Origin: an uncultured Staphylococcaceae bacterium | GTDB taxonomy: Bacteria > Bacillota_I > Bacilli_A > RFN20 > CAG-826 | Direction of reading: 5' to 3' | NCBI GenBank assembly: GCA_964386745.1 | Contig: CAYLSZ010000002.1 | Coordinates: 1,717 to 65,716 of the forward strand | Length of the DNA stretch: 64,000 bases | Part shown: one piece after another, positions 1-64,000 of the stretch | How the letters are laid out: every line of letters begins with the position of its first letter | Position numbering within the stretch: the stretch's first letter is position 1 | Program-made: the position numbers and the translations under genes | The notes under the pieces: model-generated | Told to the model about the DNA's origin: nothing | Databases searched by the model: none | Seen by the model: only the letters and a program-made list of their open reading frames with translations

Positions 1-682
1 GTTTATTCCATTGTTCTTTAACATCTTTTAAGAATTGCTCTTCATCAAAAGGAACTTCAGGACAATATATTAAATGTGGGCCGTTATCTTTATCCTTTCT
101 AGCTAGAACCGAAGAAGCCGTTAACCAACCAGCGTTTCTACCCATTATTTGGATAATTGATACGTGAATTGGTAAGCCTTTAACATCAGCGCAACAGTCG
201 CTTACACTTTGAATGACAAAATTGGCGGCGCTCGCATAACCAGGAGCGTGATCGGTTCCACCTAAATCGTTATCAACTGTTTTAGGAATTCCAACACAAA
301 CTACTTCAACTCCTCTATTTTTGGCATGTTTATAAATATTGCCAATTGTATCCATCGTACCGTTTCCACCGGTATACAAAACATAGCCAATATTGTATTT
401 AATCAATATATCGACAATCACTTCATACTCTTTCTCGTATAAAGGAAAACGCGAACTTCCAATCGAACTTCCAGGAGTATTTTTTAAAACATCGAGTTCT
501 TTATCATTTAAATTTTGTAGCTCAATAAAATCTTCATTTACTAAACCTTTACTGCCAAATCTAGGAGCATATATTTTTCCTTTAAAATTTTGGTTTTTAA
601 ACTCTTTTAACGCTCCATATAAAGAAGCATTTATAACAGCGGTAGGTCCTCCACCATGAGCTATAAGTACATTTTTATCCAT
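1..682 (-). CDS. pfk: 6-phosphofructokinase (PfkA family; ATP versus PPi dependence not decidable), 3' end cut by window edge
   Basis: Absent from the ORF track because it is truncated. My minus-strand translation from ATG 682-680 gives MDKNVLIAHGGGPTAVINASLYG..GGNGTMDT..PKTVDNDL..MGRNAGWL, the PFK motifs. The start overlaps the nagA stop by 8 nt. Confidence 0.85.
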   Translation of the reverse strand, partial: MDKNVLIAHGGGPTAVINASLYGALKEFKNQNFKGKIYAPRFGSKGLVNEDFIELQNLNDKELDVLKNTPGSSIGSSRFPLYEKEYEVIVDILIKYNIGYVLYTGGNGTMDTIGNIYKHAKNRGVEVVCVGIPKTVDNDLGGTDHAPGYASAANFVIQSVSDCCADVKGLPIHVSIIQIMGRNAGWLTASSVLARKDKDNGPHLIYCPEVPFDEEQFLKDVKEQWNK

Positions 683-1802
683 AGACTTTTTCTCCAGAAA
701 TATAGACTTCTTTGATGTTATAATCCTTATCAAAAATTATAAAGTCAGCAACTTTTTTCGCCTGAATTGAAGCAAAATCCCTGCAGATCCCCAACATTTT
801 TGCAGAATTTAATGAAGTTATCTTTGCTGCTTCAATGTCGTTTAAATTAGAAAATTTCTTTATATTTTTAAAAGCTCTTTCCATATTTAAATTGCTTCCA
901 GCACGGACTCCAGTCTCTTTAATTACACAGTTTTCGCCTTTAACTATAATTGGAGTAACTCCAATTTTATATTCACCATCAGGTAAACCCGCGCACATTA
1001 AAGAATCAGTGACTCCAATAACTTTTTCATTACCTTTCATTTTTCTAATAAATTCAACTATTTCAGGTTTAACATGAACTCCATCTAATATAATTTCATT
1101 ATAAAGTTCATCAAAATACCAAGCAGCTAGTGTAATCGATGGATCATGTTGATGAATGCCTCTCATCGCATTCATACAGTGCGTTATGCATGTCGCCCCT
1201 GCTTTAACTGCTCTTTTAGTTTCGTCAAAAGTTGCATCGCTATGTCCTAAAGACACGCGTATTCCTTTCGAAACTAGATATTTTATAACTTCTTCGCTTC
1301 CTTCTAATTCAGGTGCGATTGTCATAAGTTTAAATAATCCATGCGAATGTTTTATATATTCATCGCATTTAGCTATAGATGGATTTTGTAAACACTCTTC
1401 AAGTTGAGCGCCTTTATACTTCTTCGATAAGAATGGACCTTCGATATGGATGCCTTTAATTATTGGATTTTTCTTACTCGCTTCACATATCAATTCGAGT
1501 TGTTTAAATATAACTTCGTCGTGTTCTGTTAATAGTGTTGGATATACGCTCGTCACACCTTTTGATATATAAAATTTCAAAATTTCTTCGATTTCTTCAA
1601 CACTTTTTACAGTTGTAAAGTCTCTTCCAACTGCTCCATGGGTATGTTGATCAATAAAACCAGGAACCATTATATATCCTGTATAATCTTCGCCTACTTT
1701 ATTTGAGTTAAGAGCTGAAAATCTATCCCCATCTATTTCGACATTTCCGATTTCTATCTTATCCTCTTCAACGATAGTAATATTATTGAAAATCTTATGC
1801 AT
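675..1802 (-). CDS. nagA: N-acetylglucosamine-6-phosphate deacetylase
   Basis: 375 aa with amidohydrolase NagA motifs (QHTHGA, HIEGPF, GHSDA). GAAGG lies upstream of the ATG. Confidence 0.9.
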   Translation of the reverse strand: MHKIFNNITIVEEDKIEIGNVEIDGDRFSALNSNKVGEDYTGYIMVPGFIDQHTHGAVGRDFTTVKSVEEIEEILKFYISKGVTSVYPTLLTEHDEVIFKQLELICEASKKNPIIKGIHIEGPFLSKKYKGAQLEECLQNPSIAKCDEYIKHSHGLFKLMTIAPELEGSEEVIKYLVSKGIRVSLGHSDATFDETKRAVKAGATCITHCMNAMRGIHQHDPSITLAAWYFDELYNEIILDGVHVKPEIVEFIRKMKGNEKVIGVTDSLMCAGLPDGEYKIGVTPIIVKGENCVIKETGVRAGSNLNMERAFKNIKKFSNLNDIEAAKITSLNSAKMLGICRDFASIQAKKVADFIIFDKDYNIKEVYISGEKVYG

Positions 1803-1910
1803 AAGTTACCTTCTTTGTTTAAAATTATAACATAATAATTAAAGTGCATTTGTTATATAAAGACTCTTAATTATAGTTTAGATTTTAAGCGAAAATAAAA
1901 GGTATTACGT

Positions 1911-2726
1911 ATGGAATTTATTGAGAATAACTACTTAAAAGTAACTGTCAACGAACTTGGAGGAACTTTGTTGTCTATTATTGATAAAAAACGAGATGTT
2001 GAACTTCTTTATCAAATAAAAGAAGGCTCGTGGCAATTTCAAGATGTCCAAATGTTTCCTTTAATTGGTGCTGGTGAATTTATTTATAACAATCGAACAT
2101 ATAAATTCCCAATGCGACACGGAATTATTAGAGACAAGATTTTTAACGTAAACAAGATCAACAAATCTACAGTCGAATTAGTCTATTCACCAAATCAAGA
2201 AACACTTAATTTATATCCATTCGATTTTACTTTTTCGATTACCTATAAACTTGTTAAAAACACTTTAAAAGTTAAGACAAAAATAGATGTCGCCAATGAC
2301 GTTTATTATAGTTATGGTTCACATACAGGATTAAAAATATACAAACCAAAATCAGTTCAGCTTTTTAAAAATTTAGAAAAAATAGTGCCGATCTGCGGGG
2401 TTTTAAGTGAAAAAACAGCGGTTTTTGATGAAACATCTTTAGCAATTACTAAACAAAATTTCGAACAACAAGATACCTATGTTTTTAAAAATACAAAGAG
2501 AAAAATTGTGTTAGATAATGGTAATAACTACCTCATTAAACTCAAATTTAATTCCCCACTTTTTGCTATTTGGACCAATCCAAACACTTTAGATTTCATA
2601 TGCATTGAACCTTGGTGGGGTATTTCAAATTATGAAAATGAATCATCAAATTTAAAAGACCGCTTATATATCAATCGCGGTCCTTCTACATTTAAATATG
2701 GTTTTACTTTTATAAACAAAGACTAA
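1911..2726 (+). CDS. aldose 1-epimerase family protein (LacX-like)
   Basis: 271 aa. N-terminal L.V.V.ELGG.L.S and C-terminal CIEPWWG resemble the galactose-mutarotase-like fold. It contains an embedded repeat copy at 2377-2426. Confidence 0.6.
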   Translation: MEFIENNYLKVTVNELGGTLLSIIDKKRDVELLYQIKEGSWQFQDVQMFPLIGAGEFIYNNRTYKFPMRHGIIRDKIFNVNKINKSTVELVYSPNQETLNLYPFDFTFSITYKLVKNTLKVKTKIDVANDVYYSYGSHTGLKIYKPKSVQLFKNLEKIVPICGVLSEKTAVFDETSLAITKQNFEQQDTYVFKNTKRKIVLDNGNNYLIKLKFNSPLFAIWTNPNTLDFICIEPWWGISNYENESSNLKDRLYINRGPSTFKYGFTFINKD

Positions 2727-3478
2727 TCTACAATAATTGTTTTGATGCCTGTTTTTTCTAAATATTCTTTATAGTCAGCAGGTATTCCTTTATCCGTTAT
2801 AATATAGTCGACTTGATGCTCTAACAATTGAACCAAAACGCCTCTTTTGTTGAATTTACTCGAATCAGTTAATATATAAACTTTTCTAGCGCTTTCTACC
2901 ATAGCTTTAATCGCATCGGTTCTATTTGTGTCGCTACCCATAAAGCCGACATTTTTAACATAGCCATCAGTTCCTAAAAAGATTTTTTCTACATAGAAAT
3001 TTTTAACACTATTTCTAACAAGCGAACCAACCATGACTTGAGCATCTTTTTGATACTCGCCTCCTAATAAAATTATGCGGTTATTTCCAATTTTTGATGC
3101 GTGTTCAGCTATATATAAAGAGTGCGTAATTATTGTAACTTCAGGACGAGTTCTAGCGATTTCCTCAGCTAAAAGAGCACAAGTTGAACCTGATCCAATT
3201 AAAACTGTCTCATGTAAATCAATCATACTAGCCACTTTTTTAGCGATAGCATATTTCGTTTCATATTTAATCGAAAGTCGATTCACAATACTACTCGTAT
3301 TCTTCTTAATCGCATATCCATGTTCTCTCATCAATATGCCTAAAGATGATAATAAATTTAAATCTTTTCTTATTGTAACTTCACTTATATCAAGTCTTTT
3401 AGATAAATCTGATACTAAAACTTTTCCTTCTTTATCAACGATTTGGACAATTTCAGCCTGTCTTTTATTTATTTTCAT
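2723..3478 (-). CDS. DeoR family transcriptional regulator
   Basis: N-terminal HTH (RQAEIVQIVDKEGKVLVSDLSKRLDISEVTIRKDL) plus a DeoR C-terminal sugar-phosphate sensor. I chose the start at MKINK (ATG 3478) because AAGGAG sits 5 nt upstream; the track ORF extends to 3505. Confidence 0.85.
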   Translation of the reverse strand: MKINKRQAEIVQIVDKEGKVLVSDLSKRLDISEVTIRKDLNLLSSLGILMREHGYAIKKNTSSIVNRLSIKYETKYAIAKKVASMIDLHETVLIGSGSTCALLAEEIARTRPEVTIITHSLYIAEHASKIGNNRIILLGGEYQKDAQVMVGSLVRNSVKNFYVEKIFLGTDGYVKNVGFMGSDTNRTDAIKAMVESARKVYILTDSSKFNKRGVLVQLLEHQVDYIITDKGIPADYKEYLEKTGIKTIIVD

Positions 3479-3508
3479 ATGTTCTCCTTGCTTACGATAA
3501 TACAATAA

Positions 3509-3539
3509 AAGTTTCGTTTTGTAAATAGAAACGAAACTT
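3509..3539. promoter_or_regulatory. perfect 11-bp-arm palindrome AAGTTTCGTTT-N9-AAACGAAACTT in the DeoR/TauE divergent promoter region
   Basis: Read directly from the sequence. It sits between divergent genes, so it is a candidate operator. Confidence 0.5.
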
Positions 3540-3553
3540 AAAAGGCAACACTT

Positions 3554-3579
3554 CTATTATTTACTAAAGTAAATAATAG
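3554..3579. promoter_or_regulatory. second perfect palindrome CTATTATTTAC-TAAA-GTAAATAATAG
   Basis: Read directly from the sequence, in the same divergent region. Confidence 0.45.
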
Positions 3580-3620
3580 GTTATTGATTTATTGACACGA
3601 TAAGCATAAAATTATTTTGA

Positions 3621-4466
3621 ATGTACTACTTTATCTTTTCAATTGTTATATTAATCGCAACTATTATTGGAGCTATCGCTGGAATTGGTGGTGGCGTTAT
3701 TATTCGCCCAATATTAGATGCTTTTGGATATTTCTCAACTGCTGAAATAACCAATATGATATCGACAATTTGTGTTTTATTTGGGACTTCCACTGCAATA
3801 ATTACTCACATCGTTTCAAAAAGCAAAATTGAAAACTATCGAGTCGCTATATATTTAGGAATTGGGGCTGCACTTGGTGGTGTATTAGGCCAATTCATGT
3901 TCCAATATGTCAAAAATGCGACCAATGAAAATATATTAATCATTGTTCAATCGGTTATATTGATAGTCTTACTTATTTTCGTTTTGGTTTATATGTATTT
4001 ATTCTTACCAAAAGGAAAACAATTACATGTTCATAATGCTATAGCAACTATCGCTATCGGATTATTTTTAGGCGTTTGTTCTACCTTTTTAGGTATAGGC
4101 GGTGGCCCAATAAATGTCGCCATACTCTTGCTTTTCTTTGGTATGACTATGAAACAAGCGGCTATAAACTCTTTGATAACCATCATATTCTCACAATTAG
4201 CAAAAATAGTTATGGCTTGTTTCGATGGAACGTTCGTTACATTATTCACGATTAGCGAACTGCCAACTGCCGCTGATCAAAGTTGGTGGATATTCTTGAT
4301 TATTCTTGTTCCAATTTCGATTATCGGTGCATTGATTGGTAAATTCTTTAGCAAAAAGATGAACGATAATCAGGTTAAGATTGTTTATATAGTTACTACT
4401 ATTGCTATTATCGCTATAAATATTTATCTCATAGTGAATTCCAGTTTAGCTTTAACTACTGTTTAA
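3621..4466 (+). CDS. TauE/SafE family sulfite/organosulfonate exporter-like membrane protein
   Basis: 281 aa, polytopic, with the two-fold internal repeat and G(I)GGG motifs (GIGGGVIIRP / GIGGGPINV) typical of TauE/SafE. Confidence 0.75.
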   Translation: MYYFIFSIVILIATIIGAIAGIGGGVIIRPILDAFGYFSTAEITNMISTICVLFGTSTAIITHIVSKSKIENYRVAIYLGIGAALGGVLGQFMFQYVKNATNENILIIVQSVILIVLLIFVLVYMYLFLPKGKQLHVHNAIATIAIGLFLGVCSTFLGIGGGPINVAILLLFFGMTMKQAAINSLITIIFSQLAKIVMACFDGTFVTLFTISELPTAADQSWWIFLIILVPISIIGALIGKFFSKKMNDNQVKIVYIVTTIAIIAINIYLIVNSSLALTTV

Positions 4467-4523
4467 AATAATTTGAATAATATATCAATTTAGAAGAAAG
4501 CGTTGCTTCCTTTTTTATTGATT

Positions 4524-4692
4524 TAATAACCACACAATTTCTTAAAGTTTTTGTATCTATTATTCATAATCACAATCGCAAAAAACTCATTATTTCACAC
4601 AAAAACCCTACAGAACTGCCATATTTTATAAGAAATTCGATATCTCATGCGCTAATTCCAACCCCACAATTTCTTAAAGCTTTTCTATCTAC
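4524..4692. repeat. pair of about 35-bp direct repeats (CCACAATTTCTTAAAG core), about 130 bp apart
   Basis: 4524-4560 TAATAACCACACAATTTCTTAAAGTTTTTGTATCTAT versus 4653-4692 TAATTCCAACCCCACAATTTCTTAAAGCTTTTCTATCTAC. Confidence 0.6.
4601..4627 (+). repeat. CTGCAG-core dispersed repeat, degenerate copy (CTACAG)
   Basis: AAAAACCCTACAGAACTGCCATATTTT compared with the family consensus. Confidence 0.5.
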
Positions 4693-4703
4693 ACAAACAA
4701 AAA

Positions 4704-4725
4704 GGAAGGGGACGAATCCCCTTCC
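4704..4725 (-). terminator. rho-independent terminator after the ABC substrate-binding gene
   Basis: GGAAGGGGA-CGAA-TCCCCTTCC, a 9-bp GC-rich stem followed by a T-run on the minus strand. Confidence 0.8.
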
Positions 4726-4773
4726 AAAAGCGGTTATATATCTAAGATTGACTCTTAAATACCGTTGTAATTA

Positions 4774-5883
4774 TTATTTCAATTCTTCGCAGATTTCGTA
4801 TAAGACTGAGAAATCGATTGAGTCTTCAATACTTTTAACTGTCGATGTATCAGAATAGTTACCACCACTGATAGCTGATTCACGAATATTATTGACGTAT
4901 TTTAAGTCATCGCCAGAATCACGAAGTTCGAGTTGTTGTTCAGCACTTAACCAAATAGCAGTGTTTGGATCTAAACTATCAGCTAAAACGGCACCAGCAG
5001 TAACTTCTTCAATATCTTCTAAGCAAGCTTCTGGATCGGCATTACGATAATTCATACCTTTAACTAAAGCTCTCATAAAGCTATAGAATAAATCTTCATT
5101 AGCTTCTTTCCATGCGGTATTGACTGCCCATGTTGATGGAGTATAGTCATCTGCCATGTGAGTTGAAGTTTTAGCAACGACTGTAAAGTTTTCAGTATCT
5201 CTTTCTAATTGAGTCGAAACTGGAGCAAAAGCAACTACGAAATCATAATCACCACTTTGAGCGGATGTAGCAATATTTGCGTTAGTCGAGTTAACGATTG
5301 TAATTTGGTTAGCTGTTGTGTAGTAACTTTCATCTAATTCTGGATATTTTGTACCATCATCAACTTCATACCATAAATAATTACCATCAGTTACTGATTC
5401 GTTAAGAACACTCAATAAACTTCTGAAGAATGTAATTGGGGTAGCTGTTGTATCTAAAGCAACAGTTGATGTTCTTAAAGCGGCAATGAGCTCTTCAACA
5501 GGTGAATCTACAGTTAAACCTGCACCTCTTCCGCCGTTATAAGCAATTAAACGATCATCATCTGTTAAATTATCTAAAGCGACCATCGTAATTGCAGAAT
5601 TTTCACTAAAGTAATTCCAAGCAACACCGTTACCCATATAGGAAACATCAATTTCCCCAGCGATTAAAGCGGCTGCTAAATTTGGTCCAGTACCCATATT
5701 GACTTCCATAGTGAAGCCTTCTTCTTGATCATAACCTTGAGCATAAGCACTATAACCAGCACCAGCACCTAAATTAGTGTGTAAACCGACTCTAACAGTG
5801 GCTCCACTATCACAACTTGTTAAACCTGTTAAACTAGCGGTTAAACCAATTGCACCTAAAATTGCTAATAATTTTCCTTTCAT
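4774..5883 (-). CDS. ABC transporter substrate-binding lipoprotein, NMT1/THI5-like (NitT/TauT family)
   Basis: Start chosen at MKGKLL (ATG 5883) with AGGAGG upstream. Lipobox LTGLTSC. NMT1-like core (VRVGL..GPNLAAALIAGEIDVSYMG). Confidence 0.8.
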   Translation of the reverse strand: MKGKLLAILGAIGLTASLTGLTSCDSGATVRVGLHTNLGAGAGYSAYAQGYDQEEGFTMEVNMGTGPNLAAALIAGEIDVSYMGNGVAWNYFSENSAITMVALDNLTDDDRLIAYNGGRGAGLTVDSPVEELIAALRTSTVALDTTATPITFFRSLLSVLNESVTDGNYLWYEVDDGTKYPELDESYYTTANQITIVNSTNANIATSAQSGDYDFVVAFAPVSTQLERDTENFTVVAKTSTHMADDYTPSTWAVNTAWKEANEDLFYSFMRALVKGMNYRNADPEACLEDIEEVTAGAVLADSLDPNTAIWLSAEQQLELRDSGDDLKYVNNIRESAISGGNYSDTSTVKSIEDSIDFSVLYEICEELK

Positions 5884-5917
5884 ATTTTGTCCTCCTAAAT
5901 ATTTATAAAAATTATTA

Positions 5918-6820
5918 TTACTGCCTTGAACTATTGAGATACATCCTATAGACAACATCCCAAATATGATTTCTATAATCTTGGAACTTTTGTTCTAACT
6001 TCGTGGCTTGACTTCTTGGATAAGGTAAATCGATATCGATAATTTCTTTTACTTGTCCAGGTCTAGCGCTCATAATAATGACTTTCGAAGCTAATAAGAC
6101 ACATTCATCGACGTCGTGAGTAATAAAGAAACAAGTTTTACGTTCTTTTTCCCACGTCTTTAATAAATCTTCTTGAAGTTGCGAACGAGTTTGAGCATCT
6201 AAAGCACCAAATGGTTCATCAAGAAGCAATACTTCGCTATTTAATGCATAAGCTCTCGCAATAGCGACACGTTGTTTCATACCGCCGGATAATTCCTTTG
6301 GATATTTATTTTCGAATCCATTAAGTTGGACCATATCAATATATTTTTTAGCAATAGCTTCGCGTTCAATTTTTGAATACTTAACTTTTTTAGTTAATTG
6401 AACTTGATTGCCATCTTTATCGGTCGTATATACAGGCTCCATTTCTCCTGTTTCTTTATTTTTCTTAAAGACAGGTTCTTCATGTTTTATAAATTTAGTA
6501 CCATACATGACGTTTTTCTTAACAGTCGACCAAGGGAATAAAGCGTATTGTTGGAAGATAACGCCTCTATCTGGTCCTGGGCCTAAAATTGGTCTACCAT
6601 GGATTGTTGCTGAGCCCGATGTAGGTTGCTCTAATCCAGCAATAATATTTAATAAGGTTGTTTTGCCACATCCTGAAGGACCGACTACACAGATAAATTC
6701 GTTTCTTCTAATTTCTAAACTGACGTCTTTTAAAGCGACAACATTATCGCCTCTTTCGACTGGAAAGATTTTATTGACGTGATCTATTTTAATAACGACA
6801 TCATTTTTATTTTCGCTCAT
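5918..6820 (-). CDS. ABC transporter ATP-binding protein (NitT/TauT family) with an insertion of about 35 aa
   Basis: Walker [10 protein letters not shown], signature LSGGMKQR, Walker B LLLDEP. An extra segment ([34 protein letters not shown]) lies before the signature motif. Start at MSENK. Confidence 0.85.
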
Positions 6821-6831
6821 AATCTCACTTC

Positions 6832-7881
6832 CTATTTCCATCTTGTGAATAGTTTTTCAAAGGCGAGTAATACCTTATCTAAAACGATTCCACATATACC
6901 TAATACGATAATACCCATGACTGCATAATCCATTCTTAGATACGAGGCCTGAGTATTGATAAACGCTCCAAGTCCATAAATCGTTCCCGTAAGCTCAGCT
7001 GCGATAAGGGTAGTCATAGCAACACCAATACCTAATCTCATAGCTGTTAAGATAAATGGGAATGCACTAGGAACGATAACACCAGTGAATAAGTTTCTAT
7101 CTCTAGCGCCGAATGTATAAGCAGCTTTTACTAAAGTTAAATCAACATTTTTGACGCCTTGATAAATCGTAACAGTCATCGTAAGCGTACAAGCTAAACA
7201 TATAATGAAATACTTAGGACCTTCAGCAACACCCATTGCTGCAACGACGATTGGAACGTAAGCAATTGGTGGAATACATCTTAAGAATTGAATGAATGGA
7301 TCTAAGAAAGCTCTAATTCCTTTATACCAAGCCATCAAGAATCCAAGTGGAATAGAAATACATATAGCAATTACGTAACCTATAGCGACTCTACTAAGCG
7401 ACATACTTAGATGTCTCCATAAGATTCCATTATCTATAGTTGTTACAAATCTATCCCAAACAGTGGCTGGACTTGATAAGAAACTTGTTCCACCATTTGC
7501 TTCAGTGACTGAAGCATAAATCCACCAAATAGCGATAACTACAATGATACCAATAACACCAACAAGTAACGATTTCCATCTAGCCCAAGCACTAAAGTCT
7601 TTCATCTTTTTAGGGCCACTTGTAGCAGCATCGTTTACTGGTTTTGGAAGTCTAGATAAATCAACTTCTAATACGGCAGCTTCACGATTTGCTTTCCACT
7701 TTTTAACAAATAGAGGGACGATTTTTTGTTTAAATCCGGCTTTCCATTCACTAAAAGTTTTCTTCTCTTTTTTCTCTTCACTTACGGTTTCAAGAGAAGT
7801 TTCCGATAATTGTTCCTCTGCTTGATCTTCAATTTTTCTTTCAGAATCCTTGAGATCTGCAGGCTTTTTTTCAATTTTCAT
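6832..7881 (-). CDS. ABC transporter permease (NitT/TauT family) with a charged N-terminal extension of about 110 aa
   Basis: SsuC/TauC-like membrane core with an EAA-type loop ([22 protein letters not shown]). Start at MKIEKK (AAAGGAG upstream). Codons 5-11 coincide with a repeat core. Confidence 0.8.
7850..7871 (-). repeat. CTGCAG-core repeat copy embedded at the 5' end of the permease CDS
   Basis: The reverse complement AAAAAAAGCCTGCAGATCTCAA matches the 19327-19357 copy at 21 of 22 positions. Confidence 0.6.
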
Positions 7882-7894
7882 GCGTTTTTCTCCT

Positions 7895-8710
7895 TTAAGC
7901 AAGTTCTTCACTTATTCCAATACGAGCATCTTTATGGCTTTGCAATAAAGATGCTGGGAAATCTATACTAGCTTTTCCAAAGCTAGCTCTTCTTACGACT
8001 GCTCTATGCCAATCTCTGAAACAGAATAGTCGTATTTTTTTACTATTTAATATTTGTTTTAAACCTATAGTAATTGCATATTCTGGCATCAAATAGTAGG
8101 CGCCATCGTAGTGATCCATCGAATTAACAACTCGAGTTTCTTCAGCAATTTTTATAGGTCTAACTGAACTATTTATAAATTCTTCTACTGATACTTTTTC
8201 ACCATTTTGAGGAGGTTCATTAAAGGCCATATGACCAGTAATTCCAATGCCGCCAAAGCAAATATCGACTCCTCCATGCTCTTCAATCGTCTTTTCGATA
8301 AGTTCTCTATTTTCTAAATTTGGGAAGATTCTTTGTTCTTCCTCCATGAGTAAATCTTTATCGACTTTGTCATAACATAGTTCATACATTTGTCTAACAA
8401 ACGATAGTTCATGAGTTTTATCGACTAACGTTTTTTCATCGAGCATATATTCATCCATATTGATGAAAGTGACGTTTTTTAAACTAATTCTTTCTTCATT
8501 AACTCTTTTTGCAAAGTGTTCATATTGGCCAATTGGACCGAGTGGAACAATATATAAAGTCTTTTTACCAAGCTTATTATTTTCAATAATTCCTTCGCAC
8601 ATCATATCGGCCATCGCTTTAAAAGCGCCATCTTTATCTTTATAGATATCGATAGGAATCTTACCCTTAGTTATAGCTTCGCCTTTGATTGATAAAAAAG
8701 TTTTATCCAT
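7895..8710 (-). CDS. glucosamine-6-phosphate deaminase/isomerase (NagB) family protein
   Basis: 271 aa. NMDEY and GIGITGHMAFNEP motifs of the NagB/6-phosphogluconolactonase fold. AAGGAG RBS. Confidence 0.7.
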   Translation of the reverse strand: MDKTFLSIKGEAITKGKIPIDIYKDKDGAFKAMADMMCEGIIENNKLGKKTLYIVPLGPIGQYEHFAKRVNEERISLKNVTFINMDEYMLDEKTLVDKTHELSFVRQMYELCYDKVDKDLLMEEEQRIFPNLENRELIEKTIEEHGGVDICFGGIGITGHMAFNEPPQNGEKVSVEEFINSSVRPIKIAEETRVVNSMDHYDGAYYLMPEYAITIGLKQILNSKKIRLFCFRDWHRAVVRRASFGKASIDFPASLLQSHKDARIGISEELA

Positions 8711-8713
8711 AAT

Positions 8714-10147
8714 TTACTCCTTATCATCGGCCATACATAAATGAACGGATGGTCTTTTAAAAGTCATAGGCAAAACTAATACATTAGGATTTTCTCCAAC
8801 ATATTTTTTTGCATCTTCATAAGCTTCCATGATGGTATTTCTTGTTTTCATACCCATCGCTCTAGCTGTTCCTGGCATTTTGCTACCAACTACATAAACA
8901 GCTTTCGTATCGCGTTCAGCAATGTGGGCACATGAAATCATTGAGAAACAATGGAATGGATGGAATGCATATTTATTTCTATAAAGTTCGATATATTTTT
9001 CGTTATTCATCATGTCGTAATAATGTTCGACTTCAGGAAGAGTATTTTTGTGGTCATTATAGTAATCATAAACTTCCTTCATTGCTGGGAATTCTTCATC
9101 TCCGAAGTCGCCATCACATTGTGCTAAAGCGATGATGACAGGTTTTTCGCTCATGACACGTTTTAATCTAACGATTTGAGCAGAAATTGCTTGTTCTACT
9201 AAAATTGGGTTTCTTCCTTGTCTACTTCCGTATTGGAAATCATTTGGCAAACCAAAAATGATTACATCATATTTTTTCTTAGCCCATTTAACATACGTTC
9301 TTTGATCAGCAATTTTCCAACTTGCTTCTTGAACAAGTTTGGCATCTCCTGCATAAACAGCGATTTGATTAGAAAAACTATCTAAAACAGCATCAACTAC
9401 AAAGAACTTCTTGCCCATCATATTTTCCATATGTTCGCCAATTGCATCAAATTTCATTCTCATTAAAGAATGTGATGAAACAGGAACAAAATCATCTTTA
9501 TGCATAACTTCAGGGCAATGATGTGAAGCTATCGATTCCCAATTGCTTATACCAGTCGTGCAGTGTTTATATCCACCACTATATCCGCCATATGGATTAC
9601 CTTGGCAATGTCCAATTAAGAAACAAACATCGCTATCATAAACATATTTATTAATAACGACTTTAGCACCATATTTAGGTTCATTACCTAAATCGACGAG
9701 ATGATCCCAATCTTCACTATCGTGATTGATGATTTGACCTTTAGGATAGAATCTATCGAAAACTTCTTCACCTATTAAACCTTTGATTTCTTCAGGTTTA
9801 TTTTTGCGGTGAAGTCCATTTGAACAAATGAGTAATATATCTTTTTCTTCAACTCCGTTTTTTATACATTCTTCAATAATTAGAGGAATACTTGTTTTTC
9901 TATGCGAAGTTGCTTGAGAACCACCTTTAACTCTATCAGGAAAAACGATGGTAACTTTACTTCCTTTATGAACGAGTTCACTAATTTTCTTCATACCTAA
10001 AGGATTGTTAATAGCATCAAGCGTTGCTTTTTTAACATCATCTAACGCTTTAGGATCTTTGACAGTTACACCAGTTTCAAAAATATCAGCACAATCTGGT
10101 ACTTCACATAAAACTTGTCCGTCACCGTATTCAAGATTAATTTTCAT
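8714..10147 (-). CDS. LarA-like (DUF2088) nickel-pincer-dependent racemase/epimerase family protein
   Basis: 477 aa. The N-terminal region and the NGLHR motif resemble lactate racemase family members. Substrate unknown. Confidence 0.5.
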   Translation of the reverse strand: MKINLEYGDGQVLCEVPDCADIFETGVTVKDPKALDDVKKATLDAINNPLGMKKISELVHKGSKVTIVFPDRVKGGSQATSHRKTSIPLIIEECIKNGVEEKDILLICSNGLHRKNKPEEIKGLIGEEVFDRFYPKGQIINHDSEDWDHLVDLGNEPKYGAKVVINKYVYDSDVCFLIGHCQGNPYGGYSGGYKHCTTGISNWESIASHHCPEVMHKDDFVPVSSHSLMRMKFDAIGEHMENMMGKKFFVVDAVLDSFSNQIAVYAGDAKLVQEASWKIADQRTYVKWAKKKYDVIIFGLPNDFQYGSRQGRNPILVEQAISAQIVRLKRVMSEKPVIIALAQCDGDFGDEEFPAMKEVYDYYNDHKNTLPEVEHYYDMMNNEKYIELYRNKYAFHPFHCFSMISCAHIAERDTKAVYVVGSKMPGTARAMGMKTRNTIMEAYEDAKKYVGENPNVLVLPMTFKRPSVHLCMADDKE

Positions 10148-10952
10148 TACGTTCTCCCTTTAGATATAAATCGACAATCTTTTTGAAATCTTCTAAATAA
10201 AATCCAAAATCTTGTCCGAATTTAGTTAAGGCTATAAGGCCTCCATCAACTTCATCGATTGAAGCAATCATTTCAGCGTTTTCTTCTTTTAATCCGCCAC
10301 CATATACGACTTCGACATCGATTAAACTTTTAATATATCGAGCAATATCTTGAATATATTCTTTGTTTGGTGGAGTTTTTCCTGGACCAATCGCCCAAAC
10401 TGGTTCATAAGCTATAGTTACAAGCGATAAATCGACATCTTTTAACCCATTAAGAATTTGAGTTTTTAATACTTCATATTTAATAGGTTGTTCGTAGTCT
10501 TTTTCGCCAATACAATAAAGAACTCTCATGCCTAACTTGGTCGCATTTTTGACTTCTTCGTTTAAAATTTGGTTGATATCTATAGTTTTTGAATTATTAG
10601 TTAAGTAATTTAAATAGTTTCGCTCTTCGCAGTGTCCAATGATTACATCGTTGACACCTAAAGCTTTCATACTTGTTGCGGTTTTAAATGTTGTAAAAGC
10701 ACCAAATTGGCCATTAATTCCTGCATCTAAATAAAAAACTCCTTGGCACCCAATATTAACGTTTTTCTTCGATTCTATCGCATTAATTATATGGGCTTCA
10801 GGAAAATAAATCGTGACATCGCAAGGAAAATTCATCGCCTCGATGCCTTCAGTCATATACTTGCCATATTGTTTAATTTCCTTAATTTCATTGACACCTC
10901 CATAGGTACGAGGAATGTCAAATCTTTTAAGATTTAAATAGATTTTTTTCAT
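10137..10952 (-). CDS. triosephosphate isomerase family protein
   Basis: NLKRF, IGHCEER and AYEPVWAIGPGKTP motifs. Start chosen at MKKIYLNLK; the track ORF extends to 10997. Confidence 0.7.
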   Translation of the reverse strand: MKKIYLNLKRFDIPRTYGGVNEIKEIKQYGKYMTEGIEAMNFPCDVTIYFPEAHIINAIESKKNVNIGCQGVFYLDAGINGQFGAFTTFKTATSMKALGVNDVIIGHCEERNYLNYLTNNSKTIDINQILNEEVKNATKLGMRVLYCIGEKDYEQPIKYEVLKTQILNGLKDVDLSLVTIAYEPVWAIGPGKTPPNKEYIQDIARYIKSLIDVEVVYGGGLKEENAEMIASIDEVDGGLIALTKFGQDFGFYLEDFKKIVDLYLKGERNEN

Positions 10953-11009
10953 AATGTAACCGCTTTCATAACTTATTTTAATGATAACAAGGCGCAATAC
11001 AACCGAATT

Positions 11010-11075
11010 TTTTCGAAAATTTTCCTTTTTTTCGTCAATATATTTCGTTTGATTATTTACGAATTTCGTTCGAAA
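11010..11075. promoter_or_regulatory. TTTCGTT-rich candidate operator region upstream of the TIM-like/LarA-like/NagB-like/ABC operon
   Basis: TTTCGTTT at 11043-11050, TTTCGTT at 11064-11070 and ATTATTTAC at 11052-11060. On the opposite strand this reads GTAAATAATCAAACGAAA, resembling GTAAATAGAAACGAAA at 3521-3536. Confidence 0.4.
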
Positions 11076-11082
11076 GTTTTTA

Positions 11083-11643
11083 CTAGAAATTAATACCGTT
11101 TATAACGATAGATGCTTTATTTTTAATGTGATAAAAAGAAAAATAGTTTCTCTCTAATACAAACCATTTATTAATAAAGTCATCGATATTAGCTTTATTA
11201 CGTTTTCTCAATCTTTCAATTTGAGTTTCTTCATTTATTTCGATAAAAATTGATAAATCATAATAGTTGCCAAGACATGGATGTAAAGAATATGCTCCTT
11301 CTATCACTATTAAACGAGGGTGCTTCACAATAGCTCTTTCTACAAAATCTTGCTTCTCACATGAAAAAATACGATATTCAAACGCTTCTTCACTAAGTTT
11401 ATCAACGACTTTACTTTTCAATCTATCGTAATCTATATTTCCATCGTTAATAGTGTTTTTCTTTACACTATTTTTAGGCAAATAAAAATCATCAACGTGA
11501 ATAACAACACAATCCTCAAAAGATTCAGCAATTCTACTTGCTAAAGTTGTTTTTCCGCCATTACTATAGCCATCTATAGCAATAATCACACATGCTTTTT
11601 TAGTTAATAAATCGCTAATTTGTTTCAAGATTTGTTTTATCAT
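11083..11643 (-). CDS. P-loop nucleoside/nucleotide kinase family protein (uridine-kinase-like)
   Basis: 186 aa. Walker A DGYSNGGKTTLA. Overlaps the upstream ECF-S gene by 29 nt. Confidence 0.55.
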   Translation of the reverse strand: MIKQILKQISDLLTKKACVIIAIDGYSNGGKTTLASRIAESFEDCVVIHVDDFYLPKNSVKKNTINDGNIDYDRLKSKVVDKLSEEAFEYRIFSCEKQDFVERAIVKHPRLIVIEGAYSLHPCLGNYYDLSIFIEINEETQIERLRKRNKANIDDFINKWFVLERNYFSFYHIKNKASIVINGINF

Positions 11644-12238
11644 TACTCTCTTTTCTTATAAATAATTCAGGCGAAAATTTTTGAGGAATCCTATATTGAT
11701 AAAGTAATCGAATAATTAATGGCACAAAAACTATTTGCAAAATTATTCCTGGCCATGTTGTTAATATTGTTCCACTAATCCAAGTATAGAACGTATATGT
11801 TCCACTATATGCTCCTGCGAATGTTAATAAATAAGCGACTAATCCATAGATACAACGTCCAAGAATCATAGCAATGATTAAAGAAATTAATGTATTAGGT
11901 ATAACCTTAATTTTTGGAAAATAACGATTAATGATTTTAAACGATAGCCCACAAATCAATCCGTAAGTTGCTAATTCAAACGCCATTGCAATTGATGTTG
12001 GAAATAAAATTGGTGATCCAAAAATTAAAGTTCTTGTTAGAGGCGTTACAAAACCGATAACCAATCCATAAATTGGTCCTAAAACAAATCCACAAACCAT
12101 AACTGGTATATGCATTGGACTAAGCATCGATCCAATAGTTTGAATGTGTCCTATTAAACTTGGTAATAGCCATCCAAGCGCCAAAAATAGTGCCGCATAA
12201 CACATTTTGTTTATTTGTAATGATAATTTCGTTCTCAT
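11615..12238 (-). CDS. ECF transporter S (substrate-capture) component, substrate unknown
   Basis: 207 aa, 6 TM, small-hydrophobic-rich ECF-S-like profile. AAGGGA RBS. Confidence 0.55.
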   Translation of the reverse strand: MRTKLSLQINKMCYAALFLALGWLLPSLIGHIQTIGSMLSPMHIPVMVCGFVLGPIYGLVIGFVTPLTRTLIFGSPILFPTSIAMAFELATYGLICGLSFKIINRYFPKIKVIPNTLISLIIAMILGRCIYGLVAYLLTFAGAYSGTYTFYTWISGTILTTWPGIILQIVFVPLIIRLLYQYRIPQKFSPELFIRKESNDKTNLETN

Positions 12239-12360
12239 AATTTTCCCTTATTTTTATAAATGGTAAAACGAACTTTGTCATGTTGTCTATAGAACACACA
12301 ATAAAATTTAGTCGTTTTTTAAATTGAAGTTTCGTACAAAACTTTTAAATTTACGTATTG

Positions 12361-12410
12361 TAAAATCGGCTGTTTTTGAGAAAAAAGCCTGCAGAACTCC
12401 ACTATTTTTT
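12361..12410 (+). repeat. CTGCAG-core dispersed repeat, full-length copy
   Basis: TAAAATCGGCTGTTTTTGAGAAAAAAGCCTGCAGAACTCCACTATTTTTT. Its right end contains the stop codon of the 12402-13820 gene. Confidence 0.85.
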
Positions 12411-13820
12411 AAAAATTTTCCTATTTTGAATATATTCATCAATGGCCTTTGCTGCATTCTTTCCAGCGCCCATGGCTAAAATTACAGTTGCTGCTCCAGT
12501 AACTGCATCGCCACCTGCATAGACACCTTTTCTAGTAGTTAATCCACTTTCATCTTTAGTAACAATACAGCCATGCCTATTAGTTTCTAAACCTTCAGTA
12601 GTTTGTTTAATTAATGGATTTGGCGATGTTCCAATGGCCATAATTACACAATCGACTTCAATATCAAACTCGCTTCCATTAACTTTAATTGGGCGACGTC
12701 TACCACTTTCATCTGGTTCGCCTAATTCCATTTTTATGCACCTCATTCCTCTAACAGAATGAGTATTTTGATCCTCTAAAATTTCGACTGGATTATTTAG
12801 TAATTTAAAAATAATCCCTTCTTCTTTAGCGTGTTCTATTTCTTCTTTTCTGGCAGGAAGTTCCTCTTCACCACGTCTATAAACTATATATACTTCTTCC
12901 GCTCCAAGTCGTTTTGCACATCTAGCAGAATCCATCGCTACGTTTCCGCCACCAACTACTGCAACTTTTTTGGCCTTAACTATAGGAGTATCGACTCCTT
13001 CTTTATAAGCTTTCATTAAATTTATACGAGTTAGATATTCATTAGCGCTATATACACCTTTTAAGTTCTCTCCAGGAATGCCCATAAACTTAGGAAGTCC
13101 AGCTCCACTACCTATAAAAATCGCTTCAAAACCATATTCATTTTGTAGTTCATCAATTGATAAGACTTTTCCTATAACCATATTAGTTTCTATTTTTACG
13201 CCTAAAGCTTTTAGCCCTTCAATTTCTTTAGAAACTATCGATTTTGGTAAACGAAATTCAGGAATTCCATATACTAAAACTCCACCAGCTAAATGTAAGG
13301 CCTCAAATATAGTAACTTCGTATCTTTTTTTGGCTAAATCACCAGCGCATGCAAGTCCACTTGGTCCACTACCAATAATCGCTACTTTATATCCGTTTGA
13401 CTTTATATCTATAGGTTTTATTTCGTTATGCTCGTTATGATAATCAGCAACAAATCTTTCGATTCTTCCTATAGCTACCGCTTCGCAGCCTACTTTTAAT
13501 CCTCTAGTGCACTTCTTCTCGCATTGCGTTTCTTGAGGACAAACTCTTCCACATATTGCAGGTAGCGATGAACTTTCACTAATTATTTCGTAAGCTTTTT
13601 CAAAATTACCTTCAGCAACTTGCATAATAAAACTAGGTATATCGATATTTACAGGGCAGCCCGATACACAAGGTTTATTACGACAATTTAAACATCTTTT
13701 TGCTTCATCTATAGCAAGCTCAGGAGTATATCCTAAAGCTACTTCATCAAAATTTTTATTCCTAACATTCGCATCTTGAGAAGGCATTATATTTTTTAGA
13801 GGTCTCATATTTATAGCCAT
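12402..13820 (-). CDS. NADPH-dependent glutamate synthase small-subunit-like oxidoreductase (NfnB/SudA-type)
   Basis: 472 aa. N-terminal Cys clusters (CxxCxxxPCxxxCP) plus two Rossmann GxGxxG motifs (IIGSGPSG, VVGGGNVAMD). Confidence 0.85.
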   Translation of the reverse strand: MAINMRPLKNIMPSQDANVRNKNFDEVALGYTPELAIDEAKRCLNCRNKPCVSGCPVNIDIPSFIMQVAEGNFEKAYEIISESSSLPAICGRVCPQETQCEKKCTRGLKVGCEAVAIGRIERFVADYHNEHNEIKPIDIKSNGYKVAIIGSGPSGLACAGDLAKKRYEVTIFEALHLAGGVLVYGIPEFRLPKSIVSKEIEGLKALGVKIETNMVIGKVLSIDELQNEYGFEAIFIGSGAGLPKFMGIPGENLKGVYSANEYLTRINLMKAYKEGVDTPIVKAKKVAVVGGGNVAMDSARCAKRLGAEEVYIVYRRGEEELPARKEEIEHAKEEGIIFKLLNNPVEILEDQNTHSVRGMRCIKMELGEPDESGRRRPIKVNGSEFDIEVDCVIMAIGTSPNPLIKQTTEGLETNRHGCIVTKDESGLTTRKGVYAGGDAVTGAATVILAMGAGKNAAKAIDEYIQNRKIFKK

Positions 13821-13822
13821 AA

Positions 13823-14665
13823 CTATTTGACCCCCTTTTTAAATAAATTACACGCTTCTTCGTATGCATGACGTTCGAAATCTTTATACATTACCCCTCT
13901 TTGGATAGCTTCATCAAAATCGACTTCATATCCATCAAAATCAGGGCCATCTATACAAGCGAATTTGGTTTTTCCACCAACAGTTAATCGACAACAACCA
14001 CACATTCCAGTGCCATCAATCATTATTGAATTCATACTAACTGTGCATGGAACGTTATATTTTTTACACGTTTCAACGACATATTTCATCATAATTAATG
14101 GACCAATTGTTATGACTTCATCAAATGTCTCGTTATTTTTAAATAGTTTGTCTAACGCTTCGGTTACAAGACCTTTTTCTCCGTAACTTCCATCATCGGT
14201 CATTGCTATATATGTCTTACTCACTTCTTTAAATTCATCTTCAAGTATAAATAAGTCTTTATTTCTAAAACCAACTATAGACGTCACTTCAGTCCCTTTT
14301 TTATAAAATCCTCTAGCAATAGGTAAAGCGATCGCGCATCCTACTCCGCCTCCAACTACACAAACTTTCTTTTTGCCTTCTAAATCGGTTGGTTTTCCTA
14401 AAGGGCCAACAAAACTATATAGTTCATCGCCTTCGTTTAAATTATTAAGTTTTAAAGTTGTCGCTCCGACGACTTGGAAAATTATACTCACTGTTCCTTT
14501 TTTTATATCTGTGTTTTCGATTGTTAAAGGAATCCTTTCTCCACCTTCTTTCACAATTAAAATAACAAATTGGCCAGCCTTTGCCTTTCTTGCAATAAAA
14601 GGCGCCTCAATTTCCATATAAGTAACGGTTGGATTTAGTATTTTTTTGCAAACGATTTTATACAT
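13823..14665 (-). CDS. ferredoxin-NADP+ reductase-like FAD/NAD-binding subunit (NfnA/SudB-type) with a C-terminal 2Fe-2S motif
   Basis: 280 aa. RIPLTI FAD motif, GGGVGCA NAD motif, C-terminal CGCC..C cluster. Adjacent to the NfnB-type gene. Confidence 0.8.
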   Translation of the reverse strand: MYKIVCKKILNPTVTYMEIEAPFIARKAKAGQFVILIVKEGGERIPLTIENTDIKKGTVSIIFQVVGATTLKLNNLNEGDELYSFVGPLGKPTDLEGKKKVCVVGGGVGCAIALPIARGFYKKGTEVTSIVGFRNKDLFILEDEFKEVSKTYIAMTDDGSYGEKGLVTEALDKLFKNNETFDEVITIGPLIMMKYVVETCKKYNVPCTVSMNSIMIDGTGMCGCCRLTVGGKTKFACIDGPDFDGYEVDFDEAIQRGVMYKDFERHAYEEACNLFKKGVK

Positions 14666-14861
14666 AATTTCTCTATATTATAAACCATTAAGTTTACGAC
14701 TTGGGACTAATCGTTTAGAAAAATGAAATATCTTCATTCGTATTACAAATACATTTATTTCCCTTTATTTTAAAGTGTCAACTAAATATAAAAATATTTA
14801 TAAAAAATAATGAAAACATCGAAATTATTGTTATATAATCTTGTCGATAAGGAGTGTCAAT

Positions 14862-15980
14862 ATGTTGACTATTAAAGAGGTCGTTTCAAAACACGAGCAA
14901 AAACAATTTATCACTTTTCCATTGGAGCTTTATAAAGATAACGAATATTTTATTCCGTCTTTATGGTCCACTGAAAAAGCAATTTTTAATCCAAATTATC
15001 ACTATAACAAGACATCTAAAAGCATATGTTTTATAGCTTATAAGGATGACAAGGTTGTAGGTCGTATACAAGGAATCTATAACTCATTAGCTAACGAAAA
15101 ATGGAATCAAAATCGTGTTCGTTTTACTCGTTTTGATAGTATTGACGATCAAGAAGTCGCTAATGCCTTATTTGATAAAGTAGTTGAATGGGCAAAAAGT
15201 TTAGGTGCCGATACCATAAACGGCCCTTTAGGTTATAGCGATTTTGAACGCGAAGGTTTACTTATTGAAGGTTTCGATCAAGAACAAACCTATGAAGAGC
15301 AATATAACTATGATTACTATCAAAAACTCATTGAAAACTATGGTTTTGAAAAAGAGGTCGATTGGCTAGAAAGTCGACTTTTTCCTACCGAATCAGAGTT
15401 TGAAAGACTTAATAACCTAGCTCAAAAGATTAAAAATAGGCATGGTTTTAAACTTCTTCAATTTCGTTCGGTGAGCCAATTAGTAAAAAGGTATGGCGAC
15501 GATTTCTTTAAACTCCTCGATGCAAGTTATAAGGATTTATATCAAACCGTTCCGTTTTTAGATTTCCAACAAAAAGCCTTAATCAAAGATTTTAAAATAC
15601 TTCTTACTCCTTTTTATATTCGCTTAATTGTTGATAAAGATGATAAACTTGCCGCCTTAGGACTTTGCTTCCCACCATTCGGAAAACATTTAAGAAAATC
15701 AGGAGGCAAATTAACCCTTCCAACAATCTATAAAATCTTAAAAGAAAGAGCTAATCCAGAAGGATTAGATTTAGGTTTAATTGGTGTCGCCGAAGAATAT
15801 AAAAACACTGGCGTATCATTTGTTATCCTTAATGAAATTATCCAATTAATGTCTCAAGGAAATATTAAATACTGCGAAACAAATTTGAATTTAGAAACCA
15901 ATTTAGAAATTCAAAATTGTTGGAAAAGATTCAAAAGTATCCAACATAAAAGACGTCGCGCTTATATCTATAAAATATAG
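14862..15980 (+). CDS. GNAT-like N-acetyltransferase family protein (uncharacterised)
   Basis: About 372 aa. Start at MLTIKE with AAGGAG upstream. The assignment is a weak family-level recollection only. Confidence 0.4.
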   Translation: MLTIKEVVSKHEQKQFITFPLELYKDNEYFIPSLWSTEKAIFNPNYHYNKTSKSICFIAYKDDKVVGRIQGIYNSLANEKWNQNRVRFTRFDSIDDQEVANALFDKVVEWAKSLGADTINGPLGYSDFEREGLLIEGFDQEQTYEEQYNYDYYQKLIENYGFEKEVDWLESRLFPTESEFERLNNLAQKIKNRHGFKLLQFRSVSQLVKRYGDDFFKLLDASYKDLYQTVPFLDFQQKALIKDFKILLTPFYIRLIVDKDDKLAALGLCFPPFGKHLRKSGGKLTLPTIYKILKERANPEGLDLGLIGVAEEYKNTGVSFVILNEIIQLMSQGNIKYCETNLNLETNLEIQNCWKRFKSIQHKRRRAYIYKI

Positions 15981-16029
15981 AAAATCTTCAGTTTTTGAGA
16001 AAAAACCCTGCAGATCTCAACTATTTTTT
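15981..16029 (+). repeat. CTGCAG-core dispersed repeat, full-length copy
   Basis: AAAATCTTCAGTTTTTGAGAAAAAACCCTGCAGATCTCAACTATTTTTT. It fills the convergent gap and contains the psuG stop. Confidence 0.85.
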
Positions 16030-16929
16030 AAAATTTTTACAATAACTAACAGCAATTTTTGCGCCTAAAGAGGCGTTATTTAATATAAGGGCAATATTAG
16101 TTTCGAGCGATTTACCACCTGTAAGTTCGACTATTTTTGAAAGCAAAAATGGTGTTTCATCTTTACCATGAATGCCTTTTTCTTCCATCTCTTTAATAGC
16201 TTGATCGATGGTTTTATTTATTACTTTTTCATCTAAAGAATATTCATCAGGAACAGGGTTAGTAACTAAAACTCCACCTTCTAAATTATTGATTCTTTTA
16301 TGGTAAACGATGCTTGCAATATCGTCAGGAGTCTTAGCGTTATAATCAACTTTATATTTAGATGTTTTACTATAGAAAGCAGGTAAATAGTCCGTATTAT
16401 AACCAATAATAGGGACGCCTTTAGTTTCTAAAATTTCTAAAGTTAAACCTAAATCTAAAATGGCTTTTGGACCACCACAAATAACGGTTACATCAGTCTT
16501 TCCTAATTCTTCTAAATCAGCGCTGATATCAAAAGTTATATTGCTCTTTTTATGAGCTCCGCCAATTCCACCAGTAACGAAAAATTCAATTCCAGCTTGT
16601 TTAGCTAAAATCATTGTACTAGCAACTGTGGTAGCACCCCATAATTTATTCGCATATATAATAGGTAAATCTCTACGAGAAGCTTTTACGATTCCTTTTC
16701 TTTTACCAAATTCTTCTATTTCTTCTGGGCGCATTCCAATAACTATTTCGCCATCAATTATTCCGATAGTTGCAGGAATGGCTCCTTCTTTTCTTATAAC
16801 TTCTTCTACTCTTAAAGCTGTTTCAACATTTCTTGGATAAGGCATTCCATGACTTACAATAGTCGATTCTAAAGCGACTACAGGTAAACCTTTATCGATT
16901 GCGTTTTTAACTTCAGTAGAAATTCTCAT
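16021..16929 (-). CDS. psuG: pseudouridine-5'-phosphate glycosidase
   Basis: 302 aa. VVALESTIVSHGMPYP and the overall PsuG/IndA pattern. Confidence 0.9.
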   Translation of the reverse strand: MRISTEVKNAIDKGLPVVALESTIVSHGMPYPRNVETALRVEEVIRKEGAIPATIGIIDGEIVIGMRPEEIEEFGKRKGIVKASRRDLPIIYANKLWGATTVASTMILAKQAGIEFFVTGGIGGAHKKSNITFDISADLEELGKTDVTVICGGPKAILDLGLTLEILETKGVPIIGYNTDYLPAFYSKTSKYKVDYNAKTPDDIASIVYHKRINNLEGGVLVTNPVPDEYSLDEKVINKTIDQAIKEMEEKGIHGKDETPFLLSKIVELTGGKSLETNIALILNNASLGAKIAVSYCKNFKK

Positions 16930-17831
16930 TGTTTGTCACCTAATGATCCATAATCATACATAAATAAGGCATCATTAATTTCATAAACATCGTAGTTTCC
17001 ATTATCTACAAAGTAGATAATGATTAAGTCAAATAAATTTGCTCTATTTAAAACGTATCCGCATGTTGATAAAAATTCAGCAAGTTCAGCTGAATTCATT
17101 TTTAAAGCGACACCTAAAGAAAGCATCAAGTTTCTTCCAGGAACGATCGTTTCGTCATCAATAACTCTTTTGATAAGAGCTACAGATTTATTTGCTTTAT
17201 AAGCGAGTTCTTCTATAGTTAAGCCAGATTCTTGATAAGCTTTTAAAAACATTTCTCTAAATGCTTTATCACTTACTTGAGGTTCTTTATTCTCGATTCT
17301 AAAGTTCATTGTCATAAAGCGAGTTAAGGCTTCTTGTAAGGAATCATCGATTGTTTTTGGATAATTTTTATAAATAACCATAAAAACATCTAAACATTCG
17401 TCGTTTGCTTTTAAATAATCTAAGATCGCTTTTTTGCCGAGTTGATAGCACTCATTTATAGGCCAATTAAAATCTCCACCTAATAATGGGAAGGCTATTG
17501 AATTATAACCTCTTTCTTTTGCTAAATTTAAACTCGTAATATATGAACTTATTAATAAGTCAACTTCACCATGTTTCCCGTTTGTATAAATAGGGGCAAC
17601 TGCATGAAAGATTTCTTTACAATTTTTAATATTGAAACTAGGTGTCGCAACGCATTTTCCAACTTCGCATTTTCCGATTTTCTTACAAGCATTATTCATT
17701 TCGATGTCTCCAGCGTTATGGAATATAGCTCTTCCGACACCTTCAACCATTCTTAATCCGACGTTAGCTGCGTTGACAATTACATCGACGTTCATTGAGA
17801 CTAGATCACCTTTAATTACATGAAATGGCAT
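16926..17831 (-). CDS. macro domain protein fused to a C-terminal HTH (XRE-like) domain
   Basis: N-terminal GDLVSMNVDVIVNAAN..GVGRAI..AFPLLGGD macro motifs. C-terminal LTIEELAYKANKSVALIKRV HTH. 4-nt overlap with psuG. Confidence 0.75.
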   Translation of the reverse strand: MPFHVIKGDLVSMNVDVIVNAANVGLRMVEGVGRAIFHNAGDIEMNNACKKIGKCEVGKCVATPSFNIKNCKEIFHAVAPIYTNGKHGEVDLLISSYITSLNLAKERGYNSIAFPLLGGDFNWPINECYQLGKKAILDYLKANDECLDVFMVIYKNYPKTIDDSLQEALTRFMTMNFRIENKEPQVSDKAFREMFLKAYQESGLTIEELAYKANKSVALIKRVIDDETIVPGRNLMLSLGVALKMNSAELAEFLSTCGYVLNRANLFDLIIIYFVDNGNYDVYEINDALFMYDYGSLGDKQ

Positions 17832-18028
17832 ACATTTTTCCTCGCGCGATAATTTTACAAAAAAACGCCCTTATTTTTCTATAAAAATATACTGAAAAAT
17901 GCCCATAAAATGCATATGATTTCTAAATCTAGATTAATAGCACTCGATACTGCCTCATCTAGTATTCAATATCACGATTTTAAAAACTTTAAAAAATCTA
18001 TAAAATATCGAGTTGCGAGGTTAAATTA

Positions 18029-18895
18029 ATGAAAATTTGTGTAATTACTGATGAAAATGCTGGCTTTACACCTGAAGAAGCCAAAGAATTAGGTATTAAA
18101 GTCGTCAAAATGCCTGTAATCATTGACGGCGATGTTTGTTTCGAACATGACAATTTAACGACAGAAGATTTTTATAAAGCATTAGCAGATGATAAAGATG
18201 TTTCAACATCTCAACCTGCTCCAGGCGTCGTTACTTCTTTATGGGACGAAACCTTAAAAGAATATGATCAAATTGTCCATATACCTATGAGCAGCGGATT
18301 AAGTGAATCAACTCATACCGCTCAATTATTAGCAGAAGATTATAAGGATAAAGTTTTTGTAGTAGATAACCATAGAATTAGTGTTACCCTTAAACATAGC
18401 GTTTTTGATGCTTTAGCTCAAATTAAACTTGGTAAAACTGGTCAAGAAATTAAAGATTTCTTAGAAAAAACTCAATCTGAATCGGTCATCTATATTGCTG
18501 TCGATACCTTAAAATATCTTGCAAAAGGTGGACGTATTTCTAGTACAACTGCCTTCATTGGAAACTTATTAAACATCAAACCAGTCTTAGGTATCTATGG
18601 TGGTAAACTTGAACCTTATAAAAAATCTCACGGTCTTAAAAAGGCTAAAAAAGATATGCTTGAAGCTCTTAAAAAAGAACTCGAAACTAGATTTAAAGAT
18701 GTTCCACGTGAAGAATTAGAATTTGCAGCCGCCTATACATTCGACATCGAAGAAGCTAAAAAATGGGCTAAAGAAATTGAAGAATATTTTGGAATCAAAA
18801 CAAGTATCGTTTGTGATCCATTAAGTTTATCGGTTGCTACTCACATTGGCCCTGGTGCATTAGCTCTTGGAGTCAGCCACATCTTTAGAAAATAA
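18029..18895 (+). CDS. DegV family fatty-acid-binding protein
   Basis: 288 aa. DegV pattern (TSQP, KYLAKGGRIS, HIGPGALALG). Confidence 0.9.
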   Translation: MKICVITDENAGFTPEEAKELGIKVVKMPVIIDGDVCFEHDNLTTEDFYKALADDKDVSTSQPAPGVVTSLWDETLKEYDQIVHIPMSSGLSESTHTAQLLAEDYKDKVFVVDNHRISVTLKHSVFDALAQIKLGKTGQEIKDFLEKTQSESVIYIAVDTLKYLAKGGRISSTTAFIGNLLNIKPVLGIYGGKLEPYKKSHGLKKAKKDMLEALKKELETRFKDVPREELEFAAAYTFDIEEAKKWAKEIEEYFGIKTSIVCDPLSLSVATHIGPGALALGVSHIFRK

Positions 18896-18917
18896 TAATC
18901 AAACCAACATCACTTAG

Positions 18918-18939
18918 GCGCTCAATCGAGCGCTTTTTT
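18918..18939 (+). terminator. rho-independent terminator after degV
   Basis: GCGCTC-AATC-GAGCGC followed by TTTTTT. Confidence 0.8.
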
Positions 18940-18988
18940 GTTACGCAATTTTCTATAAGTTACCTATATAAAATGATAAAATTTAAGT

Positions 18989-19318
18989 ATGAACGATGAA
19001 CGCGGAATGAAAGGATATTTACCTTTTGCTAGTCTAGTCGAACAAGCAAAATATATCGAGGAAATGGAAAAAGAAAAAATGAAAATTCCTAAACCTCAGA
19101 TATCTGTTGAGCAAGCTCGTAAGATAAACGATATTCTTACTAACTATACTGGCGAAGCATTAAATATGAGGATTTTTATAGACGGAAAAATCTATGAATA
19201 CGAAGGAAAAATCCTTTTAAATAAACAAAAAAAGTCGTTCATAATAAACAACTTTGAACTTTCCGTAAGAAATATAATTGATATAGAATCACCAAATATT
19301 TTCGATGAAATTTGCTAG
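18989..19318 (+). CDS. hypothetical protein (possibly YolD-like)
   Basis: 109-aa ORF with coding-like composition. The family call is weak. Confidence 0.35.
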   Translation: MNDERGMKGYLPFASLVEQAKYIEEMEKEKMKIPKPQISVEQARKINDILTNYTGEALNMRIFIDGKIYEYEGKILLNKQKKSFIINNFELSVRNIIDIESPNIFDEIC

Positions 19319-19326
19319 TTTTCAAT

Positions 19327-19370
19327 AAAAAAGCCTGCAGATCTCAACTATTTTTTTCGATTTTATTAAT
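19327..19370 (+). repeat. CTGCAG-core dispersed repeat, short copy with the CGATTTTATTAAT right flank
   Basis: AAAAAAGCCTGCAGATCTCAACTATTTTTTTCGATTTTATTAAT. The right flank is shared with the 37341-37404 copy and encodes the last 8 codons of the 19344-19952 gene. Confidence 0.8.
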
Positions 19371-19952
19371 TCCTGTTACTTCAACAAAGTATGGTAGAGA
19401 CTCACACCGCATACAAAATTCATGCCACTCTTTTAATTTGTGATAACGTCTTTGTAGATACATGGTTTTGAGTTGTTGATAGTTCGTAGTCATTGATGCA
19501 CCAAGAATAAATCCGCATGGTAGCGAAGCAACTAACTCTCTCCATTTAGCTTGTTTTTCTTCTTTTAAATTCTCATCTATAGAAAGGTATTCTTCTTTAA
19601 TTTTTTCTACTATCTTAAGGATCTCTTTATTCGTCTCGCTGACACATTGTGACGAAATATCAAACTTTAATAAACAGTGCATTGTTGATTGCGAACTGAT
19701 GAAATCAAACCAATGATAACGTTGAGCTTGTTTCCACCAATATAATGGTGCATAAACATCCATTTGAACTAAAATTCCTTTTAAGAAATTGTCATGTCCT
19801 TCACCGTTTCTAGTCGAGCCTAAGGTTATCGCGCGTTTAATATCTTTTTCATTAAATTCAGTGCGATCAACGGCAGTTCTCATAGGGTTTCCACTAGCTT
19901 TAAAAGCAAATTCGAGTCCATAAACTTTTGTGTTTTCAATCTTATATTCCAT
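19344..19952 (-). CDS. ThyX-like (thymidylate synthase complementing protein fold) protein, divergent
   Basis: 202 aa. GEGHDNFLKG...WWKQAQRYHWFDFISSQSTMH aligns by pattern to ThyX GHGSVLEH...RHRxxSxxxxSxRY, but the RHR and S..R residues are not conserved. GGAGGTG RBS. Confidence 0.45.
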   Translation of the reverse strand: MEYKIENTKVYGLEFAFKASGNPMRTAVDRTEFNEKDIKRAITLGSTRNGEGHDNFLKGILVQMDVYAPLYWWKQAQRYHWFDFISSQSTMHCLLKFDISSQCVSETNKEILKIVEKIKEEYLSIDENLKEEKQAKWRELVASLPCGFILGASMTTNYQQLKTMYLQRRYHKLKEWHEFCMRCESLPYFVEVTGINKIEKNS

Positions 19953-20748
19953 CTTTATACACCTCCAATAAATTTAATAATAATGCAAGTCGAGTAACTA
20001 AACCTACTCCACCAGGTACAGGAGATTTAAATGCGACTTCGACATCACTAGCTACATCTCCAACCAGTTTTCCATCAACTCTATTTATTCCAATATCGAA
20101 TATGACACAATCTTTTTTGAATTTATAAGTATTCTTTAAAAATTCTGGTTTGCCTACTGCCACACAAATTAAATCCGCATGCTCAATATAAAATTTCTTA
20201 TCTTCTTCAGTCGTTTTTGAATGTAACAAAGTTACATTCATATTCTTTTTAGTAAGTTCTTGAGCTAAAGGTTTACCAACTATATTGCTTCTACCAATAA
20301 TGACGGCGTTTTTCCCTTCAAATGGATAATTATTATCGACTAAATAATTAATAATTCCATTAGGAGTAGCTGGAACATATCGACTTAAGGCATTAAATCC
20401 GTCCACATCTTTTAATGGAGAAACTGCTAACTTTACTAGCTCTTCATCGATATGTTTTGGTAATGGCATTTGCACAATAAATCCAGTTACAGACTTACTT
20501 TTATTAAGTTTTTCAATAAGTTTTAATAAAGCTTTTTCGCTTGTAGTTTCAGGTAATTTTATATGTTCACAAGCTATACCAACCTCATCTAAATCCTTAA
20601 TCTTTCCTTTGATATAAGAATTACTTGCCGGATCATCATTCACTTGAACGATTACAAGTTTTATAGGTTTAGAAAAAGTTGAAACCTCGCGTTTGATTTC
20701 TGCTTTCTTATTAGCTACATATTCTTTTATGTTCAACATGCTATACAT
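19942..20748 (-). CDS. folD: bifunctional methylenetetrahydrofolate dehydrogenase/cyclohydrolase
   Basis: 268 aa. FolD motifs (SYIKGK, VQMPLP, DVDGF, GRSNIVGKP, PVPGGVG). Confidence 0.9.
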   Translation of the reverse strand: MYSMLNIKEYVANKKAEIKREVSTFSKPIKLVIVQVNDDPASNSYIKGKIKDLDEVGIACEHIKLPETTSEKALLKLIEKLNKSKSVTGFIVQMPLPKHIDEELVKLAVSPLKDVDGFNALSRYVPATPNGIINYLVDNNYPFEGKNAVIIGRSNIVGKPLAQELTKKNMNVTLLHSKTTEEDKKFYIEHADLICVAVGKPEFLKNTYKFKKDCVIFDIGINRVDGKLVGDVASDVEVAFKSPVPGGVGLVTRLALLLNLLEVYKDGI

Positions 20749-20804
20749 TATAAAGCAAAAAAACGTTTCTAAAATATCAAAAATATTATTTTTATTTAGG
20801 CAAC

Positions 20805-20830
20805 AAAAAAGGCCTTTTATAAGGCCTTTA
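20805..20830 (-). terminator. terminator after secG
   Basis: AAAGGCC-N8-GGCCTTT with T-runs. Confidence 0.7.
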
Positions 20831-20838
20831 TTTAACTT

Positions 20839-21111
20839 TTAGAATAATCTTAATTCGCTAGCTGCTTCAGCTGCTTCAGCAGCATATCCAAGGGCTTGAA
20901 TTAATAACGCTAAGAATAAGAATAAAATACCAAATCCTAATGTTAGATAAGAAACGACTCTTTCGCTTCCTCTTTCTTTTGTTTTAACAAAGACGTTTAA
21001 GCCGCCACCAGTAATAGCACCGGAAGCACCTTCAGATTTACCGCCTTGTAATAAGCTAAGGACAATTACGATTACTGCAATTACCCAGAATATATAGTCA
21101 TACCATTCCAT
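20839..21111 (-). CDS. secG: preprotein translocase subunit SecG
   Basis: Start at MEWYDY. Two TM segments flanking LLQGGKSEGASGAITGG, the SecG signature loop. Confidence 0.8.
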   Translation of the reverse strand: MEWYDYIFWVIAVIVIVLSLLQGGKSEGASGAITGGGLNVFVKTKERGSERVVSYLTLGFGILFLFLALLIQALGYAAEAAEAASELRLF

Positions 21112-21228
21112 AATTTCTACCTCTTGAATTCGTGCACTCAATTTTATAAGAAATGTATATTAATTTCAACATGTTTTGAATTGTCGATTCGACCTCATTT
21201 TTCAACTTTTTATTTTTATAAAAGTAAA

Positions 21229-21906
21229 CTATTCAACAACTTCCTCTATCTCCTTACCTTTCTTAGATGCTATATGTCTAATCAAAACATAGATGCCATA
21301 AACGACTCCTATAGACACCAAAGAAACAATCATTTCTATTCCCCGCATAAAATCTATACCATCTCTTGTGCCCCAAAAGATAATTACCAAATAGTCTAAT
21401 AAAACAAAAACTCCTAAAGCTATCACTGCCCATAAATTATCCCAAATCGAAATTTTATAATTTTGCATAAAGATAATTGCTATAGTTATTGCAGCACCTG
21501 ACCCTAAAAAATACATAGCTTTTGCTACTGCATATGTATCGAGCGAATTTGTATAAATCTGACTATCAAATATACCTAAAACAATAGATACTAAAGAGGT
21601 TAAACAGAAAATTCCTCTAGCGATTTCCCCAATTTTCCCTTTATTAAACGTTGCAAATAAACAAATTATTAAGCTCAACGTGATATAAGAATAGGCCATA
21701 TCTTCAGATGGCGTAATTCCTCCTTCATAAAAACTAGCAACATAGAAAAATCTTAATAATTCACATCCTAAAAAGAAAAGCGTTAGCCCTATTAATAGTT
21801 TTCTATAAATAGGACTTTCTTTATCGACTTTTTTAAACTTATTTCCAGCAAAAACTATCGTAGGAAAAGCAATACAAACAAAAATTAATCCGATGATATC
21901 AAGCAT
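21229..21906 (-). CDS. polytopic membrane protein (YwaF/TMEM164-like?)
   Basis: 225 aa, about 7 TM, AAGGAG RBS, 8-nt overlap with the upstream paralogue-like gene. Confidence 0.5.
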   Translation of the reverse strand: MLDIIGLIFVCIAFPTIVFAGNKFKKVDKESPIYRKLLIGLTLFFLGCELLRFFYVASFYEGGITPSEDMAYSYITLSLIICLFATFNKGKIGEIARGIFCLTSLVSIVLGIFDSQIYTNSLDTYAVAKAMYFLGSGAAITIAIIFMQNYKISIWDNLWAVIALGVFVLLDYLVIIFWGTRDGIDFMRGIEMIVSLVSIGVVYGIYVLIRHIASKKGKEIEEVVE

Positions 21907-22618
21907 TTTTCACTTCTCCTTTTAACTCTATTTTTTTATTATGCTTTTTCTGACATATATCGATAATTCCATATACACCAATACAAAGCACAAACATTAG
22001 ACCTATAACAAACAAGTTACCAACGACATATCCGAATGCATCATAAACAAAAGCTAAATAATCGCACTCAGGACCAAAATAAGAAATATCTCCGCCTATA
22101 AATAAGCTTAATACCGTACAAAATACGACGTATCCACCCAAAACTAAAAATATTGGGAAATATTTTTTGAATTCAAATTTATATAATCCAGAAGTTAATA
22201 GATACACTGCAACAGCCATCATCGATCCGTGATAGAAATAACTATGAATTTGCATTAAATCCATTTCGTATTGCCATTGAATAGCTACAAAAAGTATAAA
22301 AACAAAAATCATTGGCAAAATCGATACTCCCATCGCTATATCTGAAAATCGATTTTTCTTAAAACAAAAAATTGGATAAGCATACATAACCATCGAACAA
22401 AATACCACTGGATATCTTAATGGTTGATACTCGCCATTAATCGTAATGAGATAAAAGATTTTCAAAAATTCCAAAATAATCAATACAAAAAAGATAACTT
22501 GGATAGGAATCATTTTTATCTTTTCGCTACGATTTTTTAAAAATATTGTACAAAGTGTTACATATAAAACTATAAATATAATAGTTAGACTTAACGGAAG
22601 AATATAATCAATAAACAT
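21899..22618 (-). CDS. polytopic membrane protein (YwaF/TMEM164-like?)
   Basis: 239 aa, about 7 TM, HSYFYHG motif, GGAGGAGG RBS. Confidence 0.5.
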   Translation of the reverse strand: MFIDYILPLSLTIIFIVLYVTLCTIFLKNRSEKIKMIPIQVIFFVLIILEFLKIFYLITINGEYQPLRYPVVFCSMVMYAYPIFCFKKNRFSDIAMGVSILPMIFVFILFVAIQWQYEMDLMQIHSYFYHGSMMAVAVYLLTSGLYKFEFKKYFPIFLVLGGYVVFCTVLSLFIGGDISYFGPECDYLAFVYDAFGYVVGNLFVIGLMFVLCIGVYGIIDICQKKHNKKIELKGEVKNA

Positions 22619-22710
22619 AACAGTCCTCCTCCCAAATAGGTATTATACTCTTGTTATATTTTGTCTTTAAAGGGTAAATCTTATAACTATAAATACCCTT
22701 AAAAAACTAA

Positions 22711-22770
22711 TAAAATCTGCCGTTTTTGAGAAAAAACCCTGCAGAACTCAACTATTTTTGTAAAAACACA
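22711..22770 (+). repeat. CTGCAG-core dispersed repeat, full-length copy with the GTAAAAACAC right flank
   Basis: TAAAATCTGCCGTTTTTGAGAAAAAACCCTGCAGAACTCAACTATTTTTGTAAAAACAC. Confidence 0.85.
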
Positions 22771-22873
22771 TAATAAATTATTCATTTATTTTATGACGAA
22801 AAACTGCTATAATAATTCATAATGCATAACTAGACGATACACTTTAGTGTATTGCGTTAACGAGGTAAAAAAC

Positions 22874-23086
22874 ATGGCAGAAGAAAAAAGAACAGGCAAA
22901 AAAGTCTATTTAGTTCAAAAAGTTGATGGAGAATGGGAAGTTATTCTTCGCGAAGGTTCAAAAGTTATTAGAAAATTTAAAACCAAAGCTGAAGCTTTAG
23001 CCTTTGCTGAACAAACAGCTAAAAATCAAGATGGCACAGTCTTAACTCGCGCCTCAAAAGGTGCTCATAAAGGCAAATTCCAATAA
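22874..23086 (+). CDS. DUF2188-like small protein
   Basis: Start at MAEEKR (GAGGT upstream). The W.V....S.V...F.TK.EA..FA pattern is typical of DUF2188. Confidence 0.55.
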   Translation: MAEEKRTGKKVYLVQKVDGEWEVILREGSKVIRKFKTKAEALAFAEQTAKNQDGTVLTRASKGAHKGKFQ

Positions 23087-23191
23087 TATCATCCCCTGAC
23101 GTATATTAAAGACAAACCTAAAGTTTTTCTTTTTTTGCACTCTATTGTTTGAACGCTCTTAATTGTTTATAATTACAGGGCTTCTTCAAAT

Positions 23192-23265
23192 GGGAGTCTG
23201 GTTCAATGGTAGAACAGCGGTCTCCAAAACCGTTGATAAGGGTTCGATTCCTTTGACTCCCGCCA
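23192..23265 (+). tRNA. trnW: tRNA-Trp (anticodon CCA), CCA end encoded
   Basis: Hand-folded cloverleaf: acceptor GGGAGTC/GACTCCC, D stem GTTC/GAAC, anticodon loop CTCCAAA, T arm AAGGG-TTCGATT-CCTTT, then discriminator G plus CCA. Confidence 0.9.
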
Positions 23266-23284
23266 ATTAATTGAGTTATATCGG

Positions 23285-23309
23285 CCACCAAATATGGTGG
23301 TATTTTTTA
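23285..23309. terminator. terminator between tRNA-Trp and the convergent TetR gene
   Basis: CCACCA-AATA-TGGTGG followed by TATTTTTT. Confidence 0.7.
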
Positions 23310-23831
23310 TTCTAAAGAAAATGGATTTGCGTAATACTCTTTCATAAGATCAAGTAATTGCTCTGGCTCGGGATTCATATCATCTTTTAACCAGGCAATT
23401 AGCCATCCACATATACCATAAATCAAATAATTCAAACCAAATTTCTCAGCAGCGTTTTTAGGTTTAATTTCACTTTCTACATATTTTTTTATTGTCCTAC
23501 CAATTATTCGTGTTTCTTCTTGTTTATAGATGATCATGTAAAATTCTTTATTGAGAACATAATGTTTCATCAGTTTATACATAAAAATAAGCAAACTATT
23601 AACCCCTTCATTTTTACAAGCATCATTAAATTCTTTACTTATCTTTTCCTCGTGTTTAACAAGAACATCTCTTATCGATTTGTAATTTCTATAAAATGTG
23701 GCTCTTCCTACTTCTGCTTTTTTAACTAATTCGCTAACGCTGATTTCATTTATTTTCTTTGTCGATAGCAATTCAATTGTTGCCTTATAGATCTGCTTTT
23801 TCGAATATGTATTTTTATCTAAATTATTCAT
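23307..23831 (-). CDS. TetR/AcrR family transcriptional regulator
   Basis: N-terminal HTH (ISVSELVKKAEVGRATFYRNY). Start chosen at MNNLDK; the track ORF extends to 23861. Confidence 0.85.
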   Translation of the reverse strand: MNNLDKNTYSKKQIYKATIELLSTKKINEISVSELVKKAEVGRATFYRNYKSIRDVLVKHEEKISKEFNDACKNEGVNSLLIFMYKLMKHYVLNKEFYMIIYKQEETRIIGRTIKKYVESEIKPKNAAEKFGLNYLIYGICGWLIAWLKDDMNPEPEQLLDLMKEYYANPFSLE

Positions 23832-23905
23832 GCCTATACAATTAAGCCTCCTGTGTATCATTTTCGTGAATATGCCTTTAAAAAATTGTATTCCAAAATA
23901 TTAGT

Positions 23906-23948
23906 TGATACAATTGTATCAGCGCAAGAATATAAATTATATTCTTGC
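23906..23948. promoter_or_regulatory. two perfect palindromes (candidate TetR operators) in the tetR/small-ORF divergent region
   Basis: TGATACAATTGTATCA (23906-23921) and GCAAGAATATA-AAT-TATATTCTTGC (23924-23948). Both recur at 26150-26192. Confidence 0.55.
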
Positions 23949-23972
23949 CCATAATTAAAAGGAGGTTACAAA

Positions 23973-24167
23973 ATGAAAGCAATTATACTGTTAATTGTTT
24001 TTGCTGTGGGAGATTTTTTACTTGCTATGTTTTTGCCTTACCAGGATTTGCAAGAAATCTTCTTAGAGTTGATTTTCTTTGAAATTGCTTTTTTTGGGTG
24101 TTTGATACTTTACGACATCTCAAAACTTAAAGGTAAAAAAGGAAAAAAGGATAAAGACGATGAATAG
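23973..24167 (+). CDS. 64-aa two-TM membrane protein with a Lys/Asp-rich tail (upstream duplicate copy)
   Basis: AAAGGAGG RBS. Identical to 26217-26411. Confidence 0.55.
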   Translation: MKAIILLIVFAVGDFLLAMFLPYQDLQEIFLELIFFEIAFFGCLILYDISKLKGKKGKKDKDDE

Positions 24168-24252
24168 TTTAATTTTAGCAGGCATTCTTGCATTAGGAGT
24201 TGGATCAAGCGCTATACCTAATGCAACACAAAACCCGTCTTTGGCTTTTTAA
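24160..24252 (+). pseudogene. 5' fragment (25 codons) of the 467-aa secreted-protein gene, truncated by the IS junction
   Basis: MNSLILAGILALGVGSSAIPNATQN, then 5 IS-derived codons and a stop. Confidence 0.8.
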
Positions 24253-26134
24253 CACCTTATTTTTTGGCTTTTGACTAAATTTTAAGAAAGTTATTATCTA
24301 TATAAAATATAGATAATAAAAATATTGCGTTAATTTTATTTTTTTGCTATAATTTAAGGTGCCAAGGTGTGAAAGGGATTTTATGAGATATTTTTTAAAG
24401 AAAACTACCCCATCTAAGAAGGGGACATACTTACAAATTTATATAAGCGAGTACATTTCAAAAGTCGGAAATCGTAATCATCAATACCAAAATATTGGTT
24501 ATGTCGAAGACCTTAAAAAGGCTGGTATTGAAGACCCAATTAAATACGCTGAAGATCTTGTTCAAAAACTAAATGAGCCATTAAAAAAGAATGAGATTCC
24601 ACAAATTGGTGACGTTTCCTTAACTAAAAACTTAGGTTATTTTCTTTTGAAAATCATGATTGATAAACTTGATGTCGATAAAATAATCGATATCTTTACT
24701 CAAACAAAAAGATTTGACTTTAAGGTATCAAGTTTTATTCGCTCATTAATTTATGCTCAAGTTGCTAATCCAGGTTCTAAACTAAAAGCACATGAACGTG
24801 TAATTCCAAATATTTACGGAATTGAGCAATTTAGTTACGACCAAATACTTGATGGAATTGAATACATCGGGAGCGATTATCAAAAGTACATCGAAGCGTT
24901 TAATCTTTGCATTCAAGAGACATTTGGTAGAGAGACAAAAGTTAACTTTTTCGATTGCACAAATTATTATTTTGAAATCGATCAAGAAGACGATTTAAGA
25001 AGGAAGGGACCTTCAAAAGAAAACCGTAAGGATCCAATTATCGGTCAAGCTCTTCTCTTAGATAGCGAGCAGATTCCAATCGGAATGATGATGTATCCAG
25101 GCAATCAAAGCGAGAAAGGTTATTTAAGAAAAATGGCCGAAGATACTAAGGAAAGATATGGCATTGAAGGTCGTACAATTTATGTAGCTGACAAAGGTCT
25201 GAACTGTGCAAAAAACATCTATTTTTCATCAAAAACCGCGCAGAACGGCTATATTTTTTCAAAATCTATTCATGGAAAAAACTTAAACGAGCAAGAAAAA
25301 AAGTGGATTCTTTTCGACAATGAAATGAATGTACGGCACGATGTTTTAGATAAAGATAAGTCAATAAAATATCGATATAAAGAGACCGTGGACACATTTG
25401 ATTATTCGTTTTTTGATGACAACGGCGAAAAGATTAGCTTTCAAATTAAAGAGAAAAGAGTTGTGACATTTAACCCTGCCTTAGCTTCCAAAACAAGAGC
25501 GGAACTTAATAAACTTTTCGAGAAAGCTAAGAGTATTTCAACCCATAAAGAACTTTATCGAGAGGAGTTTGGCGACGTTGCAAAATACATTAATTTTGAA
25601 ACAACTACGTTGGATGGCAAGAAAGTGAAAGTTGCAACAAAATTAAATGATGAGAAATTCAAAGAAGATCTTAGATATGCTGGTTACAACTTACTCGTAA
25701 CCTCCGAAATCGATATGAAAGCACAAGAAATCTATAATGTCTACCATGGCCTTTGGAAGATTGAGAATTCTTTTAGAATTTTAAAATCTTACTTAAATGC
25801 AAGACCAGTGTTCTTGCAAGATAAATACAAAATTTACGGTCACTTCACGATATGTTATTTAGCCCTTACGGTTCTACGTTTATTAGAAACGAAAATATTT
25901 AAAAACGAGCTGTCTAGTGAAGAGTTGGTAGAGTTTATTAGAAGCTACATTATCACTGATAATTGCAGCGGAAAATTTCTTAATTCTTCTACCAAAAGTT
26001 CGACTTTTGAAATTATCAAAGAGGCATTGGGGCTATCAAAACTTGGCAATTTAACGCTCACTAAAAAGGATGTTAAGAACTTATTGGAATATGAGTTTTA
26101 ACACCTTATTTTAGGGTTCACGCCTAAAGTCAGG
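24234..26134 (+). mobile_element. IS1634-family (IS4-like) insertion sequence, about 1.9 kb
   Basis: Single DDE transposase ORF. Imperfect termini CCCGTCTTTGG / CCTGACTTTAG (reverse complement). A 13-bp-arm hairpin at 24291-24319 precedes the promoter TTGCGT-17-TATAAT (24325-24353). Bounded by the 343-bp direct duplication. Confidence 0.85.
24383..26101 (+). CDS. IS1634/IS4-family DDE transposase
   Basis: Start at MRYFLKK. FFDCTNYYFE (D), YVADKGLN (D) and YHGLWKIENSFRILKS (Y-R-E-K region) motifs. Confidence 0.85.
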   Translation: MRYFLKKTTPSKKGTYLQIYISEYISKVGNRNHQYQNIGYVEDLKKAGIEDPIKYAEDLVQKLNEPLKKNEIPQIGDVSLTKNLGYFLLKIMIDKLDVDKIIDIFTQTKRFDFKVSSFIRSLIYAQVANPGSKLKAHERVIPNIYGIEQFSYDQILDGIEYIGSDYQKYIEAFNLCIQETFGRETKVNFFDCTNYYFEIDQEDDLRRKGPSKENRKDPIIGQALLLDSEQIPIGMMMYPGNQSEKGYLRKMAEDTKERYGIEGRTIYVADKGLNCAKNIYFSSKTAQNGYIFSKSIHGKNLNEQEKKWILFDNEMNVRHDVLDKDKSIKYRYKETVDTFDYSFFDDNGEKISFQIKEKRVVTFNPALASKTRAELNKLFEKAKSISTHKELYREEFGDVAKYINFETTTLDGKKVKVATKLNDEKFKEDLRYAGYNLLVTSEIDMKAQEIYNVYHGLWKIENSFRILKSYLNARPVFLQDKYKIYGHFTICYLALTVLRLLETKIFKNELSSEELVEFIRSYIITDNCSGKFLNSSTKSSTFEIIKEALGLSKLGNLTLTKKDVKNLLEYEF

Positions 26135-26477
26135 TTCCAAAATATTAGTTGATACAATTGTATCAGCGCAAGAATATAAATTATATTCTTGCCCATAATT
26201 AAAAGGAGGTTACAAAATGAAAGCAATTATACTGTTAATTGTTTTTGCTGTGGGAGATTTTTTACTTGCTATGTTTTTGCCTTACCAGGATTTGCAAGAA
26301 ATCTTCTTAGAGTTGATTTTCTTTGAAATTGCTTTTTTTGGGTGTTTGATACTTTACGACATCTCAAAACTTAAAGGTAAAAAAGGAAAAAAGGATAAAG
26401 ACGATGAATAGTTTAATTTTAGCAGGCATTCTTGCATTAGGAGTTGGATCAAGCGCTATACCTAATGCAACACAAAA
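26135..26477. repeat. right copy of the 343-bp direct duplication
   Basis: Identical to 23891-24233. Confidence 0.9.
26217..26411 (+). CDS. 64-aa two-TM membrane protein (functional-context copy)
   Basis: AAAGGAGG RBS. 8-nt overlap with the downstream gene. Confidence 0.55.
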   Translation: MKAIILLIVFAVGDFLLAMFLPYQDLQEIFLELIFFEIAFFGCLILYDISKLKGKKGKKDKDDE

Positions 26478-27807
26478 TGAAATTATTGTTAAAACTAGTA
26501 CAGAAAATTTAACTAATATTCAACGGCATAATAACAATAGTTCTATTTCAAAAGACAAAAAGTCTCTTGCCTTATTCGAAGAATATGGCGTTGATGCAAA
26601 TGAAGCATCAAATTCTATGGATGTATATATTCAAGAAGAATATGTTGAATTCGATGAAATTATACTAACAGAATATCTAACTAACGAGTTAGGTATTAGC
26701 ACATTAGATTTAGGAAGTTCCTATACTCAGGAATATACGCACAATAAAGGTTATATAAAATTCACAACTAAAGCCTATGCACTCGGATTTTATGATAACA
26801 ACATCGTTTATCATGTCGAAGTGACAACCGAACAGCAAAAGAGATTCATCGTTAATCAAAATGATAACTTAATAATTAGACATGGCGATAACTCTGCAAC
26901 CTTAAATTTAGTTAATTATCCTGCAACTGGTACAAGACTAATACCTTATACATTGAAAAACGATAATACTACTTATTACGATGAGGAAACATTAACAGCA
27001 GATTACTCTTGCGCAGACGCTGGTGTTTATTATACGTTCCGAACAAGAGGATCTTCTTATACTGATTCTTTAAGTAGCGTAACAGTTGGCAATTCGATAG
27101 TAACTGCGGATTATTATATGGTCGCAACTGACACAACCGAAGTTCAACCAGTATATGTTCATAATTATGATTGGTTTGTGGAATCATTAGATATTTCTTT
27201 CGGTCCTATCGGTACAAGCTTTAGTATTCCTAATTCTGATGATGTTATGGAAGGAACAACCATGACATTAAAAGGTTACGACTCTGCGATAAGCCGTCAA
27301 ACATATACTTTGAATCCAGAAGATTGGGAATTTGATGCAAGATATTACTTTAAAAACGAGGGGATTAAAACCAAAACAATAACAGTTGACGATTTAACAA
27401 TCACAACCAAAAGATTAAGATGCGGATACATTGAGGAAGAATATATTAATCTTTCTCCAAATAGATATAATGCAGGTGATGCTTATCTTGAATTGAGTTT
27501 TAATAAGCCTATATATGAAATGGATGTTTATATTTCATTTTGGAGTAAATATGAGAATCTATCATCTGATGGCGACTATGCTTATATTCAATATTTAAAT
27601 GAAGACGACGAATGGATAACCTATGTTGATCTATTAAGTGCTGGCATATCGACTGACCGCACTTCTCAAACATTTATTGAATGCGACATCATTGAAGGTA
27701 CTTATGGAATAAAATTTGTATCTCATAAAGAAACACCTGACACCGATAGAAATATGGGTAGAATTAGTATCGGTAGCATAAAATTTATAACTAACTATAT
27801 CGACTAA
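26404..27807 (+). CDS. secreted protein of unknown function
   Basis: 467 aa with an N-terminal signal-like segment (LILAGILALGVGSSA). I recognise no domain. Confidence 0.6.
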   Translation: MNSLILAGILALGVGSSAIPNATQNEIIVKTSTENLTNIQRHNNNSSISKDKKSLALFEEYGVDANEASNSMDVYIQEEYVEFDEIILTEYLTNELGISTLDLGSSYTQEYTHNKGYIKFTTKAYALGFYDNNIVYHVEVTTEQQKRFIVNQNDNLIIRHGDNSATLNLVNYPATGTRLIPYTLKNDNTTYYDEETLTADYSCADAGVYYTFRTRGSSYTDSLSSVTVGNSIVTADYYMVATDTTEVQPVYVHNYDWFVESLDISFGPIGTSFSIPNSDDVMEGTTMTLKGYDSAISRQTYTLNPEDWEFDARYYFKNEGIKTKTITVDDLTITTKRLRCGYIEEEYINLSPNRYNAGDAYLELSFNKPIYEMDVYISFWSKYENLSSDGDYAYIQYLNEDDEWITYVDLLSAGISTDRTSQTFIECDIIEGTYGIKFVSHKETPDTDRNMGRISIGSIKFITNYID

Positions 27808-27824
27808 AGACACTTAATCCACAT

Positions 27825-27853
27825 AAAAAGCTGCCTTAAGGGCAGCTTTTTTC
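27825..27853. terminator. bidirectional terminator
   Basis: AAAAAGCTGCC-TTAAG-GGCAGCTTTTTT between convergent genes. Confidence 0.85.
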
Positions 27854-27874
27854 TTGCTTGATTAATTATATTAA

Positions 27875-28417
27875 TTAATAATTCTTAGCTTCTAATTCGA
27901 AGTAAGCTTGTGGATGATTGCAGCATGGGCAAACTTTTGGAGCTTCAGTTCCGACATAGATATATCCACAATTACGGCATTTCCAAACTTTAATACCAGT
28001 TTTCTTAGTAAAAACTTCGTTTGAATTGATATTTTTATATAAAGCTAAATATCTTTCTTCGTGATGTTTTTCAACTTCACCGACTAATCTAAATTTAGCG
28101 GCTAACTCTTTAAAACCTTCTTTTTCAGCAGTTTCAGCAAATTCTTTATACATATCAGTCCATTCATAGTTTTCGCCTTCAGCTGCTGCTTTTAAATTAG
28201 CTAAAGTATCGCCAATTCCATCAAGTTCTTTAAACCACATTTTGGCATGTTCTTTTTCGTTTTCAGCAGTTTCTAAAAAGATTGCTGCGATTTGTTCATA
28301 ACCAGCTTTTTTAGCTACGCTAGCAAAAAATGTATATTTATTTCTTGCTTGGCTTTCTCCTGCGAAAGCAGTTTGTAAATTTTTATAAGTTTGAGTTCCT
28401 TCGTATTTATTTGCCAT
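27875..28417 (-). CDS. rbr: rubrerythrin
   Basis: 180 aa. Ferritin-like diiron EEKEH/EKHH motifs plus a C-terminal rubredoxin CxxC...CPxC. Confidence 0.9.
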
Positions 28418-28418
28418 A

Positions 28419-28535
28419 TTAATTTTCCTCCACTAACTCTAAATCTTCTCCGCTTGCTCCACAAACTGGGCAAGTTGGGTTTTCTTCTTCGGTCTCAAAT
28501 TCGATACCACATAATAAGCATTTGTATTTTTTCAT
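28419..28535 (-). CDS. 38-aa rubredoxin-like zinc/iron-ribbon protein (below the ORF-track size cut-off)
   Basis: My translation gives [43 protein letters not shown] lies 5 nt upstream. The stop lies 1 nt before the rbr start. Confidence 0.65.
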
Positions 28536-28563
28536 ATATTCCTCCATTACAAGACACTTATTT

Positions 28564-28941
28564 TTAAGAAATTTCTTTCTTTAAACACTCACAACAAATT
28601 CCATAATAGATCGTGTTTGTGGTAAGGACTTTGTTACCATCGACATAGTCTATATGGGACTCACTATCCATCGGAATATCGATAATGTTATGACACTTCT
28701 CGCACACAAAATGCGAATGAGGACCTTGTTCCCCAATCTCATAATAATTATCTTTCAAATTTATCGAAATACGAGTTAGCATTTTTTCTTGTACTAAAGC
28801 GTCAAGATTACGATAGATAGTAGCTAATGACATCGTATAGCCAAAACTAGCGACATATTCTTGAATGTCTTTAACCCTAGCGTGACCTGCATGAGCGACT
28901 GCATCTAGAATGATTTTTCTTTGAATCGTAAATCTTTCCAT
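28564..28941 (-). CDS. Fur family regulator (PerR-like)
   Basis: 125 aa. HTH plus HSHFVCEKC...CCEC metal sites. Lies upstream of the rubredoxin-like ORF and rbr. Confidence 0.8.
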   Translation of the reverse strand: MERFTIQRKIILDAVAHAGHARVKDIQEYVASFGYTMSLATIYRNLDALVQEKMLTRISINLKDNYYEIGEQGPHSHFVCEKCHNIIDIPMDSESHIDYVDGNKVLTTNTIYYGICCECLKKEIS

Positions 28942-29015
28942 TTCAATAAATATTCCTTATTAATAAAAATTATATATAAGGAATTATTATTTTCAAGACA
29001 TACGCTTAAATATTT

Positions 29016-30188
29016 TTATATTTTAAAATGCTCGAACTTCTTAACGTTGCCGTAACGGATATAGTTAACTTCGTTTTTAAAGTTTTTGGTTTGCGATTGG
29101 AAACTTTTTATTAGATAAAATAGCGTCTTTTTGAAGAATTCCTTCTTATCTTTCGGGAGTTTCATATATTTATTCACCATTTTGAGCATCGATTTGACCG
29201 CATTTTTTCTTAAATCATCAGAATCTTTCGCTTCACAGCTTTCAACAAGTTCCCAAGTTATATCTAGAAAATCTTTTCTTTCCTCTTCACTTAAATTTTC
29301 TACATAATCATTGACCGCTTTATTCATACATCGACTGTTTGCCGATAAATATGTTGCATATATAAAGTTATTATTTTTGATTTTCCAGGTAAAACAATCG
29401 TGTTGAAATAGCCCTTTTGCATAGGATTCGATAACAAATAGCTCTTTTATATCGTTAAAAATAATGCCAATAACCGACATATTTGGAACTATCGAGATTG
29501 TTTTCTTATAGATTTCTTCGATTTCTGGAGTCATCGATAATTTACTAAAACCAGGGCCATCAAAATTAAATACTTTTTCGATTTTTTCATTTATTTTGGT
29601 GTCAGCATGGGCTGCTGAATATAAAGCTAAATTACCACCTTTAGAGTGGCCGCCTACATAAATATGTTTCGTCTTTTTGACTATATTTTTGAGTTCATTT
29701 ATATATTCAGTACCGGTTAATTGACTAGGAATATTCTTTTGATAAGACATATTAAAGTCTTCTTTCCATCCAGTTAAAGTCGAATCGGTACCACTATAAG
29801 AAACATAAATCGTATCGCTATTCAACCTTATACATATTGCCGAAAATTGTTCTTCAAGTTCTTCGCTAAATACGCGTTTATAGTGAAATAAAGTTAGGTC
29901 TTTATAGCGAATTTGCTTACTAATTAAGGCTAGCATTGCATTTCGATATTCATTAACCCCGTCTTTAGCAATTAATTCCGGATACATCAAAAGAATATTT
30001 CGCGCCTCAGTTATAGTCATCAATTCGTTATTTTTTTCAGCCATAAAATCGAAGCGAAAATACGACATAATTGAAAAAACTAAAGCATCAATAATATTAA
30101 AATCGAGTTGGTCGAACCTCTTATTACCAACTCTTTCTATATAGTCAAATAAATCAGATTTTAGGGCACCCCTTCCTTTTTTCGCCAT
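29016..30188 (-). CDS. DUF2974 (Mbeg1-like) alpha/beta-hydrolase family protein
   Basis: 390 aa. GHSKGGNLA nucleophile-elbow motif. Confidence 0.7.
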   Translation of the reverse strand: MAKKGRGALKSDLFDYIERVGNKRFDQLDFNIIDALVFSIMSYFRFDFMAEKNNELMTITEARNILLMYPELIAKDGVNEYRNAMLALISKQIRYKDLTLFHYKRVFSEELEEQFSAICIRLNSDTIYVSYSGTDSTLTGWKEDFNMSYQKNIPSQLTGTEYINELKNIVKKTKHIYVGGHSKGGNLALYSAAHADTKINEKIEKVFNFDGPGFSKLSMTPEIEEIYKKTISIVPNMSVIGIIFNDIKELFVIESYAKGLFQHDCFTWKIKNNNFIYATYLSANSRCMNKAVNDYVENLSEEERKDFLDITWELVESCEAKDSDDLRKNAVKSMLKMVNKYMKLPKDKKEFFKKTLFYLIKSFQSQTKNFKNEVNYIRYGNVKKFEHFKI

Positions 30189-30259
30189 GCGATAATTTTA
30201 TTATCGTCGAATAAAAAACTAAATCGAAAATATGGTTGTGTCCAATAATTCTGCCAAAT

Positions 30260-30284
30260 AAAAAGCCACTTTAAGTGGCTTTTG
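30260..30284 (-). terminator. terminator after the EF-G paralogue
   Basis: AGCCAC-TTAA-GTGGCT with a T-run on the minus strand. Confidence 0.75.
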
Positions 30285-30305
30285 TAGGAGATATTCTCTC
30301 GAATA

Positions 30306-32369
30306 TTATTGTTTATTGAGTAAGGAATTAGCTTGAATTACTCTTGCTTTTAAAGATTCAGGAACTTCTTCATAGCAGTCAACTTCTCTATTGAAGTATC
30401 CACTTCCTTGAGTCAAAGCTTTAAGTTTTGTAACGTAATCGAGCGATTCACTTTCTGGAATAGTTGCGATAATTACAGTAGTATCATCGCCTTTATCATT
30501 TACTTCTTGAACTCTAGCTCTACGGCTATTTAAATCACTCAAAACATCGCCAAGATATTGGTTATTAACATTAATCGTAATTCTTAAAATTGGTTCTAAG
30601 ATAGTTGGCTTACATTTCATATAAGCTTCTTTAAATGCCAAGATAGCCGCCATCTTAAAGGCGAGTTCATTACTATCAACTGGGTGATATTTTCCATCAA
30701 GTAATGTTGCTTTTACGTTTAATACTGGGAAGCCAGCTAAAAGTCCACTTTGTAGCGACTCATAGAACCCTTTTTCGACTGCTGGGAAGTAGTTTTTAGG
30801 AACGCTTCCACCAAAAATTTCTTCAGTAAACGAAGTTTCTTCGCTAGGTTCAAACTTCATTTCGACTACACCATAAAATCCAGAACCACCAGATTGTTTG
30901 ATGTATCTTCCTTGTGCTTGAGCGGTTGCTTTAATAGTTTCTCTATAACAAACTTTTGGATCTTCAGTATTTAAATCGACGTTATAGGTACCTTTTAATT
31001 TTTCTAAAACAAATTGAATATGCGATTCACTTAATCCACCAAGGAGCAATTGTTTAGTTTCGACATTACGACGAGTTTCAATGGTTGGATCTTCTTTTTT
31101 AGTCTTGGTTAATGCAGGATTAAGTTTTTCTTCGTCTTTTTTATCTTTAACACTTATTGCTCTAAAGCAAACCGCGGTAGGGAATTTGACTTCCTTATAT
31201 TTAATATAGTTATTCTTATCGCAAAGGGTATAGGCAGTTAATATATCGTCAAGTTTAGATACGGCACATATATCACCAGCTATAACTTCGGTTGCGTTAA
31301 TTTGATCTTTTCCTTTTAGCCAGAATAAAGATGAAACTTTATATGTTTTATCAGTTTGTGGACAATAAATTTCATCACCTAATTTTAAGGTTCCGCTATC
31401 AACTTTTAATATATTGATTGTTCCTAAATATGGGTCGACTGAAGTTTTAATAACGTATCCACTAAATGGAGCGGTTGGATCAGTTTTACGTTCGACCGTT
31501 TCTCCTTTTTCATTATAACCTTCATAAGGTTTAAGGTCAGTTGGAGCAGGCATATAGTCAACAAACATTTGAAGTAAGGTATGGCTACCAATATTATTAT
31601 GTGCGCTACCAAAAATTACAGGGACAAGTTCTCCTCCTAAAACCGCTTTTCTTAAGCCAGTTTTAATTTCTTCATGAGTTAAAGCTTCACCAGAGAAGAA
31701 TTTTTCTAGCATTGCATCGTCTGTTACTGCAACTGCTTCACAAATCGTATTATGTAATTCTAAAATTTTTGGTTTTTTGGCTTCTTCAATGTCTTCAATA
31801 CTAACTTTATCACCGACTACTCTTCGTGCTTTTAAGTCGATAACATTAATAAAGCCATCAAATGTTTTTTCATGACCTAATGGATAAGTAAATGGGACGC
31901 AGATTTTTCCAAGCTTTTGATATAGTTCAGCCATAATATCGTCGAAGTTTGGATCGACTTTATCCATCTTATTTATATATATAAGGGTAGGAATACCAGC
32001 TTTTCTTAATAATTTAAAGTGTTTGGCAGTTCCAACTTGGACTTTACTAGCAGCATCTATAACTAAAACTGCACCTTTAACACTATGCGTAACACTTAAA
32101 ACTTCCCATAAAAAATCATCATTACCAGGAATATCTAACATATTAATTTTATAACCTTCATATTCTACTGGAACGATGCTAGTCGAGACGCTACTTAATC
32201 TATTTTTTTCTTCTTTTAAGTAGTCACTAATGGTATTTTTCTTTTCGATCGAGCCTTTAGGCTCTTTTGTCACAATCGAATTGATCGATTCGACAAGACT
32301 AGTTTTACCCGATCCTTGATGTCCAAGGAAAGCGATATTTCGTATATTATTCGAATTTAAGCTCATCAT
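30306..32369 (-). CDS. elongation factor G family GTPase paralogue
   Basis: 687 aa with five-domain EF-G architecture. G1 GHQGSGKTS, G3 DIPGNDDF, G4 NKMD. Confidence 0.8.
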   Translation of the reverse strand: MMSLNSNNIRNIAFLGHQGSGKTSLVESINSIVTKEPKGSIEKKNTISDYLKEEKNRLSSVSTSIVPVEYEGYKINMLDIPGNDDFLWEVLSVTHSVKGAVLVIDAASKVQVGTAKHFKLLRKAGIPTLIYINKMDKVDPNFDDIMAELYQKLGKICVPFTYPLGHEKTFDGFINVIDLKARRVVGDKVSIEDIEEAKKPKILELHNTICEAVAVTDDAMLEKFFSGEALTHEEIKTGLRKAVLGGELVPVIFGSAHNNIGSHTLLQMFVDYMPAPTDLKPYEGYNEKGETVERKTDPTAPFSGYVIKTSVDPYLGTINILKVDSGTLKLGDEIYCPQTDKTYKVSSLFWLKGKDQINATEVIAGDICAVSKLDDILTAYTLCDKNNYIKYKEVKFPTAVCFRAISVKDKKDEEKLNPALTKTKKEDPTIETRRNVETKQLLLGGLSESHIQFVLEKLKGTYNVDLNTEDPKVCYRETIKATAQAQGRYIKQSGGSGFYGVVEMKFEPSEETSFTEEIFGGSVPKNYFPAVEKGFYESLQSGLLAGFPVLNVKATLLDGKYHPVDSNELAFKMAAILAFKEAYMKCKPTILEPILRITINVNNQYLGDVLSDLNSRRARVQEVNDKGDDTTVIIATIPESESLDYVTKLKALTQGSGYFNREVDCYEEVPESLKARVIQANSLLNKQ

Positions 32370-32513
32370 TTTCTCCTTTCAATGTAAGCGCTTTCACGTA
32401 TTACAATAAGTATAGAATAAAATCTCGAAATTATAAAGAAATAGCGTATTTCTCCTACTAAATTTATATCGTTTCTAATATAATTTACTTAACATGAAAA
32501 AAGGAGAATTATA

Positions 32514-33452
32514 ATGAAAAAACAGATTTACGTATCGGGGCTATTAAACTTTGAGACAATTCTTGGAATCGATACCTTCCCAGTTCAATATTGTCCAATC
32601 GAATATCCATTCGATAGAATTCATAGCACCGTTTCAGGAACCGCTTACAATATTTCTAAAGCCTTAAAAACTTTAGGAAATAAAGTCACCTTATCTAGTC
32701 ACGTTGGAAAAGATTTAACAGGTAGAACCATCGTTAGTCAAATTAAAAAAGCTAGAATTAATGTAGGAAAAATTGATACTACTTTAGAATCAACACCAAA
32801 CCAAGTCGTCTTAGTTGACTATGATGGAAATACCAAAACCTATTGCGATCTTAAAAATATTCAATATATTGAAAGCGATCCAAAAATCGAAGAAGAATAT
32901 ATGAAAGACGCTGACTTAGTCGTCTTATGTAACAATAATTTCAATAGACCTTTATTAAAGAAAGCTAAAGAATTAGGCAAAAAGATTGCTACCGACGTCC
33001 ATATTATTGGCGACGTTCACGATGAATTTAATGAAGAATTCATCGCCAATAGCGATATCCTCTTCTTATCTAGCAAAGGTTTAGCTAACTATAATTACGA
33101 AGACTTCTTATTATCTATTTATAATAAATATCACAATGAAATCATTGTCTTAGGCGAAGGCCGTGAAGGCGCTATGATCTTAGATAGCAAAAAACATATG
33201 ATTTATCATATCGATGCTATAACTCTTAGACCAATCGTTAATACTGTTGGTAGTCGTGATGCCTTATTCAGTGCATTCTTACACTACTACTTAAAAGGTA
33301 AAGATTCTCTTGAATGTTTAAAACTTGCTGAAGTATTCACTAGCTATAAAATCGGTGAAGCCGGAGGCTCAAACGGTTTCTTAAAACAACCAGCCCTAAA
33401 TAAACTTAGAAAAGAAGTAAGTTTAACAGTTTACGAAATCAAAAGTTTTTAA
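32514..33452 (+). CDS. PfkB family carbohydrate kinase
   Basis: 312 aa, ribokinase-like pattern ending in GAGGSNGF-type anion-hole residues. Confidence 0.7.
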   Translation: MKKQIYVSGLLNFETILGIDTFPVQYCPIEYPFDRIHSTVSGTAYNISKALKTLGNKVTLSSHVGKDLTGRTIVSQIKKARINVGKIDTTLESTPNQVVLVDYDGNTKTYCDLKNIQYIESDPKIEEEYMKDADLVVLCNNNFNRPLLKKAKELGKKIATDVHIIGDVHDEFNEEFIANSDILFLSSKGLANYNYEDFLLSIYNKYHNEIIVLGEGREGAMILDSKKHMIYHIDAITLRPIVNTVGSRDALFSAFLHYYLKGKDSLECLKLAEVFTSYKIGEAGGSNGFLKQPALNKLRKEVSLTVYEIKSF

Positions 33453-33478
33453 AAAATAACCAAGATCTGCAAGGTTAA
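33451..33478 (-). repeat. CTGCAG-core repeat, degenerate copy
   Basis: AAAAAATAACCAAGATCTGCAAGGTT compared with AAAAAATAGTTGAGATCTGCAGGGTT. Confidence 0.45.
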
Positions 33479-33479
33479 A

Positions 33480-33501
33480 GCGGCAAAAATGCCGCTTTTT
33501 T
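33480..33501 (+). terminator. terminator after the PfkB kinase gene
   Basis: GCGGCA-AAAA-TGCCGC followed by TTTTTT. Confidence 0.8.
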
Positions 33502-33593
33502 GTTTGCGCTTTAAAATGAGCGAAAAATATAGGTTTTATCAATAATTTTGCCTATTTTTGAACCGCTTCTTTTGGTTTATTTTTGACTATTTT

Positions 33594-33639
33594 AAAAAAT
33601 AGTTGGGTTCTGCAGGTTTATTCTTAAAATTAGCGTTTC
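33594..33639 (-). repeat. CTGCAG-core dispersed repeat copy
   Basis: AAAAAATAGTTGGGTTCTGCAGGTTTATTCTTAAAATTAGCG. Confidence 0.7.
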
Positions 33640-33681
33640 CACGTGAAAACTTTTAAAGGTTTCCACACACTAAATTTAATC

Positions 33682-34791
33682 TTATTTTTGGGTCTCGAAT
33701 GCTTTTGCAACTTTAACTAGATAATCAGTTATTTTTATATGTTGAGGGCATATTCTTTCACACTTCTTACACTTAATACAGTCGCTGGCTTTACCATAAT
33801 TTTTGGAGATATTGCCATAATAAACATTTTGTGTGAAATTGCCCTTCGATAACTTTTGTTGATGGATATTATATAGAGCAAAATATTTAGGAATTGGTAT
33901 ATTTCTCGGACATCCTTCAAGACAATATCCACAAGCCGTACAAGGAATCTCGATTGTGCTATTAATTTTATCCACTACTGCATCAATAACCTTATATTCA
34001 TCATCATTTAATGGCTTAAAGTCCTTCATATAAGATAAATTATCAGTCATTTGCTCCAAAGTAGACATTCCACTTAAGACCATATAGGCCTTTTCAAGGC
34101 TTGCAGCATAGCGAATTCCCCAACTTGCTATACTTAAATCAGGTTTTGCTTTCTTAAATATTTCTTTTATATCGTCAGCAACATTTGCAAGCGTTCCGCC
34201 CTTTAAAGGCTCCATAACAATGACTTTTTTGCCATATTTTTCACATACTTCGTAGCATTTTCTACTAGCAATGCCTTCATTTTCCCAATCTAAATAGTTA
34301 ATTTGTAGTTGAACATACTCTACTTCAGGATGTTTTTCTAAGATTTTATCTAATAATTCAGGTGTGTCATGATAGCTAAACCCAATATGTTTAACCTTTC
34401 CTTCATTCTTTTTATCTACAATATATTGAAAACAATCGAACTTTTCCGCTACTTCAATACTATGAGAGCAAACATGATGCAATAAATAGATGTCAAAATA
34501 ATCAACGCCACAATTTTCGAGCTGTTCATTAAAGATTCTATCGACATCTTCTTTATTTTTAAGCATCATTAAAGGCATTTTAGTGGTAATTGTATATTTA
34601 TCGCGTGGATAACGGTCTTTTACACAAGTTTTAAACACCTTTTCACTACGATGATCCATATACATATAGGCGGTATCGAAATAGAAAAAGCCACTAGAAA
34701 TAAACTCATCGACCATCTTATTAATTTGGTCGATATCAATTTCTTCACCAATTGTTGGCAAACGCATTAATCCAAAACCTAATTTCTTCAT
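33682..34791 (-). CDS. aldo/keto reductase with a C-terminal 4Fe-4S ferredoxin domain
   Basis: Start at MKKLGFGLMRLP (GGAGA upstream). AKR core plus CxxCxxCxxxCP and CxxCxxCxxxCP. Confidence 0.8.
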   Translation of the reverse strand: MKKLGFGLMRLPTIGEEIDIDQINKMVDEFISSGFFYFDTAYMYMDHRSEKVFKTCVKDRYPRDKYTITTKMPLMMLKNKEDVDRIFNEQLENCGVDYFDIYLLHHVCSHSIEVAEKFDCFQYIVDKKNEGKVKHIGFSYHDTPELLDKILEKHPEVEYVQLQINYLDWENEGIASRKCYEVCEKYGKKVIVMEPLKGGTLANVADDIKEIFKKAKPDLSIASWGIRYAASLEKAYMVLSGMSTLEQMTDNLSYMKDFKPLNDDEYKVIDAVVDKINSTIEIPCTACGYCLEGCPRNIPIPKYFALYNIHQQKLSKGNFTQNVYYGNISKNYGKASDCIKCKKCERICPQHIKITDYLVKVAKAFETQK

Positions 34792-34822
34792 ATGTTTCTC
34801 CAATATTGTGTCTTTAATACAT

Positions 34823-37258
34823 TTATTTTATAGATTCTTCATCCTTTTTAGTTAGATATTTAATGCCTTTAAAGAGTTTGCCATTAACTAAATATACCAA
34901 TCCTTGAGCTTGGTTATAGGATAACGTACCTCCACTAGCATTATAAGCGTTACGAATATTCATAGAACTATATGCTTTTAAAATTACATATGCACTCTTA
35001 TATTGGATGTTGTGTTGGATAGGATCTTTAATTTTCCTAGCCTTTTTCATTGCTCTTTTTGCATATATACGAACAGCTAATTTGAGAATTTTAGCCATAA
35101 AAGTGTTCATATATTCGATTGACGTTTCCATATCATAAGGTTTTTTAGGTTTAACGAAGTCTATGAATTTATAGTCAAGGATATCTTTAAATTGTTCGTC
35201 GGTTATAGTTAATAAATCGTTTGGATTTGAGTATAAATTTTTAATATTGGCAGGTAATTCCTCTATCGTTTCGCCTTTAATTTCAACCTCAACCTCGCTT
35301 ATCGAGTCATGAGCATTCTTTGCTAAAACGAAAATATATTTTTCATCCTCAAGCACAAATTTCTTACGACTTAAGTCATAAGATTTAAGGTCATCAAAAT
35401 CTATTTTAACTTCAATTTCTTTCATTTCATGGGGGTTCTGCAGGGTTTTTCCAAATTTTACGAGGTTTTTTATAGGTCTATAGGTCTTGCTATCAGGCTT
35501 TTTAACATAGATTTGGTAGACCTCTTTACCTGCTATATCACTAACGTTTTCTATATTAAATCTAGCAACAACTTTATCTTCCTTTACATCAACTTTAAAA
35601 TCGCTATATTTAAATTCACTATAACTTAAGCCGTATCCAAACGGAAAATTAACCTCTTTATTTACGCTTTCATAATATCTATATCCAACATAAATCGATT
35701 CTTTATATAACTCATTCGTATTCTTGGTGAATTCATTACCAAATGGCACATCTTTATAATCTTTAACCCACGTTTCACTAAGTCTTCCACTAAAATTGTT
35801 GTATCCAAATAAAAGTTTGTATAAACCTTCTCCGATAGCTTCTCCACTTAGACCCATATAAACAAGTGCATCGATTTTATCTAAATGTGGAATAGTCACA
35901 CTACTTCCACCATTTAATATAAATATGATTGGTTTACCTAAAGCAACTAATATATCAAGCAACTCAATTTCACTTTTTGGTAAATCCATAGTTGGTCGAT
36001 CAAAACCTTCGCTTTCAATAAAATCGGTTTGACCGCCAAAAAAGAGTATATAGTCATAGTTTTGAACTATCTTTTTAATCTTCTTAACATCTTTTTTAAT
36101 AAGTTTATCGCTTTCGAGATAACCTTTTATATACGTATAGTCGATACTATTCTCATCGAATGCCATTTTATAGGTCTTTAGATAAGATGGATTTAACAAA
36201 CTCGAACCATTTCCTTGGTAGCGACATTGTTCAAATAAATCACCAACTACTAAAAGTTTCTTATCTTGTTTTAAAGGCAATATGTTGTTTTCATTCTTTA
36301 ATAAAACGGCCGAATCAATAACAGCTTCTAAAGCGACTTTGTAATTTTCTTTAAACACTTCTTCAGTTTGCTCTTCTTTTTCTACTAATACATAGTCATT
36401 TATAAAAGATAGGACTCTTTCTACGGATTTATTTAGTGTTTCTAAACTCACAGTTCCATCTTTAACGGCTTTAATCAATATTTCGGTGTTGTGCTTCACA
36501 TTTCCCGGAGTTTCTATATCGTTTCCAGCGTTTAAAGATTTATCTCTATTGACCATGCCACCCCAATCAGTCATCAAAAACCCTTCAAAACCAGCTTCAC
36601 CCCTTAAAAACCCATTAATAAGTTCTTTATTCTCTGACATATGAACGCCATTTACTTTGTTATACGAACTCATAAATGTTGCAGGTTTTGATTTCTTACA
36701 AACAATTTCGTATGGTTTTAAATAAATTTCATGTAGGGCTTTGTCATCAATAATCGAGTCGCTAGCATGACGATTCTTTTCGCAGTTATTAGCTAAATAA
36801 TGTTTGACACTAACGCCAACTTTTTGATCTTGAACCCCGTTTATATAAGCGCTAGCTAAAACTCCATCTAAATATGGGTCTTCACTTAAATATTCAAAGT
36901 TTCTTCCACATAATGGGTTTCTTTTTATGTTGATTGCTGGTCCTAATAATATGTGTTTGTTGTAATAAATACATTCTTTAGCAATGGCTTGACCAACTTT
37001 ATAAAATAATTCTTCATCAAAACTACAAGATAAGATACTTCCAGTAGGAAAAACAGTCGATTTCACTTTACTACTAAATGGCGTATTGTCGTTTTCTAAA
37101 ACTGTCCTTACTCCGTTTGGTCCATCAGTTAAATTGATCGATGGAATGTTTAATCTAGGAATATCATATGTTGAAAATTGAGTTTTCCCACCAAGTAAAT
37201 GGCGCTTTTCTTCAATTGTTAACTCTTCTAATGCTCTCTTTATATCAACCTTTTCCAT
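34823..37258 (-). CDS. glycoside hydrolase family 3 (beta-glucosidase/BglX-like)
   Basis: 811 aa. GH3 N-terminal domain (LTDGPNGVR, KHY, MTDWGG), C-terminal sandwich and Fn3-like domain. No signal peptide. Confidence 0.85.
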   Translation of the reverse strand: MEKVDIKRALEELTIEEKRHLLGGKTQFSTYDIPRLNIPSINLTDGPNGVRTVLENDNTPFSSKVKSTVFPTGSILSCSFDEELFYKVGQAIAKECIYYNKHILLGPAINIKRNPLCGRNFEYLSEDPYLDGVLASAYINGVQDQKVGVSVKHYLANNCEKNRHASDSIIDDKALHEIYLKPYEIVCKKSKPATFMSSYNKVNGVHMSENKELINGFLRGEAGFEGFLMTDWGGMVNRDKSLNAGNDIETPGNVKHNTEILIKAVKDGTVSLETLNKSVERVLSFINDYVLVEKEEQTEEVFKENYKVALEAVIDSAVLLKNENNILPLKQDKKLLVVGDLFEQCRYQGNGSSLLNPSYLKTYKMAFDENSIDYTYIKGYLESDKLIKKDVKKIKKIVQNYDYILFFGGQTDFIESEGFDRPTMDLPKSEIELLDILVALGKPIIFILNGGSSVTIPHLDKIDALVYMGLSGEAIGEGLYKLLFGYNNFSGRLSETWVKDYKDVPFGNEFTKNTNELYKESIYVGYRYYESVNKEVNFPFGYGLSYSEFKYSDFKVDVKEDKVVARFNIENVSDIAGKEVYQIYVKKPDSKTYRPIKNLVKFGKTLQNPHEMKEIEVKIDFDDLKSYDLSRKKFVLEDEKYIFVLAKNAHDSISEVEVEIKGETIEELPANIKNLYSNPNDLLTITDEQFKDILDYKFIDFVKPKKPYDMETSIEYMNTFMAKILKLAVRIYAKRAMKKARKIKDPIQHNIQYKSAYVILKAYSSMNIRNAYNASGGTLSYNQAQGLVYLVNGKLFKGIKYLTKKDEESIK

Positions 37259-37340
37259 AATTGCCCTATCAATTACTAATATTATACTAGATATAAAAGC
37301 GGCGATTTATAAAAAATTAACATGTATTTTAATAAACGAA

Positions 37341-37404
37341 ATTAATAAAAATCGCAAAAAATAGTGGAGTTCTGCAGGGTTTTTCTTATAAAACGGCGAT
37401 TTTT
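37341..37404 (-). repeat. CTGCAG-core dispersed repeat, full-length copy
   Basis: The reverse complement reads TAAAATCGCCGTTTTATAAGAAAAACCCTGCAGAACTCCACTATTTTTTGCGATTTTTATTAAT. Confidence 0.85.
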
Positions 37405-37508
37405 AATAATATATAACCACTTGTCAAATATTAATAAATCTAATTTTTGTTGCCAATAATTATTATCGCCTTTACAATGGCGCTATCTTTTTCATGGAGG
37501 TACTTTAT

Positions 37509-39890
37509 ATGAAAAAAAGAAAATTGCTTTTGCTTTTGCCACTTTTAGCCCTTGGGCTTGTTAGTTGCGAAGGCACTGAAGAGCCGGTTGTCGATCCCGA
37601 TCCGGTAGAGGAACCTGTCGATGACGATCCAGTAGTTGATGATGATCCTGTTATCGACGACGACCCTATTGTTGACGATGATCCAGTAATCGATGATGAC
37701 CCAATTGATGACGACGATCCTGTAGTCGATGATGACCCAGTTGGCGACGATCCTATTGATGAACCTGAAGTGACTAATCACGAACCAGCTATTGAAGCTT
37801 TAAAAGGTTTAGAATCGGTTGCTATCAAGGGCGCCTATTCTTCTGCAGCAACTTACTATAAGGACACAGATTACGAAGAAGAAGGTGCAAAGTATACATA
37901 TGAAACTTCTGGTATTTATACTAGTGAATACGTTTGGGCTTATCATAGTTATGAAGGAAATGGATATGAAAGCGAAACTGTTGTCGTTAATAAAGATGGT
38001 TTAGCTGCAACTGAATCTCTTAATAGACATAACGAAGTCGAATGGGAAATATTAACTGATGATTCTACTGGGGATCAAATTGTTTATACCGATAAATATT
38101 ATCAACCATTCACATATGTCACTACTGAAAACTCTACTTGGGATGAAAATACATCGACTCTTTCTATAGATACAGCTAGTGTCGAAGATGGGTTAACCTT
38201 ATTCGATGAACTCTTTAATGATGATATGTATGATCCTGTTACGTTGGTTATAGGATTTACTAGCGATCTCACTCCTTCTACCGTCACGTTCCACGATGAA
38301 TATGATTATTATTCAACTTGGTATACTAGAGAATACGAAGGTGAATTTGTTGAAGTTTCTGAACTTGAAGGAAACGTCACTCGCGCTACTCCTTATGATA
38401 CTTATGATGAAGCTTCTGGTCTTGAAGCTATTTTAGAAACCTTACAAAATGCAGAAAGTTATACCGTTAGGGTAAAAGGTTATGAAAATTATATTTACGC
38501 ATATCTTGATAAAGATGTCGGCGTTGTTTCATTCCACTATACTAGCATGGTATTAAAAGGAACTTTACAAGTAGATGATGATAGCTATGTCAATTTCGAA
38601 GATGTTTCTGGTAGTGCTGTTAATGCAACTAGCGGAAATATAAAAGGCAATGCTTACGATGCATATTTTGCTTCTGGATCTAGCGGAATGACTCCTGATT
38701 ACGATGTCGCTCCTGAAATGTTTAATTATGAAGGTGTAGATGATAGCGGCAATGCAGTCTATGGAATTAAATTAGAACTTGGAACATCCTTATATCCATA
38801 TCTTCTTCCAGCTTATCCAATGGCAGAAGAAACTTATGGAAGAGGCAGCATGGTAAATGGCTATAGAGAAGTCTACATTGGTGGCGATACATCTACTGAT
38901 TTAACTACTGTTTACTATCGTTTACAAATCTCAGGAACTACAACCAATCCTGAAATGACGTTTAGTTATGAAACTACTGATGGTGATATATACACAAATA
39001 CAATAGTTTTCAGTGATATTAATAGCACAACTATTCCATATACTAGCGTTAACTATCCATCTTCATGGAGTGGAATATTAGGCGATACTACTGACCTTGA
39101 TGCTATCTTAAACCAAGGCACATCAGGTAATTTAACTTTCGATAGAGATATTCCATATATCCTTTGGGAAGATAATGCTTGGACATTAGATCAAGTTTAT
39201 ACATCATCCACCGCTGTCGATTTATATTTATATGGTGGAAGTTATGACGAAGTTACTTCAATGCTTGATGAATATAAAACAACATTAACAACTGCTAGTT
39301 GGAGCATTGAAAATACTAATGAAAGCGATACAAATCAAACCGCAACACTTAAGAATTCAGACGGAACTATTGGTATAATGCTTGAAGCTCAAATATATAC
39401 ATATTACGGTAATACATACTACTTCTTCGATGTTTATGTATATGGCTTAACTGGTGATTATGAAACATTAATCACTAACTTAGCAGGCGCAGAAACTGTT
39501 GCTGAGTACGAAAGTGAATCACAAGCTTCGGTAGACTTAGAAACAATTGGTGATGTGTTCCCTTATGTCAATCCTTATTTAGGATTCTATAGTTATTTAG
39601 TCTTATATACTTCATCTGACTATTCAACATTCAATTGGGCTCTTACATATCAACTTCTCACTTCATCAAGTTCAATACAAACATATATCGACGAATTATA
39701 TGAAGAAGTAAATCCAATCTATACTGAAGCTGGTTGGACATGTGTTGAATCAACATATGGTAGTAGAACGATTTATACATGGAGTTGGACTGACGAAACA
39801 ACTGAAACTACTTACTCGCTTCAAGCATCATGGACAACTAATTATTATTACTACTGGGTCTTCTTAATGTTCTCTGCTGAAGCAGCATAA
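37509..39890 (+). CDS. large surface lipoprotein with an acidic DDDPV-repeat linker, function unknown
   Basis: Start at MKKRKLL (GGAGG upstream). Lipobox LGLVSC. 793 aa, Thr/Tyr/Asp-rich. Confidence 0.75.
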   Translation: MKKRKLLLLLPLLALGLVSCEGTEEPVVDPDPVEEPVDDDPVVDDDPVIDDDPIVDDDPVIDDDPIDDDDPVVDDDPVGDDPIDEPEVTNHEPAIEALKGLESVAIKGAYSSAATYYKDTDYEEEGAKYTYETSGIYTSEYVWAYHSYEGNGYESETVVVNKDGLAATESLNRHNEVEWEILTDDSTGDQIVYTDKYYQPFTYVTTENSTWDENTSTLSIDTASVEDGLTLFDELFNDDMYDPVTLVIGFTSDLTPSTVTFHDEYDYYSTWYTREYEGEFVEVSELEGNVTRATPYDTYDEASGLEAILETLQNAESYTVRVKGYENYIYAYLDKDVGVVSFHYTSMVLKGTLQVDDDSYVNFEDVSGSAVNATSGNIKGNAYDAYFASGSSGMTPDYDVAPEMFNYEGVDDSGNAVYGIKLELGTSLYPYLLPAYPMAEETYGRGSMVNGYREVYIGGDTSTDLTTVYYRLQISGTTTNPEMTFSYETTDGDIYTNTIVFSDINSTTIPYTSVNYPSSWSGILGDTTDLDAILNQGTSGNLTFDRDIPYILWEDNAWTLDQVYTSSTAVDLYLYGGSYDEVTSMLDEYKTTLTTASWSIENTNESDTNQTATLKNSDGTIGIMLEAQIYTYYGNTYYFFDVYVYGLTGDYETLITNLAGAETVAEYESESQASVDLETIGDVFPYVNPYLGFYSYLVLYTSSDYSTFNWALTYQLLTSSSSIQTYIDELYEEVNPIYTEAGWTCVESTYGSRTIYTWSWTDETTETTYSLQASWTTNYYYYWVFLMFSAEAA
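37585..37765 (+). repeat. tandem 18-bp (6-aa) coding repeat, about 8 units, P-V/I-x-D-D-D
   Basis: PVVDDD PVIDDD PIVDDD PVIDDD PIDDDD PVVDDD PVGDD, read from the translation and the DNA. Confidence 0.85.
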
Positions 39891-39962
39891 TAAAATTCAC
39901 TTTCTAAAATTTTATCAAGGTTTTGCAAGGTTTTTACGAAACACATAATTTCCAATTAAAAA

Positions 39963-40015
39963 CCCCGCTTTTTACAAAAAGAGCGGGGTTCTGCAGGGTT
40001 TTGTTCGCAAAACCC
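39963..40015. terminator. compound hairpin region between convergent genes, incorporating a repeat core
   Basis: CCCCGCTTTTT-AC-AAAAAGAGCGGGG, then GGTTCTGCAGGGTTTT, and GGGTTTTGTTCGCAAAACCC. Confidence 0.65.
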
Positions 40016-40016
40016 T

Positions 40017-41600
40017 TTATTTTTTGGTCATTAAATCTCTGATATAAGCGATATCTTCTTCACCTAAACGAGGGAAAAGATTATTAAGTTTTGTAACCTT
40101 CTTTTCATTCAATAATTCAGGTTTTAAAACGTTATTATAATCGTTTTCTTCATCGCTAATTCCTAACGATTTAATAGCATCATTTGCCTTATTAACAAGG
40201 GTTGGTTTAAGCAAAATCGAAGCATTGAAAATAATATAAGAGAGAGTATTCATTACAACTTCTAGCTCGCTAGTTTTACCTTCTTTAGCTAAAGTCCAAG
40301 GAGCACTCGTTTCGATATATTTATTAGCTTTATTTAATAAATCCATAATAGCAATATGGGCTTCAGTAATCTTTAAATCAGCCATATTTTCGTTATAGAT
40401 ACTTATAGTTTTTTCTACTTCTTTTCTTAATTCTTTTGAAAGTTCAGCTTCATCACTTTCATTATAGTTAGGAATAACTCCATCAAAATATTTAATAATC
40501 ATCGAGGTAGTTCTACTAACTAAATTTCCATAATTATTAGCTAAATCTTGATTGATTCTTTCAACAAATTGTTCAGGAACAAATTGTCCATCTTGACCAA
40601 AAATTATTTCTCTAGCGTAATAATATCTAAGCGAATCTACTCCATATTTTTCGACTAATGGATATGGAGAAATAGTATTACCTTTAGATTTTGACATCTT
40701 ACCGTCTTTCATCATGAGTAACCCATGAACGAAGACTCTATCCGGATGACGAAGTCCTAATGCCGATAAAAATTGTGGCCAATATATAGCATGGAAACGA
40801 GTAATATCAGCACCAATTACATGAATAATTTCGCTTTCTTCATCTTCCCAATATTTTTTATATAAAGAATCGTCTTCACTTCTATAACCTAAAGCACTCA
40901 AATAGTTAATTAAAGCATCTAACCAAACATAAGCAACGTGCTTATCGTTTTCTAAAATAGGAACTCCCCAAGAAAATGTAGTTCTACTTACACATAAATC
41001 AGTAAGTCCTGGTTTAATAAAGTTATTTTCCATTTCGTGTTTACGACTAACTGGCGTAATCGAATTTTCTTTATTAAAAAAGGTATCAAGTTCTTTTAAA
41101 TATTTATTAGTTTTAAAGAAATAGCATTCTTCTTTTTCTTTTTGAACAGGTCGACCACAATCTGGACATAAATGACCTTCTAAAAGTTGCGATTCAGTCC
41201 AAAAAGATTCGCAAGGGGTACAATACCAACCTTCATACGATCCTAAATAGACGTCTTCTTGTTTTATGAAGTCACTAAATACACTTTGAACTACTTTAAT
41301 ATGTCTATCTTGAGTGGTTCTAATAAAATCGTCGTTAGTAAGTTCCATCGCTTTCCATAAATTTTGGAAATCTCCGGCGATCTCATCTACATATTGTTGA
41401 GGGGTTTTATTCGAGGCTTTGGCATTTTTTTCGATTTTCATTCCATGCTCATCAGTACCCGTAAGGAAAAAGCATTCTTCATGTCTATTTCTTCTAAATC
41501 TAGCATATATATCGCACATTGTTGAACAATATGCATGTCCGATATGTGGATTTCCACTTGGGTAATAAATTGGCGTAGTAATGTAAAATCTTTTCTTCAT
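40017..41600 (-). CDS. metG: methionine--tRNA ligase
   Basis: 527 aa. HIGH-type PHIGHAY and KMSKS. Zn knuckle CPDCG. Confidence 0.95.
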   Translation of the reverse strand: MKKRFYITTPIYYPSGNPHIGHAYCSTMCDIYARFRRNRHEECFFLTGTDEHGMKIEKNAKASNKTPQQYVDEIAGDFQNLWKAMELTNDDFIRTTQDRHIKVVQSVFSDFIKQEDVYLGSYEGWYCTPCESFWTESQLLEGHLCPDCGRPVQKEKEECYFFKTNKYLKELDTFFNKENSITPVSRKHEMENNFIKPGLTDLCVSRTTFSWGVPILENDKHVAYVWLDALINYLSALGYRSEDDSLYKKYWEDEESEIIHVIGADITRFHAIYWPQFLSALGLRHPDRVFVHGLLMMKDGKMSKSKGNTISPYPLVEKYGVDSLRYYYAREIIFGQDGQFVPEQFVERINQDLANNYGNLVSRTTSMIIKYFDGVIPNYNESDEAELSKELRKEVEKTISIYNENMADLKITEAHIAIMDLLNKANKYIETSAPWTLAKEGKTSELEVVMNTLSYIIFNASILLKPTLVNKANDAIKSLGISDEENDYNNVLKPELLNEKKVTKLNNLFPRLGEEDIAYIRDLMTKK

Positions 41601-41651
41601 AATTAACCTCTTTCAATATTATAAATATTAAACTTTTCTAATTAAAGAAAT

Positions 41652-41676
41652 AAAAACCTCTCAATTGAGAGGTTTG
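41652..41676 (-). terminator. terminator after rpmE
   Basis: AAACCTCTC-AATT-GAGAGGTTT with a T-run on the minus strand. Confidence 0.8.
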
Positions 41677-41686
41677 ATTTAGTTCA

Positions 41687-41896
41687 TTATTTAACGTCTC
41701 TTTTATATTTTCTATTGAAACGAGCAACTTGACCATCGTTTTGAACAAATCTTTGTTTGCCAGTATAGAATGGGTGGCAATTGCTACAAGTATCGACACG
41801 AATTTCTTTTAATGTTGATTCGGTTTCAAATGTTGTACCGCAGGTAACACAAGTCACTTTACACGTTTGATATTTTGGGTGAATTCCTTCTTTCAT
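41687..41896 (-). CDS. rpmE: 50S ribosomal protein L31 (Zn-ribbon type A)
   Basis: MKEGIHPKY...CxxC...[10 protein letters not shown]. Confidence 0.95.
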
Positions 41897-42041
41897 ATTC
41901 TTTACTCCTTCCGCCTTGATTTACTGTTTCTTCAATCAAAGAAAGCATGGTTAATTATAGTGAAATAAAGGCTATTAGACAAGTGTCAATTTTCGCATAA
42001 ATCGGCTATTTTCGATGCTTTATAATAGAAAATTACTTATC

Positions 42042-42686
42042 TCACTCCTCTTTATCAACATTATTTACATCATCAACATCTATCAAATCATTATTTTGAT
42101 TGGTTGATGTATTCATATTCTCAATAATTTCATTTAATGCTTCCATGTTTTGTAAATGTATTTTTCTATTTCGCTCTTTCTTTCCGATTCTATTAAAACC
42201 TCTATCAATCGCAATATTTATGAAAATCCAATATAAAATAGTCAACGGTAGAAAAATAACAAAATAATAAAGAGCAAAAACCCTTGCTCCATAACTGCCA
42301 TCTTCATAAACTTTAAAAGTTGTATTGAAATAAGCCGAGATACATTCACAAAAAATTAGTACGTAATTTATTGGATAAATTACCCAAAAATACCACCTTT
42401 TTTTAAATAATTTGTATTTATCAAAAACCCAGAATTGTTTTAAAAATAAAATAAGAGTAAGCGCTAAAAAAACTAATTCAATATAAAACACTGACCTAGC
42501 AACTATATGGTCAAAATTATATCCAACCATAGTTGCAAGAAAACCAATCGCCATCCCAAACGGAATAAATAAATTGTCGCGCATTACAACATAGCTTCTA
42601 GCTCTTGGATTTTCTATGTTGTAAATATTTTCAACATTTAAAAACTTCGTGTAAAAAGGACGTTTTTCTTTTTTAGAATTGTTCAT
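42042..42686 (-). CDS. 4-TM membrane protein, cassette family member P1
   Basis: 214 aa. Shares PFYTKF-N-EN, KYKLFKK--YFW and SAYFNTTF motifs and an acidic tail with 43871-44497, 44666-45334 and 45667-46380. The start lies inside the last 14 nt of the upstream gene. Confidence 0.7.
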   Translation of the reverse strand: MNNSKKEKRPFYTKFLNVENIYNIENPRARSYVVMRDNLFIPFGMAIGFLATMVGYNFDHIVARSVFYIELVFLALTLILFLKQFWVFDKYKLFKKRWYFWVIYPINYVLIFCECISAYFNTTFKVYEDGSYGARVFALYYFVIFLPLTILYWIFINIAIDRGFNRIGKKERNRKIHLQNMEALNEIIENMNTSTNQNNDLIDVDDVNNVDKEE

Positions 42687-43638
42687 TTACCCAATCCCGA
42701 TCGTACCAATGATATATTTTCCAGCCGATCCTATATCCTTTCTTTTGATAACCGCTAATATACACTCTTGTCATAACATAAAGAACGCTTAACACAAGAA
42801 CAGTAATAATCAATCCAAAGATAGCGCCCCAAATGTCACTAGTTGCAACTAATACAAAATCATCCCAAAAAGTTGCAAGGTGCGATTTAATAGTCTTAGC
42901 AACAACACTAAGTTCTATCGCTTGCGCAGGGAACATAGCTTTTAAAATTTGAATAATTGCAAGCGCATCTGCATAATAGGTTGCAACGTTATTAATAAAC
43001 GATGACAAAGTATTATAAAAAGATATGCACGTATCAGCATCAAATTCGAGTCCCAAGAATTTATAGTCATCAGATTTATAATTTATATTAACTGATGGTT
43101 CTATATCAGCAGATATCTCATAAATTGGTAAAAGATCTTCATCATCACTTGACGAAACATAACTACTATCTCCAGCTCTTGAATCATCGAATATTAAATA
43201 ACCTAAAGACTCATCATCTCCATCTTCTATAGGAGTGACTTTAGTTATGGTCTCATCAGTATTTATATCCCAGACACTAAAATCTCTTGTTATATCTAAA
43301 TCAATTAAACTTAAACTATTTGTTGCATAAATTAAATCTTCATCAATTACAGGATCGATTATTACATAAGAATCAATGCCAGTTGCTAATGCGCTTGCTA
43401 ATTCGCTATCGATAAGACCCAACTCTTGATTGAAATTCAATAAAGAAATTTTAAGCAAATCTTCTTGCTCTTCATCAGAAATTGATAAAACTTCTTCCGC
43501 ATCAAAATTTTGAGCATATTCACTGATTATCTCTTCAGAATTTTCATAAATATACTCTAACTTATTAGAAACCGTCACCTCTTGTAGACCACCCGATATT
43601 GAGGTTACGACTACGACAAAAAACGAGAACATTCCCAT
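42673..43638 (-). CDS. bitopic acidic protein (N-terminal and C-terminal TM), cassette partner P0, the only intact copy
   Basis: 321 aa. GGAGGTAGG RBS. N-terminus MGMFSFFVVVVTSISGG, Asp/Glu/Ser-rich middle, C-terminal TM plus the tail SGYQKKGYRIGWKIYHWYDRDWV. Confidence 0.65.
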   Translation of the reverse strand: MGMFSFFVVVVTSISGGLQEVTVSNKLEYIYENSEEIISEYAQNFDAEEVLSISDEEQEDLLKISLLNFNQELGLIDSELASALATGIDSYVIIDPVIDEDLIYATNSLSLIDLDITRDFSVWDINTDETITKVTPIEDGDDESLGYLIFDDSRAGDSSYVSSSDDEDLLPIYEISADIEPSVNINYKSDDYKFLGLEFDADTCISFYNTLSSFINNVATYYADALAIIQILKAMFPAQAIELSVVAKTIKSHLATFWDDFVLVATSDIWGAIFGLIITVLVLSVLYVMTRVYISGYQKKGYRIGWKIYHWYDRDWVNEQF

Positions 43639-43870
43639 ATATTCCTACCTCCTTATGTTAATTTCATTATAAGACGGAATTTAAAATTTTAAAGTAATTT
43701 TTAAAATTATTTTCGTATTCGAATTTTGTGTTGAACGATAAATAAAAACACTATCCCTACTAAATGAAACAAAGATTTCACAAAGGTCTGACTACATCAA
43801 AAACAATAGATTTTGTTACATTTTAATTGTCGCTTAACTCGAGTAAATATACCAATACAAAATTTAAAAC

Positions 43871-44497
43871 TTACTCCTCATCTATAAACTTCTTATCGTT
43901 ATAAATACCATTATCTTCATTCATAGACGCCGAGCAACTATCTTCGCTAGGAATTTCTACTCGCTTCTTCGCTTTTTCTAACTTATGCTCCTTGATAACG
44001 CTATCTTGAAAATACTTCAAGTGTGTATAGTGCATAAAAATTAGGTAAATAATTATTAATGGGAGGAATATAAATAAAAAATATACTGGGTTAATCTTAA
44101 CTTCAAATCCTTCATTCTCAAACGGGGTAACCACAGTATTAAAGCAAGCCGAAATAAGTTCACCGATTAATAAGACGTAATTGATTGAGTATATTAGCCA
44201 AAAATATTTTTCTTTCTTGAATAATTTATATTTTTTTATGAACCTATACTGCTTAACTAGTTGCCAAACCGAACGAAAAATTGAATATAAAATAAATACG
44301 AACATGCAAATAGTGAAAACAAGACCGAAATTAAATCCAACAATAGTTGCAACTAATCCGGCCCCATTAGCATAAATGACGAAAAATATCGCTCTCCACA
44401 CGAAACGATCTTTTTCTTTCGATGTAGCGATCTTATCGACATTCTCTACATTGATAATCTTGGCGTAAAAACGAGGCTTTTTAGCATCAGTCGTCAT
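43871..44497 (-). CDS. 4-TM membrane protein, cassette family member P2
   Basis: 208 aa paralogue. Its ATG overlaps the stop of the upstream stub (ATGA). Confidence 0.7.
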   Translation of the reverse strand: MTTDAKKPRFYAKIINVENVDKIATSKEKDRFVWRAIFFVIYANGAGLVATIVGFNFGLVFTICMFVFILYSIFRSVWQLVKQYRFIKKYKLFKKEKYFWLIYSINYVLLIGELISACFNTVVTPFENEGFEVKINPVYFLFIFLPLIIIYLIFMHYTHLKYFQDSVIKEHKLEKAKKRVEIPSEDSCSASMNEDNGIYNDKKFIDEE

Positions 44498-44607
44498 TCA
44501 CAAACCCATCTCCAATCAAGCAAACCATGAACTTCCCATCCAATTCTAAAACCTTTATTTTGATAACCGCATATAAACATATAAACAATATATAAAACCG
44601 GCTTCAT
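44494..44607 (-). pseudogene. C-terminal stub of a P0-type partner gene
   Basis: My translation MKPVLYIVYMFICGYQNKGFRIGWEVHGLLDWRWVCE is homologous to the P0 C-terminus. No RBS. Confidence 0.6.
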
Positions 44608-44665
44608 GTCATTTAAGGCAATCTTTATTTTTAACTCGCTCTAACAATGTTTGATAATAAAAAAC

Positions 44666-45334
44666 TCATTCCTCTTTATCTTTATCGGTAAAATCGTCGA
44701 TTCCTTTATCTTCTTCATCCTCTCTATAAAATGAGTTCATATCTTCGATAATTTCCTTATGCTCCTTAACCATCGCGGCATATTTCTTTTCTTTTTTTGT
44801 AGTCATTTCGCGAATGCCTTTATTCACTGTATATTCCAGTAAAATCAAATATAAAACTATTAATGGAATGAATATAAAAATATAGTAAAGAGGATTTATA
44901 TGCGTCGACCATTTACCGTTATCATAAATTTCAAAAGTCGTGTTAAAGTAGGCAGATACGCATATAGCTGCAAGCAATACATAATTTAATAAATATATAA
45001 ACCAAAAATATCTCTCTTTTTTAAATATTTTATATTTGTGTATCACTAAAAATTGCTTTACGAGTAATATCAGAGAGCCAATAACTAATAGAGCTTCAAC
45101 AACAAAAGTAGCTATAGCGTACGCATGTTCGAAATTAAATCCGATTGTGGTCGCAATAGCTCCGGCGAATTGAGCTAAAATCACGAAAAAAGAACCACGC
45201 AAAGGAATACGAAGTATTTTTTTATCGTCTTCCAAATTTAAAACATTCTCTTGGTTTATAAATTTAGTATATAAAGGTGGTTTTTCTTCCTTGTATTTGC
45301 TCATTTCTCTTTTTTTAACTTCCGTATTTAACAT
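44666..45334 (-). CDS. 4-TM membrane protein, cassette family member P3
   Basis: 222 aa paralogue. Comparison with the other paralogues suggests the real start may be MSKYKEEK at 45304. Confidence 0.7.
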   Translation of the reverse strand: MLNTEVKKREMSKYKEEKPPLYTKFINQENVLNLEDDKKILRIPLRGSFFVILAQFAGAIATTIGFNFEHAYAIATFVVEALLVIGSLILLVKQFLVIHKYKIFKKERYFWFIYLLNYVLLAAICVSAYFNTTFEIYDNGKWSTHINPLYYIFIFIPLIVLYLILLEYTVNKGIREMTTKKEKKYAAMVKEHKEIIEDMNSFYREDEEDKGIDDFTDKDKEE

Positions 45335-45514
45335 TTTCTCGACATATTGAGTATCGCAAAAAATATTAATATATCTACTTTTCCTCCTGTATTGATTAAA
45401 TTATAAAGTACAACAAATAATTGAAAAGGAAAAATATATTTTGCTAATTGTTTTTAAGCTAGCAAAAGATCTTATAACATCAATATAGTCGTCAATAGTT
45501 CACTTAATAGCATA

Positions 45515-45563
45515 TAAAATCCGCTGAATTTCAGAAAAAACCCTGCAGATCTCAATTATTTTT
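45515..45563 (+). repeat. CTGCAG-core dispersed repeat, full-length copy
   Basis: TAAAATCCGCTGAATTTCAGAAAAAACCCTGCAGATCTCAATTATTTTT. Confidence 0.85.
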
Positions 45564-45666
45564 ATAAAAAAACGAAACTTTTAAAACTCAAAGTTCCTCT
45601 ATTTATATGGAAGTTTTTATTAAGTTCAATAATGAATTGGAACTAATATAAATTAGAAGATTACTC

Positions 45667-46380
45667 TTAATCGTTCGTATTTACATTGTCTTCTTCGAAT
45701 GGTTTGTCGCTAGTCGAATTTGGATCAAACTCGTTTACATCTATATCATCTACGATTGGCTCTTCTTTATTGATTTCTCCTTTTGCTTTATTTTCTTTTA
45801 AAGCTTCTAACACATTTATTCGGATACACTTTATATACATTATGTCTAGGAAAAACACATACAAACACAACAGCGGTATAAAAACAAATAAATAATAACC
45901 ACTCCAAATACGGACCTCAAACCCATTGTCTAAAATAGAAAAAGTCGTATTAAAATAAGCGGAAACGCACGTTCCTATTGCTAGTACATAATTAATTATG
46001 TGTATCCCCCAAAAATAGCTACTTTTTTTAAAAACATTATATCTTTTCATTATGAAATAATGTCTTATCAATAAATATATCGAGGCCACAAAAAGGATAA
46101 TTTGCACGCAAAACATATATATCGTAAAGCTATGTTCAAAGCCATAACCACTAAAAGTGGCAATAAGTCCAGGCGCATGCGCAAAGGCTAGCATAAATAA
46201 TATTCTCCAAAAACAATTGCATATCTTCTTAGGTTTTTCGATCTTAGCAACGTTTTCTTCATTGATTATTTTTGTATAAAATGGCTCTTTTTTAATAGTC
46301 TGTTTGCTCACAAACCCGTCTCCAATCAAGTATGCTATAAACTTCCCGACCAATACGGAATCCTTTTTGCTTATAGCCAC
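45667..46380 (-). CDS. 4-TM membrane protein, cassette family member P4
   Basis: Paralogue. The first 23 codons of the track ORF read the partner stub out of frame. A GTG at 46311 gives (M)SKQTIKKEPFYTKI, which matches the paralogue N-termini. Confidence 0.65.
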   Translation of the reverse strand: MAISKKDSVLVGKFIAYLIGDGFVSKQTIKKEPFYTKIINEENVAKIEKPKKICNCFWRILFMLAFAHAPGLIATFSGYGFEHSFTIYMFCVQIILFVASIYLLIRHYFIMKRYNVFKKSSYFWGIHIINYVLAIGTCVSAYFNTTFSILDNGFEVRIWSGYYLFVFIPLLCLYVFFLDIMYIKCIRINVLEALKENKAKGEINKEEPIVDDIDVNEFDPNSTSDKPFEEDNVNTND

Positions 46381-46479
46381 AATATATCATATATCCGATA
46401 AAGGCTAATCCAAGAATAATAGCGCATGGCCACCAGAAATACACGTGGATACTATTACTAAAATTGAGGTGAAATTCAT
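46292..46479 (-). pseudogene. internally deleted, frameshifted P0-type partner gene
   Basis: GGAGG RBS plus ATG 46479 gives MNFTSILVIVSTCISGG (compare P0 MGMFSFFVVVVTSISGG), then a stop. The next frame gives WWPCAIILGLAFIGYMIYCGYKQKGFRIGREVYSILDWRRVCEQTDY (compare the P0 C-terminus). Confidence 0.6.
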
Positions 46480-46645
46480 AAATATCCTCCTTTGTATTTT
46501 GCTTTATTATAAAGTAAGAAGAAAAATTTAAAACAATTTTATAAAAACCCTAATTTTCAAAGCATCTATCAACATAATTTTTATAATCACTAGTAAAATA
46601 AATATAGATGATTCACATAATAAATCATCGCTATTGGAGGAATAT

Positions 46646-47434
46646 ATGAACGTTGATTTAAAAGGCCAAACCGCTGTTGTCGTAGGTGCTGGTCGCGGAA
46701 TTGGTGAAGCTATTGTTACTGAAATCGCTAAAGCCGGTGCAATAGTTTACGTTGCAGATATTTTACTTGATAACGCTAAAGAAGTTATCGCTAAACTCGA
46801 AAAAGATAACCTCAAAGGTGTCGCCGTTAAATGCGATGTTAGTAATTTAAAAGAAGTCGATGAAGTCTTAGCTAAAGCCGAAAAAGAAACCGGTCGCTTA
46901 GATATCGTCGTAAATAGTGCTGGTATAGTCACTTTGAATTCCTTCTTAGATACTACCCAAGAAGAAATCGAAAGTTTATATAAAGTCAATTTATTAGGTA
47001 CAAGTCACGTCCTTCAATGCGCAATTAAACGTATGCAAAAATATAATCATGGAAAGATTGTTTGTATCTCTTCATTTGCTGGTCGCCACGCCTTAAAAGA
47101 AGGCTTCAGTTATTATGGAATGACTAAAGCTGCCGTTAACTATTTGACTCAAGCCGCTGCTTATACAGGCGCCGATTATAATATTAATGTTAACGCTATC
47201 TGCCCTGGTATAATTCGTACCAAAATGTGGGAAAAGATCTTAGATAATTATGTCGAACATGGCCAAGATAGAGAAGAATCTTGGAAAGAAAGTTTGAAAC
47301 ACTTCATTCCACTAGCTAGAGGTGATCAAAAAGTCGAAGATATCGCTTACGCTGTCTTATTCTTATGTTCTGAATACGCTGATCACATCACAGGCCAAGC
47401 CTTAAATGTCGATGGCGGCGCTTCGATGGATTAA
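46646..47434 (+). CDS. SDR family oxidoreductase
   Basis: Start at MNVDLKG (GGAGG upstream). GAGRGIG, NSAG and YxxxK (YGMTKAA) motifs. Confidence 0.85.
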   Translation: MNVDLKGQTAVVVGAGRGIGEAIVTEIAKAGAIVYVADILLDNAKEVIAKLEKDNLKGVAVKCDVSNLKEVDEVLAKAEKETGRLDIVVNSAGIVTLNSFLDTTQEEIESLYKVNLLGTSHVLQCAIKRMQKYNHGKIVCISSFAGRHALKEGFSYYGMTKAAVNYLTQAAAYTGADYNINVNAICPGIIRTKMWEKILDNYVEHGQDREESWKESLKHFIPLARGDQKVEDIAYAVLFLCSEYADHITGQALNVDGGASMD

Positions 47435-47462
47435 GAATTAGGTAATATATTTAACTAAAAAA

Positions 47463-47516
47463 ACGCTTAATTTAAGAAAAAACCCTGCAGATCGCCACTA
47501 TTTTTTGTAAAACACG
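47463..47516 (+). repeat. CTGCAG-core dispersed repeat copy with the GTAAAACAC flank
   Basis: ACGCTTAATTTAAGAAAAAACCCTGCAGATCGCCACTATTTTTTGTAAAACAC. Confidence 0.8.
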
Positions 47517-47522
47517 AACTTT

Positions 47523-47553
47523 ATAAATAGCGATAGATCAACCGCAGGGTTTT
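47523..47553 (-). repeat. degenerate inverted partner of the preceding copy
   Basis: The reverse complement AAAACCCTGCGGTTGATCTATCGCTATTTAT pairs with the 47463-47516 copy to give a long imperfect hairpin between convergent genes. Confidence 0.5.
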
Positions 47554-47571
47554 AATATTATTTAAATTATC

Positions 47572-48876
47572 TTAAATATCTTCCTTTAAACAGAACACGG
47601 CATATAAAGGAACTGACTTAATATTATTTTCAAAACCAAAGTTTTTACTTGAGACTCTTATTGAATATTTAGGCGAATACTTATTGGCAAATACAGACAA
47701 ACTTTTCGCTTTAACATTATCAGCATACTTACATTCAATAGGAACAACTTCATCATCAAGTTGAATAACAAAGTCTACTTCTGCGCTATTTCTCGATTCC
47801 CAATAATATGGATAGATTCCTATTGAAACTAATTGTTGCATTATATAGTTTTCAGCTAAAGTGCCTTTAGCATCACTAGATAAATTGTTAGTTAAAATAT
47901 TTTTTACACTAATATTTAAACTATCCGTAAGTAAACCAACATCGTTCATATACATTTTAAAAGACAAAAAATCTTCATGTATCTTTAAAGGTAATGTTCC
48001 TTCGGTAACCTTGTTACATTTATAAACGACGCCGGCCGTTTTAAGCCATTCAATAGCGTCATCATAGGTTCTAGCTCTTGCACCACTTCCAATAAGACTA
48101 TATAAAAATTTCTTATTTTCTTTTGCTAGCTGTGAAGGGATAGTATTATACGCAGCAATAATTCGATCGCTTTCTTTTAAGTCGACATATTTAGTCATAT
48201 CGCCACGATAACTACTTAAAATTTCATCTTGTATGATTTTTACATAACCATAATCTTTATTATTAATGAAAGATTGGACTGCCGAAGGCATGCCACCGAC
48301 AATTAAATATTTATAATAGTACTCTAAAATCGTGTTATGAACGACACTTGGTAAAACACTAACACTTCTATATGCTTCTTTAATTTTAACGATAAGTTCA
48401 TATTGGTCCATAGCCATTAAAAATTCTTCAAAGTTTAATGGATACATAGTCACCATATTTACTTTTCCTACAGGGAATGAATAATGTCCTCTATTTACCG
48501 CTAAACCAAGTAAACTTCCGGCAGCTATTATATGGACGTCACGACGCTCCTCACAAAAATATTTAAGCGAAGTTAAAGCCTTCTCGCATTCTTGTATTTC
48601 ATCAAATACGATAAGCGTTTTATCTTTTAAAACTTTTTGATTAGTAACACTTTCGATTTCGTCTATGATTCTATTAGGAACTAAGTCAGGGTCAAAAATC
48701 GCTTTCAAACCAGCGTTACCTTCAAAATTAAGATAGATAACGTTATCATAATTTGCTAATCCAAATTCATATATAGAGTAAGTTTTACCAACTTGTCTAG
48801 CTCCATATACCAACAAAGGCTTTCTTTCAGGATCATTTTTCCACTTTAGTAAATAGTTTCCAATTAGTCTCTTCAT
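47572..48876 (-). CDS. AAA+ ATPase (AAA_14) with a DUF4143 / PD-(D/E)xK-like C-terminal domain
   Basis: Walker A GARQVGKTY, Walker B LIVFDEIQ. C-terminal EVDFV...PIECK nuclease-like motif. Start chosen at MKRLIGNY; the track ORF begins at a TTG at 48912. Confidence 0.75.
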   Translation of the reverse strand: MKRLIGNYLLKWKNDPERKPLLVYGARQVGKTYSIYEFGLANYDNVIYLNFEGNAGLKAIFDPDLVPNRIIDEIESVTNQKVLKDKTLIVFDEIQECEKALTSLKYFCEERRDVHIIAAGSLLGLAVNRGHYSFPVGKVNMVTMYPLNFEEFLMAMDQYELIVKIKEAYRSVSVLPSVVHNTILEYYYKYLIVGGMPSAVQSFINNKDYGYVKIIQDEILSSYRGDMTKYVDLKESDRIIAAYNTIPSQLAKENKKFLYSLIGSGARARTYDDAIEWLKTAGVVYKCNKVTEGTLPLKIHEDFLSFKMYMNDVGLLTDSLNISVKNILTNNLSSDAKGTLAENYIMQQLVSIGIYPYYWESRNSAEVDFVIQLDDEVVPIECKYADNVKAKSLSVFANKYSPKYSIRVSSKNFGFENNIKSVPLYAVFCLKEDI

Positions 48877-48914
48877 ATTGAATAATTTACTAGAAAAAGA
48901 GAGGAAAATCAATA

Positions 48915-48948
48915 TTTTGCCATTTTTTCATATGAATAATTGGCAAAA
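48915..48948 (-). promoter_or_regulatory. leader hairpin TTTTGCCA-N18-TGGCAAAA followed by a T-rich tract, about 40 nt upstream of the 47572-48876 gene
   Basis: Read directly from the sequence. The leader is homologous to that of the divergent paralogue. Confidence 0.4.
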
Positions 48949-49311
48949 ATTCAGTTTTTATACCCAATTTATTAATGAAACATTAAAAAAAGGTTTATGC
49001 TCATGTAACGTTATAAATAGTTCCTCAAGGTAATAAATAATCGAAAACAACAACACAAAATTTACTATAAAACGCGTTAAATGGCCTTTTAAAAAAATGT
49101 AGTAACAATCGGAACTTTTTAAGCAAAATCCGCAACATTTCGGGATCAAAACCAGCAACATTTCGATTTACCGGTTTTACCTACCACCCACAAACGATTA
49201 AAACCTACATTTTGAACGCCTTTTTCATTATTAATAGTTTCCGTTCCGAGTGTTTTCACTTTTTTAATCCGCAAGATTTGCACTTTTCATTCCGAAGGAT
49301 TTTAAACAAAA

Positions 49312-49366
49312 CGGGGCAAAATGCCCCGAAAATCTCAAGCAAAACGGGGCATTTTGTTGCCTTTTT
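49312..49366 (+). promoter_or_regulatory. three-arm alternative hairpin (CGGGGCA / TGCCCCG / CGGGGCA) plus U-tract, in the leader of the 49407-50756 gene
   Basis: Arm 1 is 49312-49318, arm 2 is 49322-49328 and arm 3 is 49345-49351, followed by TTTTGTTGCCTTTTT. The 2:3 pairing extends to 11 bp (AAAATGCCCCG/CGGGGCATTTT). Confidence 0.45.
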
Positions 49367-49406
49367 CTCTAATTTACTTTATTATAAAAGCAATGGAGGA
49401 ATAGTA

Positions 49407-50756
49407 ATGCACCGTTTTTGCGAAAATAATATTGTTGATTGGTTAAATAATAGTAAAGGCGCGCTATTAGTTAGTGGCGCTAGGCAAGTAGGAAAGACCT
49501 ATATCATTCGTAATGTTTTACAAGAGCACAATATTCATTATTTAGAAATCAATTTCTTTGATCGTCCTGACATTCTTCAAACTCTTAAAAATATTACTGA
49601 CATCAACGATTTTGTTGACCGTTTGCGTTTGTATTCTTCTACTCCTTTAATTGAAAAAGAGAGCGTAATTTTCTTTGACGAGATACAAGAATTTCCTGAG
49701 ATCATTACTAAGATAAAATTCCTTGTAGATAATGGCACATTTAGATATATCCTTAGCGGTTCTTTATTAGGGTTAGAAATTAAAAATATACGCTCAATAC
49801 CTGTTGGATATTATCAAGAACTCAAAATGTATCCGATGAGCTTCTTGGAATTTTGTAAAGCTCAAAATATTAATAAGAAAGTATTCGCGCATTTAGAGGA
49901 TTGTTATAACAACAAACAACCCGTCGATAAAATTATCCACGAAAAGATGCTTAACTTGTTCACTCAATATTTAGTTGTTGGCGGTATGCCTAGAGTTGTT
50001 CAAACTTTCTTAGATACCTCAAATCTCGTCAAAGTCGACGAGGAAGCTAGAAACATTATCTACCAATATAAAGCTGACTTTTCTAAATATGAAAGCGACG
50101 ATAAAAAACTAAGACTATTAGCTATTTATGACAACATACCTTTACAACTCAATAAACAAAATCTTCGTTTCCAATTCACATACTTAAATAAAGAATTGAA
50201 ATTTAATCGCTACGAAAATTCATTTTTATGGCTAACTGATGCCGGAGTCGTTTATCCTTGCTATATCGCTAACGAGATTAAAACTCCTTTAATCATTTCA
50301 AAGGAAAAGAATACCTTTAAACTATTTATGAATGATGTTGGATTATTATTAAGTACATTCCCATTTTCTGTACGCCAAGGATTTATCGATTTTTCACAAC
50401 AATATCTTAATGTAAATCTTGGCGCTATATATGAAAATTGCGTCATGCAAGAATTAGTCGCTAATTCCTTAACACCTTACTACTATAAAAGCAAACGAAT
50501 AGGTGAAATTGATTTTGTTTTAGAGATTGATGGCAAGATGTTAGCTCTTGAAGTTAAATCTGGTCACGATATTAAAAATCACAAATCGTTAGATAAACTT
50601 CAAAAACAAACTGAATATAAAATCGATCAATATATTGTTCTTTCAAAAGAAAACCTTTTTGAAAAAGATAACATCCTATATCTTCCTATCTATATGTGTG
50701 AGTTTATTAAGGAAACAAAACCCGAAAGTGTTATAATTCCTAAGGTTGAAATATAA
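49407..50756 (+). CDS. AAA+ ATPase (AAA_14) with a DUF4143 / PD-(D/E)xK-like C-terminal domain
   Basis: Start at MHRFCENN (GGAGGAATAGTA-ATG). GARQVGKTY, VIFFDEIQ. C-terminal EIDFV...ALEVK. Confidence 0.8.
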   Translation: MHRFCENNIVDWLNNSKGALLVSGARQVGKTYIIRNVLQEHNIHYLEINFFDRPDILQTLKNITDINDFVDRLRLYSSTPLIEKESVIFFDEIQEFPEIITKIKFLVDNGTFRYILSGSLLGLEIKNIRSIPVGYYQELKMYPMSFLEFCKAQNINKKVFAHLEDCYNNKQPVDKIIHEKMLNLFTQYLVVGGMPRVVQTFLDTSNLVKVDEEARNIIYQYKADFSKYESDDKKLRLLAIYDNIPLQLNKQNLRFQFTYLNKELKFNRYENSFLWLTDAGVVYPCYIANEIKTPLIISKEKNTFKLFMNDVGLLLSTFPFSVRQGFIDFSQQYLNVNLGAIYENCVMQELVANSLTPYYYKSKRIGEIDFVLEIDGKMLALEVKSGHDIKNHKSLDKLQKQTEYKIDQYIVLSKENLFEKDNILYLPIYMCEFIKETKPESVIIPKVEI

Positions 50757-50779
50757 AAAAACTCTTTAAAATTTTACTT

Positions 50780-51550
50780 ATGAAAAAGACATCGAAATTA
50801 ATATTAACTTTATTAACAACTGCTGCTATCACTTCCTTATCTAGCTGCGATCTATTTAATCAAGACTATGAAACTAGAATCTCAGGTGATTTTTTATATA
50901 AATATATAAAAAGTTCTGATGCTAAAATAACTTATGAAGATGGTGATTACGTCGCTATTTATGAATTATCTACCGAAGGACTAACTAAAGATACACTAAT
51001 AGTTCCTGATGAAATAGATAATAAACCAGTCATTAAAATAGGTTTACCAGGTAGCGAATCGACTCGTAATATTTTTACTGGTAGCCCTAGCTTCACTTCT
51101 TTATATTTACCTAAATCATTAGAAGTAATGGGTTGTCATTCTTTATGTACTAATAAAAAGTTGTTCATAATAGAGTCAGATAATTACTACATTCATGGCA
51201 ATAAACAACACGGAGCAAATTTATATCTACCTGAAAACCTATATAACGAATATATAAATTATTATGATGAAGAAGACTTAGGACTTACTTCTTTACATAT
51301 CGCTAATTTAGAGTTTATTAGTGAAGGCGAAGTCTATTTTATAGGAGACTATGAAGAAGGTGATTTGATAAGTTATGTACCTGATGCTCCTAATAAAGAA
51401 GGCGATTATAACTTTGTTGGATGGTATAAAGAGGAAGAATGTATTAACGAATGGGATTTTACTAACGATACATTTTCTCTTAATGAAGGCGAAACTAAAA
51501 TGAGGCTTTACGCCAAGTTTGTAGAAATAGATCCTACGTTTTCTTACTAA
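50780..51550 (+). CDS. lipoprotein with a C-terminal Listeria-Bacteroides (Flg_new/InlB B-repeat-like) repeat
   Basis: Lipobox SLSSC. C-terminal YNFVGWYKEEECINEWDF...RLYAKF. Confidence 0.65.
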   Translation: MKKTSKLILTLLTTAAITSLSSCDLFNQDYETRISGDFLYKYIKSSDAKITYEDGDYVAIYELSTEGLTKDTLIVPDEIDNKPVIKIGLPGSESTRNIFTGSPSFTSLYLPKSLEVMGCHSLCTNKKLFIIESDNYYIHGNKQHGANLYLPENLYNEYINYYDEEDLGLTSLHIANLEFISEGEVYFIGDYEEGDLISYVPDAPNKEGDYNFVGWYKEEECINEWDFTNDTFSLNEGETKMRLYAKFVEIDPTFSY

Positions 51551-51579
51551 AAACCCTGCAGATCTCCACTAAAATTTTT
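51549..51579 (+). repeat. CTGCAG-core dispersed repeat, short copy
   Basis: AAAAACCCTGCAGATCTCCACTAAAATTTTT, starting inside the stop codon of the lipoprotein gene. Confidence 0.8.
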
Positions 51580-51600
51580 AAAAACGATAATTTAATAACA

Positions 51601-51632
51601 AAAAATGGATAGACGCTCGTCTATCCATTTTC
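51601..51632. terminator. bidirectional terminator
   Basis: AAAAATGGATAGACG-CT-CGTCTATCCATTTT between convergent genes. Confidence 0.8.
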
Positions 51633-51655
51633 GTTAAGTCTATAGGAAGATAAAC

Positions 51656-53434
51656 TTATAAATTATCTAAAAAGTATAGCGATGGGAGAGCCTTTCCATC
51701 GTATGAGAATAAAGCTTGATTAGCCCAACTTGATAAAGTTGTACTATCAGCCCATCCGCTTCCTTTTACAGGAATAAAGTCTCCTCCCCAATACATGAAG
51801 CCGTAACCGTTACTATGATTATTTAATGTATTGAGCATGTCTCTCATTAAGGAAGCTTGGCCTTGAACAGAAACATCGTAACTACTATTAGCTAAATCGC
51901 TACTAAATGTATTTGAAGCATAGGTAGTTGCCTTAGTAGTAAATCCATAAGAAGTTTCAACAACCATAACTTTCTTGGTAGGGAAGTTTGATTCTAGATT
52001 CGTTAATAAAGTACCAAGTTCGCTTTCATTTGGTCTACCTTGATAATAAATGTATCCGCTGATTCCAATAATATCGTAATCGACATTTCTTAATGCATTA
52101 TAGTATTCATAATACCAATCAGTTCCGCTAAATCCTTTAGCTACGTGAACAATTGTTTGAATATCACTAAACACATCTTTAGCAGCTTCTACTCCTGCGT
52201 CAATATATCTAACCCAGTTAGCAGTTGTTGAGGTTGAATTATAGTATCCACTAATCGAACTACTTGCGTCATAACGATTAGTAACGTATCCTGGATGATC
52301 ACCTGTTAAATAAGAATAATCCGTTCCTGGCATTTGCCTAAAAAGTCCATTAGTAGTTTCATTACCAATTTGAACGTAAGCAATGTCGATTCCTGCATCT
52401 TTATAAGCTTGTAAGGTTTCTGTTGTGTAGTCAGTAATATAATTAATCATTTGTGTACTACTAGTAGCATCCGCCCAAGCTTTAGGAATGACTTGGTAAG
52501 TTGGATCAGCATAGAAGTCAGAATAATGAAGATCTATCATAATATCTAAATCATAGATATTAGCTAGTTTAGCAATCCATAAATTAGTTTCTAAATCATT
52601 TGTTCCTCCACCATAACTTACTGGTTCATCACCAATATTATAGTTATATGGATCGACAAACTCTTTAATTCTAACTGTGTTATAACCAGCTTCTTTTATG
52701 ATCTTGAAGATATTTTCTTCTTCGCCATCAGCATTATAATACTTTCCTCCATTATCATAGATTTGTTTAACATAACTTATATCTATTCCAATTGGAGTGT
52801 CATCTTTTAAGTCTGAATCAAGGGAAGTTAAAGTAATATCATCGAACCAATCACTATCATCGTTTGATTGTGAATAAGTAGATGATCTACCTCTAACGAT
52901 GTAACTTACCGAGACTCCATCACTATTAGAGAAGGTAACTGTTTCGTTAGCATCTCCTTCTAAAACAGTAATAGTAATTGAATGATTTCCATCATTAGCT
53001 TGTTCTACTAAGATTTTGCTAGTATCGTAGTCACCAATTGTTAAATCTTCTTCGGTGGTATCAGTAAATACAGGAGTTACTGTTACTGAAGATAAGATAT
53101 TAAGAATTGATAATCCACTTCCTAAAGTGATTTTTCCATTTGTTACTGGAGTTGAAGGATCATCTTCGTCTTCGTCATCTTCTCCAGTTTGATCGTCTGA
53201 ATCATCTGAATCATCTATTACTTCATCATCAGGATTATCATCATCAATTACAGTATCATCAGTAACTTGATCGTCTCCAGTTACTGGATCTTCTGTAATT
53301 TCATCATCGTCTTCTACTGGAGTAGGAGTGGGCGTAGGTGTCACCACTCCTCCAGTAGTTGAAGATGTCGATTCACATCCTACTAATGCGAATATAGATA
53401 ATAAACTTAATAATAAAATTCCTTTCTTTTTCAT
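51656..53434 (-). CDS. extracellular lipoprotein arabinogalactan endo-beta-1,4-galactanase (GH53) with an acidic linker and an extra N-terminal domain
   Basis: Lipobox ALVGC. D/E-rich linker. GH53 core (GIDISY, NTVRIK, DLHYSDFYADP..Q..PKAW, QIGNETTNG, ETSYG). Confidence 0.85.
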   Translation of the reverse strand: MKKKGILLLSLLSIFALVGCESTSSTTGGVVTPTPTPTPVEDDDEITEDPVTGDDQVTDDTVIDDDNPDDEVIDDSDDSDDQTGEDDEDEDDPSTPVTNGKITLGSGLSILNILSSVTVTPVFTDTTEEDLTIGDYDTSKILVEQANDGNHSITITVLEGDANETVTFSNSDGVSVSYIVRGRSSTYSQSNDDSDWFDDITLTSLDSDLKDDTPIGIDISYVKQIYDNGGKYYNADGEEENIFKIIKEAGYNTVRIKEFVDPYNYNIGDEPVSYGGGTNDLETNLWIAKLANIYDLDIMIDLHYSDFYADPTYQVIPKAWADATSSTQMINYITDYTTETLQAYKDAGIDIAYVQIGNETTNGLFRQMPGTDYSYLTGDHPGYVTNRYDASSSISGYYNSTSTTANWVRYIDAGVEAAKDVFSDIQTIVHVAKGFSGTDWYYEYYNALRNVDYDIIGISGYIYYQGRPNESELGTLLTNLESNFPTKKVMVVETSYGFTTKATTYASNTFSSDLANSSYDVSVQGQASLMRDMLNTLNNHSNGYGFMYWGGDFIPVKGSGWADSTTLSSWANQALFSYDGKALPSLYFLDNL

Positions 53435-53462
53435 GTTAGTTTGGTTGAATTAATAGTTTAGA

Positions 53463-56400
53463 TTAAGCGACTGTGAGAGTGAGGGTATAAATACCGAGCC
53501 AGATATATTCACTGTTATAAACAGTGGACGAACCGCCATCACTATTGATGAAATATCCATAATTATATGTACCTGTGCTGAAACTACGTGTTCCAGAGGC
53601 ACTAGAACTATAACTTGCCCAAATCTTATCACCGATTAAACTAGAAAGTTCTTCATTATAGAATCCGACAAAACCCCAAGCAGATGAATCACCATCACTA
53701 TAATGAGCTACATAATCAATGTTAATATCATCTTCAATTACTTCAAACTCAAAATATAAACCAAGATTACCAAGATCGGTTTGAGCTGAAGCAGTTCCGC
53801 CATCTAATGCAGCATATCCTTCATTGTTTAACCAGAATTGATAAGTTTCACTTACATTAGTCCATCCATAATATGTTGGGCTCCAGCTAGTGTCGTCACT
53901 ACCACCATCAAATCCACCATCATTTGTAAGGGTGGTTGAATAGACAGTGATAGTAAATGTTTGACTTTCACTTTCATTATATGTAGCAGTAACAGTTACA
54001 CTTTTTTCGGCACCATAATCAGTTAAACCTAAACTAAATTTAATTGTATTACCACTTACAGTGTAATCAGTATTTTCAGTTAAACTATCAATTGTATAAG
54101 TAACGTCCTTATTAGTAGTAAATGTTACTGAGTGAGTATCATAAACTTGAGTTTTATCAACATCAATCAACCATGGATCTTCTTGTTTATAAACAGTGAT
54201 GGTATGAGTATCAGTATTTGTTTCTTCACCCGAAGTTTTACTTGTAGCAGTGACGGTGATTGTATCCCCTGACTCAGCTTCACTACTAATTTCAATAGTA
54301 GCAGTTGTATCAGTATAAGATTTAATACTTGCTTTACTTTCACTATCGATTGTCCAACTAACATCTTTATTAGCAGTTAATGTAACTTCTTGACCAGGTT
54401 CAGCAGTTTCTGCGCCAGTAATTTCAACAGGGGTAATGTTTTTGGTTAAAGAAATGTCATCAAGATCGAACCACATTTCATCACCACTCATATCACTAAT
54501 AGTCATTTGGAAATAGTATTGGGTACCAGTTTCTAATTCAACATCGAGAGTGACATATCTATTAGAAACATCTTCTTGCCATCCTGGAATACTGCTTGTT
54601 GTAGCTACAGCTTCACCATCAGCTTTATAAATGCCAACAGTTCCAGTACCTGTACCAGTAATCATTAAACTAAATTCAAGTGTATATGTAGCACTTTCTT
54701 CAACAGTAAATCTATTAGCTTGTTGTAATTTATATGTTTCTTCTGTACTACCTGCTAAGTAACCAGAGAATGAATAATCACCTGCACTTGGGTTGTCATC
54801 CCATTTAAACGTCATGCCACTAATAGTTTCATGAGTCCAATATGTACTAATTAAACCACCGGCAGCACCAGATGTTTCAAATGAACCATCTTGAATATAG
54901 ACAGAATCATCAATTGTATATTGTTCATCATCAATAGTGATATCAACATCACTTGTCACACCACAAGCTTCACTTCTTACGCTAATTGTATGGGTAGCAG
55001 TTGATGTATTTTCACCATAAGTAGCAGTAATAGTAACGTCTTCACTAGTTACATTAACACCAGTTACTGTACATGTATTACCATCATATTCAATACTTAC
55101 ATCATTACTATTAGTAGACCATGTAACGTCTTCACTATAGTTGCTCTTTAAGGTAATAGAATCACCTTGTTGAACGTGATGCAAACCATCGATTGTAATT
55201 TGAGTATCGGTACCATCAGATTTATAGATACCAAATTCATCAAATACGGCATAAGCCCAACCACTAGATAAGTTATCTGCAGGATCAAAATAGATACCAA
55301 TTGTATATGTTGAACCTTCAGTTAAGCTAACTGTTGTTGATTGAATACCATCAGTATCGGTTGTTGAAGCATCACTAGCATTAATTCTAACTAATTCATT
55401 ATTACTAGTATCAGTGATTGCAATGTAGAGATAATCCATATAGGTAGATCCATCGCTACCAATAACGAATGAATATTCAAAATCATAGGTTGTAGTTTCA
55501 TTAACAGTAAATTCTTGAGTATAAGAATATGTGTCGGTAACGGTATTTGTATCTAAATACAAGGCAGTTCCATCGATTGTTGCCCAACCATTAGCATAGT
55601 ACCAAGGATAATCAGAATTATCTCCAACTAATGTCCAAGTTTCAGCATCGCCAACACCAGTACATTCATCTTTATAATCGAATCCACCATCTCTAATATA
55701 GTTAGTTCTAATGGTTTCAGCAGGAACTTGATATCCTTCAAGAATTTGATAGTTACTAACAAATCCCCATGGGGTAACGCCGCCTTCAGATACATACATA
55801 TCACCATCGTAAGAGATATTTAATTCGATATCGACGCTGCTGACATCTTCTCCTGTAGTAAATGTATGGTAATAAGTTTTATATGCGCCACCATAGCTTC
55901 CTGCAGTTGGAGTTAAAACATCTCCGTCAACACTAATAGAAATATTATTATAGACACCATAGGAAAGATCTATGGTGATTGTATATTGGGTATTAGCTTG
56001 TAAACCTGAAGTTAAGGTAGCTTTTAAATTAAGTACTGGAAGATCTTCTTCATCAGTAATATCATTTTCTACCCATATATTAAGAGCATATCCGCTTGTT
56101 GCGGCTGAATATGTTTCTAAGACCATTTCGCTTATTCTATTTGAATTACTTGTATCAAAATAGTTAAGGAGTTTATCTTTATCAGCAAATGTACCTGCAA
56201 CATTGAAGTTATCTAAATCAGTTAAGTTAGATGTAACAGCAATTGTAACAGTGGCGTAATTATCTTCGCCTAATGTTTCAGTTGCTTTATAAACTTTAAC
56301 GCCCATCGTAACGCCAGCTTTTAATGGAGTAATTGTAGTTCCATCGTAGCTATAGTATTCATTTTCATATGGATCAAGCATTAAAGCAACTTCAGTAACG

Positions 56401-56984
56401 CCTTCATCCCAAGTGATGTAATTACTTAAAGTAACACCGCTAGCTTGATTTTCTAAGTTGATAGTAATGATTGATGATGTAAGAGAAAAACCAAGGCCTT
56501 CTTCTTCGATAACTGTATCGCCGCCTTCATCATCTCCACCTTCGTCACTACCGCCTCCGACGTCTCCGCTGCCAACATCTTCATTATCGTCATCATCGTC
56601 ATCATCATTACCAATATCAGGATCTTCAGTTGATGTACTACCATCTTGTTCAAAAACGATAGTAATAACGTTTTCGCCAGCTACGAGGGTATAGTTCCAT
56701 TCGGTTGCACTACTTTGTGTGCCGTTAACAGAAAAAACCTTGTATCCATCATTAGGCGTAATCTTAATAACGATTGCGTCTCCTTCTTCTAAGGAAGTCG
56801 AATCATCAATTATTGTTCCATCACTAGTTGTTGCATAAGCCGAACCTTGTGAGGAATCATAACTAAGGGTTAAAGTAGCTTGTGTTTCACTAACATCATC
56901 ACAACCAGTTAAGGTAGCTACTGTTAATCCCCCAAATGTCAATGCTCCAAGTAATGTGAGCATTGGTATTTTTGATTTTTTCAT
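53463..56984 (-). CDS. giant surface lipoprotein with three (CBM-like jelly-roll plus Ig-like) modules
   Basis: 1173 aa. Lipobox TLTGC. Poly-Asp linker. Three GGFD/GSFE-initiated modules alternate with three about 55-aa Ig-like segments ending in TITV/TISV. Confidence 0.7.
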   Translation of the reverse strand: MKKSKIPMLTLLGALTFGGLTVATLTGCDDVSETQATLTLSYDSSQGSAYATTSDGTIIDDSTSLEEGDAIVIKITPNDGYKVFSVNGTQSSATEWNYTLVAGENVITIVFEQDGSTSTEDPDIGNDDDDDDDNEDVGSGDVGGGSDEGGDDEGGDTVIEEEGLGFSLTSSIITINLENQASGVTLSNYITWDEGVTEVALMLDPYENEYYSYDGTTITPLKAGVTMGVKVYKATETLGEDNYATVTIAVTSNLTDLDNFNVAGTFADKDKLLNYFDTSNSNRISEMVLETYSAATSGYALNIWVENDITDEEDLPVLNLKATLTSGLQANTQYTITIDLSYGVYNNISISVDGDVLTPTAGSYGGAYKTYYHTFTTGEDVSSVDIELNISYDGDMYVSEGGVTPWGFVSNYQILEGYQVPAETIRTNYIRDGGFDYKDECTGVGDAETWTLVGDNSDYPWYYANGWATIDGTALYLDTNTVTDTYSYTQEFTVNETTTYDFEYSFVIGSDGSTYMDYLYIAITDTSNNELVRINASDASTTDTDGIQSTTVSLTEGSTYTIGIYFDPADNLSSGWAYAVFDEFGIYKSDGTDTQITIDGLHHVQQGDSITLKSNYSEDVTWSTNSNDVSIEYDGNTCTVTGVNVTSEDVTITATYGENTSTATHTISVRSEACGVTSDVDITIDDEQYTIDDSVYIQDGSFETSGAAGGLISTYWTHETISGMTFKWDDNPSAGDYSFSGYLAGSTEETYKLQQANRFTVEESATYTLEFSLMITGTGTGTVGIYKADGEAVATTSSIPGWQEDVSNRYVTLDVELETGTQYYFQMTISDMSGDEMWFDLDDISLTKNITPVEITGAETAEPGQEVTLTANKDVSWTIDSESKASIKSYTDTTATIEISSEAESGDTITVTATSKTSGEETNTDTHTITVYKQEDPWLIDVDKTQVYDTHSVTFTTNKDVTYTIDSLTENTDYTVSGNTIKFSLGLTDYGAEKSVTVTATYNESESQTFTITVYSTTLTNDGGFDGGSDDTSWSPTYYGWTNVSETYQFWLNNEGYAALDGGTASAQTDLGNLGLYFEFEVIEDDINIDYVAHYSDGDSSAWGFVGFYNEELSSLIGDKIWASYSSSASGTRSFSTGTYNYGYFINSDGGSSTVYNSEYIWLGIYTLTLTVA

Positions 56985-57042
56985 AAAATACTCCTTTTAT
57001 TATCGATAATAATTTAAATTATTATTTCTTCCTAAATTTCGC

Positions 57043-57966
57043 TTAGCCTTTTACGGCACCCGCACTGATTCCTTGAATCATGAATCTTTGTAGCGATATA
57101 TATAAGATAACGATAGGAATAGCTTCAAGAACACATCCTGCAATGAAGATTGTAAAGACTTCATTAATAGTCGTTTCATTATCGAGCATCTTATATAAAC
57201 CGACTGCAACCGTATAATTACTTACATCCGTATTACCACCTAAAATGATTCCTGCAAGAACGAAGTCGCTCCAAGGAGTCATAAAGGCTGTTAAAGCGGT
57301 ATAAATAATAATTGGTTTAGCAATTGGAAGGAAGATTTTAAAGAATACGGTAAACATATTCGCCCCTTCGACAATTGCCGCTTCTTCTATTTCATTAGGA
57401 ATGGTATCAAAATATCCTTTAGTAACAAAGAAATTAAGACCACTCCCACAAACCCAAATAAGTAATAAGGTTAATGGTTCCCCTGTTAAGCTATATCCGA
57501 TCAAATTACCAAGAAGTTGAAGAATTAAATAGATTGCAGTCATCGACATAAAACCAGGGAACATACCTAAGATTAAGGAAATGTTCATAAGTTTTTTACG
57601 TGATTTGAATCTAAATCTTGATAATGAGAAGGCTGTTACTAACGTGAAGAACGTTGTAAGTAAACAGTTAAGAACAGCTAATACCAAGGTATTAAGTAAC
57701 CATGTTCCGTATGGACGATTACTATTTGTGAATAACTCAACATAGTTATTAAGCGTCCAACTAGTAGGAATAATATTTGAACTATTTAAAGCCGTGTTCG
57801 AATCAAAACTTCTTAAGATGACGTAAATCATTGGAAGAATCCATATAATTGCAAGTATTGCAACTAAGGCATTCACTCCGACGCTTTCAAAGAATCTTTT
57901 TCTTTTTTGCGAAGCGTATTTTTTCACCTTTTTGTCGTTTTCGTTATAGATAATTAGGTTCGCCAT
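57043..57966 (-). CDS. carbohydrate ABC transporter permease (MalG/GanQ-like)
   Basis: 307 aa. EAA loop EEAAIVEGANMFTVFFKIFLPIAKP. Confidence 0.85.
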   Translation of the reverse strand: MANLIIYNENDKKVKKYASQKRKRFFESVGVNALVAILAIIWILPMIYVILRSFDSNTALNSSNIIPTSWTLNNYVELFTNSNRPYGTWLLNTLVLAVLNCLLTTFFTLVTAFSLSRFRFKSRKKLMNISLILGMFPGFMSMTAIYLILQLLGNLIGYSLTGEPLTLLLIWVCGSGLNFFVTKGYFDTIPNEIEEAAIVEGANMFTVFFKIFLPIAKPIIIYTALTAFMTPWSDFVLAGIILGGNTDVSNYTVAVGLYKMLDNETTINEVFTIFIAGCVLEAIPIVILYISLQRFMIQGISAGAVKG

Positions 57967-59690
57967 TATCTAAACTCCTCTTCAGATTGATACGCGCTCG
58001 ACTTCCTAAATATAACGAGTGATATCGTGGCTGAGACGATAAACATAATGATACCGATCGCACTACCTAAGTTATATTCACTATTCATAATCGTGAGTTT
58101 ATATAACCAAGTAATCATAATATCGGTGCTTTGGACGTATCCGCCTCCAGCTCCAACCAGTAAGTAAATAACGTTGAAGTTATTGATATTACTGACAAAT
58201 GACGAGATCAGCATTGGTGTCGTCATAAAGAAGATATATGGGAAGGTGATTTTACAGAATTGTTGCCACTTACTAGCGCCTTCAATTTCTGCTGCTTCGT
58301 AGTTATCTTTAGGAATATTAAGTAATAATCCTGAGATAAGAAGCATGTTATAAGGGATACCAACCCACATATTGATTACAATAATTAAGAATTTTGCCCA
58401 ATATTCGTTTGTCCAGAAATTGATCGTTTCAAGTCCAGCTTCCGCTAGCCACGTATTGACCGGACCAACTGTCGAAAATAAAGAGTTCATCAGTTTCAGC
58501 GAGACGAATTGCGGTACCGCCATAATAATGACGAAGATACTTCTCCAAAGTGGTTTTAATTTAACAAGTTTGTTATTAAGTAAAACGGCTAAGAAGAATC
58601 CACCAAAGTAACAAGTAAATGTTGCTAAAAATGCCCAAATCATGGTCCAAGAGAAGACGCTAGCAAAATCTTTAAGGTTATCACCCATATCGAATAAGGT
58701 TCTAAACGCTTCTAGTCCAGCCCACGAAAAGGCACTTTGTCCAACGCTAGCTTTGACGTTATAGTCAGTAAATCCAACTAAAATCATAAAGACAATTGGA
58801 ATTACTGTGAACAAAATGGCACCGATAATTGGGAAAGCTAAATATATGAAGTAAGCTTTTCCACCACTTAACTCTTTAATTTCGCCTTTAGCGGTAAGTT
58901 TTTTATCATTAATTCTTAAAATCTCGTTATTTAACGTAATTCTTTGAGCACAAATATAGGCAAATATGAATAATAAGATTAATAAGATCGTAACGATAAA
59001 GTAAACTAAAACGGTTCTTCTATCACCTGAATAATCAGATAAATGGATACAGTCATAAATCGATTGTCCACCGACTAAAACCATGAATGCTATGAGTCCA
59101 ATTTCAATTAATAAATAACAAATACCTTTAACGATTTGTTTTTGAATTAATTGTGGTAAACCGATTAAGATAAACGAGCAAATTAGATTGAATTTTGTAA
59201 TTCCGCCACCATATCTATATACGGCTGCGAGCTCATTTTTATATCTTTTTACTGCTAATCCGGCATTTTTTATCTTATCTGGAAGAGCACTTTCTTTGAC
59301 GTCTTCGTTATGATTTATCTTATCGAGTCTAGAAAGCGCTCCTCTAAAATTTTGATATAAAACGATTGCAAATAAAATTACAAGTATCCAGCTAAGCCAT
59401 ATTAACCACGTGAAGTCACTAGCGACATTTCCAATAAAGAAATCGCTACAGTATACGCAATATATAATGAATACTACTTCAGCAATTAAATAGGCAAAGC
59501 CAGCACCAAAGAGTTTAGTTTCAATTCGATAGATACCATTTATGAAGAAGTTTAAGATGATCAAAACTTTATCGATTAGTTTCGATTCTTTAAAGATTGG
59601 ACCAAATTTTTTGAATGGTAAAAGAAAGTTATTGATAGCTTCGCTACATTTTTCAACAAACGGATTAACTTTCTTAATTTCTTCTTCCAT
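57966..59690 (-). CDS. carbohydrate ABC transporter permease (MalF/GanP-like) with a long N-terminal multi-TM extension
   Basis: 574 aa. EAA loop YEAAEIEGASKWQQFCKITFP. The stop overlaps the downstream ATG by 1 nt. Confidence 0.85.
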   Translation of the reverse strand: MEEEIKKVNPFVEKCSEAINNFLLPFKKFGPIFKESKLIDKVLIILNFFINGIYRIETKLFGAGFAYLIAEVVFIIYCVYCSDFFIGNVASDFTWLIWLSWILVILFAIVLYQNFRGALSRLDKINHNEDVKESALPDKIKNAGLAVKRYKNELAAVYRYGGGITKFNLICSFILIGLPQLIQKQIVKGICYLLIEIGLIAFMVLVGGQSIYDCIHLSDYSGDRRTVLVYFIVTILLILLFIFAYICAQRITLNNEILRINDKKLTAKGEIKELSGGKAYFIYLAFPIIGAILFTVIPIVFMILVGFTDYNVKASVGQSAFSWAGLEAFRTLFDMGDNLKDFASVFSWTMIWAFLATFTCYFGGFFLAVLLNNKLVKLKPLWRSIFVIIMAVPQFVSLKLMNSLFSTVGPVNTWLAEAGLETINFWTNEYWAKFLIIVINMWVGIPYNMLLISGLLLNIPKDNYEAAEIEGASKWQQFCKITFPYIFFMTTPMLISSFVSNINNFNVIYLLVGAGGGYVQSTDIMITWLYKLTIMNSEYNLGSAIGIIMFIVSATISLVIFRKSSAYQSEEEFR

Positions 59691-59695
59691 AAAAA

Positions 59696-60991
59696 TTAGC
59701 TTCTAATTGTATCTTGAGCAGTTTGTAAAATTTCTTTGACGCTATCGGTTGTATAGGAAGTTAAATCCCATAAACTTGAAGCACATTTATTCATAGCTGA
59801 CCAATAATCTGCAAAGTTACTGACAGATGGCATAACGTAGCCATAATCCATAGCTTCACTAACAACTGCGGTACAATCATTGGTATCAACAGTTCTTCTT
59901 AAAGCAGCTGTCGATGTGTAATTTGCTGAATAATAATCATCGCTTAAAACTGGGTTAACACCATTTTCAGCTCTAGCTTGTAAACAACTAATATTAGTTG
60001 ATAAATAGTAAGCAAGTTCATGAGCTAAAGCAGGATTTTTCGAATATTTATTAACACCATAAGCTTTATAACCATTGAATGGTTCAAGGGTTTTTCCATT
60101 TAATGTTGGTAAAGCAGCAACGCCAAGTTTTCCACTTAAAGCTTCGTTTCTATTTAAAACGTTGTAGTTATATGGAGTGGTAATAACTGCGTTAACGTGC
60201 ATTGACGAAGTTGTCGATGTAAATCTTGTATAGGCGTTTCCAACGATATCGTTTGTGATAATATCTTTGAAATTGCTATAGAAATAGACCAAATTGTCGA
60301 CATTTTCATCAGTAACGATGACAAAATCACTGAATTCGTTGCTTTGATTGCCATCAGTATCACGGAAAATACGTGAATCGGTTAAAAGTGATTTGATGTA
60401 ATAACCACCATTAGTATCGCTTGCATCACCTAAATCGAATAAAACGCTAGCGCCTGCTGATTTTAAGTTTTCCCAACTTGAAACATCATTTGCGGTTAAT
60501 TCATCGGTTAAATAGATGATAACATTAGTTTCAACTGCGTATGGATAGGCATACATATCACTTGTTCCATCATCAGCTGTGACAGTGAAAGCTTCGACTG
60601 CATCTTCACTTACGATACTTTGCATAACGGTTGTGAACTTATCGAGTGGATCGAGTAAGTCATTTTCGACACCGGTAAGAAGAGTATCGTTAACAAAAGC
60701 GATGACGTCACCACCTTCTCCACTAGAAGCATAGGTTTCTAAGTTAGAGATAGCACTTCCTTCTTCTTGAGCAACGAAGTTGATAGTAATTGCACCATCT
60801 AAATTTGGATACTTACTTTCGTAGTATTCAATAAAGTCGTCGCATAATTCTTCGATTAGTTCTTGGTTTTCTTCACTTTCCCAGATGGTTAAAGTATAGA
60901 CATCTGAGGATGTTTTTGTGCATGATACTAAACTAACAAGGCTAAGCAAAGTTGCGGCTGTAATTAGACCAAATTTTGAATAGCTCTTCAT
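59696..60991 (-). CDS. carbohydrate ABC transporter substrate-binding lipoprotein (CycB/GanS-like)
   Basis: 431 aa. Lipobox LVSC. Family-1 sugar SBP pattern. Confidence 0.8.
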   Translation of the reverse strand: MKSYSKFGLITAATLLSLVSLVSCTKTSSDVYTLTIWESEENQELIEELCDDFIEYYESKYPNLDGAITINFVAQEEGSAISNLETYASSGEGGDVIAFVNDTLLTGVENDLLDPLDKFTTVMQSIVSEDAVEAFTVTADDGTSDMYAYPYAVETNVIIYLTDELTANDVSSWENLKSAGASVLFDLGDASDTNGGYYIKSLLTDSRIFRDTDGNQSNEFSDFVIVTDENVDNLVYFYSNFKDIITNDIVGNAYTRFTSTTSSMHVNAVITTPYNYNVLNRNEALSGKLGVAALPTLNGKTLEPFNGYKAYGVNKYSKNPALAHELAYYLSTNISCLQARAENGVNPVLSDDYYSANYTSTAALRRTVDTNDCTAVVSEAMDYGYVMPSVSNFADYWSAMNKCASSLWDLTSYTTDSVKEILQTAQDTIRS

Positions 60992-62127
60992 TCTTTCTTT
61001 CCTCCTATAGATCTAAATATATTTAATGATTCGATTGGATGACCCATTGAATCAAATAAACCTTGGTTGGCCCATTCGTTTCCAAATGGCTTGTGTTCGT
61101 TTATATAATCCATCGCTTCTAGCGATGCCCAACTTGTTCCATCGACTTGAATCCAAGCTGGTTCCCAATAATACATTCCAAGCACGTCGTATTTTTTAAG
61201 AAGTTTATATAAATCTTTAATGAAGTTAATTTGTCCTTCGACTGTAAATGGATAATCAACTTCGTTCGTTAATACGTTTTCTTTACCTTCCTTAATAATT
61301 AATGGAAGTTCTTCTTTTTTGGTGTCGTATAGTTTCTTTTCTGAATAACAGTAACTATATTCGACGACCATCATTTCTTTGTGATATTTATTTTTGATTA
61401 AGTCGAGCGTTTTTTCTAAGTTTGCCATATCCTTATGCCAATATGGATAATATGACATTCCGAGTATGTCGTACTCGACGTGATACTTTTCAAGTAATCC
61501 TAAGTAGTGATCATAAATTTCGGTATAACCACTTCTTTCGAGATGAATAATCGTTTTAGCTTTTGGATAAATTTCTTTAGTAGCAGAGATACCGGCTTTT
61601 AAGAAGGTTGCTACGTGAGAGAAGTTTTCTTCGATGAATTTATCGCCTTCGTATAGCTTTCCAATTGGCCAAAGCATTCCGTTTGTGATTTCGTTACCAA
61701 TTTGTACGTAATCGATTTTATAACCCTTCTTTTTGAAGATTTGTAAGGTCTCTTCAGTGTAGCTATAAATCTTGTTAGCGAGTTCTACAAATCCAAGATT
61801 TTTCCATTCTTTAGGAAGAGTTTGTTTACTTGGATCGACCCAGAAATCTGAGTAATGGAAATCGAGCATAATTGACATCTTGTTGGCCTTTGCGCGACTA
61901 GCTAATTCGAGTGCTTTATCTAAGTCATTCGTTCCACCTAGATAAGGTTTTCCTTCCTCTGAATAAGGGTCAATCCATAGTCTTATGCGCATCGAATTAA
62001 AACCGTTTTTGGACAAAAACCCTGCTAATTCTACTTCTTTTTTCGAAAAGTCATAAAATTTAGCACCGAGTTCTTCTAGTTCAATTAACGAAGATATGTC
62101 ACATCCGTTTATAAATTTATTTGCCAT
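60988..62127 (-). CDS. GH53 endo-beta-1,4-galactanase, no signal peptide (predicted cytoplasmic)
   Basis: 379 aa. GCDISS, NSMRIRLW, DFHYSDFWVDPSKQTLPKEW, QIGNEITNG and EYSY motifs. Confidence 0.85.
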   Translation of the reverse strand: MANKFINGCDISSLIELEELGAKFYDFSKKEVELAGFLSKNGFNSMRIRLWIDPYSEEGKPYLGGTNDLDKALELASRAKANKMSIMLDFHYSDFWVDPSKQTLPKEWKNLGFVELANKIYSYTEETLQIFKKKGYKIDYVQIGNEITNGMLWPIGKLYEGDKFIEENFSHVATFLKAGISATKEIYPKAKTIIHLERSGYTEIYDHYLGLLEKYHVEYDILGMSYYPYWHKDMANLEKTLDLIKNKYHKEMMVVEYSYCYSEKKLYDTKKEELPLIIKEGKENVLTNEVDYPFTVEGQINFIKDLYKLLKKYDVLGMYYWEPAWIQVDGTSWASLEAMDYINEHKPFGNEWANQGLFDSMGHPIESLNIFRSIGGKKE

Positions 62128-62890
62128 AAACTTCCTCTACTACCTCTAGGAGTTCTTTACCTAACGCTGGGCTAGTAGCTCCTATAAAATTGTCTTTCAT
62201 TTTCGTAAGGCTTATATTTTTACCATCGAAATTCGATGAATATAAACCCAATGTGCTTAAGATCTTAACTCCTCCTAGATAGTCCCAAATACTGAGATTT
62301 GGTTCTATAAATCCATCAATTTTTCCTAAGGCTAAATTCATTAAATTGATGACCGTAGATCCACTTCTCCTCGTGTCTATAGCCTTTAAAAGCAACATAT
62401 TTAATAAGGAGGATATGTGTTTTGCTTCGTCTTTTACATAAGGAGAAGTTCCGAGATCTACAATGGAGGTACTTATGCTTTTTTTATCAAAATCAGCTAG
62501 ATATTCTTCATCGTTAAGATACACTTTGTCGTTATATGAACTAATGAGTGTATCGCTATTTGGATCATATAATGCTCCATAAGTTAGTTCATTATTATGA
62601 ACTAAGGCTACGCTAACTCCATAAATTTTGATTCCTCTAATGAAGTTATAAGTTCCATCTAAAGGATCGATTACGAAGTATGTATTTGAGAAGTTTTTAT
62701 CATCTTCTTCAAGTACAAATGTAGCTTCTGGAACGATTTGACTTAACTTTTCAACTAGATAGTCTTCTACTTCTTTATCAATAGTGGTAACGAAGTTACT
62801 TCTACCTTTCTCGGCAACTTGAAAGTCGTTAACTTTATCAAATATTTCTTTAACGCTTCTAATAATTTTGTCGAGAGTCGAATAGTTCAT
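62117..62890 (-). CDS. inositol monophosphatase family protein
   Basis: 257 aa. EE..., DPLDGT and WDYLGG motifs. Confidence 0.8.
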   Translation of the reverse strand: MNYSTLDKIIRSVKEIFDKVNDFQVAEKGRSNFVTTIDKEVEDYLVEKLSQIVPEATFVLEEDDKNFSNTYFVIDPLDGTYNFIRGIKIYGVSVALVHNNELTYGALYDPNSDTLISSYNDKVYLNDEEYLADFDKKSISTSIVDLGTSPYVKDEAKHISSLLNMLLLKAIDTRRSGSTVINLMNLALGKIDGFIEPNLSIWDYLGGVKILSTLGLYSSNFDGKNISLTKMKDNFIGATSPALGKELLEVVEEVYGK

Positions 62891-62913
62891 CTAATTCATT
62901 CCTACTTTATAAA

Positions 62914-63129
62914 TTAATCATCGAAATCGGTAATTCTATCGTGCATGAGATGATATTTGGATTTATGTTGTTCATATCGAGCCAAAATATCTTCTTCACT
63001 ACCGGTATAACCGCATCTAATACAGTAATATTCTTTCTTTTCTTCATCGTAGAATAAATCGATATCTATATCACGATTGAAGCAAGTTGGGCAACGATAG
63101 TTTAATTTGCCTTTTTTACCTTGAGACAT
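62914..63129 (-). CDS. small C4 zinc-ribbon protein
   Basis: 71 aa. CPTC...CIRC. The start lies within the last 28 nt of the upstream gene. Confidence 0.55.
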   Translation of the reverse strand: MSQGKKGKLNYRCPTCFNRDIDIDLFYDEEKKEYYCIRCGYTGSEEDILARYEQHKSKYHLMHDRITDFDD

Positions 63130-64000
63130 GATGATAATTCTCCTTTATCTAATATAGTTTTACTTACCCCGAGGGTAAACATTGGTGAAAAGGCATAACC
63201 TTCGTTGACGTAACCTTTATAGTCACCCTCACTATCCATTTCTAAGATAGTTTCGATTTGAGGAATGGTAATTTTAGGAGCTTTCTTATTAGCTTCTAAA
63301 TGTCTACATTTATATTCGTATGGAATTGATTCTTTACCTACTTCAAGAGTAATTCCATACATATCTTGCGAGTATTCAGTCGTTCCATACGATCCGACAA
63401 GATATTCATTGAGTTCTACTTCAATACCCTTTTTATTGATATGAGTTATTTCACGTTTTGTTTCGATAACTCCAGTGTTTTCTTCGATTTTGAAGGTACT
63501 GACTATAGTTACATGAACGTCGTTATGGAAATCAACTGTGACAGGATCAAGCGTTAAAATCTTATATCCTTTGCCATTAGTCACGTGTCCTTTAGTTCTA
63601 CAAAGAGCTAAATCGACTGTCTCTTTATCATATGTCACCTTACAAGATTTTAAGGTTCCTTCGCCTTTATAGTGAGTGAAGTATCCAGCTCTATAATTGG
63701 CTTGAATAATGTAAGGATAACTTGCATCGTAGATATGCTTTGTACCGATTCCAGTAGGCCAATATAATTTACCGGCATATGGACGTAAATCGATCATTGC
63801 ACCACTTTGATTGAGGTCTAAACAGAATCTAAATGATGGGTCATAATACCAGAAATATTGTTTATTGCTTCCGTATAAGATGTCTTTCCATAAAGCAACT
63901 TCTGGTTCGCCATAATGTTTATTTTCTCTATAGAAATCTGCAAATTCGGCCATAGTCATATCGACTAATTTGCCTTCTTTCTTGAGTTTTCCATAGTAAG
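63102..64000 (-). CDS. hypothetical protein, 5' end probably beyond the window
   Basis: The frame stays open from 63959 to the window edge (..YYGKLKKEGKLVDMTMAEF..). I recognise no domain. Confidence 0.5.
   Translation of the reverse strand, partial: YYGKLKKEGKLVDMTMAEFADFYRENKHYGEPEVALWKDILYGSNKQYFWYYDPSFRFCLDLNQSGAMIDLRPYAGKLYWPTGIGTKHIYDASYPYIIQANYRAGYFTHYKGEGTLKSCKVTYDKETVDLALCRTKGHVTNGKGYKILTLDPVTVDFHNDVHVTIVSTFKIEENTGVIETKREITHINKKGIEVELNEYLVGSYGTTEYSQDMYGITLEVGKESIPYEYKCRHLEANKKAPKITIPQIETILEMDSEGDYKGYVNEGYAFSPMFTLGVSKTILDKGELSSCLKVKKAN

Follow-up and report, generated by a model that had tools for sequence, protein, structure and literature searches.

A dispersed 29-nt motif of uncultivated Bacilli that apparently arises within existing DNA, genes included, and not by insertion as mobile elements do

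The stretch analyzed here (64,000 nt, hereafter the window) carries a dispersed repeat family that is real and not due to chance. Its core, AAAAACCCTGCAGAWCTCMACTATTTTT, has nine matches at ≤3 mismatches, while 0.00 are expected from shuffles, and an ungapped scan of the window for the core led to 17 copies at ≤8 mismatches. A nhmmer profile of the window returned the same nine copies along with weaker ones at 2369-2425(-), 758-810(+) and 39968-40014(-). The mismatch counts of the window copies form a continuum from 0 to 8, which looks like a mutation-drive balance and not like a single copying burst. A preliminary description of this DNA had proposed a genuine family with at least 13 intergenic copies. 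All 13 coordinates hold, 12 of them confirmed directly; the remaining one, 47523-47553(-), can pair with 47478-47506 as its imperfect inverted counterpart. Degenerate copies inside genes (774, 2377, 7841, 25231, 62015 and ~35423) had been missed. The intergenic copies are:

4601..4629, plus strand, degenerate intergenic copy, 7 mismatches
12361..12410, plus strand, full-length copy, core 12382-12410, 3 mismatches
15981..16029, plus strand, full-length copy, core 16001-16029, 0 mismatches
19327..19357, plus strand, AAAAAGCC-variant copy, 1 mismatch, 25-nt convergent gap
22711..22760, plus strand, full-length copy, core 22732-22760, 0 mismatches, between 21899..22618(-) and tRNA-Trp
33451..33479, minus strand, degenerate copy, 8 mismatches, immediately past the hairpin terminator GCGGCATTTTTGCCGC
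33594..33639, minus strand, copy, 4 mismatches, convergent gap of the PfkB kinase and AKR genes
37356..37404, minus strand, full-length copy, 2 mismatches, divergent promoter gap
39968..40014, minus strand, degenerate copy, 5 mismatches, lying within two hairpins, of which the second is the MetRS terminator
45515..45564, plus strand, full-length copy, 2 mismatches, gap of two co-directional genes, antisense to both
47458..47553, no single strand, copy 47478-47506(+) and imperfect inverted copy 47523-47553(-), jointly forming a long hairpin in a convergent gap
51549..51577, plus strand, copy, 4 mismatches, overlapping the end of 50780..51550(+), hairpin terminator next

Copies often overlap stop codons or take the place of the hairpin terminators of relatives, and in the window the motif lies exactly at such terminator sites after GltD, PsuG and YolD. 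The TAG stop of the GltD-like gene 12402..13820(-) falls within the copy at 12361..12410, and the encoded protein is 4-5 aa longer than its L136 and L050 orthologues, which have a hairpin terminator downstream and no motif. The copy at 15981..16029 occupies a 40-nt convergent gap and provides the TAG stop of PsuG (16021..16929(-)), at a position where L130, L132 and L134 have hairpin terminators. Likewise, the copy at 19327..19357 holds the TGA stop of 19344..19952(-), and L134 has the terminator AAGCCAGCGGTTGCTGGCTT downstream of the orthologous YolD gene.

The core is bipartite and asymmetric, with AAAAACCCTGCAnA followed by a gap of ~8 nt and TATTTTT; written out, it reads A5-CCCTGCA-n-A, about 8 nt, then TATTTTT, and its information profile is two-part with A and T tracts. 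The 29-nt core alone is common to all genomes, while the flanks are genome-specific. The left arm TAAAATCNGCNGTTTTTGAG, previously taken as part of the consensus, is kept in the window's own lineage only; SUG1359 has TTTCTC there instead (TTTCTC...GTAAAAA overall). CTGCAG was thought to lie almost entirely inside the motif, with one exception. It occurs 16 times in the window against 5.5 expected, ten times in intergenic copies and three times in degenerate in-gene copies (781, 7857, 35438), whereas 37843 is joined by 55277 and 55901 as sites unrelated to the motif.

The exact 25-base pattern was found, among 185,579 species genomes, in only five MAGs of one uncultivated Bacilli clade, namely Candidatus Onthovivens and relatives from gut and rumen. 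A sixth lineage, L134, has its own variant (ACTCTTTTT), the seventh and eighth (L136 and L137) have degenerate copies, and the sister lineages L130, L132 and L138 have no motif in 13-21 kb each. Rfam gave no match, and neither did 875 kb from other gut Firmicutes. Three orthologous pairs of copies were identified across species, with flanking proteins 56-92% identical, and orthologous copies differ through point substitutions; judged from these sequences, the copies are old and their positions retained. All three synteny breakpoints of the window vs. L134 carry a motif copy. Assemblies break at the repeat.

Within gaps between co-directional genes, 19 copies are antisense and two sense, and strand composition accounts for a 2 to 2.6-fold orientation bias only. 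As had been claimed, gene 3′ ends are enriched in the motif, and so are convergent gaps. At the end of the AKR gene its orientation is opposite in the window and in L014 (RGIG4904), where the copy lies at the stop codon, and the same holds for the uvrB end in L136 vs. L137; three of these four copies (L014, L136, L137) re-use the gene's stop codon. Where copies stand as inverted pairs or in clusters, they form hairpins or terminators (window 47478/47523, L003, L013).

The copies inside genes of the window are:

774..802, plus strand, 6 mismatches, in NagA 675..1802(-), read as KMLGICRDF
2377..2405, minus strand, 5 mismatches, in the aldose-1-epimerase-like gene 1911..2726(+), read as KIVPICGVL
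7841..7869, minus strand, partial, first 20 of 29 nt exact, N-terminus of a gene, translated as 11 residues
25231..25259, plus strand, weak, 8 mismatches
~35423..35451, minus strand, partial, in a GH3 gene (AAAAACCCTGCAGAACCCC), read as KTLQN
62015..62043, plus strand, weak, 8 mismatches, in the GH53 gene 60988..62127(-)

These in-gene copies are real and significant. Scanning the coding interiors of the window yielded 3 copies at ≤6 mismatches, 5 at ≤8 and 6 at ≤9, compared with 0, 0.095 and 0.57, respectively, in codon shuffles of the same interiors, and none of 200 shuffles matched the observed counts. Simple insertion of the motif unit would add 12-13 aa; a full-length insertion was found in none of the seven genes tested, with net changes of 0 to +7 aa:

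NagA, 0 aa relative to homologues, no indel
GltD in L134, 0 aa
Aldose epimerase, 1-aa gap (relative to PDB 3dcd)
RqcH, no net insertion
FGGY kinase, perfect core, no net change
AddA, perfect core, SUG1359, +4 aa
Helicase, perfect core, SUG1359, +7 aa

The L134 GltD gene differs from those of the window and L050 by 7 nt within 20 nt, and five of the seven changes are toward the motif and none away from it. They yield E->A and A->G, both under the motif core TGCAGGG, at residues that are >90% conserved (of 53 homologues, 50 have the E and 49 the A). On this comparison the change is directional, the motif having come by clustered substitution and not by insertion.

Three roles had been put forward for the repeat, and an RNA element at mRNA 3′ ends is by far the least probable of them; we regard it as very unlikely. 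Such an intrinsic terminator or stabilizer hairpin would act in the reverse-complement orientation, with its GGGUUUUU tract, and in 19 of 21 co-directional gaps the reverse complement does run in the direction of the upstream gene. It had been stated that each copy can fold. Four of the nine window units do fold more stably than shuffles (z -2.3 to -3.6), with U-rich sequence following a helix whose G-U pairs are present in the reverse-complement RNA only; the others do not, and SUG1359 units are no better than shuffles (z-scores -0.9 to +1.6). RNAalifold found no consensus structure, and the covariation check showed no covariation and gave 73% pairing for the proposed helix, a level that shuffled controls reach as well. 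RNA structure of the motif thus has no support, and with copies inside genes and in divergent gaps, and many copies preceded or followed by a separate hairpin terminator, a terminator or stability role is unsupported as a general property. The placement of the motif relative to true terminators also varies: it is found before one (L014), after one (L010/L031), as part of one (L013) or in an operon spacer close to a ribosome-binding site (L021/L030). A non-autonomous REP- or MITE-like repeat, copied by an enzyme encoded elsewhere (RAYT, IS200/IS605, IS110-type or unknown) and with copies tolerated chiefly at 3′ ends before they decay, seems improbable to us, although it accounts for many near-identical copies per genome with genome-specific flanks, for the assembly breaks and for the small net insertions at perfect in-gene copies. 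Flank sub-families are shared by 19328 with 37356 and by 22732 with 47478; the common right flank of the first pair is an inverted repeat of the left-arm consensus, and the 37356..37404 copy is flanked by a 10-nt inverted repeat (TAAAAATCGC / GCGATTTTTA). Copying of a longer unit, as argued from such flanks, suits these few pairs, but conversion in situ explains more of the data. As with RAYT-mobilized REPs and BIMEs, short extragenic units (~30-40 nt) lie at 3′ ends or within operons, as singletons or in clusters of alternating orientation (L003), keep their positions among relatives and may replace or supplement terminators. Unlike them, the shared core is not a palindrome and lacks the GTAG head, no RAYT was seen, and the motif enters genes by substitution, as in GltD. 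It shares with MITEs and in-frame palindromic elements (Correia, RUP, BOX, Rickettsia RPE) a dispersed, lineage-specific and mostly intergenic distribution, and some copies are read through in frame as in RPE. However, the conserved stretch measures just 29 nt, genes that hold a copy gain 0 to +7 aa and not a full unit, and the family as a whole has neither terminal inverted repeats nor target-site duplications. A Pfam scan found no transposase among 50 window ORFs, a further one (PsuG) being non-transposase by precomputed annotation; viral contigs, plasmids and phages gave 0 matches, and orthologous copies persist where flanking proteins are only 56-67% identical. The MITE-like parasite is disfavored on these grounds, and the earlier remark that the repeat is unlike REP, BOX, RUP, ERIC and Correia elements is borne out.

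Of the three roles, a protein-binding or uptake-type signal fits best. The motif could be bound by a sequence-specific DNA-binding protein peculiar to the lineage, and so mark transcription-unit boundaries (factor-dependent terminator, roadblock, insulator) or organize the nucleoid, with copies evolving in place as transcription-factor sites do and kept by natural selection instead of drive; we consider this a somewhat doubtful possibility. It would agree with primary-sequence conservation in the absence of RNA structure, with the 3′-end and convergent-gap enrichment and the strong orientation bias relative to the upstream gene, with the replaced hairpin terminators (about half of the window's motif-bearing 3′ gaps have no other terminator), with orthologous positions kept across species and with the copies at the synteny breakpoints. 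On the other hand, it leaves unexplained the significant degenerate in-gene copies and the motif-directed replacement of highly conserved GltD residues. Copies also lie in operon spacers just upstream of the ribosome-binding site (L021/L030) and after a functional terminator (L010/L031), 6 of the 41 intergenic copies are in divergent promoter gaps, and a regulator would not usually have an almost invariant asymmetric site of 29 nt. Selected oriented oligomers, such as Chi and KOPS/SRS, resemble the motif in being lineage-specific, in arising by point substitution anywhere in the genome and in a ~75-80% orientation skew, the G-rich strand being co-directional with genes. Chi occurs in E. coli about once per 5 kb, similar to the motif at about 1 per 6 kb in the host bacterium and relatives. 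Nevertheless, those are 5-8-mers mostly inside genes, while the motif is 29 nt, mostly intergenic and weakly skewed by replication strand in the window (7:3).

Among known systems, the motif appears to most resemble DNA-uptake signals. Like USS and DUS it is specific to a lineage and strongly over-represented, differs between related lineages in the form of variants ("dialects"), and has an extended motif of ~29 nt with a GC-containing core plus A and T tracts. It would share with them an in-place origin, also in coding sequence, without insertion and with altered peptides, as well as a bias to gene termini and a single orientation, inverted pairs that are terminator-like hairpins, and positions shared by related species. 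Uptake sequences number 1,471 (USS) and 1,892 (DUS) per genome and lie 34-65% in coding sequence, altering peptide content (PMC2817400), and they show orientation and gene-terminus biases (PMC2346458). The motif is read as uptake-like because these published features match (coding copies, altered peptides, orientation and terminus biases). Against this reading, the host is a Bacillota lineage, in which no uptake specificity is known, the motif is about 5-fold less dense, intergenic copies make up ~80% of the total, and the near-perfect 29-nt core is far longer and sharper than the 9-12-nt USS and DUS cores. To our knowledge, DNA-uptake signals are so far known only from Haemophilus and Neisseria, and we know of no uptake bias in any Gram-positive competence system. 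Competence genes were not seen, nor was any prepilin or ComEA-like motif, in the 497 kb of incomplete genomes sampled; the 19:2 orientation bias exceeds what strand composition gives, a ~20-nt common flank with outer inverted repeats in two window copies hints at some copy-and-paste, and the +4 to +7 aa at perfect-core copies in SUG1359 genes also count against it.

Our preferred explanation, offered tentatively and short of an even chance, is that the motif is a recognition sequence whose copies build up in place through directional conversion, as uptake signal sequences do; that it is a 29-nt bipartite asymmetric DNA recognition sequence specific to one Bacilli clade is plausible to a similarly guarded degree. 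The comparisons show copies that are not placed by transposition but arise and persist in place: sequence that already partly resembles the motif is drawn closer to it by substitutions and small ragged replacements, and the repeat seems to be written into existing DNA. This takes place mainly in spacers after stop codons, where A-rich Lys codons followed by TAA/TAG already resemble the reverse-complement start of the motif (AAAAATAG), and occasionally inside genes, paid for in amino-acid changes. The force is probably molecular drive by a trans-acting factor preferring the motif sequence, for which the likeliest candidate would be sequence-biased DNA uptake with recombination, as for the USS of Pasteurellaceae and the DUS of Neisseriaceae. 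Under such an uptake model, intergenic copies would be tolerated and end up beside hairpin terminators or replacing them, and inverted pairs of copies would form hairpins.

Scanning of the window with the 29-nt core AAAAACCCTGCAGAWCTCMACTATTTTTT led to nine matches at up to three mismatches, against 0.00 expected from dinucleotide shuffles of the 64 kb, and a profile built from these nine copies found all of them again with E-values of 1e-12 to 1e-17. Three additional, weaker copies were located by the profile:

2369-2425, reverse strand, weaker motif copy
758-810, forward strand, weaker motif copy
39968-40014, reverse strand, weaker motif copy

An ungapped scan with two consensus variants gave 17 copies at up to eight mismatches; the density is 10 strong and 7 weaker copies per 64 kb, in both orientations, and the mismatch counts form an unbroken series from 0 to 8. 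The motif family is real, and every copy coordinate listed in the preliminary description was recovered by the re-scan. CTGCAG occurs at 16 sites (5.5 expected); the earlier impression that it lies mostly inside the motif holds for 10 sites in intergenic copies and three in degenerate in-gene copies, the remaining three being unrelated to it. The surrounding DNA is ordinary chromosome of approximately 32% GC with metabolic and housekeeping genes.

Copies from different genomes have only about 29 nt in common. Their information profile, based on 57 copies of which none was chosen by the genome-scan pattern, is bipartite, with AAAAACCCTGCAnA and TATTTTT strongly conserved and approximately 8 variable nucleotides in between (AACTCAAC, ATCTCAAC, AAACCCCA and others). 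The left arm TAAAATCNGCNGTTTTTGAG, initially considered part of every full-length copy, is present in the window lineage and absent from other lineages; copies of the MAG SUG1359 have (TT)GAAAAWWTCTC as left flank and GTAAAAA as right flank. The suggestion that each copy can fold is weak: of nine window units, only four are more stable than shuffled sequence when folded as reverse-complement RNA, the other five are not, and RNAalifold predicted no consensus structure for the motif. Folding z-scores of the SUG1359 units are about 0, and pairing in the best candidate helix reaches 73%, equal to shuffled controls, with no covariation. A conserved RNA hairpin or terminator was rejected on these grounds, and the conserved feature is the primary sequence, not an RNA structure. 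The core also lacks the GC-rich hairpin with U tract of intrinsic terminators, and a hairpin is formed only by inverted motif pairs or by partners of the type seen at locus L013. No inverted repeat common to the family was found, a clear 10-nt outer inverted repeat being present only at window 37356. A promoter reading was discarded because hexamer spacing misfits in both orientations and convergent gaps hold the majority of copies; a resemblance between GAACTCAACTAT and T7-type promoters was set aside on the same grounds.

Concerning genomic position, 62 copies were classified against simple ORFs of at least 100 aa, orientation being that of the motif as written in the core.

Position of 62 motif copies relative to flanking ORFs
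Between co-directional genes, motif antisense to both: 19 copies
Convergent gaps: 14 copies
Inside long ORFs: 10 copies
Divergent gaps: 6 copies
Between co-directional genes, motif sense: 2 copies
Locus end, one flanking gene missing: 11 copies

In 37 cases the right-side gene points to the motif and in 10 it points away, and eight ORFs terminate at a TAG or TGA supplied by the motif, whose reverse complement starts with AAAAATAGTTGAG. Strand composition as the sole cause of this orientation bias was rejected, as it predicts only a 2 to 2.6-fold effect; we infer that gene ends with A-rich Lys codons followed by TAA or TAG, which resemble the beginning of the reverse complement from the outset, add to it. 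Among the relatives, all of them MAG fragments, the motif is placed after the stop codon and before a hairpin terminator (L014), immediately 3′ of the terminator T-run (L010/L031), as one arm of the terminator (L013), or within an operon, in the spacer directly preceding a ribosome-binding site (L021/L030); at window 37356 it lies in a divergent promoter gap. Separate hairpin terminators adjoin many copies, and roughly one in two 3′ gaps with the motif in the window lacks any other terminator. At three gene ends the window has the motif and relatives have hairpin terminators, namely PsuG (L130, L132, and L134), YolD (L134) and GltD (L050 and L136). Gaps with the motif are no longer than gaps with a terminator in relatives (40 nt compared with 43-54 nt after PsuG, 25 nt compared with 28 nt after YolD), although neighbor genes on one side differ between genomes. 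Comparison of window 11600-20750 with the YolD-DegV-Macro-PsuG-DHODB-GltD block of L134 showed three synteny breakpoints, all carrying the motif in the window, while it is absent at the breakpoint gene ends in L134 and L136; the repeats may mark or mediate rearrangements. The idea of a gene cassette, with copies flanking the extra 379-aa gene at 14841..15980, was abandoned because the other side has no copy.

Three orthologous cross-species pairs carry the motif at the same position:

L011 / L013, flanking protein identity 56%
L021 / L030, flanking protein identity 59-70%
L010 / L031, flanking protein identity 92%

In the two better-characterised pairs, L021/L030 and L010/L031, the copies differ by four to five point substitutions, and the terminator adjoining the latter shows compensatory changes. 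Copies persist at orthologous positions. At the gene ends of AKR (window and L014) and uvrB (L136 and L137) the motif is found in opposite orientations, and in three of these four copies the stop codon of the gene is re-used by the motif. Inverted pairs and triplets were located at window 47478/47523 and in L003; the former pair adjoins divergent AAA_14/DUF4143 ATPase genes, at 47572..48912 (reverse strand) and 49212..50756 (forward strand).

The motif also occurs within genes. Motif-like 29-mers in the coding interiors of the window number 3, 5, and 6 at up to 6, 8, and 9 mismatches, against 0, 0.095, and 0.57 expected from codon shuffling, and none of 200 shuffles reached the observed counts. 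Simple insertion of the motif unit would add 12-13 aa. Alignments of seven genes with their homologues showed net changes of 0 to +7 aa, with a full-length insertion in none of them.

In-gene copies aligned with homologues
NagA (window), peptide KMLGICRDF, against AKQLGIFDRKG: 0 aa
Aldose-epimerase-like (window), peptide KIVPICGVL, against PDB 3dcd: 1-aa gap
RqcH (Onthovivens SUG2468), peptide KKKPAEPYYFY, against KKQKPHNPVLETY: no net insertion
FGGY kinase (SUG1359), perfect 36-nt copy, peptide KIVEFCRVFEP, against xylulokinase 5vm1: motif ungapped
GltD (L134), peptide KEWGFAGVF, against window and L050: 0 aa
AddA (SUG1359), peptide KTLQNSTIF, against nine homologues: +4 aa
Helicase (SUG1359), peptide KTLQNSTIF, against L130 and L132: +7 aa

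The motif sites of AddA and the helicase are poorly conserved regions, and the +4 aa of AddA is weak evidence because its best homologues are only about 40% identical. For the FGGY kinase, a PDB search with a 93-aa fragment gave no match, while the full-length protein did match. The L134 GltD gene reads CAAAAAGAGTGGGGTTTTGCAGGGGTTTTT, and at this site CAAAATGAATATGGTTTTGAAGCGATTTTT or a similar sequence is present in the window and L050; there are seven changes in 20 nt, five of them toward the motif and none away. The peptide changes from NEYGFEAIF to KEWGFAGVF, and the replaced residues are E in 50 and A in 49 of 53 homologues. As this direction runs against conserved residues, some force draws partly similar sequence to the motif. 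The variant ACTCTTTTT is common to this in-gene copy and an intergenic copy of L134. In-gene copies arise in place and directionally.

A scan for the pattern AAASCCTGCAGAWCTCMACTATTTT in one genome per species (185,579 species) detected 48 loci, all belonging to five MAGs:

'bacterium SUG1359', 33 of the 48 exact-match loci
Bacilli RGIG4904 (roe deer rumen)
Bacilli BRZ_QT bin77
Bacilli MAG154
Candidatus Onthovivens sp. SUG2468

The RGIG4904 bin is redundant, because JAFUXB010000004 and JAFUXB010000005 carry identical stretches (the identical loci are L008 and L039, L011 and L040, L014 and L028). No match was found in viral contigs, plasmids or phages, and a phage or plasmid origin was rejected on this basis. 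The motif is also absent from 875 kb of other gut Firmicutes, a control of 80 loci from a metagenome scan with a GltD-like protein that comprises unrelated, higher-GC Firmicutes and no close relative. The contig of the window in NCBI is P0001 (72 kb), with nearest relatives 79% identical in PsuG, and contigs reached through PsuG homologues form a sample picked independently of the motif:

L134/L135, syntenic with the window, five degenerate copies in 15.7 kb, with the ACTCTTTTT variant as their own
L136, an Onthovivens sp., four degenerate copies in 21 kb
L137, one copy in 21 kb
L130/131, L132/133, and L138, no copies in 13-21 kb each

On these results the family is confined to one clade, Candidatus Onthovivens and related uncultivated gut and rumen Bacilli, and is patchy within it. 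Two PsuG homologues, P0003 (438 aa) and P0004 (368 aa), have an internally duplicated PsuG domain and are probably chimeric assembly products. Lineage variants, or dialects, of the motif include AGATCTC, AGAACTC, AAATCTC, AAAACCCCA, and the one of L134. Rfam at gathering thresholds returned only tRNA over the whole window, and permissive settings at 22650-22850 added nothing beyond matches at chance level. Literature on Onthovivens, and on RFN20 with competence, yielded nothing on repeats or competence in the clade, and no repeat family, Rfam model or paper found in the literature searched and in Rfam matches the motif. This dispersed repeat is a new family.

Apart from the motif, the window harbors a perfect 300-nt direct repeat (23891-24190 and 26135-26434), whose copies lie just upstream of 24359..26101 and 26404..27807, both without Pfam match. 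Four paralogous genes at 42042-46380 (214, 321, 208, and 222/237 aa), also without Pfam matches, have segments that recur inside and upstream of them (families D4 and D6), and an 18-nt tandem repeat at 37618-37761 encodes DDDP(V/I)(V/I) units in a 798-aa protein without Pfam match (37494..39890). CGG is very rare in the ORFs (5 of 19,008 codons); one, codon 182 of 19344..19952 (reverse strand), has Trp opposite it in the L132 orthologue (FCDWCDSLP) and Phe in L130. The alignment with Trp would agree with the CGG-to-Trp reassignment reported for Onthovivens (PMC13092985). The sole tRNA of the window is tRNA-Trp(CCA), at 23192-23265.

The explanation that we place first, still tentatively, is that the motif would be the recognition sequence of a trans-acting factor, built up in place and maintained by molecular drive, for which uptake signal sequences are the known precedent. 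Uptake sequences come in lineage variants, are extended by AT tracts, and occur as inverted pairs in terminators. They are also found in coding sequence, where they alter peptide content (PMC2817400), and show orientation and gene-terminus biases (PMC2346458). Like the USS/DUS of Pasteurellaceae and Neisseriaceae, the motif arises by substitution without insertion, coding sequence included, and has dialects and shared orthologous positions; its extrapolated density, roughly 150 copies per Mb, lies below theirs. A sequence-motif search of 497 kb (the window and the MAG-fragment loci) matched no prepilin (GFTLxE) or ComEA-like motif, and a Pfam scan of 50 window ORFs turned up no competence gene. 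What kind of force acts, and any link with DNA uptake, are our interpretation of these patterns. A bolder reading is rather unlikely: this would be the first uptake-signal-type sequence outside Proteobacteria, in a small-genome clade with an uptake or recombination apparatus that prefers approximately 29 nt and whose molecular drive replaces post-stop spacers, terminators, and in some cases well-conserved codons by the sequence it favors; or else a templated 'patch-conversion' mechanism would write the motif over partly similar DNA.

A DNA-binding function at transcription-unit boundaries, kept by ordinary selection, accounts better than drive for the terminator replacement and the orientation bias, but leaves the in-gene copies and the GltD changes unexplained; we rank it second and regard it as improbable. 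Slightly less credible is copying of the REP or MITE kind. Some ragged-end copying is suggested by flank similarities such as that between 19328 and 37356, and by the two genes with +4 and +7 aa. Transposition of such a unit explains neither the non-insertion nor the orthologous persistence, and the defining features of these classes are missing. Concerning MITEs, the family has no family-wide terminal inverted repeats or target-site duplication, and no full-length indel against empty sites (0 to +7 aa instead of 12-13 aa). None of the same 50 ORFs is a transposase, and plasmids, phages and viral contigs gave no match. Concerning REP/BIME elements, there is no imperfect palindrome, stable hairpin or GT[AG]G head, and no RAYT (the REP-associated Y1 transposase) among these ORFs. 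An RNA element is highly improbable and comes last, as the core has neither structure nor covariation.

In practice, the motif breaks assemblies of the MAGs of this clade. A 1.8-kb Logan contig of SRR7039261 (L049) with an exact PsuG match ends 17 nt past the PsuG stop, inside the motif, which indicates that short-read assemblies break there. The motif also supplies stop codons and short C-terminal extensions, marks synteny breakpoints, and could be used as a clade-specific marker. By its in-place spread it is either a novel form of uptake-type sequence, from a phylum where no other is known, or something not yet classified. Even without uptake, a 29-nt sequence is written into existing DNA with no transposition and with loss of conserved amino acids, and no standard class of bacterial repeats explains such writing-in. 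To our knowledge, only two proteobacterial families show sequence-biased DNA uptake, and the roles of drive and selection in its evolution are a long-standing debate. If the motif is a true uptake signal, it would be an independent, much longer, and sharper one in a Gram-positive-derived lineage, and would offer a natural test comparison for drive and selection, to whose value the lineage variants and the motif-free sister lineages add.

Follow-up and report, generated by a model that had tools for sequence, protein, structure and literature searches.

Organisation of the array

The window, a 64,000-nt stretch of DNA from an uncultured gut bacterium, carries on its minus strand (42042-46311) four paralogous genes for proteins with four transmembrane (TM) segments, termed here 4-TM genes and placed head to tail. 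The array is flanked by chromosomal housekeeping genes, namely rpmE, metG, an SDR gene and glycoside hydrolases. It also holds one intact gene for a second protein, the partner, together with partner remnants and candidate expression signals:

42042..42686, minus strand: 4-TM gene type A, 214 aa (ORF and paralogue alignment; nearest rpmE)
42673..43638, minus strand: intact partner gene type A, 321 aa (ORF and sequence; overlaps the 214-aa gene by 14 nt)
43648..43693, minus strand: unit 1 promoter-like site and RBS (TTTAAA-16-TATAAT 43693-43666; AAGGAGG 43654-43648)
43871..44497, minus strand: 4-TM gene type E, 208 aa, orphan (ORF and paralogue alignment)
44494..44607, minus strand: partner remnant, 5'-truncated, last ~35 codons (partner profile E=1.1e-6 to 6e-11)
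44666..45304, minus strand: 4-TM gene type F, 212 aa, orphan (start ATG 45304; mechanical ORF to 45334, 222 aa)
45335..45427, minus strand: relic of a deleted partner (promoter-like site 45427-45400, orphan AGGAGG 45383-45388, ~45 nt of degenerate coding sequence)
45512..45575, minus strand: terminator-like hairpin, then a U run (downstream of the type B 4-TM gene; -16.4 kcal/mol, z=-3.9)
45667..46311, minus strand: 4-TM gene type B, 214 aa, orphan in this strain (start GTG 46311; mechanical ORF to 46380, 237 aa)
46292..46479, minus strand: partner pseudogene type B, internal deletion and frameshift (comparison with the intact L002 117-1085)
46486..46533, minus strand: unit 4 promoter-like region and RBS (TATAAT 46511-46506; AGGAGG 46491-46486; repeat D10 and alignment)

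The 4-TM paralogues align over their full length with 30-39% identity and 36 invariant columns. These include the motifs PFYTKF-N-EN, KYKLFKK--YFW and SAYFNTTF, by which an earlier note on this DNA had recognised the same four ORFs. The ORFs of 222 and 237 aa reported there do exist, but family alignments move the start of type F to ATG 45304 (MSKYKEEKPP..) and that of type B to GTG 46311, (M)SKQTIKKEPFYTK.., giving proteins of 212 and 214 aa. The surplus N-terminal residues are partner remnant read through in another frame.

The AF2 model of the type A 4-TM protein (pLDDT 94) predicts four TM helices, an extracellular β-hairpin (122-136) and a long C-terminal helix. Compared across the array types, conservation is higher in TM3 and the cytoplasmic motifs (46-61%) than in the variable segments, which are the C-terminal helix (15%), TM2 (24%), the outer hairpin (27%) and TM1 (29%). 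Type A is the sole 4-TM copy with an intact cognate partner and starts within the last 14 nt of the partner gene, as the earlier note had it. The ATG of type E overlaps the TGA of the preceding stub (ATGA). All four 4-TM genes are intact, and the partner has been lost in three different ways.

The partner and its remnants

The 321-aa partner opens with an uncharged hydrophobic segment (1-19), followed by a very acidic region (residues 21-200, 46 D+E versus 7 K+R). Amphipathic helices begin at about residue 201 and precede a TM helix (271-289). The tail reads GYQKKGYRIGWKIYHWYD(W)DW, where the (W) codon is CGG; CGG appears to encode Trp in this DNA. The AF2 model of the partner was unusable (pLDDT 36). 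Homologues occur in L001 (84%), which also carries an 85% ortholog of the type A 4-TM gene, and in L090 (33%), L002 (32%) and L083 (21%, pairwise E=3e-11). Against L001, the dN/dS of the partner is 0.33.

The homology of the stubs to this protein was checked with a partner profile lacking the sister-strain sequence (L002), run against all 2369 stop-to-stop frames of the window. It matches 44497-44640 (E=1.1e-6) and 46295-46549 (E=6.4e-6), and beyond these two no frame scores below E=0.4; the claim that the stubs are homologous to the partner thus passes a statistical check. With the sister strain included the two E-values become 6e-11 and 1.6e-15, and an N-terminal remnant at 46408-46503 scores E=1.5e-3.

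The first remnant, 44494..44607, holds the end of the TM helix and the tail CGYQNKGFRIGWEVHGLLDWRWVCE. Its copy in L002 is altered at conserved positions: a conserved Trp has become Arg (TGG to CGT), and the Cys of the ..VCE ending has become Tyr (TGT to TAC). These changes suggest that the stub is decaying.

In the second, 46292..46479, codons 1-17 (MNFTSILVIVSTCISGG) run straight into the last ~45 codons, which lie in a different frame. The sister contig L002 (94-96% nucleotide identity) has at this site an intact gene of 322 aa, to which the remnant corresponds at both ends (first 17 and last ~45 codons); this proves the internal deletion that the earlier note had proposed. The window lacks L002 nt 167-971 (~0.8 kb), and because the two leftover halves differ in frame, the remnant is a pseudogene.

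Upstream of type F, at 45335..45427, lies a degenerate coding remnant with no usable start codon. Its orphan AGGAGG, already noticed as such, sits 12 nt downstream of a promoter-like ACTTTATAAT, which can be aligned to the unit-4 partner's promoter and RBS. Repeat D10 ties the two sites together, and the alignment extends to the upstream regions of L002 and L090. Judged from this alignment, the orphan AGGAGG is what remains of a fourth partner, almost wholly deleted.

Exchange and loss of units among related strains

The window haplotype reads [deleted B + B][F][stub + E][A + A], that of L002 [B + B][F][stub + E], and that of a third strain, L090, [C + C][N-truncated F]. All three end at rpmE-metG, and each of these three haplotypes, seen to the left end, holds exactly one intact partner. 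The whole 1845-nt unit of 321 + 214 aa (42000-43844) is missing from L002, and the junctions of this indel fall where the 3' ends of 4-TM genes are homologous. The conserved junction, retained second gene and decaying first gene described earlier stand as anatomy, but the decay of three partners out of four characterises this strain rather than the locus. The locus is polymorphic among related strains, which vary in the number of copies and in the partner that remains intact. Counted over closely related contigs, of which several belong to one run series (SRR7039256-63), the 4-TM types number at least six and the partner C-terminal types at least five.

Between L002 and L090 the N-terminal two thirds of the partner are kept, and the C-terminal ~100 residues and the 4-TM gene are swapped together. 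Identity between the two partners is 82% for the N-terminal ~215 residues, reaching 85-95% within the first 120 alignment columns, and drops to 31% past the conserved ETCIAFYN motif (last ~110 residues). Nucleotide similarity is lost over exactly the swapped block (L090 1065-2022), and the downstream 4-TM types differ. Every C-terminal type of the partner goes with a 4-TM type of its own: A/214, B/'237', C/P0010, D/P0009 and L083/P0083. A conserved N-part with a C-part that varies between strains by recombination, and an immediately downstream gene that co-varies with it, are features that define polymorphic toxin/immunity systems in general (PMC3482391); the mosaic of partner C-terminus and 4-TM gene follows the same logic.

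This division bears on the two readings that the earlier note had offered, effector/immunity and surface variation, of which we favour one resembling the former. Were the partner an exposed antigen or adhesin and the array a set of alternative copies, as in wall-less bacteria, its export-like N-terminus, its large acidic exposed region, the strain differences in copy number and intactness, and a host among reduced, Mollicutes-like gut Bacilli would all be in keeping. Yet the acidic exposed part is conserved (82-95%) and the membrane-proximal or membrane-spanning part varies (31%) between the two comparable alleles, which makes surface variation very improbable. The silent 'cassettes', moreover, are intact genes of the other protein and not partial antigen copies. 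The lipobox Cys of Mollicutes variable surface lipoproteins is not conserved, being absent from the 321-aa protein and its ortholog. Repeat searches of the window returned only paralogy and a terminator element, with no invertible promoter or homopolymeric switch.

The orphan 4-TM genes have close orthologs in L002. Those of types B and F are 96% identical, each with a dN/dS of 0.11, and that of type E 92% (protein identity) with 0.20; the partnered type A gives 0.24 and metG 0.04. In L002 type B stands behind its intact 322-aa partner; L090 has an N-truncated copy of type F and lacks type E. By these ratios (0.11-0.20), purifying selection acts on the partner-less 4-TM genes.

The wider 4-TM family

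A search of relatives for the pair and its copy-number variation, as proposed earlier, found L002 and L090, which differ in units, and a second lineage (L083, L084). There, partner and 4-TM gene, each 21% identical, keep the same order and overlap by 20 nt. This recurrence of order and overlapping junction indicates that partner and 4-TM gene form an evolutionary unit.

The 4-TM family comprises ~94 clusters at 50% identity, mostly solo proteins of ~170 aa with no acidic tail, no upstream partner and heterogeneous neighbourhoods. Some members are 2x or 3x fusions; L099 has two fused proteins in tandem (584 and 371 aa, five domains). The cytoplasmic N-terminal FYxKFxNEEN motif and the KYxxFKK loop are conserved family-wide. 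The family has no match in Pfam, NCBIfam, PADLOC, PHROG or PDB and no structural neighbour. In both proteins, searches of Pfam, NCBIfam, PADLOC, PHROGs and PDB (by sequence) revealed no recognisable toxin, trafficking or immunity domain, and no family or catalytic motif, as the earlier note had anticipated.

The prevalence of solo members would suit a 4-TM protein that is an autonomous core, such as a small channel, a scaffold or an envelope-maintenance oligomer. The partner, found in two lineages only, would then be an optional accessory or regulator, the array a paralogue expansion and partner loss a sign of dispensability. The family-wide motifs fit, the fusions suggest side-by-side assembly of domains, and purifying selection on orphans is expected as well. 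We consider this unlikely: it leaves unexplained the joint exchange of the partner C-terminal module and the 4-TM gene while the partner N-part stays, the single intact partner in each of the three left-end-complete haplotypes, and the presence side by side of 30-40%-identical paralogues whose differences centre on TM1, TM2 and the outer hairpin.

Some distant members lie in variable, defence-like neighbourhoods: beside a PvuRts1I-like/SRA nuclease (L094), after RmuC and NERD and ~5.4 kb upstream of a RhuM/Fic gene (L096), near integrase and type I S-subunit genes (L092), and after JetA/B/C-like genes (L083). In addition, two AAA_14/DUF4143 ATPase genes flank the array in the window. Diversifying tandem membrane paralogues could plausibly serve as exclusion proteins, each blocking or aborting infection by a given phage at the membrane, with the partner as surface sensor or decoy. 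Such an anti-phage or superinfection-exclusion role is nevertheless quite improbable. The neighbourhood evidence is anecdotal (five loci), and the JetABC neighbour in L083 has no JetD and may be an MksFEB-type condensin. No PHROG model matches, and in PADLOC-DB v2 (including Kiwa KwaA/KwaB) the nine proteins scanned gave a single chance-level match (E=0.021, 12 bits). No member of the family turned up in 50,697 phage records (tblastn), in 72,556 plasmids or in IMG/VR scans, and the role gives no reason for the co-swapping of partner C-terminus and 4-TM gene. A phage holin/antiholin identity likewise finds neither a PHROG match nor a prophage context.

Comparison with known systems

In Staphylococcus aureus, the membrane-depolarising LXG toxin TspA of the T7SSb is paired with the membrane-bound immunity protein TsaI, encoded in strings of 2-16 non-identical tsaI copies, and tandem immunity paralogues recombine with each other (PMC9484751). 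The array resembles this system in having a polymorphic, membrane-active C-part upstream and a polytopic membrane protein downstream, as tandem diverged paralogues in strain-variable number. Unlike TspA, the partner contains no LXG, WXG, RHS/YD, filamentous haemagglutinin repeat, PAAR or MafB-N module, and nothing in Pfam matches it at E<=1; its uncharged hydrophobic N-terminal segment is the sole trafficking-like feature, and it seemingly stays TM-anchored. The 4-TM proteins match no Pfam family, hence none holding TsaI, and each array 4-TM gene has or had its own upstream partner, with a start-inside-stop junction. Among the 45 window ORFs scanned (of 56 of >=100 aa), we found no T7SS or other secretion-system gene and no EssC/FtsK-like gene; the array proteins gave no LXG or immunity-family match.

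In T6SS clusters of Vibrio cholerae, effector displacement leaves behind immunity genes and 3' effector remnants, comparable to the orphan C-terminus/immunity cassettes of Rhs and CDI systems cited therein (PMC5361080). These systems share with the array a constant 5' part and a variable 3' part with a cognate downstream gene, the displacement of an old effector with retention of immunity and 3' remnants, and differences between close strains. In the array, however, the order is not fixed, since the intact pair closes the series in the window and opens it in L002. Its remnants either span very few codons (35-50) or are products of internal deletion, linked delivery machinery is missing, and both proteins belong to unknown families. 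The unit indel junctions at 4-TM 3' ends match both tandem immunity-paralogue recombination (PMC9484751) and effector displacement (PMC5361080).

Zhang et al. (2012, PMC3482391) define polyimmunity loci as free of intervening toxin genes or cassettes. Like the homogeneous ones, the array consists of tandem, same-orientation, distant paralogues of one small family in strain-variable number, and the 2x and 3x fusions recall polyimmunity proteins, L099 having two neighbouring genes with five domains between them. Unlike them, the array has partner genes or relics between its copies, and the 4-TM family is integral to the membrane rather than a soluble Imm or SUKH-type domain.

IdsD and IdsE of Proteus mirabilis form a polymorphic, membrane-associated self-identity pair in which variable regions set cognate binding, a model for identity rather than killing; IdsD is delivered by T6SS. 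We know of no sequence relationship between this pair and the array proteins, nor of a tandem orphan array of this kind.

A candidate effector/immunity-like module

We tentatively favour the view that the array is a new effector/immunity-like two-gene module, possibly with its specificity in the membrane and with orphan immunity genes. We do so because the partner N-part is conserved while its C-part and the downstream gene are swapped, one intact partner occurs per haplotype seen to the left end, the orphan 4-TM genes are under purifying selection, and units are gained and lost at homologous gene ends.

In such a module, the partner would begin with a hydrophobic segment for export or anchoring, continue with an exposed, strongly acidic region and end in a C-terminal module of amphipathic helices, one small-residue-rich TM helix and a short aromatic/basic cytoplasmic tail. 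Translation of the 4-TM protein would begin at a start codon that falls within the final 14-20 nt of the partner gene. The 4-TM protein may pair physically with the partner C-terminal module within the membrane and thereby neutralise or control it, and its variable TM1-TM2 hairpin, outer β-hairpin and C-terminal helix would confer specificity. New modules of partner C-terminus and 4-TM gene would arrive by recombination in the conserved partner N-part or at 4-TM 3' ends, and the displaced partner would be lost through deletion or truncation. If the partner is delivered to, and toxic or antagonistic towards, relatives, an orphan 4-TM gene might be kept as it still protects against those with that partner type. 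The outcome would be one active pair with orphan 'immunity' genes; the module could equally be worded as an identity-determinant/cognate-binder system.

We infer this function, since the analysis turned up neither toxicity nor a delivery route nor a catalytic motif, and the majority of 4-TM family members lack a partner. Further points stand against an effector/immunity role. With its predicted terminal TM anchor and cytoplasmic tail, the partner looks membrane-resident rather than secreted, which leaves delivery unexplained. The solo ~170-aa members, with their strongly conserved cytoplasmic motifs, fit an autonomous function equally. Finally, the stubs keep only ~35-50 C-terminal codons, not the whole C-terminal module as in classical orphan toxin cassettes.

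It is more doubtful that the array represents an unrecognised system of interbacterial antagonism or kin recognition in genome-reduced gut Bacilli (order RFN20). Such a system would dispense with a dedicated secretion machine and rely on a Sec-exported, membrane-inserting protein, its specificity would be encoded in the bilayer (partner TM module against cognate 4-TM protein), and the 4-TM family would be a membrane immunity superfamily. If so, the ~170-aa 4-TM family, 2x and 3x fusions included, would constitute a new superfamily whose fold has no solved relative.

Genetic code and repeated elements

An artefact of TGA read as Trp was ruled out, as metG and a further 49 long ORFs stay open with table 11; long ORFs make up 89% of the window. 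The terminator-like hairpin at 45512..45575 is one of 11 window copies of a dispersed element (its 70-nt repeat is D5), whose 19-nt core occurs 11 times against 0.01 expected in the window.

Four paralogous genes between rpmE-metG and an SDR gene

The array lies in chromosomal DNA of about 32% GC, whose MetRS shares at most 72% identity with that of any GTDB species representative. Its nearest MetRS relatives come from 'Candidatus Onthovivens' and other uncultured gut Bacilli, labelled Mollicutes or Bacillales at NCBI. Between rpmE-metG and an SDR gene, the minus strand carries four ORFs of 214, 208, 222 and 237 aa (types A, E, F and B) that encode proteins with four transmembrane segments (4-TM). 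They align end to end with 30-39% identity and 36 invariant columns. Family alignments place the true start of the 222-aa ORF at ATG 45304, giving 212 aa, and that of the 237-aa ORF at GTG 46311, giving 214 aa.

Features of the array and its borders
40017-41896, rpmE-metG, one border of the array
42673-43638, intact partner gene (321 aa), overlapping the 214-aa 4-TM gene by 14 nt
45512-45575, terminator-like hairpin 3' of the 4-TM gene of unit 4 (type B), -16.4 kcal/mol, z=-3.9
46634-47434, SDR gene, the other border of the array

The earlier note described these genes as an array of two-gene membrane cassettes in which three of the four upstream partner genes have decayed; ORF analysis, alignment, profile search and a sister contig confirm and extend that observation. 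Because a terminator-like hairpin follows the 4-TM gene of unit 4, the array reads as several transcription units, not one operon.

The partner protein and its remnants

The intact 321-aa partner begins with a hydrophobic, uncharged N-terminus, followed by an extremely acidic region (residues 21-200, 46 D+E versus 7 K+R). From about residue 201 three long helices are predicted, the last being a TM segment (271-289) with a GxxxG motif; the tail is aromatic and basic. An AF2 model from a 4-row alignment was unusable (pLDDT 36).

All 2369 stop-to-stop frames in the window were searched with a partner profile built without the sister-strain sequence. Only the two stubs previously claimed as partner remnants, ORFs of 50 and 37 aa, came up, with E-values of 1e-6 and 6e-6 against 0.44 for the best frame after them: their homology to the 321-aa protein thus holds under statistical alignment. 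That one of them is an internally deleted gene is settled by contig L002 (Logan SRR7039263), from a sister strain with 94-96% nucleotide identity to the window. L002 carries an intact 322-aa partner, of which the first 17 and last ~45 codons correspond to the remnant in the window; the remnant lacks about 0.8 kb (L002 nt 167-971) and a further 27 nt, and its two parts lie in different frames. Ahead of the orphan AGGAGG (45383-45388) stands the promoter-like ACTTTATAAT, in the site at 45427-45400; both align with the RBS and the promoter (46533-46506) that belong to the unit-4 partner, so a fourth partner was once present here. False stubs arising from TGA read as Trp were ruled out: table 11 leaves the long ORFs intact, with TAA, TAG and TGA as stops in 35, 9 and 6 cases.

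CGG as a tryptophan codon

CGG is rare in the long ORFs of the window (6 codons versus 188 TGG) and, in the partner family, sits at conserved Trp positions. Between the window and the orthologous contig L001, TGG and CGG are reciprocally exchanged at two such positions. Two CGG codons in the type-B tail align with W of the paralogues, and CGG codons are also present in the tails of L001 and L002.

CGG codons in partner sequences
42699, CGG codon in the 321-aa gene
46313-46315 and 46343-46345, CGG codons in the unit-4 remnant

CGG therefore appears, from these alignments, to encode Trp in this organism, in agreement with the CGG-to-Trp reassignment published for an RFN20 Bacilli clade and for Onthovivens (PMC8629427, PMC13092985). 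No tRNA in the window has the anticodon CCG; the one for Trp, tRNA-Trp(CCA), lies at 23192-23265. With CGG read as Trp, the conserved partner tail becomes G-Y-x-x-K-G-[YF]-R-I-G-W-(6-7 residues)-D-W-x-W-V, and ORF boundaries are unchanged. Expression work will need these codons recoded, as they fall in the conserved tail of the partner.

Fold and family assignment of the 4-TM proteins

The AF2 model of the 4-TM protein, based on a 60-sequence alignment, is confident (pLDDT 94). Cytoplasmic N-terminal helices lead into TM1 (27-54) and TM2 (61-90); next come a basic loop on the cytoplasmic side, TM3, an outer β-hairpin (122-136) and TM4, which runs into a long cytoplasmic helix. Foldseek found no neighbour in PDB or BFVD, with no match at E<0.15 and a best TM-score of at most 0.32 among matches covering most of the protein; the matches returned (E>0.1) were dismissed as GPCR-like noise. 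Pfam, NCBIfam, PADLOC, PHROGs and PDB profiles gave only chance-level matches for both proteins (PIG-P, MAG1210, SUR7 and KCNE2 among them), and a known family was rejected for either. The 4-TM proteins and the partner are two new protein families.

Across the six 4-TM types found at this locus in the window and related strains, identity is 15-29% in the variable segments (TM1, TM2, outer hairpin, C-terminal helix) and 46-61% in the conserved ones, TM3 and the cytoplasmic motifs.

Cassette turnover between strains

Compared with L002, the window holds an extra 1845-nt unit (42000-43844) that comprises a promoter and the genes for the 321-aa and 214-aa proteins; its junctions fall where 4-TM genes have homologous 3' ends (..GAGGAGTAAG and ..GAGGAGTGAG). 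In L001 (ENA), an A-type pair with 84-85% protein identity adjoins rpmE. A third strain (L090, with L091) encodes a 316-aa partner whose N-terminal ~215 residues share 82% identity with those of the L002 partner (85-95% over the first 120 alignment columns) and whose last ~110 residues are only 31% identical. This partner is followed by a distinct 4-TM type (P0010), an N-truncated F-type copy and rpmE; nucleotide similarity to L002 is lost exactly across the partner C-terminus and the 4-TM gene. On contigs L088 and L089 the partner C-terminus is of a fifth kind and is accompanied by a 4-TM gene of a sixth type (P0009).

In each of the three haplotypes seen to the left end, a single partner is intact and between one and three 4-TM genes are orphans. 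Selection maintains the orphans: their dN/dS against L002 is 0.11, 0.11 and 0.20, with 0.04 for metG. Evolution is faster in the intact A pair, with values of 0.24 (4-TM gene) and 0.33 (partner). Even on a conservative reading, the locus is a clean natural case of cassettes turning over at one fixed position in the chromosome, between rpmE and the SDR gene.

A wider family and a distant pair

Word-indexed protein searches of 5.8 billion clusters returned almost nothing (2-5 proteins each), and the 4-TM family came into view only with a full HMMER search: 94 clusters at E<=1e-3 among 1.84 billion representatives. Most members are solo proteins of ~170 aa that share the motifs FYxKFxNEEN, GYNF, KYxxFKK, FTT and NPxYY with the array genes. 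Several are two- or threefold fusions: at L099 156-3304, adjacent genes of 584 aa (threefold) and 371 aa (twofold) encode five tandem 4-TM domains. L099 belongs to assembly CAZJPX01, as does the metG relative L072.

On contigs L083 and L084, a 21%-identical 4-TM gene overlaps by 20 nt an upstream gene for a 333- or 326-aa protein. The latter is a full-length partner homologue (pairwise E=3e-11) with the same N-terminal segment, CxxxYN motif and QKGYxxG..W tail. These homologies date the pair to before this species and show the 4-TM family to be more widespread than the pair. Neither family was detected at 80 metG-flanking loci of related GTDB species representatives (tblastn and two HMMs); a direct pattern scan of genome contigs and a first metagenome scan gave no match, and a second metagenome scan yielded seven short loci with solo 4-TM members only. 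A mobile-element origin was rejected, with no match in phage or plasmid collections or IMG/VR.

JetA, JetB and JetC (Wadjet/Mks-like) genes stand directly upstream of the distant pair (L083 1614-6884, L084 1628-6898). We do not take this as evidence of a Wadjet link, as JetD was not found within 8 kb; the genes are probably an Mks-type condensin. Around other solo members the neighbouring genes are unrelated. For the module, a defence or exclusion role, whose sole basis is anecdotal neighbourhoods, finds no support in PADLOC, PHROGs or phage collections and is improbable.

Two kilobases from the array, the window encodes a 798-aa lipoprotein (37494-39890, plus strand) with D/P/V-rich N-terminal repeats and no Pfam match. 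It is homologous (33%, E=1e-53) to a protein at 3639-5903 of the unrelated contig L094, directly upstream of a solo 4-TM member; this proximity may be a coincidence or a recurrent association.

What the module may do

The earlier note compared the array to effector/immunity or surface-variation cassettes, an interpretation that is partly supported. The evidence goes against the second comparison: because the exposed part of the partner is the conserved one, the pattern is the reverse of surface-antigen variation. The first gains from C-part swapping and orphan retention. As in polymorphic effector/immunity loci, a constant partner N-part is joined to a swapped C-part and downstream gene; each locus has a single intact partner, with repeated, independent partner losses; orphans are selectively kept, units are gained or lost at homologous gene ends, and fused multi-domain relatives exist. 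In such loci, effectors are displaced while immunity genes and 3' remnants are retained (PMC5361080), and tandem immunity paralogues recombine, TspA/TsaI being a membrane case (PMC9484751); polyimmunity loci and polyimmunity proteins have been described (PMC3482391). The behaviour of the array is a variant of these known loci, and the variant itself is new.

From this match we tentatively favour, at somewhat less than even odds, an effector/immunity-like or identity-type module with its specificity in the membrane. As a caveat, the partner looks membrane-anchored. No toxin or delivery domain is recognisable in the module proteins. The window has 56 ORFs of 100 aa or more; a scan of 45 of them revealed no secretion system, and neither the window nor the related contigs examined yielded T6SS- or T7SS-type weaponry. 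The strongest rival, an autonomous function of the 4-TM proteins, would accommodate the many solo, well-conserved members at least as naturally, and we consider it rather unlikely.

Were the module to act as an effector/immunity or identity system, it would offer a first handle on competition or kin recognition in uncultured, genome-reduced gut Bacilli. A second gain would be a specificity pair embedded in the membrane, in which a single TM module is set against a 4-TM protein whose fold has no structural neighbour.

Other features of the window

A 1173-aa ORF without Pfam match (53463-56984, minus strand) adjoins genes for a GH53 galactanase and an ABC sugar transporter, and a DDE transposase gene occupies 24359-26101. 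Beyond the SDR gene lie two divergent AAA_14/DUF4143 ATPase genes (47572-48912, minus strand; 49212-50756, plus strand). Just upstream of rpmE, a match to the L31-Firmicutes ribosomal-protein leader (41905-41941, minus strand) falls short of the gathering threshold of 33.3 bits, with 32.0 bits and E=9e-4.

A dispersed element of ~50 nt, with the 19-nt core AGAAAAAACCCTGCAGATC, is present in 11 copies versus 0.01 expected.

Starts of the 19-nt core
771, 7854, 12379, 15998, 19325, 22729, 35435, 37369, 45533, 47475, 51546

Since it folds into a hairpin with a U run after it, the element may be a REP-like sequence or a conserved terminator that possibly works in both directions. Eight of the 11 copies are intergenic beside a gene end, often between convergent genes; the other three (771, 7854 and 35435) lie inside ORFs.
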